Source of the DNA: Thainema sp.
GTDB lineage: Bacteria > Cyanobacteriota > Cyanobacteriia > Phormidesmidales > Phormidesmidaceae
Assembly: GCA_052168235.1 (NCBI GenBank)
Contig: JBQLZK010000003.1
Span: 32,001-96,000, forward strand
Direction of reading: 5' to 3'
DNA: 64,000 bases
Shown piece by piece: positions 1 to 64,000 of this stretch (positions are counted from its first letter, which is position 1; every line of letters begins with the position of its first letter). The position numbers and the translations under genes are program-made. Under the pieces are notes generated by a model. That model worked only from the letters and a program-made list of their open reading frames with translations. It made no database searches and was not told where the DNA came from.

Positions 1-500
1 GCCGTGGCTTGCCACATGGCTCGCATTTCCGACGGTACACCCGGAAAGGTGAGGATAAGTAGCCCTGTACGAGGTTGCCAAATCATGCCAGGGGCGCTGC
101 CGACTGGATTGGGCAAGACTTCTGCGCCTTCTGGCAGAAGTGCCTGTTTCCGGTTGTTGGCCGTCATGGCGCGTCCGCGCTCAGCGAACTTCTGGGTCAT
201 GTCAGCCAGGACTTCGGGATGTTCAACCAGCGGCACATCAAAAAAGTCTGCCAGGGTTTCAGTGGTTAGGTCATCTGGAGTGGGACCTAAGCCACCTGTA
301 AAGATCAAAATTCGCGATCGCTCACATGCGATCGCAACCGCCTTCTTCAGGCGAATCGGATTATCACCAACCACTGTTTGGTAATAGTGGGGAATGCCAA
401 GCTGAGCCAGCTCTTGAGCAAGGAACTGAACATTGGTATTTAAAATCTGCCCTAGTAGCAGTTCAGTCCCAACACAGATGATTTCCGCACTCATACTCAT
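1..500 (-). CDS. cinA: Competence/damage-inducible protein CinA (5' part; runs off window start)
   Basis: Not in ORF track. Minus strand reads [48 protein letters not shown]...[13 protein letters not shown], the CinA N-terminal MoCF-like domain. Alternative start at 494. Confidence 0.93.
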
Positions 501-618
501 CTGAACTAATTCCCATAAAGAGTGGACGCTATATTCATGGTTGTCACAAGTGCGATCGCTGAAGTGGATCTGCGACAACGGCAGAACACCATCATATAGC
601 AATCCTAGGGCAAGCTAT

Positions 619-1680
619 TTACTGACGGGCGTGCTGGCGCACTTTCCAACCTGTATAGGTTAATAGCCCAGTAGCGGCTAGGGCATAGGCAATACCGCTG
701 GGAATACCAGAAAAGGCCAGAGCTAGACTACCGACCCAAATCGTCAAAACATAAATAAATAGAACCGTTAATCGATGCGATAAACCTGCATCCAGTAGGC
801 GATGGTGCAAATGACGTTTGTCTGCAATGAAAGGAGATTTGCCGCTGCGCAAGCGATCAAAAATCACTGCCGACATATCAAGCAGCGGGACAGCCAAAAT
901 CAGGTAGGGCAGTAATACAGCTACGGTCGTAACGCTCTTGACTAGACCAATTACTCCGACCCCCGCTAAGGTAAAGCCAATAAAATAAGCGCCGCCGTCT
1001 CCCATAAAGATCTGTGCTGGATTGAAGTTGTAGCGCAAAAATCCCAGCGTACCTCCAGCCAGAGCCGCAGCGATGAGAGCAGCCGCTGGCTGATTCATAA
1101 ACAGCGAAACGATCAGCATGACAATGGCAGCAATACCTGAAACTCCTGCCGCCAAGCCGTCTAAACCATCAATCCAGTTAATCGCGTTAGCCATGCCTAC
1201 CAGCCAAAGGACCGTAATCGGCAAGCTAATCAACTCTGGCAACGGGGTCAATCCAGCAAAAGGAACAGTCAAGAACTCGATCTGTACCCCGGCTTTCCAT
1301 GCCAGCGCCGCAATCACAACCTGACAGAATAGGCGACTAATAGGAGACAAGCCGAATAAATCATCGGCTAAGCCAACTGCAAAAAAGGCTAGTCCACCAA
1401 CTGTCACTCCCCAAATCTCATACTCTTTGTGAGCGGGTAGATGATTGCCTAAATTATCAATAAATCCTCCCATCCACCAGACGATGAGCAACGCGATCAA
1501 AGCACCCAAATAAATGGATACTCCCCCTAATCGCACCATCGGGCGATCGTGAACCTTACGGCCCCCTGGTAAGTCAACGCGTCCGCTTTTAAGACCGATG
1601 CGCTTAACGACAGGCGTACTAAGCAGTACGACAGTAGCGGAGATAGTGAAAGCTAGAATGTGATACAGATGGGAAGGCAT
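619..1680 (-). CDS. MraY/WecA-family undecaprenyl-phosphate GlcNAc-1-phosphate transferase
   Basis: Multi-TM protein with GLADD, NAINWIDGLDGLA, FMGDGG and DKRHLHH motifs. ATG at 1680 preferred. Confidence 0.9.
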   Translation of the reverse strand: MPSHLYHILAFTISATVVLLSTPVVKRIGLKSGRVDLPGGRKVHDRPMVRLGGVSIYLGALIALLIVWWMGGFIDNLGNHLPAHKEYEIWGVTVGGLAFFAVGLADDLFGLSPISRLFCQVVIAALAWKAGVQIEFLTVPFAGLTPLPELISLPITVLWLVGMANAINWIDGLDGLAAGVSGIAAIVMLIVSLFMNQPAAALIAAALAGGTLGFLRYNFNPAQIFMGDGGAYFIGFTLAGVGVIGLVKSVTTVAVLLPYLILAVPLLDMSAVIFDRLRSGKSPFIADKRHLHHRLLDAGLSHRLTVLFIYVLTIWVGSLALAFSGIPSGIAYALAATGLLTYTGWKVRQHARQ

Positions 1681-2017
1681 CTGGCAAACAACAGTACGTG
1701 ACTGGAACAAAATGACTCAGCCAGAGTCTACTAGAACTTAGACGGTTTTGCCAGAGATTAGCTCAACTTTTTGCCTTTTATAGGATTATTACAGAATCCA
1801 AACTTACTAGTAATAATGCCTCAAAGTATCAAAATAGACGAGGCTAAATCTCATCCGCGCAAAACAGCCTGAAGGCATGATAGTACGACTTGGACATATT
1901 GGTACAAATCCGCTCTAGAATTATGCTGCCAAAGACAACTAAGCAGAAAAAAAGCGCATCCCGCTTGAAATGCGCTCCTTTTTTATCTATGAGATGTATT
2001 GATAAAATTGCAACCAA

Positions 2018-3301
2018 TTAGGCCATAGCGGGCAGCGGAATAGAGAGATGAGGATAGAGTGGAAAGCGATCGCACAATGAAGCGACCCGTTGCCGACAGT
2101 CCTGAACCATTGCCTCATCCTCAGGATTTAACAAGCAATCCACAATGATGTTGGCAATTCCCCGGAACTCATCCGCACCCATACCACGAGTTGTCATCGC
2201 GGGAGAACCTAGACGTAAGCCGCTGGTAACAAAGGGAGATTCTGGATCAAAGGGAACCGTGTTTTTATTCGCTGTAATATTGACTTGGCTAACTAGTTGA
2301 TCCGCCCGCTTACCCGTCATACCAATGCAGCGTAGATCGACTAGTAAAAGGTGATTGTCCGTGCCGCCAGAGACAACTTTAAAGTCACGGGCCTCTAGCT
2401 GCTGAGCGAGTGCCTGAGCATTCTGAATCACCTGCTGAGAGTAGGTCTTAAATTCGGGCTTCAACGCTTCACCAAAGGCAACAGCTTTGGCAGCAATCAC
2501 ATGCTCTAGAGGGCCGCCTTGAGAACCAGGGAATACGGCTTTGTCAAATTTCTTACCCAGCTCAGCGTCACGAGTCATGATTAATCCGCCCCGTGGCCCA
2601 CGCAGTGTTTTGTGGGTCGTCGTCGTCACCACATCACAGTAAGGGATGGGATTGGGATGGAGACCTGCGGCGACTAATCCAGCAATGTGTGCGATGTCAG
2701 CCATCAGGTAAGCGCCGACTTCATCGGCAATGGCACGAAACTTATCAAAATGAATCGTGCGGGGATAAGCGGAATAACCGCAGATGATTAGCTTGGGCTT
2801 GTGCTGAAGAGCTAGCTCGCGAATTTGATCATAATTGAGCTGCTCGGTTTCTTTATCTACCCCGTAGTGGCAAACGTTGAACCATTTACCCGATACGTTG
2901 ACCGGCGAACCGTGAGTGAGGTGACCACCGTGGGATAAATCCATTCCCATAATGGTGTCTCCTGGTTCAAGTAATGCCAGGAAAACTGCAAAATTGGCTT
3001 GAGCACCAGAGTGAGGTTGCACGTTAGCGTGTTCTGCGCCAAAGAGCTGTTTCACGCGATCGATTGCTAGCTGTTCGGCTTGATCAACAAACTCACAGCC
3101 ACCGTAGTAGCGTTTACGAGGTAAACCCTCAGCATACTTATTTGTGAGGACAGAACCTTGGGCGGCCATCACCGCAGCAGAAGTAAAGTTCTCGCTGGCA
3201 ATTAGTTCTAGGTGGTCACGCTGGCGCTGTAGTTCTTGCTGTAGAACCGCAGCAATTTCTGGATCGGTGGTTGCTAGAAAATCAAGATTAGTCTGAGTCA
3301 C
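2018..3301 (-). CDS. glyA: Serine hydroxymethyltransferase
   Basis: LIASEN, NKYAEG and [14 protein letters not shown] (PLP lysine). Confidence 0.98.
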
Positions 3302-3927
3302 AGTTCGTTTGTCCCCTTCAGAAATCGTAAAAATCAGTGGAAAATCGGATTATGTGGAGTTGTGCAAAACTTACACAAAATTTGTGGGTCGTACTCAAAA
3401 AGCGCTTACCTGAATACCACGACCAGTTTGTGGAGATGTACAGGGCAATACAATATAGTGCGGAACTCAATCATTTCGGAGCATTCAGCAATAACTTAGT
3501 ATCAGCAACAAATACCGATCAATAACTGCCAGTAATCAATCATGATTAGAGCAATGCATAGTATAGATGGTGTAATGGCTGAATCGACTAGATTATTCAT
3601 AATAACGCTGTTTGTAGTCAGAGCTGGCGCGATCGCAAAATTCCTGTCTAACAAATTCAGCTTGACTGCACTCAGGCCCATTCGCTGTTAAGCAATGTAT
3701 TCTAGACATCAATTCCTCTAAGCAGTTGCCATACAATGATCCCAGAGGCTTTACTTGGCGTTTTGCAGTGATACAACCCCTCGCCTCACCTAGTTAGATT
3801 GATGCTGCCCTGCGGCAAGCTTATGGTTGTGTTAGCGGTTTGAAAGACGTTTCGACCGTCTGGGCGATCAGCCTACAATCTAGGACTACGAAGAGTCATC
3901 CACATTAGAATGGAGGTGCTCAGCTTT

Positions 3928-4125
3928 ATGTTAGTCATTCTCATGAATGATCAGTTACTTGCCCCCGAACAGGTATGCCAATCGTGCCTGATGGCGAATC
4001 AGTACGGACAACCTCGTTGGCAACAGGGCAAACTCCGCTGCGGTCGGGCACTGGGTCGCCAAGCCGAACAGCAGCCAGAACAGTTTGAATGCCAAATGGG
4101 CTTTCGGTTTGCCAATATCGAGTAG
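3928..4125 (+). CDS. Small Cys-containing conserved cyanobacterial protein
   Basis: GGAGG at 3912-3916. MLVILMNDQ...VCQSCLMA...LRCG...FECQMGF has four Cys (possible metal ribbon). Confidence 0.7.
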   Translation: MLVILMNDQLLAPEQVCQSCLMANQYGQPRWQQGKLRCGRALGRQAEQQPEQFECQMGFRFANIE

Positions 4126-4212
4126 GTATCTTCAGTCAGGATCTTCTCCTGGTTCAGTATTCCATATCAGTACTCAGGGCGTAGTAAGCAACCCGCTCTT
4201 TAGCTTAGATTT

Positions 4213-5013
4213 TTGTCAGTCCCTCTATGCCTTGCTGCTGTGCCTTTGCGATCGCACTCTCGGTTCCGTCCTTGGTTCCATTACCTGAGCCCGAGCCTTT
4301 GGTTGAGCTTGGTCTGCATTACGCTCTACATTGCCACCTTGCTCATCGATCAGGCCAATATTTCGTCTGATGTAGCCTCTCTCAGAGTATTAGCGCCCAG
4401 TATCGTCAGTGTTTGGCTGTTTGGCGCATCGGGTTCTATTCCGGTTTTCGAGCAAGGACGCTGGTGGACAATTCTCAGTGCGGGCTGGCTGCATGGCGAC
4501 TTACTGCATCTTACCTTTAACTTATTGTGGCTCAACCAGTTGGCTCCAGCCGTTGCGCGGGCCTATGACAGCAGTCGCTTGATCATTCTCTATGTAGTCA
4601 GCACCGCCGTTGGCGTTATAGCGAGTGCAACCGTTAGCTACTACTGGCCAAACTTACCCAATCGGCTACAGGGTGCTGAACTTACCGTTGGTGCATCTGG
4701 AGCCATTTTTGGCCTTCTGGGAGCACTGATTGTCTATGGTCAGCGCAAACCCCATCCCCGGATTTTCAGAATTGCCCTGGTCTATGCCGTGCTGCTGTTT
4801 GGGTTTAGCTTTATGATGCCCAATGTCGATAATTGGGGACACCTAGGCGGTCTACTCGGCGGTTATCTCTGCGCCTATTGGCTCGATACCGATCATCGAC
4901 CATTTTTCATCTGGACTGGAGTTGCGATCGCACTTTCTATCTGCACCATCGTCAGTATCACCGCCTCACTAATCTTCGGCCTAGCGCTATTCCGAGAGCA
5001 GATCTATTTTTAG
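4213..5013 (+). CDS. Rhomboid intramembrane serine protease
   Basis: HxxxxHLxFN, catalytic GASG, GHLGG, several TM helices. Start uncertain. Confidence 0.9.
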   Translation: MSVPLCLAAVPLRSHSRFRPWFHYLSPSLWLSLVCITLYIATLLIDQANISSDVASLRVLAPSIVSVWLFGASGSIPVFEQGRWWTILSAGWLHGDLLHLTFNLLWLNQLAPAVARAYDSSRLIILYVVSTAVGVIASATVSYYWPNLPNRLQGAELTVGASGAIFGLLGALIVYGQRKPHPRIFRIALVYAVLLFGFSFMMPNVDNWGHLGGLLGGYLCAYWLDTDHRPFFIWTGVAIALSICTIVSITASLIFGLALFREQIYF

Positions 5014-5035
5014 CCCCCAAGGCCTCCCTCAGTCT

Positions 5036-6064
5036 CTAAAACTCACTCTGCTCTAAAATGCTGTCCAGCGATGTAATCCGCAAAACGCGATCGCCATCAT
5101 CGGGGCTAAAAACTTCCACATTGTTACCGCCCTGATAGACGTAATACACTCCGCCACTGACTGGAATTGCCCGCACGGATACAGCATTAAGTTCTAATGT
5201 TTCGGTGGTTGAATTGTATACATTCAGGCGAATGTCACTGCCAATGCGGAAGACGCGCACCGCATAGTCCTCAGTTTGAAATGCGAATGGCAGGTCATTG
5301 TTGCCGATTTCTAGCTGGTTATTGTTAGCGGCAATGATTGAATAGCCCTGGCTGTAGCCGCGACGATAGGCAGCGGCTTCTTCTGCCCGCAAAAACTGGG
5401 CTTGGACAGTTGGATCTTGAATTCGGCCTGCCAGCGCGTCTATTTGTCCCTGCTCAAAGCCGCGATTGTAATAGTATTCAGGGTTTATGGGTCGGCTGCC
5501 ACCCGTGCCTTGTGAAGAGGATGGCACTCCGGTTGAGGGAGGATTACCGGCTAAGACGTAGTTATACCCCGTCTCATACCCTAACCGATAGGCAGTTCTG
5601 AGTTCTGTGCCTAAAAACTGAAGCTGGGCATTGGGATCGCGCTGGACACCAGCGGCGGCATCGGCTTGTCCCTGTTGATAGCCTTGACTGTAGAAATATT
5701 CGCGATCGCTAATTGTGTCGGGTCGCACGCTGCCGCCTGTGCCTTGTCCCGGTAGAGGTAAACTACCCGGTTGAATGGCCACAAAGTCGCTACGAACCCA
5801 TCCGGTTAGGTTGCGATCGCGCAGTTCAACGTAGTACCAAATCAATCCGTCATCGCCGACTTCTTGAAACCGGGCTTCGACAATGTCGCCAGCCAGTCCC
5901 GTACCGGGAGAATAGGCTTGAGCAGACGGTCGCGATCGCAAGTTGATGGCACTACCGGGCTGCCGCGCCGTAAGGTATGCTGTAACCGCCCAACCGGGCA
6001 GCGTGGTTCCAATGATTAGCCCAGAAGCAGCCAACAGGCTGAGGGCAATTGAGCGTAGTTTCAT
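5036..6064 (-). CDS. Secreted SH3-domain protein with two YxxGYxxG-type repeat modules
   Basis: Signal peptide (MKLRSIALSLL...), SH3b-like INLRSRPS...WYYV...GWVRSDFV, then a duplicated ~60-aa module. Confidence 0.75.
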   Translation of the reverse strand: MKLRSIALSLLAASGLIIGTTLPGWAVTAYLTARQPGSAINLRSRPSAQAYSPGTGLAGDIVEARFQEVGDDGLIWYYVELRDRNLTGWVRSDFVAIQPGSLPLPGQGTGGSVRPDTISDREYFYSQGYQQGQADAAAGVQRDPNAQLQFLGTELRTAYRLGYETGYNYVLAGNPPSTGVPSSSQGTGGSRPINPEYYYNRGFEQGQIDALAGRIQDPTVQAQFLRAEEAAAYRRGYSQGYSIIAANNNQLEIGNNDLPFAFQTEDYAVRVFRIGSDIRLNVYNSTTETLELNAVSVRAIPVSGGVYYVYQGGNNVEVFSPDDGDRVLRITSLDSILEQSEF

Positions 6065-6348
6065 AACCATGACGACGGTAGTGACTCCAAAAACGATTCT
6101 GTGAGGATGGGGCGACGACAGCGATGGGTATGCCATAACCATACGAAGGGATACAGAATTTTAGCGAGAAATTCCCTAATTCTTCATGTATTGAGAGGAA
6201 TGGCCACGATATTGAGGAGTAGATAAGGGATAGTAATTGAGTATGACGGCGCTGTCATACTGCACTGTCATAATGGGGAATTGTTTCTAGACCTTTTGGG
6301 GATAGTCAATCAGTTGAATCAACAATCAGGCAGGGTCAGGAGGAGAAC

Positions 6349-7374
6349 GTGTTAGCAGCGGTGCTGTATGGTCAAGAGGATTTGCGGTTGGAGACGGTTG
6401 ATGATCCGACGCCGAATGAGGGAGAAGTGGTAATTCGGGTCAAGGCAGCGACCACCTGTGGAACTGATCTGAAGGTGTGGCGGCGGGGTGGACATGCCAA
6501 GATGCTGAAGCCACCGACGCTGTTTGGGCATGAAGCGGCAGGGGAAGTGGTTGCACTCGGTAAAGGAGTGATGGATTGGCAGATTGGCGATCGCGTTGTC
6601 GCCAACAACTCGGCTCCCTGTATGAACTGCTTTTTTTGCCAGCGGCAGGAGTTTTCGCTCTGCCCAAATTTGACGTTCAATAACGGGACGTTTGCTGAGT
6701 TCTTGAAAATCCCGGCTGCAATTGTTCAGCACAACCTGCTGCCAATTCCGGACGGGATGCCAACTGCGATCGCATCGATGACCGAACCATTGGCCTGCGT
6801 GTTGCACGGGATTGCTCGCTCAAATGTCAAACCCGGTGATCGAGTGGTCTTACTGGGCGATGGGGCGATTGGATTAATGTTTGTGGCAGCGTTGGCCCAG
6901 CAGCAGGTTGAAGTGATTCAGTTCGGCGGCAGCGATCCGCGTCTCGCGATTGGCCAAAAACTTGGTGCAGCTCAGACCTTTAACTATCATAGCGTGGACG
7001 ATATTCCCGACTTGGTGAAGAGTCTAACCGACGGTTGGGGAGCCGATATTGTGATTGAAGCAACCGGAGTTCCCTCTGCTTGGGAAACGGCCATTGCCTG
7101 TGCCCGTCCGGGTGCTACGGTTAATCTATTCGGTGGCTGTCCCCGCAATACGAGTATCTCTGTCGATACGGAGCAGCTCCACTACAGCGAGTTGACGCTA
7201 AAAGGGGTATTTCACAACACGCCCAAATACGTGCGCGAGTCGCTGAATTTTCTTACTGAGTATGCCGATCAGATGCAGTTGTTAATTTCAGGCCAGCAGC
7301 CGCTCACGGAATTGGAGCAGGTGTTCCAGGCCATGAAAGCGCGTCAGGTGATTAAAGTTGCGATCGCGCCCTAA
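6349..7374 (+). CDS. Zinc-dependent alcohol/polyol dehydrogenase (MDR family)
   Basis: CGTD, GHE, structural Zn CxxCxxC-x7-C, GDGAIG. AGGAG upstream of GTG start. Confidence 0.92.
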   Translation: MLAAVLYGQEDLRLETVDDPTPNEGEVVIRVKAATTCGTDLKVWRRGGHAKMLKPPTLFGHEAAGEVVALGKGVMDWQIGDRVVANNSAPCMNCFFCQRQEFSLCPNLTFNNGTFAEFLKIPAAIVQHNLLPIPDGMPTAIASMTEPLACVLHGIARSNVKPGDRVVLLGDGAIGLMFVAALAQQQVEVIQFGGSDPRLAIGQKLGAAQTFNYHSVDDIPDLVKSLTDGWGADIVIEATGVPSAWETAIACARPGATVNLFGGCPRNTSISVDTEQLHYSELTLKGVFHNTPKYVRESLNFLTEYADQMQLLISGQQPLTELEQVFQAMKARQVIKVAIAP

Positions 7375-7386
7375 AATTTAATTCCC

Positions 7387-7427
7387 ATTGCGATGTGAGC
7401 GACACGGGGTGTCGCTCACATCGCAAT
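7387..7427. terminator. Perfect 19-bp hairpin between convergent genes (likely bidirectional terminator)
   Basis: ATTGCGATGTGAGCGACAC-GGG-GTGTCGCTCACATCGCAAT. Confidence 0.65.
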
Positions 7428-8023
7428 CACTTACCCATATTGCGTTTCATCTCGTTCAGTTCGTCTTCCATTTCCCATCGACGGAACTGAGCCTCTAAGG
7501 GGTCAGCCGCAGCTTGAGTGGAACGGTAGGACGACGCCCCATAATCCGCCGAGGGATTCCAGTTGGTTGACCAACTGGCCGCCTGTGCGGCCTGAGCCGC
7601 TCTTGCGGCTTCGACTTCCTGAAGTTTGGCTTTGACTTCTTTCCGGCGCGTTTGGATACGCTGATATAGCTCTTTTGTCTGCTGAATTCGGTCTTTGATG
7701 CCCTTCATTTGGCCCCAGAGCTGGTTGCCCTCCCGCAGGAGAGCCGCTTCACGTTCTTCAGCGGGTTTCACCAGATCCCAGCGCTGAGCGTTTTTGGCTT
7801 TTTCAATCCGAACATGCCACCGCTGCACTTCTTGGGCGGTGTTCAGAATACTGGCCTCGGTATTTTTCTCCTGACGCTGCAAATCTCCAATTAGCCGCAG
7901 CGTATCGGCGTCCTGCTCCCGTAGCTGCTCGTCGAGGGCCTGTAGTTCTAAGTGAGGATTATTGCGGAGAAATTCTTCGAGCCGCGTTTCCAAAAAACGG
8001 CTGAAATCTTCAAATAGACCCAT
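7427..8023 (-). CDS. TIGR04376-type coiled-coil protein (PspA/Vipp1-like)
   Basis: MGLFEDFSRFLETRLEEFLRNNPHLEL N-terminus, long coiled coil, C-terminal FRRWEMEDEL. Confidence 0.8.
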   Translation of the reverse strand: MGLFEDFSRFLETRLEEFLRNNPHLELQALDEQLREQDADTLRLIGDLQRQEKNTEASILNTAQEVQRWHVRIEKAKNAQRWDLVKPAEEREAALLREGNQLWGQMKGIKDRIQQTKELYQRIQTRRKEVKAKLQEVEAARAAQAAQAASWSTNWNPSADYGASSYRSTQAAADPLEAQFRRWEMEDELNEMKRNMGK

Positions 8024-8177
8024 AGCACAAGCTCCTAGTGGCAGTCGGTGTTGGTTAAGCAACATTCCAGATCATGAGCAGTCAACTTAGTAGTCAACGT
8101 ATCTGCTCACTGTCCTGTGTACACCTTTTACACCTTAACCTGCCACTGCCAAAGGTTACTGGATCAGGGTCGCTGAA

Positions 8178-8270
8178 TAGTCTGTCAACTTTGTTTTAGT
8201 GGGGTTTGATGATGGATGTGTCGCGCTCTGCGCGGCACATCCATCATCAAAACTTAATTTACAGAGTACT
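8178..8270. mobile_element. Small MITE-like element carrying a 22-bp hairpin
   Basis: Left end TAGTCTGTCAACTTTGTTTT matches 62868-62887 at 19/20. Hairpin at 8205-8251. Confidence 0.55.
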
Positions 8271-8281
8271 GAATCAGGGGC

Positions 8282-9442
8282 TTAAAACTTTTGGCCAACG
8301 AAAACTGAACGAATTTCACCATTGCGACGAATGATCGCTTCCTGATTAGATACCGTCACCAACGTCCAGCCGCTGGATGCGATCGCTTCTCCAGCAAAGA
8401 ACCGCTGCGTGACGCCCTCAATGTCAAACAGCGCCGCTGAGCGATCGCCCAGTTCCATGATGCCAACCAACGTGTGGTTGCCGACTGGAGCTGTAGACGA
8501 ACTGGAAGCCGCTGCCTGTGGGCTATTGGTGGGAGATGGATTGGCGGCTGCACCACTGCTGGCCGCAGGACTACTGCTGGGAGTGGGCAGTGACGAGGTG
8601 GCATTGCCGTAGGTTTCAGCAATATTGCGGAACGGCACGGTGCCAGGAGCTGTAGCAGTCGCCGATGGAGATGCACCACCGGGTGGTTGATAAAGCGGCA
8701 CATATACCCGCTCAATCACGCGCTGCCCTGAACCTAAGCCTTGCGGAATCAACGGCTGTCCGGTGCTGCTGCCTGGAACGAGAACCGGAGGTAGAGCGCT
8801 AGATGCCATGGCTGTTGATCCGGCTGCTCCTCCAGTCGAATTGGCGTTAGCGGTAGGAGGCTGCATCGCCGCGCGCCGATCAATCATCTCCAGAGAGCGA
8901 TCGAGATAGGTTAAAAACTCAGCATCCGATTGAGCTTGAATTTCTTCGGGCGACAAGCGGGGATTGCTGCTAGTGGTCGGCACACCCTGAGAATTTTGTC
9001 GATTTGAGAGCCAAATGCCAGCGGTTAGCACCAGCGCTGTAAAGGCGGCTCCCAATAGTAAGAAATCTAATCGTCGCTCCCGCCGTTTGGCTTTTTCCAG
9101 CTCATCGCGAATCAGCGCCAGTTCTGAGCTGTTTTCGTCGTCCTCAATTTTCGTTAGAGCCGAGCTGGGAGGATTGATTAAGGTTGCAGGCAGCACTATC
9201 TGAGGGGTAGCGATTGGTTCTGGGTCTTCGACCTGCGCTGTCTCAGTCGGTAGTTCTAAACCTTCGTCAAGGGCATACTCCACATCGTTAAACAGCTCGT
9301 CCATTAATCCATTGGCATAGCTGTCCATCAGAGTGGACGCATCAGGGACTTCGATACCAGACACCGTATTAGGCGCTGCGTTGGACGCTGTGGTGTCGGG
9401 AGTGACGGCGGATTCAGGATAGGTGCTGACGTCTTTGGACAT
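8282..9442 (-). CDS. Single-TM protein with low-complexity linker and C-terminal T2SS-C/PilP-like beta domain
   Basis: TM LLLGAAFTALVLTAGIWL; C-terminal LVGIMELGDRSAALF...GEAIASSGWTLVTV...SVFVGQKF. Confidence 0.7.
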   Translation of the reverse strand: MSKDVSTYPESAVTPDTTASNAAPNTVSGIEVPDASTLMDSYANGLMDELFNDVEYALDEGLELPTETAQVEDPEPIATPQIVLPATLINPPSSALTKIEDDENSSELALIRDELEKAKRRERRLDFLLLGAAFTALVLTAGIWLSNRQNSQGVPTTSSNPRLSPEEIQAQSDAEFLTYLDRSLEMIDRRAAMQPPTANANSTGGAAGSTAMASSALPPVLVPGSSTGQPLIPQGLGSGQRVIERVYVPLYQPPGGASPSATATAPGTVPFRNIAETYGNATSSLPTPSSSPAASSGAAANPSPTNSPQAAASSSSTAPVGNHTLVGIMELGDRSAALFDIEGVTQRFFAGEAIASSGWTLVTVSNQEAIIRRNGEIRSVFVGQKF

Positions 9443-9834
9443 CGGTGGCTAACGAATAGAGTGCAACGAAAATGAGGCTGGAATATCAAGTTTGGCTGAA
9501 AGCTGTATTTTTGCGAAAAGCCTGTAGTACAAGCCTTTCGCAAAAACAATCAGGTTCTCACATACAAACTTGGTGCAAAAGCTACCTGAAACGGTAATCA
9601 AAGGTGCTGAAATCGTCAATAGCGATCGCAGATTATTTTCGGTATTTGAGCCAGTGATCGGCTTCAGGATAGCCAAATCCGCCGAGATAGGTCAGCGGTG
9701 GCTAAAACTGTAGCAATGGATGACTAAAGTGACTCAGGTGCGATCGCAATTACTAACCAAACTTAACCAAAACAAAAGGTGATCTGTGGCTGAGTTGGCC
9801 GACAAATCACCTGAGTTGAGAATTAAGGGTTGTG

Positions 9835-9953
9835 AAGGCTGTAGAGGGCTGTAGAGGCTGTAAAGGGTAGTCGAGGGGAATGTTTAGTTTTGAATTTTGA
9901 GTGTTTAGTTTTGAATGACTTAACTCAAAATTCAAAATTTAGAACTCAACACT
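9835..9953. repeat. Short tandem repeats (GGCTGTAGA-type nonamers, then inverted TTTTGAA-type heptamer arrays)
   Basis: Directly visible. The nonamer array recurs at ~44751-44780. Confidence 0.8.
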
Positions 9954-9971
9954 CTATCCTCAGTACTATTC

Positions 9972-11471
9972 CTACTCCATAAAGCTAGTTGCGGTGAAAA
10001 AGCCGTGTAGGCTATAAGGCACGTGGTGCTTGAGTTTGAGAGTGGCAATTGGGCCACGGGTTAAGTCTTTACTATCCAAAATGACAATGTCGGTACATTG
10101 CCGCTCAGCGTTGTAGACAAAGCCAATCAGCCAACCATCGTCTTCGCGATCGGAACCGGGACGGGGCACAAAGTTAGGCTCGCCTGTGAAACCGCGCGGG
10201 GCAGCGCTCCAGATTTGCTGCTCTCCGGTTTCTAGGTCAACTTTCATGTAGGCTTGCAGCGGGGCGTTGCCGTGGGGTCGATTGGCAGCTCCCATGAACA
10301 GGTAGCGATAGGGGCGTCCGGCTCGGTCGGGATGCAGCAGGGGAAACTCGCAGCAGCGACTGACCAGGCATTCAGACGTGACGGATTTTTGGCCTACGTC
10401 AATTCGAAAACGCCAGAGCTGACCTTCGGGCACTGCTTCAAAGTCAACTTCTTTATAGTTGGTATCCGTTTCAACCTGGGGGAAAGACGCGTAGCAAACG
10501 GAGTCGAGGATAACCTGTCCATCCTGCTCAAAAGCGGCAGCGTGGTGGAACACAAAGTATGGATCAGTGTCAATAATTTGCATCTCGCCTTCGCCGTAGC
10601 GGGGAATCAGGACGATCTGGCCCGGCTTGTTTTTCTCAAAGCTGATGCACTGGGCTGCACCCTTCATCCCCAACAAGAACGGCAGCGGGTTAAACGAAAT
10701 TGGATTTTGATAAAAGATGTAGTAGTTGGGCGTCAGGGCAAAATCGTGCAGAAAGGCAAAGCCAGGGACGCTGTGGGACGACTGATGAAAGAGCTTCCCT
10801 TGCGGATCAAACTCATACATCGTAATCGTGCTGGATAGGCTAGGCTTGACGCCAAAGCCGACTAAGCTGGGCTGACCACCGATGCGATCGCAACTGGGAT
10901 CGATGCGGGGATGAGCCGTGAATGACTGACCCTCTTCCAGCACACCGTCGAGCGTGTCTCGACCAATCGTTTCCAGCGTATGAGGATTAATTTGATGGGG
11001 ATTGCCGCCTTCCCAAAGAGCGAGCAGCTTATCGCCCCAGTACATCATGCTGGTATTAGCAATATTTTTGGAACGCAGATCGAAGGCGTTTGACAACCAG
11101 CCACCGGGTTTCTGAGTGCCAAATACGCCCCGGTACAGTGGCTTTCCGGCTTTCTGCTCTTCCACATATGCTTGTGTCCGCACATAGCGATTGCGGTAGA
11201 AGGCGCGACCGTCTCGAAATGCGATCGCGTTTACCATACCATCGCCATCAAAGGGATGATGCACCGGATAGTCAGGATTGCCTGCCACATCTAACAGACC
11301 AGGGCCAACCTGAAAGATCGTGCCCTCTAGTTCTGGTGGAATCTGACCTTCAATATCTTCTACCGGATAAGCATATTCTTCGGTTTGCGAGCGATAGCCA
11401 CTGGCCCAATCTTCGCGGGTGTAGGAACGGCCCGGCTGAGTTGCATAGGCGGAATTAGGTAAAGTTTGCAT
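9972..11471 (-). CDS. Carotenoid cleavage oxygenase (RPE65/ACO family)
   Basis: HPFDGDGM, FTAHP, FLHDF, FVFHH, EFP, GEP and SLHGFF; four Fe-binding His. Confidence 0.93.
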   Translation of the reverse strand: MQTLPNSAYATQPGRSYTREDWASGYRSQTEEYAYPVEDIEGQIPPELEGTIFQVGPGLLDVAGNPDYPVHHPFDGDGMVNAIAFRDGRAFYRNRYVRTQAYVEEQKAGKPLYRGVFGTQKPGGWLSNAFDLRSKNIANTSMMYWGDKLLALWEGGNPHQINPHTLETIGRDTLDGVLEEGQSFTAHPRIDPSCDRIGGQPSLVGFGVKPSLSSTITMYEFDPQGKLFHQSSHSVPGFAFLHDFALTPNYYIFYQNPISFNPLPFLLGMKGAAQCISFEKNKPGQIVLIPRYGEGEMQIIDTDPYFVFHHAAAFEQDGQVILDSVCYASFPQVETDTNYKEVDFEAVPEGQLWRFRIDVGQKSVTSECLVSRCCEFPLLHPDRAGRPYRYLFMGAANRPHGNAPLQAYMKVDLETGEQQIWSAAPRGFTGEPNFVPRPGSDREDDGWLIGFVYNAERQCTDIVILDSKDLTRGPIATLKLKHHVPYSLHGFFTATSFME

Positions 11472-11599
11472 GTGCGATCTCACTCCAATTTAATCAACAA
11501 CGGATAGTCAAAACGGAAGTCAAAAAAAGGGGGAAACGAGACTCTGTCTCGGCTTCAATTCAACTCAGAACTTAAATTAGGATTGATACTGCGTGAGCA

Positions 11600-13120
11600 T
11601 CACGCGTCGGCTTCATCTGGTGCTGATGGTGATGCTGACGAATTTGTACCGGATGAACTTGCGCCAGATGAAGTCAAGATTTCAACGGGCGCATCAATGG
11701 GTACCCGCTCGGCCAAGTTTGGTGTCCGCAATCCGCTGGCATCAATAGCTGATTCAACTGCTGGCTGTAGATTCGGACTGTGATTAGACGGTTCTTCAGT
11801 ATCACCATCCTCACTACCCGCGCTGGTGTCTGGGAGCCAGCCCAACAGAGGCAGCGGCAGCAGCGTACTGATATTCGTCAGCACCACCAGCAGCCAGAGA
11901 TTGTCGAACTGACTTTCGGTAATGCCAAACAGGTGCATCAGGCCCGCACCAAACTCGTAGGACAGCAGACCCGCCAGGTTTGTCACCGACATCAACAGGG
12001 CAAATAGGGTTGCTTCCACTCCCGGCGGACAGAGCCGCGCCGCTAGCACCAGCACGGGCATAAAGGCAATCTCGCCCATGACGGTCAGAATCAAGCTGTC
12101 GCCCAAGCTAAACCAGTGATCGTCGATCCCAATCGCGCGATTCGCGTGGGTCACCAGCAGCAGCGTGGTCATGCCTAAAAGGGCGGATAACACTGTCGTC
12201 CAGCCAAAAATGGTGCGAAACGGTACTGACTTAAGAAAGCGCTGAAAAATCCAGATACCTGCGATCGCAGCGACGCTCGTTACCAGCCGCACTCGACCAA
12301 GAAATTCTGGCTGAAATCCCAGTTCATTAGTGGTGAAAAAGAAAAAGGCTGCATCAGCCGTTGGCGTCGCCTGCCAGAGAAACAAAAACGCAGTTGGCAT
12401 CCAGATCGACTTTTTGCTGACCGCTTGCTTAAGCTGCTTCACCTGTCCCCAAATAACTGAAAACTTAGGTGCTTCAACCACAGGTGACTCGTCAATTAAC
12501 CAGGCAACGGCAGCTACAATCAACGGAAACGTTGCGGTGATGCCAAACACTACGCTGACACTAAACTGCTCCAGCAGGAACCCGCTTAGGTACGCTGTGA
12601 CCAAACCACCAAAGGCCGAGGTGCCCCAGCATAGTGACTGCAATGAGCCAATCTGGCTTTGAGATTCTGATCGCGCCCGCTCAACAACAAGGGAATCGAC
12701 GATTACGTCACTAATTGCCACCGATAAGGAGGTCGCCAGAATTGCCAGCGTCGCAGCCCACACTGTATGTACAACTGTCGCAAGGGCAATCCAAGATCCT
12801 GCGCCTAAAATGCCTGACAGGATGAGATAGGGGCGACGACGGTAGCGAAATAGGGGAAATCCGTCCGAAATAAAGCCAAACAGCGGCTTAGTCGTCCACG
12901 GCAGCGAAGCAATTCCCATCAGCGCCGACACAGCGGCAGGACTCATGGCAATGTCGTCCTTCAGGAAAAAACTCACGGCCAACCGAGCCAGTCCCAGAAT
13001 GCCCTGCACAAAGTAGACCATCAGGATGGCCACCAGTTCAGTACTCAGCTCGTTGCCAAACAGTACCCGCCGCGAAACGGTGTCTTTCAGCCGGGTTAAG
13101 TCGAACGGAGACGCTGTCAT
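11600..13120 (-). CDS. Folate/biopterin (BT1) MFS transporter
   Basis: VYFVQG, LPWTTKPLFGFISD, YRRRPY, CPPGVEATLFALLMS. Confidence 0.92.
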   Translation of the reverse strand: MTASPFDLTRLKDTVSRRVLFGNELSTELVAILMVYFVQGILGLARLAVSFFLKDDIAMSPAAVSALMGIASLPWTTKPLFGFISDGFPLFRYRRRPYLILSGILGAGSWIALATVVHTVWAATLAILATSLSVAISDVIVDSLVVERARSESQSQIGSLQSLCWGTSAFGGLVTAYLSGFLLEQFSVSVVFGITATFPLIVAAVAWLIDESPVVEAPKFSVIWGQVKQLKQAVSKKSIWMPTAFLFLWQATPTADAAFFFFTTNELGFQPEFLGRVRLVTSVAAIAGIWIFQRFLKSVPFRTIFGWTTVLSALLGMTTLLLVTHANRAIGIDDHWFSLGDSLILTVMGEIAFMPVLVLAARLCPPGVEATLFALLMSVTNLAGLLSYEFGAGLMHLFGITESQFDNLWLLVVLTNISTLLPLPLLGWLPDTSAGSEDGDTEEPSNHSPNLQPAVESAIDASGLRTPNLAERVPIDAPVEILTSSGASSSGTNSSASPSAPDEADA

Positions 13121-13327
13121 GCAAAAAGTTTTGTAAAGAAATTTCAACTTTCCTCATGATAGCCTCGTTGTCTAATCAGAGTCTGGATCGATGGTTAGAT
13201 CCTGCCAATCCCAGATCTTGCTCTAGACTCATAGAGTAACGATGTCAGTAATCAATGATTGATCTGTCTGGTGAAGTTGCGGATAATGAAAAAAATATGA
13301 AGACCGATCGCAATTTGCCATTTTTCT

Positions 13328-13741
13328 GTGACTGGAACACCTTCTTCCCCGGCTGAACTGGCTGCTGATCCCCTTTCTGATACAGATCCCACAGATCCTA
13401 TCGATTCTCAACCTGTAGCCGAGCCGCTTGCCTCCTCTGAGCCCACTCCTCACCGTCCATCTGGCGCATTCAAAGCCTTTCTCTCAACGTTTATAACCAT
13501 CCTGCTGGCCGAACTAGGCGACAAAACTCAGCTTACGACGCTGCTGATGAGCGCAGAGTCCCACTCTCCTTGGATTGTGTTCTTGGGGGCAGGTACGGCT
13601 TTAATTGCCACTAGCCTGCTGGGAGTGCTAGTGGGCCGCTGGCTGTCTACGCGAGTGTCAGCTCGCACGATTGAAACAGCGGCTGGAGCGACCTTGCTGC
13701 TGATCGCGGTGCTGCTGCTGTGGGATATCACTCATCTGTAA
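13328..13741 (+). CDS. TMEM165/GDT1 (UPF0016) half-size Mn/Ca transporter subunit
   Basis: ELGDKTQ motif and three TM helices. Confidence 0.9.
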   Translation: MTGTPSSPAELAADPLSDTDPTDPIDSQPVAEPLASSEPTPHRPSGAFKAFLSTFITILLAELGDKTQLTTLLMSAESHSPWIVFLGAGTALIATSLLGVLVGRWLSTRVSARTIETAAGATLLLIAVLLLWDITHL

Positions 13742-13886
13742 ATTTCGACCATTGTTGATTGGTAGCGCAGGTGTAAGGGTGGGATTAGCCACGAAACAAC
13801 AAACTGGATCGATCGCGATCAGCACAACTCAACCTCCGCACACAACTTTTTGAAGCTTACATTTCAGTTATATTTCAGGTGTCAGT

Positions 13887-14186
13887 ATGGATTGGAATTT
13901 GCTTGGACTGAGCTTTGTGGCGGTTTTTCTGTCTGAATTGGGCGATAAAAGTCAGTTGGCCGCGATCGCACTTGGCGGCAGTTCCAGATACCCTAAGGCT
14001 GTTTTCCTCGGCACGGCCAGTGCTTTAGTTCTCACCAGCTTTGTGGGGGTGTGGCTGGGTGAAGGTGCGGCTCAGCTTTTGCCGACCTACTGGGTTAAAG
14101 GCGCAGCCGCAGTTGGGTTCGCCGTCCTAGGGGTGCGGCTGCTGTGGCCCGAAGATAAGAAACGCGAGGATAAGAAAAGCAAATAA
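13887..14186 (+). CDS. TMEM165/GDT1 (UPF0016) half-size transporter, partner subunit
   Basis: ELGDKSQ motif; tandem with the previous gene, as in cyanobacterial hemi-transporter pairs. Confidence 0.9.
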   Translation: MDWNLLGLSFVAVFLSELGDKSQLAAIALGGSSRYPKAVFLGTASALVLTSFVGVWLGEGAAQLLPTYWVKGAAAVGFAVLGVRLLWPEDKKREDKKSK

Positions 14187-14199
14187 AAAGCAAATAAGA

Positions 14200-14225
14200 A
14201 AAAGGGATGACATGTCATCCCTTTT
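14200..14225. terminator. Perfect palindrome between convergent genes (bidirectional terminator candidate)
   Basis: AAAAGGGATGACATGTCATCCCTTTT, with A/T tracts at both ends. Confidence 0.65.
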
Positions 14226-14392
14226 CACTATCTCAGGAAGATTAACCTTAGAAAGACTAATTCTGCAGTTCTGTGTTATCTGCCTGTCTTGTCCGGCCTG
14301 TCTTAACCCTGGCCTGTTTTAGCTTGTCTGACTGAATCTGTCCTACGGACACACGCCGTTGATAGCGCTGCAACCAGCCTTGCCAGGTCACT

Positions 14393-14932
14393 CTAGCCGA
14401 GAAGAAGTTGATTCGGAGAATCTTCGTCATCTGAGCTGAAGCCAACCCGTCGCACCATTGCCACGACAGCGACCAGCTTGATAATCTCAAGCAGCCAATA
14501 CTCGACATGCAGCCGATTCATCGCAGCGGGAACTTCAGCAATCTGATCAAACGGCTGAAGTTGAAGACCTAAGCCGCTCATTTCGGGCGTGAGACCATAG
14601 GTGTAAATCACCGCGATCGAAAATAGTAAACCTGCGATCGCAAGTACTTGATTGGCTTGTGATTTAATCGCTGATTTACTAGCTGCATTAAAGCCCCAAT
14701 TTGCTAAAGCAATTGTTAAAATCATTGCTCCGCAAACGAGTTCTAAACGATTAAATACTCCAAATATTGAATAGCTAGCCGACGCAAATCCAGATTCAGC
14801 CATCATGCCCGATGCGTATAGGCTTGGCATGATCACAAAGTCCAGCAAAATGCTGCCGCTTAGCCAAAATAAAAGGCTAATAATTAGCACATTGTGCCAA
14901 GTTGAGCGTTTTGACCAAAACTGAGAAAACAT
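14393..14932 (-). CDS. DUF4149-type membrane protein
   Basis: Four TM helices; LDFVIMPSLY, FNRLEL, MNRLHxxYWxLE. Confidence 0.75.
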   Translation of the reverse strand: MFSQFWSKRSTWHNVLIISLLFWLSGSILLDFVIMPSLYASGMMAESGFASASYSIFGVFNRLELVCGAMILTIALANWGFNAASKSAIKSQANQVLAIAGLLFSIAVIYTYGLTPEMSGLGLQLQPFDQIAEVPAAMNRLHVEYWLLEIIKLVAVVAMVRRVGFSSDDEDSPNQLLLG

Positions 14933-15472
14933 AATGACGTACTCGGTTTTATGATGACGTATGAGCTTATTCTCAGCTTATCGAATCATTGCAGTGTTTG
15001 CAGTGAACTATTCTTGCGAAAACCATACTCACAAGCTTTACTTGAATTTACATAATGTTGAAGTGATGACTAACAGTGAATTAGTTCGTAATATTTGGAC
15101 ATATTCGCTCATCAACTCAGCGTTTTTTGTAAGCCGAAATGATTTGAGAAGCCGACGTTCAAGCTACATGAACGGACTGCTGTCACTGCGATACAGGCAA
15201 ATGACAACCCTTAATTCCAATGCATAAATTGCAAGACCAATGTCCGAGCTTGTTGTTAATCAGTTTCGATCATCCTCACTCTGCTAGCGGCCAAATACTA
15301 AATATTTCTTAGTGTTTTGCGCGAAACAGCTTCATCCTTCGTCATACTTTATAAAGCTGTAGCACTGACTTGATCCTCATAACATGCGCTCTATTGCACT
15401 CTTTGGGTTGAGGTTTTGTCTTTGCGTTCAGCGCTAAACCTTGAATATAGATTTTGTACGGACTCGATTTAC

Positions 15473-17890
15473 ATGGATCAAACGCCGCTCCTTCAGCCCC
15501 AGACGCCTGATCAATCGGCCACGCCGACCGATGTCGTATCGACATCTTATCCATCCGCTCCAAAAGAATCTGCCACCAAGACCGTTGCGCTCAGCGTAGA
15601 TGGGATGCGCTGTGCAGGCTGCGTCAAGGTAGTTGAGGATCGGCTGAAAGCTTGCGATGGCGTGGTGGCGGCAACGGTCAATCTGGTCACACAGACCGCC
15701 ATTGTGGAAGGACAGGCTGATGTGATTCAAGCCGATGAGTTAGCCCAAGTCGTCACCGATGCTGGCTTTCCCAGTCAGCCGCGATCGCAAACCAGCACCG
15801 CCGCGTCAATGGCCGAACGGGAAGAAAAGCGGCAGCAAGAAACCCGTCAGTACTACTGGCGAGGTGCGATCGCAGGTTTTCTACTGTTATTCTCGGCCTT
15901 TGGTCATCTAGAGCATTTGGGCTGGGTTGCCGGTGTGCCTGTCCTGAGCAACATTTGGTTCCACTGGGGTTTAGCAACACTGGCTTTGGCGATACCCGGT
16001 CGCGACCTGCTGCTGGATGGCTGGAAGGGGTTGCGGCACGGTGCCCCCAATATGAATACGCTGGTGGGATTGGGGACGCTCAGTGCTTACACCGCCAGCG
16101 TGGTGGCGCTGCTCTGGCCGCAGTTGGGCTGGGAGTGCTTCTTCGACGAGCCTGTTATGCTACTCAGCTTTATTCTGATTGGCCGGACGCTGGAACACCG
16201 CGCCCGCAGTCGAGCGGCACGGGCGTTTGAATTCCTGGTTCAGCTCCAGCCCAATACGGCACGTTTGGTGTCTGATCCCAGTCAGTCCGGTACTCCAGCG
16301 AGCGTCGAGTTGCCCATTGAACAAATCCAAGTCGGCGAATGGGTGCAGGTACTGCCGGGTGAAAAATTCCCAGTTGACGGCGATGTGGTGCAGGGACAAA
16401 CCACTGTTGATGAATCAATGCTGACGGGCGAATCGACGCCTGTGCTCAAGCAGGCTGAAGATGCGGTTGCTGCTGGCACGGTTAATCAAACTGGAGCCGT
16501 GATTCTACAGGTGACGCGCACCGGAGCCGATACAACGCTAGCCCAGATGATTGCCCTGGTCGAAGATGCCCAAACCCGCAAAGCGCCGATTCAACGACTG
16601 GCAGATACGGTAGCGGGTTACTTCACCTACGGCGTACTGACGATTGCAGCGTTGACTTTTGGCTTCTGGTACTTCATCGGCCTGTCGATTTGGCCAGACG
16701 TGCTGGCCGTTCCCTCGGAAATGCCTACGATGATGACGGGGATGGTGCATCACGCGACTACTCATACCTCGCCGTTACTATTCAGCCTCAAACTTGCGAT
16801 CTCAGTTATGGTGGTGGCCTGTCCCTGTGCCTTGGGCTTAGCCACACCGACGGCAATCCTGGTCGGAACCGGACTAGGAGCCGAACGGGGCTTGCTGATT
16901 CGTGGCGGCGACGTGCTGGAAACGGTACATAAGTTGGATACGGTCGTATTTGACAAAACCGGAACGCTCACGACGGGGCAGCCGGAGCTGACCGACTGCA
17001 TTTCTCTACAGGCTGGCTACGACGAGAAACGGCTGATTCAACTGGCGGCAACGGTGGAAAGCGGCACCCGCCATCCGCTGGCCGAAGCAATACGCCGCGC
17101 GGCTGATAATCGCGGAATCTCGATCTGCGCTGCCGATGAATTTACGACGCAGCCCGGATTGGGAATTTCGGCTGTAATTGACCAGCAGCGGGTTTATCTC
17201 GGCAATCGCGACTGGCTGGTGCGCCAGGAAATTTTAATCGACGATGCCGTAACCCAGCAGGCAGAGGCGTTATCGACCACGGGCGCAACGGTTGTATTTA
17301 TCGCTGTCGAACAGCAGGTGGTTGGACTGCTTGGCATTCGTGACACGCTGCGCCCTGATGCTATAGATGTGGTCAAACGGCTCCAGCCGCTGCACATCAT
17401 GCTGATTACGGGCGATCAGCCGACAACCGCCACTGCGATCGCAACTTCTCTCGGCCTAGACGAAACCGCTGTTTTGGCCAACGTGAAGCCGGATGAAAAG
17501 GTGAAAGCGATCATGCAACTCCAGCAGCAGGGCCAGCGGGTGGCCATGGTCGGCGACGGCATCAACGATGCACCAGCCCTCGCCCAAGCCGATGTTGGCA
17601 TTGCGCTCAACTCCGGCACCGATATCGCCATTGAAGCCGCTGATATCATCCTGATGCGCGATCGCTTACTCGATGTCGTCGAGGCAATTGGTCTCAGCCA
17701 AGCCACGTTTAGTAAAATTCGTCAAAATCTGTTTTGGGCACTAGCTTACAACGCTATAGGCATTCCCGTGGCGGCAGGTGTGTTATTACCCGCGTTTGGG
17801 ATTGCGTTTAGCCCTGCGATCGCAGGTGCGCTGATGGCCTTTAGCTCAGTCAGCGTTGTGACCAATTCCTTGCTGCTACGTCGCAGGTAG
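15473..17890 (+). CDS. ctaA: Copper-translocating P1B-1 ATPase (CtaA/PAA1-like)
   Basis: HMA GMRCAGC, TGES, CPC, DKTGT, HP, GDGIND, YN, Mxx[11 protein letters not shown] is typical of the CtaA/PAA1 type. Confidence 0.88.
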
Positions 17891-18286
17891 GCATCCAATC
17901 CTCCTCCTCAGACGTACTAGAAATAGCTATGCCAGTTTTTAGGAGATCTAACTGTTAACATAGGTTGGACTCACCAGTAATGAAAAGGATTCTAGTATCA
18001 TGGATCAGCGAACATCATTGCGTATTGCCGGGTACAGCGCTAGATATTACCCAATACGGGCGATGCAAGCCAGCCAGTAGCACTCTATAGTAAGGCTTAA
18101 TTTGGGCAGCATCTGCGAAACCAAAGCCAACTAGAGTGGTTTTGGATTTCGGGCAGAACAGGCACAGCTCAATCATTTTTTACTTCTAAACTCGCAACTG
18201 TTTCCCGAATGTGGGAACTCTAAAAACAGCTAAGATGCAGGTACTCCGCATCAATGGCGTTGCTCATCATATCCCCTGGTTTGAAC

Positions 18287-18709
18287 ATGGCTTCAGAACC
18301 TCACCAAAACCATCTATTCATCATTGAAGACAGCAAGGGTCGGCGAGAATACATTTTGGATAGCCCGGTGTATACGATTGGGCGCGATCCAAAGTGCGAT
18401 ATTCGCCTGGTCTCTCAGTTTGTGTCCCGCCGACACGCTACGCTCGTTCAGTTGCCTAATGAAGACGGCAGCTACTACTATCGCATTGTCGATGGCAACC
18501 TGAAGGGCAAACCCAGTGCGAATGGTTTGCTAATCAACGGGCGCAAGCTACAGGCGCACGATTTGCAAAACGAGGATGAAATTGTTTTTGGACCTCAAGT
18601 GCGGGCAATTTACTACCTACTCCAGCGAGAGGCAATTACCACCGTACCACCCGACGAATTTGATATCACGCTGATTAGCCCTAACATGGTGGGTGATCCA
18701 GAAGATTAA
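18287..18709 (+). CDS. FHA-domain protein
   Basis: IGR, VSRRH and SANG conserved FHA residues. Confidence 0.9.
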   Translation: MASEPHQNHLFIIEDSKGRREYILDSPVYTIGRDPKCDIRLVSQFVSRRHATLVQLPNEDGSYYYRIVDGNLKGKPSANGLLINGRKLQAHDLQNEDEIVFGPQVRAIYYLLQREAITTVPPDEFDITLISPNMVGDPED

Positions 18710-18899
18710 GTTCAACTTAGCGAGCAGCGATGCTCAAGTTTAAAACCAATCAAATTCGAGCTAGATTGACGATGATCTGTCGATTAAAGGATTTATTGGT
18801 TAAATCGATATCTAAACAAAGATGAGTGGCAGTAGGTGAGGTGAGTTGCGACCCGTTAACAACTTAGCGCAGGCTCTAAGTTGATGGGTATGAACAGAT

Positions 18900-18960
18900 T
18901 CAAAGTTTAAGAACCGGGGAAGCCATTTAATAGATGGCTTCCCCGGTTCTTAAACTTTGA
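18900..18960. repeat. Perfect 27-bp-stem hairpin between convergent genes
   Basis: TCAAAGTTTAAGAACCGGGGAAGCCAT-TTAATAG-ATGGCTTCCCCGGTTCTTAAACTTTGA. Confidence 0.85.
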
Positions 18961-19059
18961 GCGTATTTTATGTAGCTACTTAGCACTCATGACCAATCGC
19001 CAAGTTCATCACCCAAAAATTACAAACACTAGCCAAAGACCGACAAAACCGAATTAGGG

Positions 19060-19401
19060 CTAGGTGAGGCTCTCGACCAGCTTCCACTGCTGACGATCTG
19101 CGATCGCTTTATTTAGATGATCAAAAATCCGGTGGCAGTGATTATCCGCTTTGAGGGGCAGCTCCTCGTTTTTCACCACAAAGTTCATGCGAGTTTCGTC
19201 GTTGACGGCTGACTGATCCAGTAGCACTTCTACAGTGACCAGTCTCGCAAAGCTCACTTTGCCTGGTTTTTCTCGCGCCACAAGGTAGTCACCTGTATCG
19301 TAAATAATGTCAAAGCTACAGGATTCCAACGTCTTGTGTAGAGCCTCGCGCAGGCCCTCAATCTCGGTATTGGTAGTAAACAAACTGGTATAACGAGCCA
19401 T
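19060..19401 (-). CDS. Conserved hypothetical cyanobacterial protein
   Basis: MARYTSLF...ARE...VTVEVL...VKNEELPL..DNHC; AAGGA upstream. Confidence 0.75.
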   Translation of the reverse strand: MARYTSLFTTNTEIEGLREALHKTLESCSFDIIYDTGDYLVAREKPGKVSFARLVTVEVLLDQSAVNDETRMNFVVKNEELPLKADNHCHRIFDHLNKAIADRQQWKLVESLT

Positions 19402-19488
19402 AAGTAATCCTTAGCATATAAAGTTTCCACAACGGTATTTGGAAACGAAGTTTTGGCTATCAGCCTTTTCTTAAGTTAAAGGTAATCA

Positions 19489-19586
19489 GTACCTGAGCGT
19501 AATTAAAACCAGGTCTCAAACCCTGCGCTGCCCGCGCAGCGGGTGGCGCAGGGTTTGAGGTTTTATATTTCATTATGCTCAGCTAC
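19489..19586. mobile_element. MITE-like element (imperfect 19-bp TIRs) with internal 21-bp hairpin
   Basis: GTACCTGAGCGTAATTAAA vs reverse complement of right end GTAGCTGAGCATAATGAAA (16/19). Hairpin at 19515-19559. Confidence 0.6.
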
Positions 19587-19958
19587 CTGGAGACAACCAC
19601 AGGCTGACTCCAACCTTCAGAATAGCAACCTTTGATCGAATCAGATGGTGAGCTGTATGAGAATCGACTCTAAACCTGGCTAGATTCTAAGCTGAAACGC
19701 CTACGCTGTCTGCATGGCAGCCAAAGTTCTAGTCCCGCCATGAGCCGAGAAAAGCTCCACTCATATTTTGAACGAAAAATTTCATTCAGCAGCATATTTC
19801 GGTAGCCTTATGCCCTGCTTTACCTATTGGCCAAGGCTTGTGAATCCTTCAGGCTATAGGTTTGAGCCTATCGGGTGCCCGGTATACCTATCTTTTGAAC
19901 GACGACAAGGTGCAAGCTGATCGCTACAACAAAGTAACACGATAATCATGATCACCAG

Positions 19959-20591
19959 ATGTACTCGAACCATTCTCCTAACAAACATTCAGCGCCTCAA
20001 TCCGGAACCTTTCAAAATTGGGGTTCTCAGTGCTGGACATCCTGGATATCAACCTGGACACTAACGACAATCCGAGCGGCTGGTATCTGTGCTGTAGTGC
20101 TACTCTGCTGCTGTACATTCTGGTTGATGGCTCCTGCGATCGCATCCGCTAGACCACTACTGGCTACGCCATCGCATACTCTATCGCCCGACCTGTTGCC
20201 TCATCCACTTCAGCACCCTATCCAGATCGCCCAGGCCGATCAGGTTATTGAAGGTAAACCCACGACAGATCCCGATCCGTCTTTTGACCTAGACAAAGCT
20301 GCTGATAAGGCAGAAGAAGCCTCTGAAAAGGTTTATCAGGGTTTAGAAGATACACAAAAGCTCTATGGCAAAGATCAGAAACCCATTCATACCGTGATTG
20401 AGGATGCCCGCGATCGCGCCAGCGGTAAGTGGCAAAATTTGGCCGATAAAGCCCGCGCTGCCCAGGAAAATGACAACGTCTCTCTATCCCCAGCTGAAAA
20501 ACACATACTGAAGCGGTTTATCAATCGGCAAAGCCAGCGAGATGCCGTGCAGCAACCAGCAACCAGCAACCGGATGCCCAGTGGGTTTTAA
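19959..20591 (+). CDS. Hypothetical exported protein with hydrophilic helical C-terminus
   Basis: Hydrophobic segment followed by a charged Ala/Lys/Glu-rich region. Start uncertain. Confidence 0.6.
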   Translation: MYSNHSPNKHSAPQSGTFQNWGSQCWTSWISTWTLTTIRAAGICAVVLLCCCTFWLMAPAIASARPLLATPSHTLSPDLLPHPLQHPIQIAQADQVIEGKPTTDPDPSFDLDKAADKAEEASEKVYQGLEDTQKLYGKDQKPIHTVIEDARDRASGKWQNLADKARAAQENDNVSLSPAEKHILKRFINRQSQRDAVQQPATSNRMPSGF

Positions 20592-20676
20592 TGGGACATC
20601 ATTACAGAACAAAGCGCTGAGTGCTGAGTGACGCTGGAAAACTCTGAAAACGTTCAAATTTAAACGTCGGGTTTTG

Positions 20677-20769
20677 TATAGTGATTCCAGTTAAGAGTGA
20701 GAAAACGAGAGAGGAGAGTGCCTCATCCTGAGGCACTCTCCTCTCTCGTTCTTATCTAGAACCCCTATA
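20677..20769. mobile_element. MITE-like element (TATAG...CTATA TIRs) with internal perfect 22-bp hairpin
   Basis: TATAGTGATTCCAGTTAAGA vs reverse complement of right end TATAGGGGTTCTAGATAAGA (16/20). Hairpin at 20704-20750. Confidence 0.6.
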
Positions 20770-20821
20770 AATGTCTGGACCAAAGTGGCGACGGCTATAC
20801 AAAATTGATCTCGAAAAACAG

Positions 20822-20852
20822 CACCGCACCATCACGTTTTGATGGTGCGGTG
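20822..20852. terminator. 13-bp hairpin downstream of groEL2
   Basis: CACCGCACCATCA-CGTTT-TGATGGTGCGGTG, followed by a T tract on the minus strand. Confidence 0.6.
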
Positions 20853-20907
20853 ACTTTTAAGGATTACAAACCTTGAGCTTGAGTAGCTTAAGTATCAGGG
20901 GGATGGC

Positions 20908-22611
<1,704 letters not shown>

Positions 22612-22638
22612 TTAGCACTCTGTTGAAAGGAGTGCTAA
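22612..22638. promoter_or_regulatory. CIRCE element (HrcA operator)
   Basis: Perfect TTAGCACTC-N9-GAGTGCTAA, 30 nt upstream of the groEL start. Confidence 0.97.
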
Positions 22639-22647
22639 TCCGAAAGA

Positions 22648-22663
22648 GGACGGATAACCGAAC
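22648..22663 (-). promoter_or_regulatory. K-box-like heat-shock element
   Basis: Minus strand GTTCGG-TTAT-CCGTCC vs consensus GTTCGG-NNAN-CCNNAC (one mismatch), just upstream of CIRCE. Confidence 0.65.
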
Positions 22664-22780
22664 GTAGGCTAGACAAAATGTGTAAGTCTTAAATCATGTT
22701 TGGCCCAAACGTGCGCATCGTACACATTTGGGCCAAACATTAAAGACGCTTTAAGTTAACGCCTTCAGTTAACGTCTCAG

Positions 22781-23842
22781 TTAACGCCGCTGCTCTAGCA
22801 ATCCACCGCCATCACCATCACGCTCTAAGCGCTGTTCTAACAGTCCTTCAGCGCCGCTGTCGTCGCTCTCGTCTGCAGGCTGATTCTCTGTCGGTTGACC
22901 TTGATCAAGCAGGCCATCGTTGCTTTCCGGTTCTGCTGCTGGTTCTGCTGGCGCAGTTTCTTCTGGTGTCAGTGCTCCTGAGAGCAGATCTTGAATTTGG
23001 GGTGTGTTGAGCAATTGCTCGGTATCAGCAATTAGTGCTTCCCCCCAGAGATTGTCCCGCAGGAATTGGATATCGGCATAGCGGCTGTCGAGGGTCAGCG
23101 CGTCAATTGCTTGATCAATGCCAGCCTGCTGCTGCCCTTGGGCGTAGAGTGCAACTGCGATCGCAAGTTGAGGTTCGGCCTCTTCGCTGGCAATGGCAAC
23201 CGAATCTTCCCATTTTTCCAGTGCTTCATCCACCTGATTCATCTCATACAGAACCAGGCCGATATTATTCACCGCAGGCCAAAATTCTTCGTCTTTATCG
23301 ACCGCATCTTCATAAGCTGAGATCGCATCGTCATAGCGCTGTAGCTTGTAATAAGCATTGCCCAAATCAAACAGCGCCCCCGGCGTATCGGGTTCAATCT
23401 TCAGCCCCTGCTGGATATAGTCTGCGGCTGTTGTGTACTCTTCCATCCGGAAGTAGGTTGAACCAAGCGCAAACAAAACCGATGAGTTTTCCGGATTTAG
23501 GCTCTGCGCTTTTTTGAGAGCGCTGACGGCATCGTCATATTCTTCAACCTGCAAGTAGAGGCTGCCGAGTAGCCCCCACACATCAGCATTTTGCGGCACC
23601 AGCTGGGAGGCCAACTGCGCCCGCGCCAGAGCCAAATCATACTGCTGAAACTGGGCAAGCTGAGTCGCTTCCTGCGCCAGGATTAAACCCTGTTCCTCCA
23701 GTAGCTCAAAATCTAGCTCAGGCGTGTAGGGAACGAGCACCTGGGCAGAAACAGGTTGAGCCGGAGCCCACAACCCAAGCAGCATCAGGAAAGATGCCAA
23801 GGGCAGGGTGCGGCGGACTGATTTGTGCAATGGACGACTCAT
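22781..23842 (-). CDS. Secreted TPR-repeat protein with acidic tail
   Basis: Signal peptide and several 34-aa TPRs (LGSLY, LGSTY, LGNAY, IGLVL). Confidence 0.88.
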   Translation of the reverse strand: MSRPLHKSVRRTLPLASFLMLLGLWAPAQPVSAQVLVPYTPELDFELLEEQGLILAQEATQLAQFQQYDLALARAQLASQLVPQNADVWGLLGSLYLQVEEYDDAVSALKKAQSLNPENSSVLFALGSTYFRMEEYTTAADYIQQGLKIEPDTPGALFDLGNAYYKLQRYDDAISAYEDAVDKDEEFWPAVNNIGLVLYEMNQVDEALEKWEDSVAIASEEAEPQLAIAVALYAQGQQQAGIDQAIDALTLDSRYADIQFLRDNLWGEALIADTEQLLNTPQIQDLLSGALTPEETAPAEPAAEPESNDGLLDQGQPTENQPADESDDSGAEGLLEQRLERDGDGGGLLEQRR

Positions 23843-23907
23843 AAAGCGCACTATAACGACTAAGTAGTTTAATTTAGTTTGATGATTCGCAGGGACAGGT
23901 CAGCTAA

Positions 23908-24912
23908 TCATGTCCCATCCTGACAGAAATTTTCTAAATTGGCACGGGCATTGCGTCGAAACATGTCTGGCTTGATCCGCCGCAGAGCAGAAGCCCGAAA
24001 TTGCCGATCGTGTTCTTCATCGGTCAACTGGGCCAATTCTGCCAGAGTCGGCGCGACATTTCCCGGATAGGGCTGAAAATCTTCAACATTGGTCGGTTGT
24101 GCAAACCGCTGATTCCAGGGGCACACATCCTGACAAATGTCGCAGCCAGCCACCCATCCTTGGGCCTGAGACGCAATTTCCTGGGGCAATGTTTCAGCCC
24201 GATTCTCAATCGTGTGGTAGGCCAGACAGCGATTGGCATCCACAACAAAGGGTTTCGTGATCGCCTGGGTCGGACAGGCTTCCAGACAGCGGGTGCAGGT
24301 GCCGCAGTGCTGGGTATGGGGCTGGTCGGGTGGCAGTGCCAAATTAGTCAGAATCTCGCCCAGGAATACCCACGATCCATAGTCGCGGGTGATTAGATTC
24401 CCATTTTTCGCAATCCAGCCAATGCCCGCTCGCTCAGCCCAGACTTTATCCTGAACGGGGCCGGTGTCAGCGTAGTAGCGCAGTTGTAGATCGGGATAGA
24501 TGGGAGAAAAGTGCGATCGCAGCCTGCCTGTCAATTCTTTCAACCGCTTTTCCATGACGCGATGGTAATCTCGACCCCAGCCATAGCGAGAAATCTTGGC
24601 ATACTGCTGACCTTCAGGACGCTCATGAGGTGTGTAGTAATTGAGCGCAACACAAATGACCGATTTCACACTCGGCATAATTTCGCGAATGTTCTGCCGC
24701 CGCGAGTTGTGCATCCAGGCCATATCGGCTTCATAGCCCTGCGCTAACCAGTCTTGCAGCACGGCAACTGGATCGTAAGCGGCACTTGACTGAGTCGGAT
24801 CGTCGGACACTGCGGCAATGCCAATCCGGTGAAATCCGACTGCTAAAGCCTGCTGCTTAACGTAATCTGCGTCCGTATGAGAATTTGTGTGAGAAAGCGG
24901 ATGAGCTGTCAT
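23908..24912 (-). CDS. queG: Epoxyqueuosine reductase
   Basis: YGWGRDYH, DTGP, CGTCTRCLEACPT, GCDICQDVCPWN. Confidence 0.95.
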   Translation of the reverse strand: MTAHPLSHTNSHTDADYVKQQALAVGFHRIGIAAVSDDPTQSSAAYDPVAVLQDWLAQGYEADMAWMHNSRRQNIREIMPSVKSVICVALNYYTPHERPEGQQYAKISRYGWGRDYHRVMEKRLKELTGRLRSHFSPIYPDLQLRYYADTGPVQDKVWAERAGIGWIAKNGNLITRDYGSWVFLGEILTNLALPPDQPHTQHCGTCTRCLEACPTQAITKPFVVDANRCLAYHTIENRAETLPQEIASQAQGWVAGCDICQDVCPWNQRFAQPTNVEDFQPYPGNVAPTLAELAQLTDEEHDRQFRASALRRIKPDMFRRNARANLENFCQDGT

Positions 24913-24959
24913 GCAAAGCTTGGGATTGTGAATTAAATAGCCTGCCAATTCTTCCATCC

Positions 24960-24988
24960 GTAGGGACACGGCATTGCCATGTCCCTAC
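24960..24988 (+). repeat. GTAG-type REP palindrome (uninterrupted copy)
   Basis: GTAGGGACACGGCATTGCCATGTCCCTAC; same family as the interrupted copy at 25833-26140. Confidence 0.8.
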
Positions 24989-25215
24989 CCAAAGATTTCA
25001 CCTGATTAAATCCATGTTCGTTCGGTTTTCGAATTGAAAACTAGTTCGGTGGTGCTACTCTCACATCTTGCCTCAAATCTGGAACGACAGGTTGTGGCTA
25101 CGCTATAGTCACCAACCGTACAGTCACCAATAGAGTATTTCTACCGTCCGCATGATGCGGCTTAAGAGTCAAACATGAAATGCTGATATGGTTTGTACGT
25201 TAACTCTCCTTGACT

Positions 25216-25755
25216 ATGTCTTCAGCCCGTTCCTCCGCCTCTCAATCCACCGTTGCGCCGTCTAATCAGCTGGATACCAGTCGAGTGGAACCAACTGAGT
25301 ACCAAACTTATATTCATCAGACCGCTTCACAGTCTGAGCTACAAATCGCTGGCATTGAGCATCCTACAGTCATTTGCTACTTCGATTGGCTGAATCAGGA
25401 AGCCTACGATCAGGCTGTCACTCTGTTCACAGAAGACGGCATACTCTACGCGCCGTTTGAATCTGGCATTCAAGGCAGAAGTGCGATCGCAGATTACTTA
25501 AAAACCGAAGCCAAAGGTATGCAGCTTCAGCCCCGTGAAGGCGTGGTGCAGCCGATTGACGATGAGTCCGAAGATGAACCTGAAAATGTACCCGACGAAA
25601 TCTATCAGATTTTAGTCACGGGTAAGGTGCAAACATCAGTATTTGGCGTGAACGTCCAGTGGACATTCACTTTAAACCAGGATGATCAGTTAACTGCTGT
25701 CCGGGTTAAGCTGCTGGCTTCTCCTAAAGAACTGCTCAACCTACGCAATAAGTAA
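25216..25755 (+). CDS. Orange carotenoid protein C-terminal-domain homolog (CTDH, NTF2 fold)
   Basis: APFESGIQG, GKVQTSVFGVNV and LLASPKELLNLR match the OCP CTD; no N-terminal domain. Confidence 0.85.
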   Translation: MSSARSSASQSTVAPSNQLDTSRVEPTEYQTYIHQTASQSELQIAGIEHPTVICYFDWLNQEAYDQAVTLFTEDGILYAPFESGIQGRSAIADYLKTEAKGMQLQPREGVVQPIDDESEDEPENVPDEIYQILVTGKVQTSVFGVNVQWTFTLNQDDQLTAVRVKLLASPKELLNLRNK

Positions 25756-25853
25756 CGGGTGCGTCATATATCTTGAAAACCAGCGTAGGAGCGGGTTAAA
25801 GAACGCGGATCTAACAAGGCAAAATCTTTGGAGTAGGGACACGGCAATGCCGT

Positions 25854-26124
25854 GTATGTATTTAGCGTAGCCGCATGATCCCCCGCTGTCGCCGCCCCCT
25901 TGAAAAAGGGGCTATACCACCGCTAACTCAAAGTCCCCCTTTTTAAGGTAGGGCTGATTCTCTAGCAGAATAATAATTCTGTAACTCCCAATTTATGGTT
26001 CTTTGCCAAAACGGGTTGAACGAGGAAATAGGACTTACGAGCATTTTCTTTTTTTAGAGAATCAGCCCTACCTTTTTAAGGGGGATTTAGGGGGATCGGT
26101 CAGAGTGTTTCGCTAAACAAGTAC
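25854..26124. mobile_element. MITE with CCCCC-TTTTTAA-GGGGG double-hairpin core, inserted in a REP
   Basis: Imperfect TIRs GTATGTATTTAGCG / CGCTAAACAAGTAC; 8-bp duplication AATGCCGT (25846-25853, 26125-26132). Confidence 0.75.
25948..26071. mobile_element. 124-bp MITE, copy 1
   Basis: Perfect 17-bp TIR GTAGGGCTGATTCTCTA/TAGAGAATCAGCCCTAC; flanking CTTTTTAAG duplication; identical to 49354-49477. Confidence 0.92.
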
Positions 26125-26186
26125 AATGCCGTGTCCCTACAGATGGAATAACTGACGGCGGCTATTTAAGTCATGACCACAAGCGG

Positions 26187-26732
26187 CTAAACGTTACCCA
26201 ACTTAATCAGCTCAACTGAATCGCGGCCATCTTCGGCCTGTAGATGTACCTTGACCTGCTCGTCCTTGGAGGTAGGCAGCTCCTTACCGACAAAGTCTGC
26301 ATGAATGGGCAGTGCCCGATGTCCCCGATCCACCAGAACCGCCAGCCAAATTGTCTCAGGCCGACCATATTCATTCACCGCATTCAGCGCCGCCCGAATC
26401 GTGCGACCGCTATAGATCACGTCGTCAACCAGCACAACATTATGAGCAGAAAGATCGAATGGAATTTTGGATTTGGCCGGAGTGCGGGCACCGATTTTAT
26501 CCAGGTCATCGCGAAAGAAGGTAATGTCAATCGCTCCGATCGCAGGTCGCACACCTTCTAGCATTTCAATCTGATCGGCTAAGCGGTGGGCTAGCGGCAC
26601 CCCACGGGTGTAGATGCCGATGAGGATTAAATTCTCGACGCTGCCAGCTTTCTCCAGAATTTGCGAAGCTAATCGGGTGATGGTGCGACGAATTTCTTCT
26701 TCTGAGAGAATTTCAATCGGTTCGGGGGTCAT
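26187..26732 (-). CDS. pyrR: PyrR regulator / uracil phosphoribosyltransferase
   Basis: [43 protein letters not shown]. Confidence 0.95.
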
Positions 26733-26881
26733 GGGGGTTAAAACCATCCGCTCAAACGATGCATATATCAAATCCTAAACCAGAAGACGCAATTCGCCGC
26801 TGCAGCCAGCGGCGAATTGCGTCTTCTATCAGGTGCAAGAGTTTAGATAGTTTAGGTGGAAAACTCGATACATCCGGTGAA

Positions 26882-27478
26882 TTAGGCAGAAGCGGGTGAA
26901 TCCGATTCACCCGCAGGCGTGGATTCGTCTTTGCTGCTGAGAAGGTTGCGTGCTTTCAGCGAGAGTCCGACCCGAGAAATGCCTGTAAATAGAATGCTCA
27001 CACCCAGCAGTGTACCCAGTAGCCAAGGCGCATTGAAGGGAAACTGGAACCAGATCATGCCACCTAAAATTAGGGTGATGATGCCGTTCGTTAGGGCCCA
27101 CGTCCAGTTTTGTCGGGGGCGTAAGCGGAAGGCTAGAATCAACTCAAACACGCCTTCGGTGAGCAAGAAGCTACCCAGCAGCAGCGTTAGCGTCAAAATT
27201 CCAGTGCGGGGATAGACAAACAGCATGAGTCCTGTAGCAATATACAGAACACCTAAGAGTGCTTTCCAAAGGGTGTTGCCTTCATCGCGAGTTTGATAGG
27301 CATAAACGAGCTTCGCCACCCCGGCTGAAATCAGAATCAACGCTAGCCAGGTTTCGACAAAGACGGTTGAAACGACGGGAAGTGCGATCGCAACTACCCC
27401 TAATACTGTTAATACAATCCCAGTCCAAAGGGCTCGGTTGCTAACCTGTTTCGGATTAACTGGAGCATCAGTTGCCAT
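26882..27478 (-). CDS. HdeD/DUF308 family membrane protein
   Basis: Six TM helices in two repeats with the G-LG-P pattern typical of HdeD. Confidence 0.85.
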   Translation of the reverse strand: MATDAPVNPKQVSNRALWTGIVLTVLGVVAIALPVVSTVFVETWLALILISAGVAKLVYAYQTRDEGNTLWKALLGVLYIATGLMLFVYPRTGILTLTLLLGSFLLTEGVFELILAFRLRPRQNWTWALTNGIITLILGGMIWFQFPFNAPWLLGTLLGVSILFTGISRVGLSLKARNLLSSKDESTPAGESDSPASA

Positions 27479-27674
27479 AAAAATATCTCTTTTTAACTGC
27501 ATCACGCATAGGCTAGAGAATTTTCGATCAGCACTGTTAGTCCCTCAAGGCAGATTGGAACTCGTCTCTAGTTATAGATTTTGAGCTGCTTCTATCTACA
27601 ATCAACTCAGAACCCAGAGCAATGCCTTGCCGCTCTGGGTTCTGAGACAAGTTACACACCTACAAAGTTGAAAA

Positions 27675-28703
27675 CTACAAGAAAACCCTGTAATCTTCGC
27701 CCAAAAACAATGCTCGTTCAGCTCGCCGCCGCCGAGTGAGGCCAGCGAGTACGCGACCACCCCCCTTATTCCAGCGCAGGAATTCCTCTGCTGCTGTACT
27801 GTAGTTGTTTTGATTGAGCAACCGCCGCAGCGTTGAACTAGCCAATGCACCAGCACCGACATTGTACGTAAAGGAAACCAGCGCAGAGAACTGGTCGGAA
27901 TTCAGCGGTACTTGAATATTGCTCGACACGGCCTGCTCAAATTTTCTCAGATCGTCCCTTAGTAAAGCTTCGGCTTCGGCTTTGGTAATTTGCATACCGG
28001 GACGAACGCCGCGAGTCGTGCCGTAGCCAATTGTCCAAACGCCGACCGCATCCAAGTAGGCTTTCAACCTTAATCCTTCAAAGGATTTCAGCAGGTGCAA
28101 CCCTTTGTCATTAATCTGTCCGGTTGACTGGAGTACGGCGGGTTGTGAAAGCTGTACGGGTCTTCCCTCCTGTAGCACCTCTACATGCAAAGCATAAACG
28201 TACCAAGTGTTGCGGCCTTGCAGGTGAATTTGCTGACCATCCCCATCTTGCCCCAGCGCTAGCTTCAGATGAGAACCATCCAGTGTGTAGCTGTTGAGCG
28301 GCATTGTCGTATTCGCTCTCACCAAATACTTTTGGCCATCTGGCAGGGCCGAGCTTTGGTCGGTGTTGAGCTTGAACCAGGTATCCGATTTAATTTTTAG
28401 CTGGAAGATACTGGGTTCATCGTCCGTAGTCGGCGGAAAAAGGTTAATCTCTTCACCATTTCGCAAAATATCAACAGCTGGCTCGTAGACAAACCAGGTA
28501 TTGCGACCCTTGAAAAAGATCTGCTGTCCCTCATTGTTCTGGCCAAGCGTCATGCGCAGATGATTGCCCACAAGCGAATAGGCAGCTAAGGGAAGTTCCG
28601 TGCCAGCCTCAATATATTGCCGCTGACTATCGGGCAGCGTTGCCCCCTGATCAGTCGTGAGTTTCAACCAGGTATCAAGCACAAACTTGACGGAATAAGA
28701 CAT
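27675..28703 (-). CDS. GH24 (phage-type) lysozyme with two N-terminal repeat domains
   Basis: FEGLRLKAYLDAVGVWTIGYG (E-x8-D-x5-T), FSALVSFTYNVG, GLTRRRRAE; duplicated ~80-aa DTWxK...GRNTW domain. Confidence 0.9.
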   Translation of the reverse strand: MSYSVKFVLDTWLKLTTDQGATLPDSQRQYIEAGTELPLAAYSLVGNHLRMTLGQNNEGQQIFFKGRNTWFVYEPAVDILRNGEEINLFPPTTDDEPSIFQLKIKSDTWFKLNTDQSSALPDGQKYLVRANTTMPLNSYTLDGSHLKLALGQDGDGQQIHLQGRNTWYVYALHVEVLQEGRPVQLSQPAVLQSTGQINDKGLHLLKSFEGLRLKAYLDAVGVWTIGYGTTRGVRPGMQITKAEAEALLRDDLRKFEQAVSSNIQVPLNSDQFSALVSFTYNVGAGALASSTLRRLLNQNNYSTAAEEFLRWNKGGGRVLAGLTRRRRAERALFLGEDYRVFL

Positions 28704-28827
28704 GGTAGAGCACCTTCAGAGTAAAAGTATGGAAAAACTGCGGCAACACCCATTTTGCAGAGCAGTTTTAACCTAATAGTGACCAACCAAGCCTTTAAAA
28801 TTAATATTCGGTCAGATTTTTACTCAT

Positions 28828-30135
28828 CTACAGCGGCTTGCCCATGGGCATGACCAGCATCTTATCGACGCGGTTGCCGTCCATATCCATTACTTCAAAC
28901 CGGAGGCCGCCCCATTCAAAATGATCGGCAGCAACCGGAATACGGCCCAAGTGAGTAATCACAAAACCGCCCAGGGTTTGATAGTTGCCCATTTCTTCCC
29001 CTGGTAAGCGGCTAAGTTGAAATAGATCCTTGAATTTTTCAATAGATACCATACCGTCAAGCAGCCAAGAGCCATCTTCTCGCTGTACGGCAGAGGTGTC
29101 ATCGGACTGACCAACGGAGGGCAAATCGCCAATAATTGCTTCCAAGATGTCGTTGAGCGTGACGATGCCCTGAATCACACCGTACTCATCAACTGCGATC
29201 GCAATATGGGTATCCGACTGCTTGAACATCTCCATGATCCGCAGCGCCCGAGTGGTTTCTGGCACAAACAGCGGTTGGCGCAGAGCCGAGGTCAAATCCA
29301 TCGGTTCGCCTGACATGCTGCGAGCCAGTAGATCGGTGATATGCACCACACCTAGCACGTTATCCAGCGTGTTTTGGCAAACGGGAAAGCGCGAGTGATC
29401 ACTTTGGGTAATCTTGAGCCGATTCTCGTCGGCAGAGCTGTTGAGATTGAGCCAAACAATATCGGGTCGCGGCGTCATCAAGGCGCTGATCGGCTGATCG
29501 TCCAGGCGAAAGATGCGTTCCACCATATCTTGCTCAGCGGCCTCAAACATGCCCGCTTCTCGCCCTTGTTCCAGCAGCACCTTAATTTCGTCTTCCGTCA
29601 CCAGCGGCTCGGTTTCTGTCGGGCCAACCCCAAACAGCTTTAAGCCCAATTCTGTAGACGCGCTGAGTAAGCGGACGGCAGGAGATGCGATCGCAGAAAG
29701 TAACTGCATCGGAATTGCGATCGCAGAGGCAATTTTCTCGGGCGCATTAAGAGCAAGCCGTTTAGGGATCAGCTCTCCAACGACGAGGGATAAATAGGTA
29801 ATCAGCAGCACCACGGCCAGCAAGCTCAATGTGGCACTAAAGGGTGCGAGAGCCGGAATTTGACTAAACAGTTCGGAGAGTGACGTAGACAGCGTGGCAC
29901 CACCAAAGGCACCGGCCAAAATCCCCACCAGCGTAATGCCGATTTGCACCGTCGAGAGAAAGCGATTGGGGCTATTGGCCAAATCCAGCGCGGCTTGTGC
30001 CCGCAAATCTCCTTGATTGGCCAACTGCTGGAGGCGGGTTTTACGGGCAGAGACAATGGCCATTTCGGACATGGCAAACAAGCCATTAGCCATTACCAGC
30101 AGCAAGATAACTAGAATTTCACTCGTTGTGGACAT
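28828..30135 (-). CDS. CNNM/CBS/CorC (hemolysin-family) membrane protein
   Basis: NGLFAMSEMA, GELIPK, HSRFPV, VDEYG and C-terminal CorC domain. Confidence 0.92.
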   Translation of the reverse strand: MSTTSEILVILLLVMANGLFAMSEMAIVSARKTRLQQLANQGDLRAQAALDLANSPNRFLSTVQIGITLVGILAGAFGGATLSTSLSELFSQIPALAPFSATLSLLAVVLLITYLSLVVGELIPKRLALNAPEKIASAIAIPMQLLSAIASPAVRLLSASTELGLKLFGVGPTETEPLVTEDEIKVLLEQGREAGMFEAAEQDMVERIFRLDDQPISALMTPRPDIVWLNLNSSADENRLKITQSDHSRFPVCQNTLDNVLGVVHITDLLARSMSGEPMDLTSALRQPLFVPETTRALRIMEMFKQSDTHIAIAVDEYGVIQGIVTLNDILEAIIGDLPSVGQSDDTSAVQREDGSWLLDGMVSIEKFKDLFQLSRLPGEEMGNYQTLGGFVITHLGRIPVAADHFEWGGLRFEVMDMDGNRVDKMLVMPMGKPL

Positions 30136-30517
30136 GCCTAAAGTGGCCTCGCGTCTCCAAAATAAATGAGTGGATCGTGGTGCGGAGTTAGATGTTTTGT
30201 TGAGGGGATTTTGCCGACTCAAACGAACATCATGAACCATTTGAAGAGTGCAATATTTGACTGTTAATCTCGGAACATTGTTAGAACACTTGTGGGTATA
30301 CCGTAGCTTGATTGGGAGGTCATCCCCTTAAGGGAAAAATGTACACGAAAAAACAAGTCTACCCTCTCTGGCGCTGCTTCATTATTAAATCGTGATTTGG
30401 TTGCGCTTGGCTTGCCCGAACCAAGTGCTCCTGCTCGAACCGCGCTGTATGACTACAATAAGATGCATAAAGAAAGATTAAAGACACCCGTGATGGGGCT
30501 TCACACTAAAAATCCTC

Positions 30518-33500
30518 ATGTCCTTTTCTTCAATTACTCGCGCACTCGGACGATCAAACCTAACCACTGAACTGCTGGAGAAGCTGAATCAGCAGGGTGA
30601 ACTTACGCTAAACGGGATTGCTCGTTTACCGAAAGGGCTGGTCAGCTCAGCGCTCGCTCAAAACCAGACGCAACCCTTAGTCATCGTGACGGCGACGCTG
30701 GAAGAAGCGGGACGTTGGGCAGCCCAGCTCGATGCGATGGGCTGGCAGACGGTGCATTTTTATCCCACATCAGAATCGTCGCCCTACGAGCCGTTTGATA
30801 CCGAGGCCGAGATGACCTGGGGGCAAATGCAGGTGCTGGCTGATTTGATGCGAAGTCGGACTGGACAGGGATCCGAGGCTCCAGTTGATCCGTCGGCGAA
30901 TGGGAAAGTGAACGGTGGAAAAGGGAATGGTAAATCGGGCGGTAAGCTGGATGCACCGTTTGCCATTGTCGCGGCTGAGCGGGCGCTGCAGCCGTTATTG
31001 CCGCCCGTTGAGGTTTTTCAGGAATACTGCGTCAACGTGTGCCAAGGGGATGAGCTAAACCTCAAATCTCTGTCTCATCGCCTCGCTCGTTTGGGCTACG
31101 AGAAAGTTTCTCAGGTTGAGTTGGAAGGGCAGTGGAGCCAGCGCGGTGACATCATTGACGTGTTTCCGGTTGCGTCTGAACTGCCTGTTCGACTAGAGCT
31201 GTTTGGAGACGAGGTGGATCAGATTCGCGAGTTTGATCCCGCCAGTCAGCGATCGCTAGACAAAATCAACCAAATTACGCTGACGGCCACCAGCTTTTCA
31301 CCCATTGTTTTCGATGCGCTACAGGACAAAGGACTGCTGGAGCGACTGCCCGTTTCCGACGAAGAGCAGGAGCAGTTGAGCACCGGACAGCCAATTGAGG
31401 GAATGCGGCGTTTCCTGGGGCTGGCCTTTGAGCAAACGGCCTCGCTGCTGGATTATTTGCCCGACAATACGCTGATTGCCCTGGATGAACCGGAACAGTG
31501 CCGCGCCCATAGCGATCGCTGGTTGGAACACGTTGAGGATCACTGGCTGGAAGTCAATTCCCATTTGCTTTCAAGCTCCAACGCTCAATCTAACCAAGAC
31601 GCGTTCGTCAAAATTCACCGCTCCTTTGATGATTCTTTGGCCGAAATGGAGCGGTTCCAGCGGCTTAACTTATCAGAAATTGCAGAAGAAAATACTGGGC
31701 TAAATCTAGCTAGTCGCCCATTCCCGGCCATTCCGCATCAGTTTGGTAAGTTAGCTGAGACGTTACGGGAGGAGCGCGATCGCAACTTCTCGATCTGGCT
31801 GGTATCGGCTCAGCCGTCTCGCTGCGTGGCGCTGCTGCAGGAGCATGACTGTCCGGCTCAGTTTGTGCCCAATCCTAGAGATTATCCGGCGATTGACAAG
31901 CTGCAAACCCAGCATACACCTGTAGCAGTCAAGTATTCGGGACTGGCGGAGTTAGAAGGGTTTGTGCTGCCTACGTTCCGCTTAGTCGTTGTCACCGACC
32001 GCGAGTTCTTTGGTCAGCACACGCTGGCCACGCCTAGCTACGTGCGAAAGCGGCGGCGGGCGGCCTCCAAGCAGGTTGATCCGAATAAGCTGCGGCCTGG
32101 TGATTTTGTCGTGCATCGCAACCACGGCATTGGCCAGTTCATCAAGCTGGAAAGCCTGACGATCAACAACGAAACGCGGGAGTACCTGGTTCTCAAGTAC
32201 GAAGATGGTCTGCTGCGGGTGGCAGCGGATCAGGTGGGTTCGCTCTCCCGCTTCCGCAGTACGGGCGGTGAGCGACCGACGCTGAACAAGATGTCCGGCA
32301 AAGCCTGGGAGCGCACTAAGAGCAAAGTCCGCAAGGCCATTAAGAAAGTGGCGGTGGATCTGCTCCAGCTCTACGCGCAGCGGGCGCAGAATACGGGCTA
32401 TTCCTACCCAGAAGACATGCCTTGGCAGGAGGAACTGGAGGATTCGTTCCCCTATCAGCCGACGCCGGATCAGCTCAAGTCGGTGCAGGACGTGAAGCGG
32501 GACATGGAAAGCGAGCGGCCAATGGATCGGCTAGTCTGTGGCGATGTAGGCTTTGGTAAAACGGAAGTCGCGATTCGGGCCATTTTCAAAGCCATTACCG
32601 CCGGAAAGCAAGTGGCGCTACTGGCTCCCACCACGATTTTGACCCAGCAGCACTACCACACGCTGAAGGAGCGGTTTGCGCCCTATCCCATCCAGGTTGG
32701 TCTGCTCAACCGTTTCCGGACAGCTAGTGAACGCAAGGACATTCAGCAGCGGCTGGCGACGGGTGAGCTAGATGTGGTGGTGGGGACGCACCAGCTTCTA
32801 GGCAAAGCGGTTCAGTTCAAAGACTTGGGCCTGCTGGTGGTGGACGAAGAACAGCGGTTCGGCGTTAACCAGAAAGAAAAAATCAAGGCGATGAAAACCC
32901 AGGTGGACGTACTCACCCTCAGCGCTACGCCGATTCCTCGGACGCTCTACATGGCGCTGTCAGGGGTGCGGGAAATGAGCCTGATTACTACGCCACCGCC
33001 GTCTCGTCGGCCTATTAAGACCCATCTTTCACCCTACGATCCGGAAACGGTGCGCTCAGCCATTCGCCAAGAACTGGATCGGGGTGGCCAGGTGTTTTAC
33101 GTGGTGCCCCGCGTCGAGGGCATCGAAGAAATTTCCGCTCGCCTGCGGGAAATGGTGCCCAGCGCTCGTTTGGCAGTAGCACATGGCCAAATGCCAGAGG
33201 GTGAACTGGAAGCAACGATGCTGGCCTTCAGCACGGGCGAGGCCGACATTCTGGTCTGTACGACGATTATCGAATCGGGACTGGATATTCCCCGCGTCAA
33301 CACGATTCTGATTGAAGATGCTCAGCGGTTTGGTTTGGCTCAGCTCTACCAACTGCGGGGTCGCGTCGGGCGGGCGGGTATTCAAGCCCATGCCTGGCTG
33401 CTGTATCCCAAGCAAAGTTCCTTGACCGATAAGGCCCGGAAGCGGCTGCGAGCCATTCAGGAATTTACCCAGCTCGGTTCCGGCTATCAGCTAGCGATGC

Positions 33501-34111
33501 GCGACATGGAAATTCGCGGTGTGGGTAATTTGCTCGGTGCCGAACAGTCCGGCCAAATGGAGGCGATTGGTTTCGACCTCTATATGGAAATGCTAGAAGA
33601 GTCGCTGGCCGAAATTCGCGGTCAGGAAATTCCGCAGGTGGACGAGACTCAAATCGACCTCAACTTCACGGCCTTTATCCCTGCCGATTACATCCCCGAT
33701 CTGGATCAGAAGATGAGCGCTTATCGTGCGATCGCATCTGCCCAGTCGAAGAAAGAACTCACCGAAATTGCTGCCGACTGGAACGATCGCTATGGCCCAA
33801 TCCCAACAGCAGCCAGTCAGCTCATCCGAATTATGGAGCTGAAGCAGGTAGCACGCAAGCTGGGTTTCTCACGGATTGCGCCCGAAGGCAAGCAGCACGT
33901 GGCCCTGGAAACGCCAATGGAAGAACCCGCATGGAACCTGCTGAAGGAAAATCTGCCCGCTCACCTGCATTCTCGGTTTGTCTATTCTCCGGGCAAGGTA
34001 ACGGTGCGCGGCTTGGGTTCGCTCAAACCTGATCAGCAGCTTGATAACCTGGTGGATTGGCTGAGCCGCATGCAGGGTGCGCTGCCGGAACCTGCCCTGG
34101 CTGAGAAATGA
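30518..34111 (+). CDS. mfd: Transcription-repair coupling factor
   Basis: [18 protein letters not shown] (RID), [35 protein letters not shown] tail. Confidence 0.98.
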
Positions 34112-34416
34112 ACCCATTCATGCCCAGGTTACAACACCGTTTCTGCAAGTTGTCTTGATATCGCTGCAGTCAACTCTGTTAGGGACACGGACATTTTGTG
34201 GCACGGCAAAGCCGTGCCACAAAATGTCATAACCAATATGACTATCGCTAAGCTTGAGGTGATCTGTTCCTGATCTTTGATGTGATCTGTGTCAGTTTTC
34301 GGTGGTTTGGGCACCCTGATTTTATATTCCCTTAAGATCTGCCTTCGACCTGCCTTGGAATGTCTAAGGGTAGGGAGACTCTACTCCCCCAATCCAAAGC
34401 AAGAAAAACTACTGAC

Positions 34417-35379
34417 ATGGAAGCACCCAAACATCCAGAACAAGAAGTCGAACGCCTCGATACACTCAAGGCGCTACATTTACTGGATACTGATCCAGAA
34501 GAACGTTTTGATCGGCTCACTCGTATAGCCAAACGTTTGTTTGGTGTCCCCATTGCTTTGGTCAGCCTTATTGACTTTAATCGGCAATGGTTCAAATCCA
34601 ATCAGGGATTATCCGCTCAAGAAACCCCAAGGGATATCTCGTTCTGTGGTCACGCCATTTTGGGCAACGATGTCTTTGTCGTACCTGACACGCTATTAGA
34701 CAAACGGTTTCATGATAATCCGTTAGTTGTCAATGATCCGAAAATTCGCTTCTATGCAGGTGTGCCGCTACAAGTGCCAAACGGCAGCAAGCTCGGTACG
34801 CTGTGTTTAATTGATCGCGATCCACGATCAATGAACCAAGATGATTTGGACTTACTCCGCGATTTGGGACACATGGCCGAGCGCGAACTAGCCGCCGTTC
34901 AGCTTGCAACGCTAGATGATTTAACGCTGATCTCCAATCGGCGTGGGCTGATGGCGCTCGGTTCACATACGCTGAATCTCTGTACGCGTCTCCAGAAAAA
35001 GGCTATTTTACTGCTGTTTGATCTGAATCGCTTTAAAGCAATTAACGACCGATATGGTCATGCCGAAGGCGATCGCGCACTCGTTGCGTTTGCCCAACTT
35101 CTCAAAGATACATTTCGCGAGTCCGATGTGATTGCCAGACTCGGTGGAGACGAATTTGTGGTGTTGCTCAGCCAGGCTGACGTGACTGAAGCGGAACAGA
35201 TTTTAAAGCGCCTCACGCAAGCCTGCGATGACCACAATCGTCAAGCGTCTCGCGGTTACCAGTTGTTATACAGTGTGGGTCTAGCTGAGTTTGATTGTGA
35301 GCGATCGCAGTCTATCGATGACCTATTACAATTAGCTGATCAGCGCATGTATGTAAACAAGAAAAGCCGCTGTTCCTAA
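34417..35379 (+). CDS. GAF-GGDEF diguanylate cyclase
   Basis: GAF (SFCGHAI, NPLV, IRFYAGVPL); DLNRFKAINDRYGH; RESD I-site; intact GGDEF. Confidence 0.93.
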   Translation: MEAPKHPEQEVERLDTLKALHLLDTDPEERFDRLTRIAKRLFGVPIALVSLIDFNRQWFKSNQGLSAQETPRDISFCGHAILGNDVFVVPDTLLDKRFHDNPLVVNDPKIRFYAGVPLQVPNGSKLGTLCLIDRDPRSMNQDDLDLLRDLGHMAERELAAVQLATLDDLTLISNRRGLMALGSHTLNLCTRLQKKAILLLFDLNRFKAINDRYGHAEGDRALVAFAQLLKDTFRESDVIARLGGDEFVVLLSQADVTEAEQILKRLTQACDDHNRQASRGYQLLYSVGLAEFDCERSQSIDDLLQLADQRMYVNKKSRCS

Positions 35380-35421
35380 TGCGATCGCACTCTGCCTTGA
35401 TTCTCTATTACCGTTACGTAT

Positions 35422-35793
35422 ATGAGTAAAAGCGGTTGGAATATCTGGACGATATTGGGTATTCTCACGATCCTGACGACTGTTTTATTTTTGGCCGGAG
35501 TGCCGGAGCGCCTAGCAGTTTTGCCACCGGATCAGCATCCCAAACTCATTATTGGTGTTGCTATTTTCACCTGTCTGTTGATTGCGATCGCACTTGCCTG
35601 TTTAGTGCCGAGGAGTCGTCCATTTACGTTGCGAATTTTGGGCGCAATTGGGCTAGCAGGAAGCATTTTTATTCTGATAGATGGTTTTCAACAGCGCAAT
35701 TTTTCCCAGTTTCCAATCACGCTGGTGTTTTGGTTGCCGGGTTCGATCTATTTAATGCTCAAGGGCAAGATGAACAGCGGATCTTCTGAATAA
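35422..35793 (+). CDS. Small hypothetical membrane protein (4 TM)
   Basis: 123 aa, four hydrophobic segments, directly after the GGDEF gene. Confidence 0.7.
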   Translation: MSKSGWNIWTILGILTILTTVLFLAGVPERLAVLPPDQHPKLIIGVAIFTCLLIAIALACLVPRSRPFTLRILGAIGLAGSIFILIDGFQQRNFSQFPITLVFWLPGSIYLMLKGKMNSGSSE

Positions 35794-35906
35794 GTAAATG
35801 TGGATCTTCTGAACAAGTGGAAGTGCGATCGCCATCCACAAATCGCAGTTGCGTATTATTCTTCCTGAGCTAGGATGGAGCAAATTTTAGCGTTTCAGGC
35901 AAGAGG

Positions 35907-38146
35907 ATGACTGGATTTGAGCCGCTGATTGGCTGGGGAGTGGGGCTAATCTCCAGCATTGCCACCGACATTTTTAAAGAGCGAGCCAAAAAGCTAGCAG
36001 ATAAATGGGATTTTGACCTCCTAGATCGCGAATTGCGCCGAGCATCAGAGCAGTATATCAAGAACTACGAAAAGCGACATGGTCAACTAAAAATCGTTTG
36101 TGCCGGGATGGATGCTCCGGTCAAGCTGGATGAGGTGTATACAGCGGTTGAGTTTTTGGACTCTTCAACGCGACGATACTTTCGCGATGCGGATTCCCTA
36201 GAAGACTGGTTTCGCAAAAGTGGCAAGCGTAGCTTCTCCTATTCTCATTCAACGAAACAAAAAGGGATTAAGGTTGCGAATCGAGAGCAATACTTGCTGG
36301 TGTTGGGTGGGCCAGGAGTGGGGAAATCGACTTTTTTGCGAAAGGTAGGTTTAGAAGCGCTGAAGGGAAAGCAAGGTGAATATGAGCATCGCTGTATTCC
36401 GGTGATGCTGGAACTGCGGCTGTTGACGAAAGAGATTACGGTTGAACAGGCGATTGCTAAAGAGTTTGCCACCTGTGGATTTCCAGAAGCAGCAGAATTT
36501 ACGACGGGAGCATTGGAAAATGGCAAGCTGCTGGTGCTGCTGGATGGCTTGGATGAAGTCCCCAGCGATCATCTGAATATTGCGATTCAGCAGATTCAAG
36601 ATTTAGTGGATCGCTATGGCGATAATCGCTTTATTGCTTCTTGTCGAACGGTGGCCTATCACGGTGGGTTTCCGCACTTCAAAGATGTAATGATGGCGGC
36701 CTTTGAGGATGAACAGATTGAGCAGTTTATTCGAGCTTGGTTTCGTTCCGAGAAGGATCGGGAATTAGGAACGGCGCAGAAATGTTGGGAGTTGTTGAAC
36801 AGTAAGGACTATGCGGCGGCGAAGGAACTGGCGCAAACGCCGCTGTTGCTGACGCTGCTGTGTGTGGTGTATGACCAACTGCAAGATTTTCCAAAGAAAC
36901 GAGCACCGCTGTATGGCGAAGCATTGGATGTGCTGCTGAGTAAATGGGCAGCGGAAAAACGACTGGAACGTGACCCAATCTATCGAGAATTAAGTCCAGA
37001 ATTAGAGCGAATTTTGCTGTCTGAAATTGCCTATGATAGCTTTGCTGAAGATCAGCTTTTCTTCTCGCAGCAAACAGTTACAGATCAAATCAAAGAGTTT
37101 TTGATTAGTAATCTGAATGCACCCAAACATTTGAATAGCGAAGCGGTTTTAGATGCAATTGAGCTTCAGCAAGGCATTTTAGTGGAACGAGCGCGAGATA
37201 CCTATTCGTTTTCGCATCTGACGCTGCAAGAATATTTGACAGCAAAATACATCGTTGATAATCAGCAGGTTGATTGGCTAGTTGAAAATCACCTAACTGA
37301 TGAACGCTGGCGAGAGGTGTTTTTGCTGGTAGCGGGGTTTATGCCTGGACGGACTGGAGCAGATACACTACTGGAAAAAATGGAGCAGCAAGCACAGATT
37401 TACGCCGTCAAACCGAAGCTACAAGCACTGCTGCAATGGGCAAATGAAGCTACAGCAGGATCAGAAAGCGCTATCAAACCCGCTGCGAAACGCACAGCCG
37501 CAGTATTTCTAGCCATCACCTGTGCCATCGCCCGCGCCCGCGCCCTCAATCTCGACCTCACCTGCCCCCCGCTCTTGACCGCATCATTGCTCTTGCTCGC
37601 GCCATCGACCGCAACCGTGTCCTCGATCTGGCCATCGCTCGTGCCCACACCCGTTCTAGCTCCATCGCCGTCGACATCAACCGTGCCCGCGACATCGACC
37701 ACACTCGCGCCATTACACTTACTCGCGCCAGTAACTATCACGACCGCGACTATGCCCGTAAGCTTGCTCATGCCCGCGACCATATCCTTGACAACAACCG
37801 CGACCGCGACTATGCCATTGCCTCAGAATTCGAAAAAGTAAAAGTCTTTAAACTCTTTGATGCTAATGTTCTTAGATCTACTTTGTATGATGTGCAGTGG
37901 ACATTATTAAGTAATGATGATACTCGATCCGTTTTTGATACATTTATTGAGAAAACATGGCAAGCCTGGTTCGATACACTAGGGCTTGATGCTGATACTG
38001 CAACTTTCTCTAAAGAAGAAGTGGATGCTCTAAATAACTATTTCTACGCCAACGAACTAATGGTTCGCTGTAAAAAAGCCGCTGTAAGAGTTTCACCCGA
38101 CACGTGGGCAGGCATTGAAGACCGTATGCTGCGCGTCATAGACTGA
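35907..38146 (+). pseudogene. NACHT (STAND) NTPase, frameshifted at C6 run 37565-37570
   Basis: Walker A GGPGVGKST, Walker B LLDGLDE, TPLLL, FSHLTLQEY, RWREV. Adding one base at the C run gives an open frame (ALDRIIALARAIDRNR...YANELMVRC...IEDRML) to TGA at 38146, 746 aa. May be a real mutation, a phase-variable state or a sequencing error. Confidence 0.85.
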
Positions 38147-38192
38147 GGGTTTTAGTCTACAGTACATAGAACAACGCATCAGGGACAAATTA

Positions 38193-38414
38193 ATGGCAGA
38201 TTCATTTGAGCAAAAGTATCCCAACATAACTCGATTTGTTGAAGGAGGTGGCTCGATTGAACTTGGCGACCATGAGATGATCCCATCTTTCGCCAGAGCC
38301 TACGATATGGGCGGCACAGTTTACGAGGGCGAATCATCTTATCCCAGCCTGGACGACGCTTTTCAGGATTTGGAAGACCATATTAAAGACTGGCTCGAAG
38401 AAATAGGAATCTAG
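38193..38414 (+). CDS. Small acidic hypothetical protein (73 aa)
   Basis: AGGGA upstream; MADSFEQKYPNI...SLDDAFQDLEDHIKDWLEE; 46 nt after the NACHT stop. Confidence 0.75.
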   Translation: MADSFEQKYPNITRFVEGGGSIELGDHEMIPSFARAYDMGGTVYEGESSYPSLDDAFQDLEDHIKDWLEEIGI

Positions 38415-38647
38415 CTAATTGGCCCCAAATCATCTGGTAAATCTTCAATTGTCCAATGCAAAATTCGACAGAGCGCTTTAACCTGCGGCAGCGTTAGCTT
38501 CGCTTCTTTGTAGCGCCCCGTTTCCCAATTGCTCACCGTCCGCACCGACACATTTGCCGCCGTTGCAACATCTCGCTGCGTCAAACCCAGCTCCTCGCGG
38601 CGCTGCTTCAATACTGATTCAGATGCGGACGGGTTCTCTATCATCAA
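38411..38647 (-). CDS. XRE-family HTH protein
   Basis: LKQRREELGLTQRDVA...VSVRTVSNWETG. Confidence 0.88.
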   Translation of the reverse strand: MMIENPSASESVLKQRREELGLTQRDVATAANVSVRTVSNWETGRYKEAKLTLPQVKALCRILHWTIEDLPDDLGPIS

Positions 38648-38652
38648 AACGC

Positions 38653-38877
38653 CTACTGCGATTTCTCAGTTGCCTGCACCAACTCTTCCATTGAGCAATT
38701 CAGCAACTCAATCAGCTTTTGCACCTGGGCTACCGTCATCTTCGGCGTCTTCGGACTCGTTTCCCACACATAAATTGTTTTTTCCGTAACCCCTAGCGCC
38801 GCCGCCACTTCACGGCGCGTCAAATCCGCCCGATTACGCAAATCCATCAGAGAGACTTGATCGCTCTGGTTCGTCAT
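38653..38877 (-). CDS. XRE-family HTH protein (tandem paralog)
   Basis: LRNRADLTRREVAAALGVTEKTIYVWET...PKMT. Confidence 0.88.
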   Translation of the reverse strand: MTNQSDQVSLMDLRNRADLTRREVAAALGVTEKTIYVWETSPKTPKMTVAQVQKLIELLNCSMEELVQATEKSQ

Positions 38878-38895
38878 ACTATACTGCTTGGTAAT

Positions 38896-38921
38896 TACCG
38901 TTCGGTATAGAAGGAACGGTA
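38896..38921. promoter_or_regulatory. Candidate operator (8-bp inverted repeat, 10-bp spacer)
   Basis: TACCGTTC-GGTATAGAAG-GAACGGTA between divergent genes. Confidence 0.55.
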
Positions 38922-39052
38922 TAGTTAACTAATCTTCAACTGGCAAGTCGTCCCAAAAGCCGGGGCTTCGAGCCGATTGCCTTATTTAGTTTCTCATCAA
39001 GTGGTGAGCCTGTCGCCCATCGCTGCAAATTCGTGTGTCTGGAAATACCCTT

Positions 39053-39313
39053 ATGAACTACCGCGATCAACTCCATCCCTGGTGCATCATCCGCCTGCTG
39101 CCCAAAGCTCAGCGCATCACCATCGCCCGCTTCCGCCAGCGCAATGCCGCCGAAGAACATCTCAAAGTCCTGCGTCGCCTCATGCCCAGCGCCATCTTCG
39201 TCATTCTCTTCGAGTCTCCCCAGCCTTCGTCTAAACCGTTCAGTTCTTCTGAGATAGACCCGCAAAACCCGTGCCGCTCTCAGCTTAAGATGGATAATCA
39301 ACCAGAACGTTAA
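39053..39313 (+). CDS. Small basic cyanobacterial hypothetical protein
   Basis: MNYRDQLHPWCIIRLLP...ARFRQRNAAEEHLKVLRRLMP...FVILFE; divergent from the XRE pair. Confidence 0.7.
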   Translation: MNYRDQLHPWCIIRLLPKAQRITIARFRQRNAAEEHLKVLRRLMPSAIFVILFESPQPSSKPFSSSEIDPQNPCRSQLKMDNQPER

Positions 39314-39335
39314 CGGATGATCGGAGGAGAATGGT

Positions 39336-39512
39336 ATGAGTGATGCGATCGCATGGACAGAAGAAGCAAAAGCACGACTAAAAGAAATTCCCTTTTTTGT
39401 GCGTCCGGCTGCCCGCAAGAAAATTGAAAAGTTTGCTCAAGAAATGGGAGCCACGCAAATTACCGAAGAAGTCTATGAACAAGCCAAGCAAAAATTTGGC
39501 TCAAATGAGTGA
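39336..39512 (+). CDS. Stand-alone PCP_red-domain protein (ChlB C-terminal-like, 58 aa)
   Basis: Not in ORF track. GGAGGAG RBS; MSDAIAWTEEAKARLKEIPFFVRPAARKKIEKFAQEMGATQITEEVYEQAKQKFGSNE. Confidence 0.88.
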   Translation: MSDAIAWTEEAKARLKEIPFFVRPAARKKIEKFAQEMGATQITEEVYEQAKQKFGSNE

Positions 39513-40099
39513 CAATCAAACAAAATAAGGTTGAAAGATTCAAGAATTGGGCTCAATTTAATGAAGAGTTTTTGAGCGGAAGACTTGAATTGGGATCATT
39601 TAAAATCCCGCATTTAAAAGCGCAACAGCATCCGATTCAATCAACCTAAACATTTCCTTCCATTCATTAATACTATCTAGAGCTGAATCTCAAGCCTTGG
39701 CCAGTTAAGCGCTGTGTCGTTCGATTGAAATAGCCTTGGCGAGATGCAGTACTCTCTAAGTGATGAAATAGGAAACGTTGGCGATTCGTTTGGATGCTGT
39801 TGCGAGTTGACTATCCAGTGAATCTAATTCGGAGTTTATACGAACCTCCTATTACGCTGTGGACTGGACTTTGAAAGTAGAAGCTTTTTGCTTCTGTCTG
39901 TAAGTAGAAGCTGTTCGCTTCTGTTATTAGAATACTGCGTTTTTTTCTAAGATTGGGTGAATGAGAACAAAGTTTACGATAGCGAGAGTAAGCCTCTCAT
40001 TTCCCTGTTTGATTCACTGATCGCACCAAAACCTAAAGCTTTATCTCCTTGTCACACGATTGACATAGGAGGTTCATAACCACTGCTTATATTAAGGAT

Positions 40100-40256
40100 G
40101 TCAGCCCAAGAAGCACCACAATTGCTTCTCACACCACGCTCCTTCACGTTGACGACTTGGGCTGACCTTCATCTTTTAGAGTTCACACCTCACACCCACA
40201 GCTCAGAGGAGTTCTTCGCCAGCCATGTGTCGGCAACAGAACTCCTCTATTTTTGT
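40100..40256 (+). ncRNA. Candidate sRNA with two Yfr1-like CTCACAC motifs
   Basis: TATATT at 40088-40093; 11-bp 5' stem; two motifs each one mismatch from the Yfr1 core; 11-bp terminator stem plus T tract. Confidence 0.55.
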
Positions 40257-40337
40257 TCTTGGGTGCAAAACGGGTGTCTATGCCATATAGTCGTAATACC
40301 AGCCAAACTGGTACAAACAGACCAGCAGGATAGACAA

Positions 40338-40898
40338 ATGGGCAACCGCTGTGCATGGGTCGGCGATGACCCGCTGATGATTGAATATCATGACCAGGAA
40401 TGGGGTGTCCCGGTGCATGATGATCGACACTTCTTTGAAAAGATCATCCTCGACGGAGCGCAGGCTGGCTTAAGCTGGCGCACCATTCTGCACAAGCGCG
40501 AGAACTACCGCAACGCCTTTGACAACTTCGACCCGCAAAAAGTCGCCCAGTACGACGATGCCAAGTACCAAGCCCTGCTCCAAAATCCCGGTATCGTCCG
40601 CAATCGCCTCAAAGTCGCCTCCGCCATTACCAATGCCCAAGCCTTTCTAGCCGTCCAGTCCGAATTTGGCAGCTTTGACCGCTACATTTGGCAGTTTGTT
40701 GGCAACGAAACCATCCAAAATACCTGGCAAACCCCAGAGCAAGTTCCCGCCACCTCTCCAGAGTCCGACGCCCTCAGCAAAGATCTGAAAAAACGCGGCT
40801 TCAAGTTTGTCGGCTCCACCATCTGCTACGCCTTCATGCAGGCAGCCGGACTAGTGAATGACCATACGGTTGACTGCTTTCGGCACAGTGAATTGTAA
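40338..40898 (+). CDS. tag: DNA-3-methyladenine glycosylase I
   Basis: RCAW, YHDQEWG, AQAGLSW, IVRNRLK, FKFVG, NDHTVDC. Start at MGNRC. Confidence 0.95.
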   Translation: MGNRCAWVGDDPLMIEYHDQEWGVPVHDDRHFFEKIILDGAQAGLSWRTILHKRENYRNAFDNFDPQKVAQYDDAKYQALLQNPGIVRNRLKVASAITNAQAFLAVQSEFGSFDRYIWQFVGNETIQNTWQTPEQVPATSPESDALSKDLKKRGFKFVGSTICYAFMQAAGLVNDHTVDCFRHSEL

Positions 40899-40909
40899 AT
40901 CTAAAAAGT

Positions 40910-40946
40910 AAGGATTTTGCCGCCGTGTTACGGCGGCAAAATCCTT
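40910..40946. terminator. Perfect 17-bp hairpin between convergent tag and menE
   Basis: AAGGATTTTGCCGCCGT-GTT-ACGGCGGCAAAATCCTT. Confidence 0.65.
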
Positions 40947-40948
40947 CT

Positions 40949-42496
40949 CTAAACTAAATTACTTAGTGGTAGCTGCGATCGCACAATTTTTCCCTGAGCA
41001 TTACGCGGTAACTGCTCCACCATTAGCCAGCATTTGGGATGTTTATACTTGCTGAGCTGAGTTGCGATCGCGCTTCGTAACTTCTGCTCAATTCTCTCCC
41101 GATCGGTATCAACTCCCGGCACCCAAATCGCCGTCACAGCTTGCCCCCACTCAGCATCCGGTACACCCACCACGCAGACATCAGCAACCAAACCTGTCGC
41201 TCGAATCACCGCTTCCACTTCTTCCGGAAACACGTTTTCGCCACCTGTGATGATCTTGGTGCTGTTGCGGCCCACGATGTGGAGATTGCCATCAGCGTCG
41301 AGATAGCCTTGGTCGTCGGGTTGGAAGGAGTGGATGGGTGGGAGGGTGGATGGGTGGATGGGTGGATGGGTGATGGGGAGAAAGTTGGTTGTGGGTTGGA
41401 GCGATAAATAGCCGAGAGCTAAAGATTGCGCCTGAATCCTGATTTGTCCAGGCTGTCCGGGCGGCAATATGGCTCCAGTTTCATCATGAATCGCGATCTC
41501 AGCATGGGGAAGCACCCGACCGCAGCTTTCGTTTCCAGCTAGGAAATCTTGAGGTTGCAGCGTGGCAACCTGGGATGCGGTTTCAGTCATGCCGTAGGTG
41601 GGAGCCAAGGGCAAACCCAACTGACGCGCCTGACTGAACAACTGCGGCCAAGCCGCTCCACCGCCAAGGAGTATGGCTTTCAGTGTAGCGAGCCAGGGGA
41701 GGAGGGGCAAGGGTGAATGGGGTGAGGAGTGAGGAGTGAGGAGTGAGGGAGTAGATGGGTGGATGGGTGGATGGGTAGATGAATTTTGAGCTTTGAGTTT
41801 TGAGTTTTGAGTGAGTAGGAGGCGTTGGAGTTGAGTGGGGACGAGGGAGAGGAACCAGTTAGAGTCTGCTGTCTCGAAGAGAGTTATGCGTTGTCCCTGC
41901 TGGAGTTCGCGAAAGGGTTGGATGATCAGTTGGCCACCGGAAATTAGCGATCGCAGTACCTGCATCAAGCCGCTCACGTGATACAGCGGCAGCGTACAGT
42001 AGCATGACACCGCATCCACTTGAAAATGTTGCTGAAAGCCTCGCATAGAAGCGGTTAGCGTGTCCCAGGTATGAATTGCAAACTTGATGTCTCCGGATGA
42101 TCCGCCTGTGGGGATGAGAATGGCGTTGCGGGGGAGGGTTGATGGTGAGTTGGTTAATAGTGAATGGTGAATGATTGGTGATTGGAAAATGGAGAGGGGA
42201 GTGTCTGACCAGATGATGTCCGGTTTGATGAGTTGGGCCACCTGCTGCCATTCGCGATCGCGCCAGCCCGGATTCGCCAGAACCAGCACACAATCCCGAC
42301 TTCCCGCCGCTAGCAATCCCGCTAGAAACCGCACAGGCTCCGCCTCCGCCAACAGCACAACAGGTTGAGCATTCCGTGATTTAACCTGATCTAGCTCCCG
42401 CCACTTCGCCTCAATCAAGCGCTGCAAAGCATCCAGATCACCATTAATCCACCAGTTCTTCAGCCAACACCCCTCCAAATACGAAGCCCAGTCCAT
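40949..42496 (-). CDS. menE: 2-succinylbenzoate-CoA ligase
   Basis: PTGGSSG, LPLYHVSG, SLVPTQL, YGMTE, GGENVFPEEVE, LPRNAQGK; downstream of menA-menC. Confidence 0.9.
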   Translation of the reverse strand: MDWASYLEGCWLKNWWINGDLDALQRLIEAKWRELDQVKSRNAQPVVLLAEAEPVRFLAGLLAAGSRDCVLVLANPGWRDREWQQVAQLIKPDIIWSDTPLSIFQSPIIHHSLLTNSPSTLPRNAILIPTGGSSGDIKFAIHTWDTLTASMRGFQQHFQVDAVSCYCTLPLYHVSGLMQVLRSLISGGQLIIQPFRELQQGQRITLFETADSNWFLSLVPTQLQRLLLTQNSKLKAQNSSTHPPIHPSTPSLLTPHSSPHSPLPLLPWLATLKAILLGGGAAWPQLFSQARQLGLPLAPTYGMTETASQVATLQPQDFLAGNESCGRVLPHAEIAIHDETGAILPPGQPGQIRIQAQSLALGYLSLQPTTNFLPITHPPIHPSTLPPIHSFQPDDQGYLDADGNLHIVGRNSTKIITGGENVFPEEVEAVIRATGLVADVCVVGVPDAEWGQAVTAIWVPGVDTDRERIEQKLRSAIATQLSKYKHPKCWLMVEQLPRNAQGKIVRSQLPLSNLV

Positions 42497-42552
42497 CTAC
42501 ACCTAAACCCCAATTCTTTACAACCCATCCACCCATCTACCCATCCACCCAT

Positions 42553-43536
42553 CTACCCTCCCACTCTCTCCCACAATTCCTCCGCCTCCAACCCATCCCA
42601 ATCATCCCCAAACCAATGCCCTACGCCAAAGCCAACCGCCAGATCTGGGGAGTTTAAATCCACAGCTAAGCTCAATGCCGCCTGTCTACCAATAACTGTT
42701 TCAAAAACGGTCGAAAATACCAAACGAATCGGATGCTGCTGACAGAACTGGTGCAGTTTCCGGGGTGAACCTGCGATCGCAGATTTAACCACAAAAATTC
42801 CTCGCCAGCCTTTCTGATAACAATCCTGTAACTGCGTCAGCGTCGCCACCGATTCATCTAGTGCCAGCGGCGTTTGATACTGCTCCGCCAGGGTTTGCAT
42901 GGATATAAATTGATCAACAGATAACGGTTGTTCTAGGAACTCGATAAGGTTGCGATCGCACCATTCCAACCATCGATGCGCGTCTTCTACAGTCAGTCCA
43001 CCATTGGCATCAAGCCGCAGTTTTGTATCGGGTGAAAAACGCTGAATTAACTCATTGAGCCACGCTTGTTCCATAACCCGATCCGCCACGCCGATTTTGA
43101 CTTTGAACGTGTGATAGCCCTGCTGATACAGCGATGAATAGGTAGTTAACGCCGCTTTTCCAGTGGGCAAAAGCCCACAGAATTCAAGCGAATTAGAGAA
43201 AAGAAAAGAATGAGTCAGAGGTGCAATTCTCTTTGAGGCAGCAGAATTAAACGCCGATTCAAAACCCATCTGAGTCGCAGGCAGCGTATCCGGAATCTGA
43301 TTAACACAATCAGGCGTCAGCGTCTGAGGCAGTTGCTCACAAAAGGCCAGCGCATCTGCAAGGGATTCGGAGCCAAACCACTCTAACGGCGCAATCTCAC
43401 CAAAACCGACTTCCCCTTGCTCATCCGTAACCTTGAGCAAAATTCCTTCCCGCGCTGTCCAAGCACCATGATGCGATCGCAAAGGCTGCCGAAATGAACG
43501 ACGATAGGGCAAATACTCAACCGCCACCTGACCCAT
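42553..43536 (-). CDS. menC: o-succinylbenzoate synthase
   Basis: GEIAPL, KVKIG, LRLDANG, EQP, ALDES enolase-superfamily motifs; men operon context. Confidence 0.92.
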   Translation of the reverse strand: MGQVAVEYLPYRRSFRQPLRSHHGAWTAREGILLKVTDEQGEVGFGEIAPLEWFGSESLADALAFCEQLPQTLTPDCVNQIPDTLPATQMGFESAFNSAASKRIAPLTHSFLFSNSLEFCGLLPTGKAALTTYSSLYQQGYHTFKVKIGVADRVMEQAWLNELIQRFSPDTKLRLDANGGLTVEDAHRWLEWCDRNLIEFLEQPLSVDQFISMQTLAEQYQTPLALDESVATLTQLQDCYQKGWRGIFVVKSAIAGSPRKLHQFCQQHPIRLVFSTVFETVIGRQAALSLAVDLNSPDLAVGFGVGHWFGDDWDGLEAEELWERVGG

Positions 43537-43600
43537 CTCAACCAAGCAATCACCATCAACCATCAACTATTACTATTAACCATTAACTACTCACCATCAC

Positions 43601-44563
43601 CTACCCCAAAACAAACCCCAAACACAATAAAACACCGCTAACAAAGTGAAAATGAATTGCATAAAATTTGCAGTTACTGACTCGCTCTGGCTGATCGTGG
43701 TTCTGTGACACATGGCGATAGAGCCGAACAGCTAGCGGAAAACTCAATACGGTAATCAGTGTCCAAACAGGAAATAAACCTGCCAAAACACAACCAATAA
43801 CGTAAACAAAAACACTGCCACAAATCCACGTTAAAAGTTCCGAGCCTCGTAACGTTCCCAAACGGACAATGGGTGATGTTTTTCCAGCTTGAATATCGTC
43901 TTCTACCTGATGGAAATGGGAGCAGAATAAGACTAAGCTTGTTGTGATTCCTAATGGGATTGATGCAGCTAAACTGTTCCAAGACCAAGATTGAGCTTGG
44001 CTATAGTAAACGGCTGCAAGCCCCACTGGGCCAAAGGCAAAGAAGCATAGAATTTCGCCTAATCCTTGATATCCCAAGCGAAACGGTGGCCCCTGATAGG
44101 CATAGCCCAAGAAGCAACACAGCAAAATCAAACCTAAAACAGTAAAGTCTTTCTGCCAAATTGAAATGCTAATAATCCCGGCAATACCTAACGCCAAAAG
44201 CAAATTACCGACAGCAAAAACAAGATTCTTTCTTTGCGTTAAATTCACCAGCGAGTGATGCTTATTCTGATCAATTCCAGTTTCAGAATCAAATACATCA
44301 TTACTAATATTTTCCCAGGCTAAGATTAGGATAGCCGCAATACAAAAAACACTAAAGATTGCCCCATTGAATAGGCCCGTTGTGTAGTAAGCAACTGCCG
44401 TTCCGAGACAAATCGGCATAATCGCTACACTATACATTGGCGGTTTGATGGCAGCCATCCAGAGCTTACGTCGAGAGGGCAGCGGCGCAACGTGAACGGA
44501 ATCATTTAGTACGTCATCGAATACGTCAGGTGCTGGAGTTGTCTTTAGGGATGGGTTGGTCAT
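43601..44563 (-). CDS. menA: DHNA phytyltransferase (phylloquinone synthesis)
   Basis: AAIKPPMYSVA, NDVFD, YQGPPFRLGY, HFHQVEDD. Confidence 0.93.
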   Translation of the reverse strand: MTNPSLKTTPAPDVFDDVLNDSVHVAPLPSRRKLWMAAIKPPMYSVAIMPICLGTAVAYYTTGLFNGAIFSVFCIAAILILAWENISNDVFDSETGIDQNKHHSLVNLTQRKNLVFAVGNLLLALGIAGIISISIWQKDFTVLGLILLCCFLGYAYQGPPFRLGYQGLGEILCFFAFGPVGLAAVYYSQAQSWSWNSLAASIPLGITTSLVLFCSHFHQVEDDIQAGKTSPIVRLGTLRGSELLTWICGSVFVYVIGCVLAGLFPVWTLITVLSFPLAVRLYRHVSQNHDQPERVSNCKFYAIHFHFVSGVLLCLGFVLG

Positions 44564-44699
44564 AGCAGGTGATTTGGACGGGTATAAAAGCTGATGGGCG
44601 GTGCCACCCTGCATTGGAAAGATGATTGTGGCGTTGATTCACTCAATCAGCATCTCCCGTTGCTTCCCATTTCATTGCGAATTTTCAAAAAAGTTTATA

Positions 44700-44782
44700 G
44701 GGGGTGGATGGGTAGGAGGGTGGATGGGTAGATGGGTAGGAGAGGATGAGGGTGTAAAGGGCTGTAGAGGCTGTAGAGGGAG
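44700..44782. repeat. GGATGGGT octamer and GGCTGTAGA nonamer tandem repeats
   Basis: Directly visible. The octamer also occurs inside menE and at 42523-42557. Confidence 0.8.
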
Positions 44783-44941
44783 TTGAAAAGACCAAGTTGT
44801 AAAACTTGTGGGGCTTGCAGGATGTAGGAGGAAGCGCGATAGGATTGCGGCAGAAGATAAGGATAATTGCACAGAATTACAGCGATCGCACTTTTTCAAA
44901 TCACATGAATCATTGCGATCGCACATTGAACGGTGAGATCT

Positions 44942-45748
44942 ATGAACATTGCAGACCTAATTCAGCAGTTTGAAGCTTGGGCCAATCCGGCTTGGCAGGA
45001 GGACTGGGATAACTGTGGCTGGCAGGTGCAGCCCGGCATCTTAGACCAGGAAGCGCGAGTGTTGGTGTGTCTGACGCCGACGCTGGCGGTCATGCAAGAT
45101 GCGATCGCACGTTGCCAGTCGGGAACGCCTGTGAACCTGATCTTTGCCCATCATCCACTGATTTTCAGTCCCGTTAAGTCGCTGCAACCGGGAAATCCCG
45201 TCGCCGACATGGTGGCGCTGGCCTACGAGCACCGGATCGGCGTATATACGGCTCATACCAACTTTGACCAGGTAGCAGACGGAACGGCGGACGTGCTGGC
45301 CCAGTTGTTGAACTTACAGGACTCGCAACCCGTAGTGCCGACTCAAGACGGCCTGGGTTACGGTCGCGTTGGCAACCTCTCTCCGGCCCTGTCGCTGGGC
45401 GAACTGCTCAGCCAAATTCAGCAAACGCTCAATCCGCCGGACTTAATCTACTCACCAGCCGCCGATCTGGATCAGCCCATCAATCGCTTAGCCGTCCTGG
45501 GCGGTTCAGGAGCCAGCTTTCTCTCCGCCGTCGCCAAAACCGGAGCGCAAGCCTATCTCACCTCCGACTGCAAGTTTCACCAATTTCAAGAAGCCCGCGA
45601 TCGCAACCTTATCCTCATCGATGCTGGACATTACGCTACCGAGCGACCAGCCTGTGCAAGATTAGTCAAACGTCTAGAAGCAATCGGTGTAAACTGGGCA
45701 CAGCTTAGCGATCAGGACGAAGATTTTCGCCAGTTTTTCCAATCATGA
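44942..45748 (+). CDS. Nif3-like dinuclear metal-centre protein
   Basis: WDNCG, HHPLIF, HTNFD, GGSG, DAGHYATE. Confidence 0.93.
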   Translation: MNIADLIQQFEAWANPAWQEDWDNCGWQVQPGILDQEARVLVCLTPTLAVMQDAIARCQSGTPVNLIFAHHPLIFSPVKSLQPGNPVADMVALAYEHRIGVYTAHTNFDQVADGTADVLAQLLNLQDSQPVVPTQDGLGYGRVGNLSPALSLGELLSQIQQTLNPPDLIYSPAADLDQPINRLAVLGGSGASFLSAVAKTGAQAYLTSDCKFHQFQEARDRNLILIDAGHYATERPACARLVKRLEAIGVNWAQLSDQDEDFRQFFQS

Positions 45749-46875
45749 CTGAATTGAACCCAACCCCGGCTGAAACCACCACGCTGCTCCAAACGCCGCT
45801 CCATCAAGAAGCTCAGAAGCTCAAAGCCCGGATGGTCGATTTTTCGGGTTGGGAAATGGCCGTCCAGTACAGCGGCATTCGCCAAGAGCATGAAGCGGTG
45901 CGGCAAAATGCAGGCGTGTTTGACATTTCCCATATGGGCAAATTCACCCTGGTCGGCAACAATCTGATCGAACATCTGCAAGCACTGGTGCCCACCGATT
46001 TAAGCAAGCTCAAACCCGGTCGCGCCCAGTACACCGTCCTGCTTAATGAAAACGCAGGCATCATCGACGACCTGATTATTTACTATCAAGCGACGGACGA
46101 CGAAAAGCGCGATCGCATTTTCCTGATCGTCAACGCTGCCACCACCACCAAAGACAAGTACTGGCTACTCGATCACCTGCCCCAAGGACAAGTCGCCTTC
46201 ACCGATCTCTCACGGGACAACGCCCTATTTGCCGTCCAGGGGCCAAAAGCGATTGAAAAGCTGCAAACCATCGCTGAAGCGGATTTATCCAAAGTCAAAC
46301 GCTTCGCCCACATCGAGACTCGGCTCGCAGGCTACGACGCCTTCATGGCCCGCACGGGCTACACAGGCGAAGACGGCTTCGAAATCATGGTAGACAACAG
46401 CGACGCCACGAAACTGTGGCGGATACTCCTCGATTTGGACATCACGCCTTGCGGCCTGGGCGCACGGGACACTCTCCGTCTCGAAGCCGCACTGGCGCTC
46501 TACGGTCAAGATATTGACGACACCACCACTCCCCTAGAAGCGGGTCTAGGCTGGCTCGTACACCTCGATCGCAAAGGCGATTTTATTGGACGCTCCGTTC
46601 TGGAAAAGCAGCAAGAAAACGGCGTGGAACGCTGCCTCGTTGGTCTACAAATGCAGGGCCGCAATATCGCCCGTCATAACTACTTCGTCCTACACGAGGG
46701 CACATCCGTCGGTATCGTCACCAGCGGCACCCTCGCACCCACAGTCGGTCAGCCAATCGCGCTGGCCTACGTCCCCACAGAACTCAGTAAGGTCGGCCAA
46801 GAGCTTGAGGTCGAAATTCGCGGTAAAACCTATCCTGCCAAGGTCGTGAAGCGCCCATTCTATCGAGCCGATTAG
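45745..46875 (+). CDS. gcvT: Glycine cleavage system aminomethyltransferase
   Basis: FDISHMG, GIIDD, RTGYTGEDGFE, GLGARDTLRLEA; ATGA overlap with the nif3 gene. Confidence 0.97.
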   Translation: MTELNPTPAETTTLLQTPLHQEAQKLKARMVDFSGWEMAVQYSGIRQEHEAVRQNAGVFDISHMGKFTLVGNNLIEHLQALVPTDLSKLKPGRAQYTVLLNENAGIIDDLIIYYQATDDEKRDRIFLIVNAATTTKDKYWLLDHLPQGQVAFTDLSRDNALFAVQGPKAIEKLQTIAEADLSKVKRFAHIETRLAGYDAFMARTGYTGEDGFEIMVDNSDATKLWRILLDLDITPCGLGARDTLRLEAALALYGQDIDDTTTPLEAGLGWLVHLDRKGDFIGRSVLEKQQENGVERCLVGLQMQGRNIARHNYFVLHEGTSVGIVTSGTLAPTVGQPIALAYVPTELSKVGQELEVEIRGKTYPAKVVKRPFYRAD

Positions 46876-46909
46876 ATAAAGTGCGATCGCACTTTGACCT
46901 CATTGATCC

Positions 46910-48058
46910 TTAAACTTTGATTGTCTCAAATCGCTTCATCAGCGCGGGGCGATTTTCATAGTTTGACTTCAAACGCTCAAACCGATCGCGAAACTCAGGT
47001 AATTTTCCCTGCTGCTCGGCCACATCGCGTAAATCGTGCAGCAATTGCGTCGCCTCATCATACGGCTTTGCCTGTTTCCGCTGCAGCAGTTCAACGATCT
47101 GATCCCAGGCTTGATCAGCTTTGGGCGCAAAATTTTCCAAATACTTCAGGCGCTTTTTGCGAGCCGCTTCTTGCTCCTTCTGACGCTTTTTCTCAGCCGC
47201 TGCTCGTTCTTTCTTCAGACGCTTATCTCTCAGCTCATCTGCGATCGCACATAGTTCAGATAGTCGTCGCGTACCAGCAGCCACCTGTGGTGCAGCTTGA
47301 TCAGCCCCTGCCAACTCCTTCAGCCGACGGATCAACTGTAAATCAACCCGTGGCTCCTGCCGAATGAGCTTAATTAAAAACTCCTGTCGCTCAGCTTCTG
47401 ACAGTTCAGGTAGCCAGTTTTCCAGCGGTGATTCTGCCCCCGATTTCTGTTTAGGACTCGCCTGAGCAGCAGTGGCAACCAGATCCGGATCGAGTTCGAC
47501 CAGTTCCATGAATGCTTTGAGCGGAGCAGAAAGCTGACCTAAATTGGGCGGCACAGGTGGCTCAACCGGATCATCCTCCAGCTCATAGCCAGCAAACTGA
47601 TCGATCACGCGCAGCCACGCCAAGTAGAGCAACCGCAGATCACCCTTCAGCAAATCGTCCCGCAGCGGGGCAATCTGTGAAAGCCATCCGTCACCCTCTG
47701 CCCAGCCACTCCAACCATCGTCGCTAATCTCAATATTGAGTACAATGTGCTGCTTGGTCTGGGTGCAGGTAATCGCATGGGTCAGACAATATGGCTCAAA
47801 CCACTCCAGATCTGCGATCGCAGATGGCAGTCGAAACATAAACTGCCACGAACCCCAGTTGGCAATGTAGAACATGATGTCGAAATATTTGGCCAAGATC
47901 TGTTCTGCATCGCCCGGAAAGTCACTGTAGTTATAGACAAAAACGGCTCGGCTAGAGCTGATCTGAACCCGACTAGACAGCTTCTGAATAACAGCTTGTT
48001 CTTGCGATGTCAGCGGACGATCAACAGCTAGAAACTCGTAATATTGGTATTCGCTCAT
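46910..48058 (-). CDS. Conserved hypothetical protein (MSEYQYYEF...DRPL family)
   Basis: 382 aa; aromatic N-terminal domain (YIANWG, GDLRLLYLAWL), coiled coil and helical C-terminus. Confidence 0.8.
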   Translation of the reverse strand: MSEYQYYEFLAVDRPLTSQEQAVIQKLSSRVQISSSRAVFVYNYSDFPGDAEQILAKYFDIMFYIANWGSWQFMFRLPSAIADLEWFEPYCLTHAITCTQTKQHIVLNIEISDDGWSGWAEGDGWLSQIAPLRDDLLKGDLRLLYLAWLRVIDQFAGYELEDDPVEPPVPPNLGQLSAPLKAFMELVELDPDLVATAAQASPKQKSGAESPLENWLPELSEAERQEFLIKLIRQEPRVDLQLIRRLKELAGADQAAPQVAAGTRRLSELCAIADELRDKRLKKERAAAEKKRQKEQEAARKKRLKYLENFAPKADQAWDQIVELLQRKQAKPYDEATQLLHDLRDVAEQQGKLPEFRDRFERLKSNYENRPALMKRFETIKV

Positions 48059-48337
48059 CGGTCTGACCAGTTGGGGCGGGCTACTAATGAGATTAACGGA
48101 TAATACCGTTCCTCGTTAATAGGAATACAGATTCGGGGCTGGTTGACTGACAAAACTCTTGCTCTCCCTGTTCTTTCGGAGGTTGGCTAGAGCGCCAGCG
48201 AAACCCAACAAAACCGGGATTGAGGAGCTTCATTGGTGCTGAGAAATATGTGCTTCATCGCCGATAGCCAATCGGTTAGACTACACTTGAACTGTAAAAA
48301 CACTTAAACTTCGATTGAATACCGCGAGAGTTTCATT

Positions 48338-48517
48338 ATGTTTCCACTGATTGGTATTTTGGCCCTGGGTGGCTATGGCTATGGTGCCTTTCGTTTCTGG
48401 AAAGGCTTCAATCGCACTAACTTCACCCAAAATCGCGCTGTACTGACCCTGCTGTGGCCCCTGTTTTTGACCAATAAAAACTATCGCCAAAATTTCAACA
48501 AAGCATTAAAGGGATAG
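48338..48517 (+). CDS. Small conserved cyanobacterial membrane protein (59 aa)
   Basis: Not in ORF track. MFPLIGILALGGYGYGAFRFWKGFNRTNFTQNRAVLTLLWPLFLTNKNYRQNFNKALKG; stops 3 nt before the next ATG. Confidence 0.8.
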   Translation: MFPLIGILALGGYGYGAFRFWKGFNRTNFTQNRAVLTLLWPLFLTNKNYRQNFNKALKG

Positions 48518-48520
48518 GGA

Positions 48521-49261
48521 ATGACCAATCGCCCCCAAAACAGTTGGTTCAATAGTTCCGCGTCTCAACATCTCGGTAGCCAAGCCGCGAACTGGCAAAA
48601 GCAAATTACTGCAATCGCACAGCGCTACAACAAAGAATATCAGCGGCAACCGTTCGATCTGCCCGCCGAAGTTGAAGCCATGCCCGTTTTTCACGAATGG
48701 GCCTCCGGAGCGCTAGCCGCCAAAAAATCAACCCCATTTTGGGAACTGGCGAAACCCAAGAAAAATCAGCACTGCCTGGATCTGGGCTGCGGCGTCAGCT
48801 TTCTGATTTATCCCTGGAACGAGTGGCAAGCCTACTTCCACGGTCAGGAAATCAGCAGCGTCGCGCAGGAAACCCTCAATTCCCGCAGCCCCCAGCTCAA
48901 CTCCAAGCTGTTCAAAGGTGCGCGTCTCGCTCCGGCTCATAAGCTGGAGTACGATGCAGATTATTTTGATCTTGCGATCGCAGTTGGCTTTAGCTGCTAC
49001 TACGACTTGGACTACTGGCAAACGGTACTAGAAGAAGTGCAGAAGGTTTTGAAACCCGGTGGCGCATTTGTATTTGACGTGCTGAACCCTGACATTCCCC
49101 TCGCCGAAAACTGGGCCATTCTAGAAACCTACCTCGGCGCAGAAGTCTTTCTCGAATCCATAGCCGACTGGAAAGCCTTAATTAAAAAATCTGGCGCAAA
49201 AGTTACCAAGCAGCGCGAAGGTGAGCTATTCCACGGTTTCTGCGTCAAGTGGCCAACCTAG
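48521..49261 (+). CDS. Class I SAM-dependent methyltransferase
   Basis: CLDLGCGVS, FDLAI, VLKPGG. Confidence 0.88.
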   Translation: MTNRPQNSWFNSSASQHLGSQAANWQKQITAIAQRYNKEYQRQPFDLPAEVEAMPVFHEWASGALAAKKSTPFWELAKPKKNQHCLDLGCGVSFLIYPWNEWQAYFHGQEISSVAQETLNSRSPQLNSKLFKGARLAPAHKLEYDADYFDLAIAVGFSCYYDLDYWQTVLEEVQKVLKPGGAFVFDVLNPDIPLAENWAILETYLGAEVFLESIADWKALIKKSGAKVTKQREGELFHGFCVKWPT

Positions 49262-49282
49262 ATCCGCTTCCCCAAACACCCC

Positions 49283-49578
49283 CTACCGTGTATACACATC
49301 TTGATCACTGCTTCTCAACCCCGAAATGATCCCCCCTTGCCCCCCTTAAAAAGGTAGGGCTGATTCTCTAGCAGAATAATAATTCTGTAACTCCCAATTT
49401 ATGGTTCTTTGCCAAAACGGGTTGAACGAGGAAATAGGACTTACGAGCATTTTCTTTTTTTAGAGAATCAGCCCTACCTTAAAAAGGGGGGAATTGACTC
49501 AAAGTTCCCCCTTTTTAAGGGGGATTTCGGGGGATTTCAGCGTTGAAACGGAGTCTAGGGACTTGTTATACACAGTAG
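49283..49578. mobile_element. MITE (CTACyGTGTATA TIRs) with CCCCC..GGGGG double-hairpin core
   Basis: CTACCGTGTATA...TATACACAGTAG; flanking duplication CCCAAACACCCC (49271-49282, 49579-49590). Confidence 0.8.
49354..49477. mobile_element. 124-bp MITE, copy 2
   Basis: Identical to 25948-26071; flanking CTTAAAAAG duplication. Confidence 0.92.
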
Positions 49579-49590
49579 CCCAAACACCCC

Positions 49591-49657
49591 GTAAGGGAGG
49601 GTTTAACCGTTGACTCTAAACTCCCAATCAACATTGGTGAACAAAACCCGCCCTTAC
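49591..49657 (+). repeat. GTAG-type REP (GGGCGGGTTT...AAACCCGCCC family)
   Basis: Related to 55973-56038 and 62326-62391. Confidence 0.7.
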
Positions 49658-49712
49658 AGATCTCACTCAAAACTAATCAATAAAACCCGCTCTACAACAG
49701 GGTTTATTTTTC

Positions 49713-50483
49713 GTGAAAAGCTCGAAACGAATTTGGTTAATTGGCGGCACTCAGGAAAGCGCTGAGATCGCACATGCCCTCATCCAGCATCAGATTCCCG
49801 CTCTCGTCACCGTCACCACCGAATCCGCCCGCCAGCTTTATCCCCAATCTTCAAGCTTAGATATTTGGGTTGGACGGTTAGCTGATGATGAAATGCCGCA
49901 GTTTATACAGAATCAGGGAATCAGCGCAATTGTAGACGCCTCTCACCCCTATGCCGTGGCAATTTCAAAATCTGCGATCGCAACCGCCCAAGCTCTCTCA
50001 ATTCCCTACCTGCGCTACGAACGACCTGCGATCGCAGCAGACCACCCCAGCCATCCAACATTTCCGTCAATAGAAGATTTAACAGCCAGCGATATCTTGT
50101 CCAATCAGCGGGTCTTGCTGACCATTGGCTACCGCTGGCTACCGCTATTCCAGCCGTGGCACGACCGAGCAACCCTGTTTGTACGGATCTTGCCGTCAAC
50201 CGTTGCCCTCAACGCCGCTTTAGCCGCTGGTTTCACCTCTGACCACATCATCGCCCTCCGTCCCCCTGTCACTCCTGCACTAGAACAAGCCCTATGGCAG
50301 CAGTGGCAAATCTCAATGGTCGTGACAAAAGCATCCGGCACGGCTGGAGGAGAAGACACTAAGCGCCAAGTTGCCGCGCAGCTTGGCATTTTGCTGGTGA
50401 CGATTGAGCGCCCTGCAATCACCTATCCCAATCAAACAAATGATATAGAACAGGCCATTCAATTCTGCATCAATCACCTGTAG
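49713..50483 (+). CDS. cobK: Cobalt-precorrin-6A reductase
   Basis: LIGGTQES, VDASHPYA, YLRYERP, VTKASG, IERP. Confidence 0.93.
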   Translation: MKSSKRIWLIGGTQESAEIAHALIQHQIPALVTVTTESARQLYPQSSSLDIWVGRLADDEMPQFIQNQGISAIVDASHPYAVAISKSAIATAQALSIPYLRYERPAIAADHPSHPTFPSIEDLTASDILSNQRVLLTIGYRWLPLFQPWHDRATLFVRILPSTVALNAALAAGFTSDHIIALRPPVTPALEQALWQQWQISMVVTKASGTAGGEDTKRQVAAQLGILLVTIERPAITYPNQTNDIEQAIQFCINHL

Positions 50484-50555
50484 GGGCGAATGGCATTCGC
50501 CCTGACCTCCAATCGCGTCGAGGGGCTTCGGGCATGGCTTCGCTAACGCCCCTAC
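50480..50555. repeat. Inverted pair of GTAG REPs between convergent genes
   Basis: GTAGGGGCGAATGGCATTCGCCC ... CGCCCCTAC. The GTAG supplies the cobK stop codon. Confidence 0.7.
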
Positions 50556-50824
50556 TAGAACGCCTGAATCCACTCTTTGACGAAATACTCTGTCCAGATA
50601 CCGTTTTGCCAATAGGGGTCACCCTCAACTAGCGATCGCACCTCAGCTTCGCTTGCCGCTTCATAAATGCCAAACACCATCGTCGTGTCTGCCGTTGGCC
50701 CCAGCGTGATCAGCTGACCCGCTTCTTTTTGCTTGGCCAATCCGGCCAGATGCGCTTCCCGATAGGGGGCTCGCTTTTCCAGCACGTTCTCGCAATAGCT
50801 GCCCCACATCACATACTTGGGCAT
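50555..50824 (-). CDS. YciI family protein
   Basis: RAPYREAHL, LGPT, DPYWQNGIW. Confidence 0.9.
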   Translation of the reverse strand: MPKYVMWGSYCENVLEKRAPYREAHLAGLAKQKEAGQLITLGPTADTTMVFGIYEAASEAEVRSLVEGDPYWQNGIWTEYFVKEWIQAF

Positions 50825-51408
50825 TTTTGTAATCCCTCTAACTACAACGATGAAGATTCTACCGAGGAATCTGCCCAACCATGCTACTTTCTGGCAAGAT
50901 CTAGCCTCCGTAATTCCATACTGTAGGTTAGCGTTTTCGATACGTCACCTTGTCTAGTACATCTGGCACACCTACGTAAAACTCCCGATAAACTAATGAA
51001 TATCTTTAAGATTGATGAACTGTCTCCGTAGATCTACGGCAAGGTTGAAGTGCAAAATCGGCTTGATTTCTGCTGCTTTTATGACATGTGACGTACCACA
51101 AACTAGCTTGCATAGGCAGCTTCACAGAATTGACATTTGTATTTTTTGAGTTAAAACAGGAATATCTACCTTTAGGGTAGTTATCGATACAGCATCTATC
51201 ACATACACTTAGATTTAATGTGAAGAGTTGTTGAAGTAAGTTGTGGTTTAGGAAAAGCTGCTTCAAAGCGCTTCACCTTTTTAAGATCCATCAGGGAAAG
51301 TTCGGGCCATATATTGTTGCCAAATCAAGCTGAGATAAAGCGTTGATTGGCTTACTTCACAAAGTTGAGTCCACTTTCAAACATACAGTGCTAAAGAGGT
51401 TATAGGCT

Positions 51409-51771
51409 GTGGGTGCTATGCAGGAAACGATTCTATTCCAAGAGAACTGCGACTATCTCGAATTTGGTAGCCGTGTTTCGCGCGCGTTCTCACCGAAGCA
51501 ACGATTTTTCAAATCTATTCCGCCGGAGCGGATTGGGTTGAACGGTGAATATGATCATCACGGATTGGCGAAGCGAGTCAAGTTAGAACTGACAGAAGCC
51601 TTTGATGCAGAGACAATCAATAGTTTAAGAATTACGCAAAGAGGTCGAATTGTCATTTTCACGGGCAAGGTCGCTAACCCGCATGTGCTGGCTAGGTTAG
51701 TTAAGTTTACGCTACGGGTCAATGGAGCAGAAGGGATTGAAACTCACGGTGTGAAGTTGCTGTCGGCGTAA
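51409..51771 (+). CDS. BON-like phospholipid-binding protein
   Basis: IPPERIGLNGEYDHHGLAKRV...QRGRIVIFTGKV...VNGAEGIE; AAGAGG upstream. Confidence 0.7.
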   Translation: MGAMQETILFQENCDYLEFGSRVSRAFSPKQRFFKSIPPERIGLNGEYDHHGLAKRVKLELTEAFDAETINSLRITQRGRIVIFTGKVANPHVLARLVKFTLRVNGAEGIETHGVKLLSA

Positions 51772-51915
51772 TTGTCCTGCATAGCTACCAAATTTCAAGT
51801 TGGTTTAGCGCGTATCTTGCGCACCTATAAAGCTGAAATCCAGATGAGGCATGTGTCGCTGTAGTACGGCGAAACGGTATAAAACATGCTTCTTCTGGCT
51901 TTTTTATTGGCAAAA

Positions 51916-53157
51916 TTAATAGTCTTCTAGCTTCGAGTGATCAAACTGGGGTTGGACACTGAGCGCAACGCAGACAGCGGCGGCCAAAAATGCGATCGCA
52001 CTGCCAATACCGCTCGTACTCGTCGGAATACTCTCCAACTGTGCAATCGCCACTCCAAAGAGGCTAGAGGCCAAAGCCCCACCGCTGAAATAGATGCCCG
52101 TTCCTAAACCCGCCTTATCCGGCGGCACCAGCGAAAGAGCAAAAGGAATTGTGCTGTTGGAAACGAGACTAAATGCGGCTCCCAGTGCGATCGCAAGTCC
52201 CGCCGCTGTCACCAGGCCCTGCATCAAGATCATCAGTCCGCAAAAAAACGCCATCGCCGCCAGTCCAATCATCATGCCCAAACGATTGCCCAGCCGAGTC
52301 GTGAGCGTGCCTGCTGGTATGGCAGTAACAGCCAAGGCGATAAAGATTAGCCCCACGACCAGGCTAGGATTGTCAACCGCCTGAGCCTGGACGAGCTGGG
52401 GAAAGCTCAGCATCAGCAACCGAAAGCCCAGTCCCACACCCACACCTGCTCCAAAGATGAGGCCCAGTGCTGGAATCGAAACGGGCGGATGTGAGATCGC
52501 GCGGTTTCCATCGGCTTTGTTGGCGGCTGTATCTAAAGGGTTAATCGTGCGATCCGGATCAAACAGGCGCAACGCTCCAGCCGCAACCAGCAGCACAAAC
52601 GAACCCAAGCCAAACGCCACCACCGGCCCGAGCCCGAGGATAAACTCACTCGCCAGTGGCCCCATCGCGCCCGCTACGCCACCCACAAGCGTTAAAATGC
52701 TGGCCGCTTGGGGTAAATGAGTCGCAAAGGCGTAGCGGCCCAGGAGCGACAGGGCGGGGCTACGAAACACCGTCATTGCCAATGCCCAGCTAACTAAAAT
52801 AATCGGCAAAAGCCAGCGGGCTGCGCCGGAATCCCAACCAAAGACTACAGCAAACGGAATCAAAATAAAGCAAACAGCGGCTAATACCACACCCACGGCA
52901 ATCACCGGAAAGCGGCTGCCCACCCACTGCTGCGCTCGATCGGAAAAATTGCCCATCAGCGGCTCCATCACCATTGCCAGCAGGTTTTCCAGCACGAGCA
53001 GCCCCACCGCCAAGCCTCTAGGGAATCCAACCTGGATCAACAAGTCCGCCAGGTACAGGTTATAAATCACCCACATCAGTGCGATCGCACCTTGCACGGC
53101 GGCCAGTCCCCAAACCTGTAGCCACAATACGCGCCGGGAAGAAACAGAAGCAGTCAT
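51916..53157 (-). CDS. MFS transporter
   Basis: About 12 TM helices; GNFSDR motif A; FRSPALSLL. Confidence 0.88.
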   Translation of the reverse strand: MTASVSSRRVLWLQVWGLAAVQGAIALMWVIYNLYLADLLIQVGFPRGLAVGLLVLENLLAMVMEPLMGNFSDRAQQWVGSRFPVIAVGVVLAAVCFILIPFAVVFGWDSGAARWLLPIILVSWALAMTVFRSPALSLLGRYAFATHLPQAASILTLVGGVAGAMGPLASEFILGLGPVVAFGLGSFVLLVAAGALRLFDPDRTINPLDTAANKADGNRAISHPPVSIPALGLIFGAGVGVGLGFRLLMLSFPQLVQAQAVDNPSLVVGLIFIALAVTAIPAGTLTTRLGNRLGMMIGLAAMAFFCGLMILMQGLVTAAGLAIALGAAFSLVSNSTIPFALSLVPPDKAGLGTGIYFSGGALASSLFGVAIAQLESIPTSTSGIGSAIAFLAAAVCVALSVQPQFDHSKLEDY

Positions 53158-53348
53158 AATGCATGTGCCGCTTGACAGTAGGGCTTAGGGGACAATCTTT
53201 ATCCCTCATAGCTGACCTATACCTAACCTGTTTACTTCCACACGAGCAACGCAGCGTAGGAATTTGTCATAGATTTTTTTCATTCAAAGAGGCATATTGC
53301 TGTCGCAATGCGGCAGCAATATGCCTCTTTGGGTTTTTAGGCTTGAGT

Positions 53349-55280
53349 TTAACTCTTGAGGTACTTTTGCAGCGCCTCAGCCATCACCTCAGTCATTGAG
53401 CGATTTTGCCGCATAGCCGCTTCTTTCAGCAGATCGTACAGCTCATCATCCACCGTCACCCGCCGCTTGTGCTTGCGACCCTGCTTAGCCGTGCTGCTCT
53501 TGAGGTGCTGGTCATCCCCCGGCTGATAGCGATCAATGTACTCACGAATCGCATCAAACCCAATCCGCGCACAGAAATCACCAAAGCTTTCTTTGGATTT
53601 GCGCTTTTCGCGGAAAAAGACAAAAATTGGCGTCAGCGTGTCTTCCAGCGTATCAATGTGCATTCGGTCAATAAACGGCTGCGCCAGCCGCGTTTGATTC
53701 GGCGCACCACCCAGCCAGAGCTGATAGGAATCTGGCGCACTGCCCACAAAGCCCAGTTCTGCCATGTAAGGGCGGGCGCAACCATTGGGGCAACCCGTCA
53801 TCCGAATGAAGAACTCTTCTTTCTCTAGGCCAAGCTGGTTCAGCAGCGCCCGCACCCGATCAATCATGCTCGGCAGAATCCGCTCCGACTCCGTGATCGC
53901 CAAACCGCAGGTCGGCAGCGCTGGGCAAGCCATTGAGTAGCGCACCAGCGGATCAATGTCGGTTTCTTTCTTGATACCGTTTTCATCCAGAATGGCCTGG
54001 ATTTTCTTCTTTGCCTTGGGATCAATATCGTAAATAACGATATCGTGATTACCCGTCAGCCGCATCGGCAGATGGAACTGCTGCGTAATCTCACGCAGGG
54101 CCGTCTTCAGCTTCAGATTGGGCCAGTCTGCTACCCGACCGTTCTGGATCGAAATGCCCAAGAACAGCTTGCCGTCACCCTGCTCCTGCCAACCCAGATA
54201 GTCCCGAAATTCGAACTTGGGTAGCTTTTTGAACGGTTCCAGCTCCTTGCCAAAGTACTCTTCCACCTTGGCCCGGAACTTATCAACGCCCCAATCGTGC
54301 AGCAAATACTTCATCCGAGCATGCCGCCGCTGAGCGCGATCGCCATAGTCTCGCTGCGTTGACACGATCGCTTTAATCAGGTCATAAACATCGTCCTTAT
54401 CGACGTAGCCGATTGGATCAGCCAGTCGCGCAAAGGTTTCTTCCTTGTTGTGGGTGCGACCCATGCCGCCACCTGCTAGGACGTTGAAGCCCTTCAGTTT
54501 GCCCTTCTTGCTGGTAATGACAATTAGACCAACGTCTTGGGTATAGACATCAATGGAGTTGTCGCCCGGCACCGTGACCGCGCACTTGAACTTACGGGGC
54601 ATATAGACATCCCCGTAGATTGGCTCCACCGAGTCATGTACAACCGTGCCGTTGCCGTTGCGCTGACGCGCCGCCACGACATCGGGATGCTCCTCAGCGG
54701 TTAAAAACTTCTCGCCATCCAGCCAAATGTCATAATACGCACTGGTTTGAGGCCGCAGTAGGTCGGCAATTCGGTCGGCATAGTCCCGTGCGTAAACATA
54801 CTCCGGCTTGTCCTGAAACGGAGCCGGGGGAGCCATCACGTTGCGGTTCAAATCGCCGCAGGCTCCCAGAGTTGACCCCATGTTTTTAACAATAGTCGCA
54901 ACTGTCTCTTTCAGATTCCGCTTCAGAATGCCGTGAATTTGGAAACCCTGACGCGTAGTGACACGGAGGGTATGGTTGCCAAATCGCTCCGACAGATCAT
55001 CCAGCGCTAAATACAGCTCCGGCGGGATGAATCCGCCCGGATTCCGCGTCCGCAGCATGAACTGGTAGTCCTTCTCCTGCCCCTTGACTCGGTTATCCCG
55101 GTTGTCCTGCTGATATGACCCGTGAAACTTCAGAATTTGGATACCATCGCTCGAAAAGTGGGTGGTATCTTCCAGAATTTCGGTAGCAACGGGTTCGCGC
55201 AAAAAATCGCTGCGCTGCTTGATGCCTTCCATTTTGGAAAGCTTGTCGGGTGCGGACGGTTTCGTTGGAGTGTTAACCAT
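53349..55280 (-). CDS. sir: Ferredoxin-dependent sulfite reductase with C-terminal RHH-like extension
   Basis: [50 protein letters not shown]. Confidence 0.96.
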
Positions 55281-55683
55281 TAGTCTAAGCGGGATGATGG
55301 ACGAGCAAGATTATTAACCTACCATCGCAGGCTGCGATCGCAAGGAAACACTTTAAAAGTCTCAAGCTTTCAAGGTCGCTCAATCTGGTAAGTATGAGAA
55401 ACCCCGGTAAATCGGTCGAGATTGCGGTGTATCCCCTTCATCCTAACATCTCTTCTAGTCGAGGTTGAGGAGGATGAGTCGCCAAAGATTGATATTTCAT
55501 ACCCTGATTTCGCTGAGACAATTCCTTTCGCCGAACATCCCAAACCTTAAACGTTCCTTAGGTTCAGTGCCGAGGTGCGGCTGTGCGATCGCAAACGCAA
55601 TTGACGCGCGATAGACTCAGAAGGAAGCTGGCGCTGCTCATGCAGCCCGCTGGCACTGTCCAATTGTTTGGAGCGACGAAATC

Positions 55684-55941
55684 ATGCCCGATTCACTGAT
55701 GTATCAGGAAGAAATGTTTGTTCTGCTTGAGCCAGGTCAACCGGAGCAGTTTCTCGATGCTGAGGAATTAGAAGCCAAACTGACGGACGTCCTGCGCACC
55801 CATCAAGCCGATTTGCCGCGCAGCCTAGCCCGATATGACCAGATTGACGAGCAGGTGAAGCATTTGATCAACACGTCCTGCGAATTTGAAACCGAACCTG
55901 GTCATTTTCTACAGTGGTACGTTGTTCGATTGGAAAAATAG
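55684..55941 (+). CDS. crr7: CRR7 family NDH-1 assembly protein
   Basis: FVLLEPGQPEQFL...SCE...LQWYVVRLEK. Confidence 0.85.
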   Translation: MPDSLMYQEEMFVLLEPGQPEQFLDAEELEAKLTDVLRTHQADLPRSLARYDQIDEQVKHLINTSCEFETEPGHFLQWYVVRLEK

Positions 55942-55972
55942 GAGAAATAATCTATCACCCATTAACAACGTT

Positions 55973-56038
55973 GTAGGGGCGGGTTTAGCCACCAATTATG
56001 GCTTTAAATCGAAATTGACCAACAAAACCCGCCCTTAC
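55973..56038 (+). repeat. GTAG-type REP
   Basis: GTAGGGGCGGGTTT...AAACCCGCCCTTAC between convergent genes. Confidence 0.75.
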
Positions 56039-56057
56039 AAGAGGGTGTAATCCTCAT

Positions 56058-56630
56058 TTAAACCGCTGCGGGTGTACCTGCTGCCTCGGGACTGGTAATC
56101 AGCGACACCTCAACTTTGCCCTCCGTAGGCTGGGTCAAATCTAATCGGATGCCAGGCCCAAAAAAGCGTTCAATGCGATCGCGTTTTTTCTCCCAGGTTT
56201 CAAACGGCATATTCGGCGAATCAAACTCCAAAATCAGCGTATAAGCACCACCAATTTGCGTTTCGCGCACTCCGGTCAAAGTAGGGCGCTCCTCGTCATT
56301 GCGACTTAACCCCAGTGCTTCTAGAGACGTATCTAAATGAACCTCTTGGCCGTAGCGATAGCGAGTAACGTCCTTGCGGATTTGAGTTTGAGTTTGAGTC
56401 GCCTGGGTTTTCCGCAGCTCGAGCACCTCTGGTGAGGTTGGCTCAGTAAACGGCACAGGCTTCAGTTCAGACGCCTTCAGCGCTAACCCGCCCAGCAAAA
56501 TGGGAATGCCGTAAAAGAAACCCACCAGGTTGAGCGTTGCCTGCTCGGCAAAATAGGCCGCAAAACCAATGACGGTCAGAATGCCTCCAACCGTAAGTCC
56601 AATTGCTCCCAGGGGAAATTGACGCAGCAT
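56058..56630 (-). CDS. DUF2854 family membrane protein
   Basis: GFFYGIPILLGGLALK..ELKP, DVTRYRYGQ..HL, FFGPG. Confidence 0.85.
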   Translation of the reverse strand: MLRQFPLGAIGLTVGGILTVIGFAAYFAEQATLNLVGFFYGIPILLGGLALKASELKPVPFTEPTSPEVLELRKTQATQTQTQIRKDVTRYRYGQEVHLDTSLEALGLSRNDEERPTLTGVRETQIGGAYTLILEFDSPNMPFETWEKKRDRIERFFGPGIRLDLTQPTEGKVEVSLITSPEAAGTPAAV

Positions 56631-56768
56631 AGTATGAAGAAAAAATAAATATCGTTGATCAGAATCAGTTAATGATGTCCTGATTCCATCATCCCCTTAA
56701 ATCTGCCCTTATGCCTGTTGTGGATCAAATATTTGGTGAGTCCGGGTCAGTCTCTCGTTAATTTAGGG

Positions 56769-56812
56769 AACGTTCAAACGCTCAACATTCAAACGTGCAA
56801 CGTTCAAACGTT
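56769..56812. repeat. AACGTTCA-type octamer tandem repeat
   Basis: aacgttcaaacgctcaacattcaaacgtgcaacgttcaaacgtt. Confidence 0.7.
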
Positions 56813-56967
56813 AGATTTCGTAAATGGCTCAACCAAAGTAGCGATGGCTGTAAGACACAATCAAAGATAATCACGGTAAATGTTGTGCAGGATTGGTGCG
56901 AATAGTGCGATCGCAGATTTCCTTTTAAGATAAAAACAAATAGCCTGACCCATTACCTAAGATCACT

Positions 56968-57156
56968 ATGGATTTAACCCAAATTCGCGAACGGATTGAA
57001 ATTATTCAGAGCAAGCGCCAAGCTCTGGTCAAGCTTTTAGAACAGCCTAATCTGGGAACCTTACGAATCGATGTCAATCAAGCACTAGAAGAAATGGACG
57101 ATCTGCTCGACGAGTTCGACCGAACCTTCCCAGAAGCAACGGGCAGTCAAATTTAG
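56968..57156 (+). CDS. Small conserved hypothetical protein
   Basis: LEQPNLGTLRIDVNQALEEMDDL..EF..TF; followed by a 23-bp hairpin. Confidence 0.75.
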   Translation: MDLTQIRERIEIIQSKRQALVKLLEQPNLGTLRIDVNQALEEMDDLLDEFDRTFPEATGSQI

Positions 57157-57175
57157 TCAACCGTCTTCAAAAGAG

Positions 57176-57228
57176 GAGGAGGGGCGTTTGATCGCTGTGA
57201 TACAGCGATCAAACGCCCCTCCTCTTTT
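57176..57228 (+). terminator. Perfect 23-bp hairpin with T tract
   Basis: GAGGAGGGGCGTTTGATCGCTGT-GAT-ACAGCGATCAAACGCCCCTCCTC-TTTT. Confidence 0.7.
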
Positions 57229-57390
57229 ATTTCGTCAGCCATTTACAACCCTCCCCCACGATAGATGTTTAACTTTGAGGAGAATTTGAGAATGGAATCG
57301 CGCAAATGACGCGCGAATCAACCGCGTCAATTCGCATCATTTCAGTCACTCAATTTTGTACTTCATCTATAAAACTGTCAGAGGGCAACT

Positions 57391-59226
57391 ATGCGACTAG
57401 GCGCAGCCTGGGTTGGCAATCAAGACTGGGAATTTACCGTTTGGGCACCGCAGCGTCAGCAGGTTGACGTCGAACTACTTACCCCAGAGCCGCGCTGGGT
57501 ACCGATGCAGCCCGCCGAACTAGGACACTGGCAGGTGAAAATTTCAAACTTACCGCCGGATACTCGCTACCGTTATCGCCTCGACGGCACAGACAGCTTT
57601 CCCGATCCGGCTTCTCACTTTCAGCCCGCAGGGCCGCATCAGCCATCCCAAATCGTTTCGCACCATGCATTTGAATGGACAGATCAGGACTGGCAAGGCA
57701 TTCCGCTGGCCGACTACATTATTTACGAACTGCACGTTGGCACATTCACGCCAGAGGGCACATTTGATGCGATTGCAGATCGACTATCCGATCTCAAAGA
57801 GTTAGGCATTAACGCAATTGAAATTATGCCCGTTGCCCAATTTCCGGGCGATCGCAACTGGGGCTATGACGGCACCTACGTCTACGCCGTCCAAAATTCC
57901 TACGGTGGCCCAGAGGGTCTAAAGCGACTGGTCAATGCCTGCCATCAGCAAGGGATCGCTGTCGTCATGGATGTGGTTTACAACCACTTTGGCCCCGAAG
58001 GCAACTATGTCGGCCAGTTTGGGCCATACTTTACCGCCCACTACAAAACCCCTTGGGGCAATGCCGTCAACTTCGACGATGCTGACAGCCCCGGCGTACG
58101 CAACTTTGTGGTTGAAAATGCGCTCTACTGGCTGGAGCAGTATCACATTGACGCCCTGCGCCTGGATGCCGTCCACGCCATTTATGACTACGGAGCTTAT
58201 CACATCCTGGCCGAAATGGCCGATCAGGTGGCGGAGTTGAACCAGCAGAGCCAGTTTCAGCGCTACCTGATTGCTGAGAGCGATTTGAATGACGTAGAGA
58301 TTGTTCGCTCGCGATCGCAGAATGGCCACGGCATGAACGCCCAGTGGAGCGACGACTACCACCACTGCGTTCATACGCTACTGACGGGCGAAAACATCGG
58401 CTATTACCAGGACTTCGGCACCTGCGAGCAACTGGCCAAAGTCTGGCGCAAGAGCTTCGCCTACACCTGGAACTATTCCAACGATCGGCAGCGCTACCAC
58501 GGCAGCGATCCCAGCGAGTGTAATCTCTTTCAGTTCGTCGTCGCCGTCCAGAATCACGACCAGGTCGGCAACCGCATGTTAGGCGAGCGGCTGTCCCATC
58601 TCGTCTCGTTTGAAGCCCAAAAGCTGGCAGCAGCCCTACTCATCCTCGCTCCCGCCATCCCCATGCTGTTCATGGGCGAAGAATATGGAGAAGATGCTCC
58701 CTTCCTCTACTTCATCAGCCACACCGATCTCGATCTCGTCCAAGCCGTCCGCGAAGGCCGCAAACGCGAATTTGAAGCCTTTCACCTCGAAGGCGAACCA
58801 CCCGATGCCGCCAGCCAAGAAGCCTTTCAAACCAGCACGCTGAACTGGGACAAGCGCACCCAAGGTCAACATGGCGTGCTGCTGGAGTTCTATCAAACCC
58901 TGATTCAACTACGGCAAAGTTCACCCGCGCTGAAAAACTGCGATCGCACCTGTCTCGAAGCATCCAGCGATGAAGCTAATCGCGTCCTCGCCCTACGCCG
59001 CTGGCAGGGAGATGAGCAAACGCTCGCTCTCTTCAGCTTCAACGATAATCCCGCCCCCATCCCCACCGACTGGCTAGCCGGACAAACCTGGCAAAAACAG
59101 CTCGATTCCGCCGATTCCCGCTGGAAAGGCAAGGGCTCAACCCTGCCGGAAACATTAACCTCTGATTCTCAGGATTCGCTGACAGTTTCTCCTTGGAGTG
59201 TGGCGGTTTATGGGGGGAAGGGGTAG
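57391..59226 (+). CDS. treZ: Malto-oligosyltrehalose trehalohydrolase
   Basis: IYELHVGTFT, NWGYDG, DVVYNH, LRLDAVHAI, QNHDQVGNR, LFMGEE. Confidence 0.96.
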   Translation: MRLGAAWVGNQDWEFTVWAPQRQQVDVELLTPEPRWVPMQPAELGHWQVKISNLPPDTRYRYRLDGTDSFPDPASHFQPAGPHQPSQIVSHHAFEWTDQDWQGIPLADYIIYELHVGTFTPEGTFDAIADRLSDLKELGINAIEIMPVAQFPGDRNWGYDGTYVYAVQNSYGGPEGLKRLVNACHQQGIAVVMDVVYNHFGPEGNYVGQFGPYFTAHYKTPWGNAVNFDDADSPGVRNFVVENALYWLEQYHIDALRLDAVHAIYDYGAYHILAEMADQVAELNQQSQFQRYLIAESDLNDVEIVRSRSQNGHGMNAQWSDDYHHCVHTLLTGENIGYYQDFGTCEQLAKVWRKSFAYTWNYSNDRQRYHGSDPSECNLFQFVVAVQNHDQVGNRMLGERLSHLVSFEAQKLAAALLILAPAIPMLFMGEEYGEDAPFLYFISHTDLDLVQAVREGRKREFEAFHLEGEPPDAASQEAFQTSTLNWDKRTQGQHGVLLEFYQTLIQLRQSSPALKNCDRTCLEASSDEANRVLALRRWQGDEQTLALFSFNDNPAPIPTDWLAGQTWQKQLDSADSRWKGKGSTLPETLTSDSQDSLTVSPWSVAVYGGKG

Positions 59227-59270
59227 ATATGGAGGCATGTAAAGGGCAGGAAAGCAGGGAGAGAGTCTTT

Positions 59271-59470
59271 GTAGGGTGTGTTGAGCAAAGCGAAACGCAC
59301 CGACAACAATTAACCTGAACTCTTACCACCTACCAATCAACTAAGCTTCCCACTATCAATCCTGAACCTTAATCATCACTATTAACCACTAACCATCACC
59401 CCAATCACCATTAATTATCAACTTTCCATCAACCATCAACTTTTAGAAATCCAACTATCTAGCAACTACT
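59271..59470. repeat. GTAG REP followed by ACCATCA/ACTATTA-type heptamer repeats
   Basis: GTAGGGTGTGTTGAGCAAAGCGAAACGCACC, then a degenerate heptamer array between treZ and treY. Confidence 0.65.
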
Positions 59471-59488
59471 AGGAGTCAGCCAGAGCTT

Positions 59489-62290
59489 ATGCGAATTCCT
59501 GTTGCGACTTATCGAATTCAGTTCAATCTCGACTTTACCTTCAAGGATGCTCATGCGATCGCAACTTACTTGAAGGAACTGGGCATTTCCGATTTATATG
59601 CCTCACCGATTTTTAAGGCTCGTGAGGGCAGTACGCATGGATATGACGTAGTCGATCCGCGTCAGTTCAATCCGGAACTGGGTGGAGAAGAAGCATTTGA
59701 AGCCTTGGTGCAGACGCTGCGGGATCAGGGCATGGGCTGGCTTCAGGACATTGTGCCCAATCACATGGCCTATGATACCCAGAATGAGTTTCTGATGGAC
59801 GTATTGGAAAATGGGCCAGATTCCGAATATTTCAGCTTTTTTGATATTCAGTGGGAGCATCCCTATCCCGATTTGCAGGGCAAGATTCTGACACCGCTGC
59901 TGGGAGACTTCTACGGCAGGTGCTTGGAGCGGGGTGAACTCCAGCTCAGCTATGACGAAGCGGGCTTAGCCGTCAACTACTACAACAACCGATTCCCCCT
60001 GCGCGTCGAGTCCTACTCTGACTTGATTACCTACGATATGGGCCGACTGGCGCGATCGCTAGGACGACAGCATCCCGACTTTATTAAGCTGCTGGGCGTA
60101 CTCTACATGCTGCGGCATTCAATCGCCGATACCACGGGGCAGCAGCGCCGCGATCAGGTTGCCTTTGTCAAAGGCATGCTGTGGGAACTGTATCAGTCCA
60201 ATGAAGAGATTCAGCAGTTTATTGACCATAATCTGGCCTATTTTAACGGCGATGCCAACGATCCCAGCAGCTTTGATCCCCTTGATCGGCTACTGTCTAA
60301 CCAGTTTTTCCGGCTGTCCTTCTGGAAAGTGGGAGCCGAAGAACTTAACTATCGCCGCTTTTTCACGGTCAATGAGCTGATTAGCGTCAATGTGCAAAAG
60401 CAAAATGTCTTTCGCACCACCCATAAACTAATTTGCGAAGCGATTAATCAGGAACAGTTTACGGGTATTCGCATTGACCATATTGACGGGCTATACGATC
60501 CAGAACGCTATCTGCACCAGTTGCGCGATAGTTTAGGCGACGACACCTACATCGTTGTAGAAAAAATTCTGGAACCAGGCGAAACGTTGCCCAACGACTG
60601 GCCGATTCAGGGCACATCCGGTTACGACTTTTTGAACACCGTCAACCGTCTGTTCTGCCAATCGGAAAGCGAAGATGCCCTCACCCGGCTCTACTACCGA
60701 TTTACCGGACTCTACGAGCCTTATAAAGAGCTGGCACTGGAGAAAAAGCAGCTGATTGCCGAGACAAATCTGGCGGGCGATATTGAAAATTTAGCCAATC
60801 AGCTCAAGAGCATTGCCGGACGCTATCGCTACGCCAGTGACTTTACGCTCAACGGTCTGCGGCGCGCAGTGATGGAAGTGCTGGTGCTGTTCCCCATCTA
60901 TCGCACCTACATTACCAATGAGGGCATTGACGAACGCGATCGCACTTACGTTCAGCGCGTGATCCGTCAGGCCAAAGCTCGCCGCCCGCAGCTCACCAAA
61001 GAATTAGACTTCATTCAAAAGCTGTTACTGCTGGAGCATGAAGACTGGCTGACCAAAGAAGAGCGCGATCGCTGGACGCACTTTGTTATGTGGCTCCAGC
61101 AGTTCACTGGGCCGCTGATGGCCAAAGGCATTGAAGACACGCTGCTGTATGTTTACTACCGCTTTACGTCACTCAATGAAGTGGGCGGGTCGCCTGATGA
61201 ATTTGCCATTTCGCTACCCGAATTTCACGCCTTCCACAAATATCAGCGAGAGCATTGGCCCCACGCCCTCAATGCCACCTCAACCCACGACACCAAGCGC
61301 AGCGAGGACATCCGGGCACGGCTCAACGTGCTGTCGGAAATCCCCGACGAATGGGATGTCGAAGTGGAAACCTGGCGCATGTTGAACCATGTCCACAAGC
61401 AAACGGGTGAGGATCGGCTGATTCCCGATGCCAACGACGAGTATTTCCTCTACCAGACCCTGGTCGGCGCACTGCCCTTTGCTCCCTACGACCATGAGAA
61501 TTTCCAAGATCGCATCAAAGACTACGCCGTCAAAGCCGTACGAGAAGCCAAAGTCCACACTGCCTGGCTGCGACCCGATACCGAATATGAAGAAGGATTT
61601 GTCGCCTTCATTGATGGGCTAATGGAACAGCGAGACGACAACGAATTTCTCCAGCGACTTCATGCCTTTAACGAGAAGGTTGCCGCCTACGGCATTTTCA
61701 ACTCCCTCTCCCAACTGCTGATTAAAATTACCGCACCTGGCGTACCCGACATTTACCAGGGCACCGAATTCTGGGACTTGAGCCTGGTCGATCCGGATAA
61801 CCGCCGCCCCGTCGATTACGAACTGCGAGCCAAAGCTCTGCAAAACCTGCGAGATCGCACCGCTGCCGATATGCCTGGATTATTGAAAGAGTTGCGATCG
61901 CAGGCTGCCGACGGTCGCATCAAGCTGTTTTTAATCATGCAGGCACTGGCTGCTCGTACCAAATATGTCGGTATTTTTCAGCAGGGTAGCTATTTACCGA
62001 TCAAGGTCATGGGCGACTATCAGGATCACGTCGTCGCCTTTACTCGCCAGTCTGGCAATCAAGTGGCGCTCACGGTAGTCCCCCGCTTTCTAGTAAAGCT
62101 AGTTCATCCCTCCGAGTTTCCCCTGGGTGATGCTGTTTGGGGCAACACCGCCATCGAGATTCCCAACGGCAACCAAGTCAACTGGATCAACATCATCACG
62201 AATGAATCCCTCTCTGGGCAATCGGTCTTACCCATCTCCCAAATCCTTAACCAATTTCCAGTTGCGTTATTAGTAAGTACACCAAGCTAA
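59489..62290 (+). CDS. treY: Malto-oligosyltrehalose synthase
   Basis: ATYRIQF, GSTHGYDV, DIVPNHM, NYRRFF, RIDHIDGL, STHDTKRSED, LVDPDNRRPVD. Confidence 0.97.
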   Translation: MRIPVATYRIQFNLDFTFKDAHAIATYLKELGISDLYASPIFKAREGSTHGYDVVDPRQFNPELGGEEAFEALVQTLRDQGMGWLQDIVPNHMAYDTQNEFLMDVLENGPDSEYFSFFDIQWEHPYPDLQGKILTPLLGDFYGRCLERGELQLSYDEAGLAVNYYNNRFPLRVESYSDLITYDMGRLARSLGRQHPDFIKLLGVLYMLRHSIADTTGQQRRDQVAFVKGMLWELYQSNEEIQQFIDHNLAYFNGDANDPSSFDPLDRLLSNQFFRLSFWKVGAEELNYRRFFTVNELISVNVQKQNVFRTTHKLICEAINQEQFTGIRIDHIDGLYDPERYLHQLRDSLGDDTYIVVEKILEPGETLPNDWPIQGTSGYDFLNTVNRLFCQSESEDALTRLYYRFTGLYEPYKELALEKKQLIAETNLAGDIENLANQLKSIAGRYRYASDFTLNGLRRAVMEVLVLFPIYRTYITNEGIDERDRTYVQRVIRQAKARRPQLTKELDFIQKLLLLEHEDWLTKEERDRWTHFVMWLQQFTGPLMAKGIEDTLLYVYYRFTSLNEVGGSPDEFAISLPEFHAFHKYQREHWPHALNATSTHDTKRSEDIRARLNVLSEIPDEWDVEVETWRMLNHVHKQTGEDRLIPDANDEYFLYQTLVGALPFAPYDHENFQDRIKDYAVKAVREAKVHTAWLRPDTEYEEGFVAFIDGLMEQRDDNEFLQRLHAFNEKVAAYGIFNSLSQLLIKITAPGVPDIYQGTEFWDLSLVDPDNRRPVDYELRAKALQNLRDRTAADMPGLLKELRSQAADGRIKLFLIMQALAARTKYVGIFQQGSYLPIKVMGDYQDHVVAFTRQSGNQVALTVVPRFLVKLVHPSEFPLGDAVWGNTAIEIPNGNQVNWINIITNESLSGQSVLPISQILNQFPVALLVSTPS

Positions 62291-62325
62291 TTTGGTTGCG
62301 TTGTGATAAACAAGTTCGATATTGG

Positions 62326-62391
62326 GTAGGGGTAGGTTTAGCAGATCAATCTGCACCGTGTCATAAACTTGACGACGAAACCCATCCCTAC
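62326..62391 (+). repeat. GTAG-type REP
   Basis: GTAGGGGTAGGTTT...AAACCCATCCCTAC. Confidence 0.7.
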
Positions 62392-62867
62392 AGTTTGCGG
62401 CTCTATCCAATTCACGCTTTTTGGAGAATTCTCCAATAGCATCAGCAACACGAAAAATAGAAAGGGCTTTACTGCGTGCAGTAAAACCCTTTCTTCGTTA
62501 TAGCCCCAAATTATTCTGACAACGCTGTAGCCAATTCGATCTTACTCCACGCCATAAAACTGTAAGAAATGATACGGATACAGGCTCATATCAACTGATA
62601 CCAAGAAAAATCGAACTAAAGCCATAGTTTTTTGAACATTTCTTGAACCGTCAGCGTTTTCCCTTTTCATTATTTGAATCCTGTGTGAGCTTGGACAAGT
62701 ACATATCAAGTTTGTTTTAAGGGAAATCTCGCAAGGGTTTCTACCGACTGCATAAGTTGCCTTGGCAACAGCATCAACGATGCAAATCGTTCTTTAAAGC
62801 CATTTCTAAATTACAGCTACACAAAGGCTTCGTTGCTCCCACTTGGGGAAAGCCGCTTCGCATCTAC

Positions 62868-62960
62868 TAGTCTGTCAGCTTTGTTTTGATAGTTCCCAGG
62901 GTTGAGGAGTCGCGCAAGGCGCGACTCCTCAACCCTCAATCCAAACCTGACACAGCACTA
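62868..62960. mobile_element. MITE-like element with perfect 18-bp hairpin
   Basis: Left end matches 8178-8197; hairpin at 62898-62936. Confidence 0.55.
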
Positions 62961-63146
62961 CGCTTCGTTGTCTTGAGTGCTCTATTCGGCTTGTTCTTGG
63001 GGTTTCCTCCAAAGCAAACTGAATAGAGCACAAGTTCTGCATCGGCTGTAGCGACGTCGCTCAAATGGTGTCAAGTCCCAAAAGATGTTAATCTCCAAAA
63101 AACAAACTTAAGAAAAAGTAAAGTTTGCTGAATTCCCCTTAATTCT

Positions 63147-64000
63147 GTGATACCAACTTCCACCTCAATCTCTACTTCCACCTCCCTACTGCCTCCATCT
63201 GAAGATATTGAAGCAGTCCGCGACTACATTAAGCGCACCTGGAAAACCTTGACCCGCTCAACTGAACATATCCTGGCTGCGGCTAAAGATTCAAAAGTGG
63301 ATCATGAGCGAAACACTCGCTGGCCCGTCTATATTTCCATCAAAGAAGATATTGAGCGCGTGCGCAACCACCTCAAACAGGTATTGCCGCCCAGCGAATT
63401 CAGCCGCATTGATCTGCGGGTACTACCAGCCGAAATCGACCAAATTGAAGAACACGGTCTGCTCTATCTGCCCCATGATTACGTGGTGCCCGGAGGTCGC
63501 TTCAACGAAATGTACGGCTGGGACAGCTACTTTATTCAGCTTGGCTTACTGCGCGATGGCGAGGTCGATCTGGCCCAAAGCCTCGTCGATCAGATGATTT
63601 ACGAGGTGGAGCATTATGGCACGGTGCTGAACGCGAATCGCACCTACATGCTGACGCGATCGCAACCGCCTGTGCTCACGCTGATGATCCTGGCTCAGTA
63701 TCAGTACAACGTTGATCGGGAGTGGTTGCTGTCTACGCTACCTGCGGTTGAGAGTTACTACTATTTCTGGACGGTGCCGCCCCATCTCAATCAGTCCACC
63801 GGACTATCCCACTACTACGATCTCGGCGAAGGCCCTGCCCCAGAAGTAGTCGTATCGGAACGGGATGAGTATGGTCGCACTCACTACGATCGCATCTGCG
63901 ACTACTACCAAAATCACGTGGTCGAAGATTACGACGTCAACCTGTATTACGACCGTGATCGCAACCAGCTAACCAATCTCTTCTTCAAAGGCGACCGAGC
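63147..64000 (+). CDS. treH: Trehalase (GH37), 5' part; runs off window end
   Basis: Not in ORF track. YIKRTWKTLTRS, YVVPGGRFNEMYGWDSYF, NANRTYMLTRSQPP; follows treZ-treY. GTG start approximate. Confidence 0.93.
   Translation, partial: MIPTSTSISTSTSLLPPSEDIEAVRDYIKRTWKTLTRSTEHILAAAKDSKVDHERNTRWPVYISIKEDIERVRNHLKQVLPPSEFSRIDLRVLPAEIDQIEEHGLLYLPHDYVVPGGRFNEMYGWDSYFIQLGLLRDGEVDLAQSLVDQMIYEVEHYGTVLNANRTYMLTRSQPPVLTLMILAQYQYNVDREWLLSTLPAVESYYYFWTVPPHLNQSTGLSHYYDLGEGPAPEVVVSERDEYGRTHYDRICDYYQNHVVEDYDVNLYYDRDRNQLTNLFFKGDR

Follow-up and report, generated by a model that had tools for sequence, protein, structure and literature searches.

A 122-bp ISAs1-type MITE at hairpin tips in Thainema sp., with candidate rules for target choice and element length

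Contig JBQLZK010000003.1 of Thainema sp. carries, within the 64,000-nucleotide stretch analyzed here (the window), two copies of a 122-bp ISAs1-type MITE with a 16-bp perfect terminal inverted repeat (TIR) and an 11-bp target site duplication (TSD). A genome-wide copy check, proposed in the first-pass annotation, added a third identical copy (G000:C2:158925-159048), bringing the genome total to three, and in every case the insertion point is the tip of a hairpin of the form CCCCC-TT-N3-AA-GGGGG. Probably this is an element moved by an ISAs1 transposase, with a preference for G:C-run targets and with a length held by helical phase. Since other IS families already provide examples of nesting within palindromes, the ISAs1 case is a modest extension; what it offers beyond this is two rules, open to test, for a family of transposases that has received little study. 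Under the target rule an 11-12 bp cut falls between G:C runs, and ISAs1 lineages range from near-random to near-exclusive use of hairpins; the length rule is seemingly obeyed by 21 natural families. If the latter reflects phase selection, then MITE length spectra would report, at no cost, on the geometry of the transpososome and on the in vivo helical repeat, and 122 bp would be a compact mini-transposon design for cyanobacteria.

The element and its likely transposase

The two copies within the window are 100% identical and flanked by CTTTTTAAG and CTTAAAAAG, both as first annotated, and a 17-bp terminal inverted match is present if the ends are set at 25948-26071 and 49354-49477. On that basis the element had been described as 124 bp long with a 17-bp TIR and a 9-bp TSD, the latter left ambiguous between 7, 9 and 11 bp. 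The outer bases are non-complementary in 11 of the 47 related insertions whose TSD is exact, and in G008 copies with identical interiors the outer base is G at eight ends and C at six. Because of these observations the outer G/C is assigned to the target rather than to the MITE, which is therefore corrected to 122 bp, with a TIR of 16 bp and a TSD settled at 11 bp; a 124-bp element with a 9-bp TSD, or one of 126 bp with 7 bp, is rejected, as the outer base tracks the target. The TSDs of the three copies are 11, 11 and 12 bp, the 12-bp one belonging to the C2 copy, which occupies the same kind of hairpin with a stem shorter by one C. The target is cut with an 11-12 bp stagger, as recorded in the TSD.

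No ORF of at least 100 aa overlaps the element, as befits a short (<500 bp) MITE without a transposase ORF, and it has three features by which prokaryotic MITEs are recognized: a size below 500 bp, a TIR and TSD, and dispersed copies with empty sites. No known RNA family matches it above threshold (the best, a plant miRNA, scores 26 versus 171 bits), and no RNA holder is listed for the stretch. The first-pass view of a recently active, non-autonomous element agrees with the three identical copies and with the absence of the MITE from both orthologous loci in a congener (G001), where the hosts are missing as well; the apex position of both copies (Table 1) was confirmed, and the independence of their insertions is supported.

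Table 1. Coordinates within the window of the MITE copies, their target duplications, and the surrounding host elements and palindromes
Feature	Position	Strand	Note
ISAs1-type MITE copy 1, 122 bp	25949..26070	+	18-bp centre (26001-26018) between 52-bp arms; 16-bp TIR
Copy 1, left 11-bp TSD	25938..25948	+	apex of host A second hairpin
Copy 1, right 11-bp TSD	26071..26081	+	
Copy 2 of the ISAs1-type MITE, same sequence as copy 1	49355..49476	+	
Copy 2, left 11-bp TSD	49344..49354	+	apex of host B first hairpin
Copy 2, right 11-bp TSD	49477..49487	+	
Host MITE A, 138 bp empty, about 13-bp TIR, hairpin doublet	25854..26124	.	
First hairpin of host A, uninterrupted, slightly degenerate	25895..25911	.	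sequence
GTAG-type REP palindrome, left half	25833..25853	+	host A inserted into apex; 8-bp TSD 25846-25853
8-bp TSD (26125-26132) and right half of GTAG-type REP	26125..26140	+	
Host MITE B, 163 bp empty, about 14-bp TIR	49283..49578	.	
Second C5-TT-N3-AA-G5 hairpin of host B, intact	49507..49523	.	sequence

The resemblance of the ends to ISAs1 termini, tentative at first, is supported by a search for a full-length IS with the same TIR. This search found L018, a 1172-bp ISAs1 IS that matches the MITE at 16/16 TIR positions and both of whose ORFs exceed the NF033564 cut-off; the same TIR class occurs in L109, L165 and L232. All four of the TCTCT-ended ISAs1 elements that were placed in a tree group together in a single clade (support 100/99), and TCTCT-ended ISs have, where it can be seen, a TSD of 11-12 bp, the same as that of the MITE; the range given for the ISAs1 family in ISfinder is 8-10 bp. 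The element has ISAs1-type ends, it has multiplied recently, and homologous families occur across cyanobacteria.

No transposase had been noticed in the window, and indeed the ISAs1 transposase domain is absent from the entire contig; the assembly has four PF13808 matches, on contigs C97, C178, C171 and C11. Full-length ISAs1 elements with the MITE's TIR exist in relatives and none is present in the Thainema sp. assembly, from which the transposase of the TCTCT clade is absent also (the best tblastn matches, at 36-39%, are to C178). The ISAs1 resident on C178 belongs to a sister lineage, with a TIR match of 11/16, and uses the same target as the MITE. Because TIR and TSD length are shared, we infer from the sequence that the MITE would have been moved in trans by an ISAs1-family transposase--most likely one from the clade whose TIRs share the TCTCTA end, a clade that the draft lacks, and otherwise the resident one on C178. 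Only the TIR and an AGAAAA box are common to the MITE and the full-length ISs; an origin by internal deletion of a known IS is not borne out, as MITE positions 17-61 match the ends of nine full ISs at only 8-20 of 45 positions.

Host MITEs and choice of target

Both copies had been placed in a single host MITE family; hosts A and B are instead two unrelated families with different TIRs and TSDs and with only the hairpin cassette (C5-TT-N3-AA-G5) in common. Copy 1 lies in host A (138 bp, 8-bp TSD), and copies 2 and 3 in host B (~163 bp, ~10-bp TSD). Members of the host A family in this genome mostly measure about 137-165 bp, and the direct repeat of host B extends to as much as 12 bp at 49283..49578 and to about 10 bp in most family members; that of Nezha, a family characterized by a TIR shared with ISNpu3, is 10 bp long and resembles it. 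No autonomous parent of either host was found in 20 fetched regions and five genomes, and a collection of 72,556 plasmid records yielded 13 with fragments of the cassette and host ends only. The cassette has no GTAG or CGTC tag (i.e., it is an untagged REP-like palindrome), and the outer palindrome around copy 1 does have a GTAG tag; copy 1 is nested in three layers: MITE within host A within REP.

At a locus that appears orthologous to that of copy 1, run X4 covers host A and both of its unique flanks with zero depth at the MITE centre, no single contig spanning the site. Joints in runs X2 and X3 that skip 133 bp with the right geometry were rejected as a single-contig empty site, since the records differ by 3-8 letters; they are probably paralogous host A copies and were left uncounted.

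Target choice can be read from 66 insertions of relatives, 47 of which have an exact TSD (11 bp in 28, 12 bp in 15, 10 bp in two and 13 bp in two). Hairpin tips account for 20 of these 47 targets and non-hairpin C-run/G-run sites, with stems below 6 bp, for 27, several of which have C-runs on both sides and are unable to pair; a palindrome is thus broken at a fixed point in 20/47 cases across the class, versus 3/3 in the Thainema sp. genome. One 10-copy, 134-bp family uses almost exclusively non-repeat C-run/G-run targets. Under the favored reading, the paired transposon ends would attack an 11-12 bp target edged by G:C runs (CCC-C...G-GGG, on either strand), to which the C5-TT-N3-AA-G5 hairpins, whose spread is owed largely to two other MITEs, would be the best and commonest genomic match. 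Insertions into these hairpins would survive because they are intergenic, and a loose, symmetric sequence preference combined with selection would therefore produce the nesting, with no recognition of the host MITE; a safe-haven benefit as a result of selection is plausible.

A half-site matrix built from 26 non-hairpin targets of other genomes, which equates weight with insertion probability, puts 16% of the genome weight and 42% of the intergenic weight on hairpin tips, and a stricter matrix (21 targets) puts 20% on hairpins (4-63% in 25 bootstraps) versus 0.003% if uniform. Under the half-site model, three of three MITE copies within hairpins has p = 0.07, based on only three events. The comparison with the background frequency of the target motif proposed at first pass had a mixed outcome: all three copies are in the repeat, but p is about 0.12 given the 9-mer, because 67 of the 137 genomic CTTTTTAAG 9-mers already sit in such hairpins; by neither measure do these three events reach specificity above the motif background. 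Motif and repeat, in fact, coincide almost completely (76 of 77 C5-N7-G5 sites).

When the resident IS is included, five of six insertions are at hairpin tips (p = 0.05 under the half-site model), which, given that weight is taken as probability, leaves room for an additional structural preference. It is conceivable, though rather unlikely, that structure is the guide, in which case the transposase would favor the tips of palindromes that are extruded or bend easily (cruciforms), and the consensus of C/G runs would in part reflect those tips. Several unrelated elements of this genome do strike palindrome tips: an IS4-family element on C157 (NF033590) has 7 of 20 ends in the C5-TT-N3-AA-G5 hairpin and five more in a second palindrome family, and hosts A and B are themselves inserted in the tips of other palindromes; in one ISAs1 family of G008, moreover, 8 of 10 TSD-bearing copies are at stems of at least 6 bp. 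Against this stand the short stems and non-pairing C-run/C-run targets described above, as well as another ISAs1 in the Thainema sp. genome, 0/12 of whose ends lie in either hairpin family; tips are therefore not generic sinks for all ISAs1 elements. The first-pass suggestion of a safe haven, in the form of specific recognition of a host MITE family (MITE-on-MITE parasitism), seems very improbable. In its favor, every MITE copy, like all four hairpin-located ends of the resident ISAs1, is inside a host MITE, and host A is present without the MITE at the seemingly orthologous locus in run X4; but the two host families share nothing except the cassette, 56 of the 80 intact hairpins fall within these hosts regardless (24 being in neither), and the relatives land in solitary hairpins, in a different hairpin family and in non-repeat sites.

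Length classes among related families

The 21 homologous families comprise 14 at 121-123 bp and seven at 131-134 bp, with none at 124-130 bp, and are built from two 52-bp arms plus a spacer of 18 or 28-30 bp. Ten 122-bp families align without gaps, and median interior identity is 49% (11 families). The lengths were read after applying an arm-matrix filter trained on the 121-123 bp families, and the count therefore favors close kin. Left out were 20 of 41 metagenomic loci without the arm motif (111-164 bp, including 123, 124, 124, 127, 137 and 143), motif-less genomic classes of 115, 150, 167-174, 185 and 206-211 bp, a single degenerate copy of 120 bp, and a 306-bp locus made up of two MITEs. 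Some of the excluded metagenomic loci look like genuine MITEs of other types; two matches to viral contigs, both without the arm motif, were taken as chance. An older family in the Thainema sp. genome, found without the TIR pattern, measures 131, 132, 132, 133, 134 and 143 bp; a third length step is represented by one single copy, of 143 bp.

On the phase account, a transposase dimer would bind both 16-bp TIRs along with the subterminal AGAAAA box, which is also present in the full-length ISs. Pairing of the ends would require bending about 120 bp--that is, less than DNA's persistence length--so that only helically phased end distances would work well; such a limit would hold 14 diverged families at 121-123 bp and place the following class at 131-134 bp. 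The arm motifs (positions 35-41 and 46-52), which are specific to the MITEs, may aid bending or serve to bind an accessory protein. Phased A-tract curvature is rejected, as AA/TT dinucleotides have no 10-11 bp period (the peak is at 9), and so is selection on RNA structure, as arms pair no better with their own partners than with those of other families (permutation p = 0.61). Arm mismatches have no G-T versus A-C skew, and co-variation is limited to the central 7+7 positions (p = 0.002).

A sizable possibility, if one short of even, is that length is under no phase selection. The 122-bp class would then be one old element that has kept its length, and the additional 10-12 bp would arise mechanically, whether by slippage, from the footprints of TSDs or through a 28-bp REP captured as spacer. 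A TSD already measures 10-12 bp; two of the +11 variants, L342 and G000:C15, resemble TSD-sized tandem duplications, the one in L342 being an exact 11-bp duplication; the spacer of the older family is exactly one 28-bp GTAG REP; and helical phase across all 14 short same-TIR length classes, motif-less ones included, is not significant (Rayleigh p about 0.17). Yet families that are about 50% diverged by substitution have changed in length by almost only +/-1 bp, whereas MITEs longer than 270 bp with the same TIR show free length variation inside a genome (SD 12 and 32 bp); six of the seven long families have no tandem duplication; and the long class requires at least three label changes on well-supported branches, although a single origin for it is rejected only short of firmly (p-AU 0.057). 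That the relatives have almost only two lengths, separated by one turn of DNA, hints at a physical rule for the minimum length of a mobile element. More speculatively, the ISAs1 MITEs of cyanobacteria may constitute a natural helical-twist experiment, in which 52-bp arms are kept at 122, 132-133 and once 143 bp since short loops close only in phase, the arm motifs and co-varying central palindrome are selected for bending, and the G:C-run rule turns MITE-spread hairpins into self-renewing, harmless landing sites.

Comparison with known systems

Our literature search found no case of a helical-step length pattern in ISAs1 MITEs. The end-distance experiments on IS50 and IS1 are reportedly those of Goryshin in 1994 and of Lane in 1994. 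Together with the size periodicity of Paramecium IESs, they are presented as instances of helical-twist constraint (PMC3464196). As in the MITE families, these concern lengths below ~150 bp that peak at intervals of about 10 bp, a pattern interpreted as looping of DNA within the transpososome; those systems are ciliate excision substrates or engineered constructs, whereas here the families are natural bacterial MITEs, in which just two peaks are well filled and a third step has a single copy.

Published cyanobacterial MITEs include Nezha (about 130-170 bp), MaeMITEa-h (176-429 bp) and the MITEs of Anabaena sp. 90, which are mobilized in trans by an IS whose TIR is the same, at times one found only in another species (PMC3184786, PMC2779907, PMC3542288). 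Like the 122-bp MITE they are non-coding, TIR/TSD-bounded and multi-copy, and host B is, by description, similar to Nezha in size; the excerpts of these papers contain no tie to ISAs1 and no 122-bp class.

ISs that target REP sequences include IS1397, ISKpn1, IS621, IS1594, ISPsy8, ISPpu9/10 and ISRm22 (Tobes and Pareja 2006, PMC1525189; Delihas 2011, PMC3184786); PMC1525189 covers IS3, IS110, IS4, IS256 and IS5 and mentions ISAs1 0 times. Such ISs, like the MITE, land repeatedly on the axis of symmetry of a palindrome that is repeated between genes and from whose bases the TSD is formed. Their preference, as described there, is near 100%, whereas the MITE is putatively ISAs1-moved, non-autonomous and loose in its preference, with 27/47 of its relatives' targets off the tip. 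IS1111 is a member of the IS110 family. In Coxiella it sits in the GTAG REP of QMITE2 (PMC10969869), and this is likewise a mobile element nested within a MITE by way of a hairpin that the MITE carries. IS1111, however, is an autonomous IS with a different chemistry, whereas here a MITE nests within MITEs and, in copy 1, does so in three layers.

Ends, target duplications and ISAs1 affiliation

The two 124-bp sequences that the first-pass annotation reported as identical are so, with the flanks that it described, and a genome-wide BLASTN search of the Thainema draft (G000; 7.5 Mb, 205 contigs) found three full copies, all 100% identical--two in the window (contig C3, 32001-96000) and one on contig C2. 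Copy 1 is flanked by convergent genes, the downstream one encoding a phosphoribosyltransferase, and copy 2 lies between a methyltransferase gene and a CbiJ/CobK gene. As annotated, the insertions are at a hairpin tip: all three copies interrupt a C5-TT-N3-AA-G5 hairpin there, the stem being shorter at the C2 copy than at the window copies.

Paired elements from fetched loci were scored for target-site duplications (TSDs) with their ends fixed at YAGGG...CCCTR; 63 of 89 had a TSD, exact or with one mismatch, of 11 bp (35 elements), 10 bp (16), 12 bp (10) or 13 bp (2). The base outside YAGGG differs between identical copies (8 G and 6 C in one family of genome G008), and the outer two bases are non-complementary in 11 of 47 exact-TSD insertions, which rules out a length of 124 bp. 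Because of these TSD lengths and the variable outer base in relatives, the element is assigned 122 bp with 16-bp terminal inverted repeats (TIRs), and its copies have TSDs of 11, 11 and 12 bp. Thus, of the 7, 9 or 11 bp originally proposed, 11 bp stands (with 12 bp at the C2 copy), the relatives deciding against 7 and 9.

The tentative likeness to ISAs1 termini is borne out by a full-length 1172-bp IS in G008 (L018), which matches the TIR at 16/16 positions and both ORFs of which match the ISAs1 model NF033564 above its cut-off. Of named relatives with this TIR, an Elainellaceae MAG is the nearest. A tree of 12 C-terminal ORFs groups the four tested ISAs1 elements ending in ...TCTCTA/TCTTTA in one clade (support 100/99), which is represented in the congener G001 by L109 but has no member in the draft (tblastn best 36-39%). 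Also present in the draft is a sister-lineage ISAs1 with its body on C178 (NF033564 match; TIR match 11/16), four of whose six ends lie inside the same C5 hairpin as the MITE, the other two flanking an 11-bp TSD within C-rich DNA that resembles coding sequence. The MITE does not derive by simple deletion from any of the nine full ISs compared: outside the TIR only 8-20 of 45 positions match their ends.

The ISAs1 transposases on C178 and C171 are encoded, as in most relatives, by two overlapping ORFs divided at an A-run, which hints at slippage or programmed frameshifting. One G008 family includes copies with a single, intact ORF. HIP1 octamers are plentiful in the window and, with the Elainellaceae MAG, mark the source as cyanobacterial; the window's purine-rich tandem repeat clusters, some within or beside ORFs, are presumably of the cyanobacterial STRR type.

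Coordinates of the element and of associated features
Feature	Location	Detail
MITE copy 1	window 25949-26070	in host A
MITE copy 2	window 49355-49476	in host B
MITE copy 3	C2	in host B
GTAG-type REP	window 24946-24993	inverted relative to the REP holding host A
Purine-rich tandem repeats	window 9817-9914	units 8 bp and shorter
Purine-rich tandem repeats	window 41310-41392	units 8 bp and shorter
Purine-rich tandem repeats	window 41731-41797	units 8 bp and shorter
Purine-rich tandem repeats	window 42523-42575	units 8 bp and shorter
Purine-rich tandem repeats	window 44692-44750	units 8 bp and shorter
30-bp inverted repeat	window 18900-18960	near-perfect, intergenic
30-bp inverted repeat	window 57169-57231	near-perfect, intergenic
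Older MITE family	C107:2962-3093	complete copy
Older MITE family	C36:15451	complete copy
Older MITE family	C20:41408	complete copy
Older MITE family	C16:81257	complete copy
Older MITE family	C106:8478	complete copy
Older MITE family	C15:102599	complete copy
DUF559-like gene	G000:C165 (L381:106-510)	ends directly at a solitary C5 hairpin
GTAG-type palindrome, L376	G480:C1:964200-964600	22 pattern matches in genome
GTAG-type palindrome, L377	G803:C15:4900-5300	51 pattern matches in genome
GTAG-type palindrome, G738		4 pattern matches in genome

Host repeats and target choice

The copies do lie inside other MITEs, as proposed, but not in a single family: host A is 138 bp when empty, with an 8-bp TSD, host B is about 163 bp, with a TSD of about 10 bp, their TIRs differ, and only a central hairpin doublet is common to them. 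Host A is in turn inserted at the tip of a GTAG-type repeated extragenic palindrome (REP), so that copy 1 is nested three layers deep, and host B members are mostly at the tips of another palindrome. Of the 80 intact hairpins, host B contains 34 and host A 21, one is near both, and 24 lie outside the two. Neither MITE nor host is present at either of the orthologous loci in G001. In read run X4, contigs join host A to both unique flanks and no reads cover the centre of the MITE; at a depth of about 3, and with no contig spanning the site, this suggests that the host inserted first and the MITE later.

Targeting of a repeat family as a safe haven had been proposed, to be judged against the background frequency of the target. 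In G000 motif and repeat are inseparable, 67 of 137 CTTTTTAAG 9-mers lying within hairpins and 76 of 77 C5-N7-G5 sites being this hairpin. With a hairpin tip defined by a stem of at least 6 bp, 20 of the 47 exact-TSD insertions of the MITE class are at tips and 27 elsewhere, these non-hairpin targets having a C-run to the left of the cut and a G-run to its right, or else C-runs flanking it on either side. A half-site matrix built from 26 non-hairpin targets in other genomes gives hairpin tips 16% of the G000 weight and 42% of its intergenic weight; one from 21 stricter targets gives them 20% (4-63% over 25 bootstraps) versus 0.003% by position count. Under this model p = 0.07 for three of three MITE copies in hairpins and p = 0.05 for five of six when the resident IS is included. 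Hairpin insertion is thus mostly explained by a sequence-based half-site model, with room left for a structural bonus; the safe-haven proposal comes down to a loose target rule encountering an abundant hairpin.

Target specificity varies between ISAs1 lineages: a second ISAs1 in G000 has 0/12 ends in hairpins, and in G008 (L078-L097) one family has 8/10 TSD-bearing copies at hairpin tips and another 0/8, a natural pair for mapping target-recognition residues. These two families are co-resident, with near-identical TIRs. A multi-copy, 1482-bp IS4-family element (G000:C157, L378) has, as scored by pattern, 12/20 ends in two palindrome families--seven in this hairpin and five in another.

Same-TIR MITEs of 174-227 bp (L016, L009, L130, L288) enclose whole REP-like hairpin cassettes; ISAs1 MITEs are therefore also hosts and carriers of hairpins. 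The DUF559-like endonuclease locus is a possible source of the C5 hairpin family, a literature search finding nothing on a link between the two. The palindrome of L376, L377 and G738 (one genus) bears tandem 16-bp units, 14 bases of which match the ISAs1 TIR head to head; it may be a REP made from fused IS ends, or a convergence.

Two length classes

Because the first searches favoured equal length, open-gap TIR-pair searches were run over about 64-444 bp in 401 genomes and over 84-444 bp in overlapping sets of 173, 90 and 57 genomes; a metagenome search covered 105-165 bp (41 loci). A matrix of the arms (positions 17-52), trained on the families of 121-123 bp and with a 99th percentile of 0.5 for shuffled sequences, selected 66 insertions in 22 homologous families. 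With one composite excluded, 14 of 21 families fall at 121-123 bp, seven at 131-134 bp and none at 124-130 bp, a count that covers arm-motif carriers, the motif being absent from 20 of the 41 metagenomic loci and from several classes in the genomes. Nearly all consist of a central stretch of about 18 or 28-30 bp between two arms of 52 bp each. Ten 122-bp families align gap-free, although across 11 families of this kind the median interior identity is 49%. An older ISAs1-type family in G000, with diverged TIRs, has a central spacer that is exactly a 28-bp GTAG REP; it comprises six complete copies (131, 132, 132, 133, 134 and 143 bp) and 11 half copies, and a member occupies the G001 locus orthologous to copy 2.

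DDE transposition involves synapsis of the two ends by a dimer, together with a staggered cut at the target. An ISAs1-family transposase would move the MITE, looping would constrain the length of so short an element, and selection would leave only intergenic insertions. Constructs of IS50 and IS1 reportedly show helical periodicity. Same-TIR MITEs above 270 bp vary freely (within-genome length SD 12 and 32 bp), in agreement with what the twist model predicts for longer loops; across all 14 short classes, arm motif present or absent, helical phase does not reach significance (p about 0.17). The additional 10-12 bp could arise from a TSD-sized duplication rather than from phase, as favoured by the TSD itself being 10-12 bp long and by L342, whose additional 11 bp exactly duplicate one arm's inner end. 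The long class requires at least three label changes on starred branches, and the test of a single origin fails to reject it (p-AU 0.057).

Since the arms show no structural co-variation (p = 0.61) and the central 7+7 bases alone co-vary (p = 0.002), arms that bind protein around a small palindrome fit better than an RNA fold. The quantisation of length is the part that deserves experiment.

Comparison with known systems

Full-text literature searches and passages of PMC2779907, PMC3733652, PMC3542288, PMC11602168, PMC3281130 and PMC5756416 gave no ISAs1-derived MITE and no ISAs1 targeting of REPs; subscription papers, ISfinder and supplements, outside this scope, may list such elements. Helical steps in bacterial MITE lengths are likewise absent from those searches and passages; among short excised elements, the IESs of Paramecium show helical length periodicity (PMC3464196). 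In Coxiella, an IS is nested in a REP of a MITE (PMC10969869). The nesting observed here is real, and its behaviour is largely of an already known sort: insertion at REP axes is published for IS3, IS110, IS4, IS256 and IS5 (PMC1525189; PMC3184786), whereas here the probable mover family is ISAs1.
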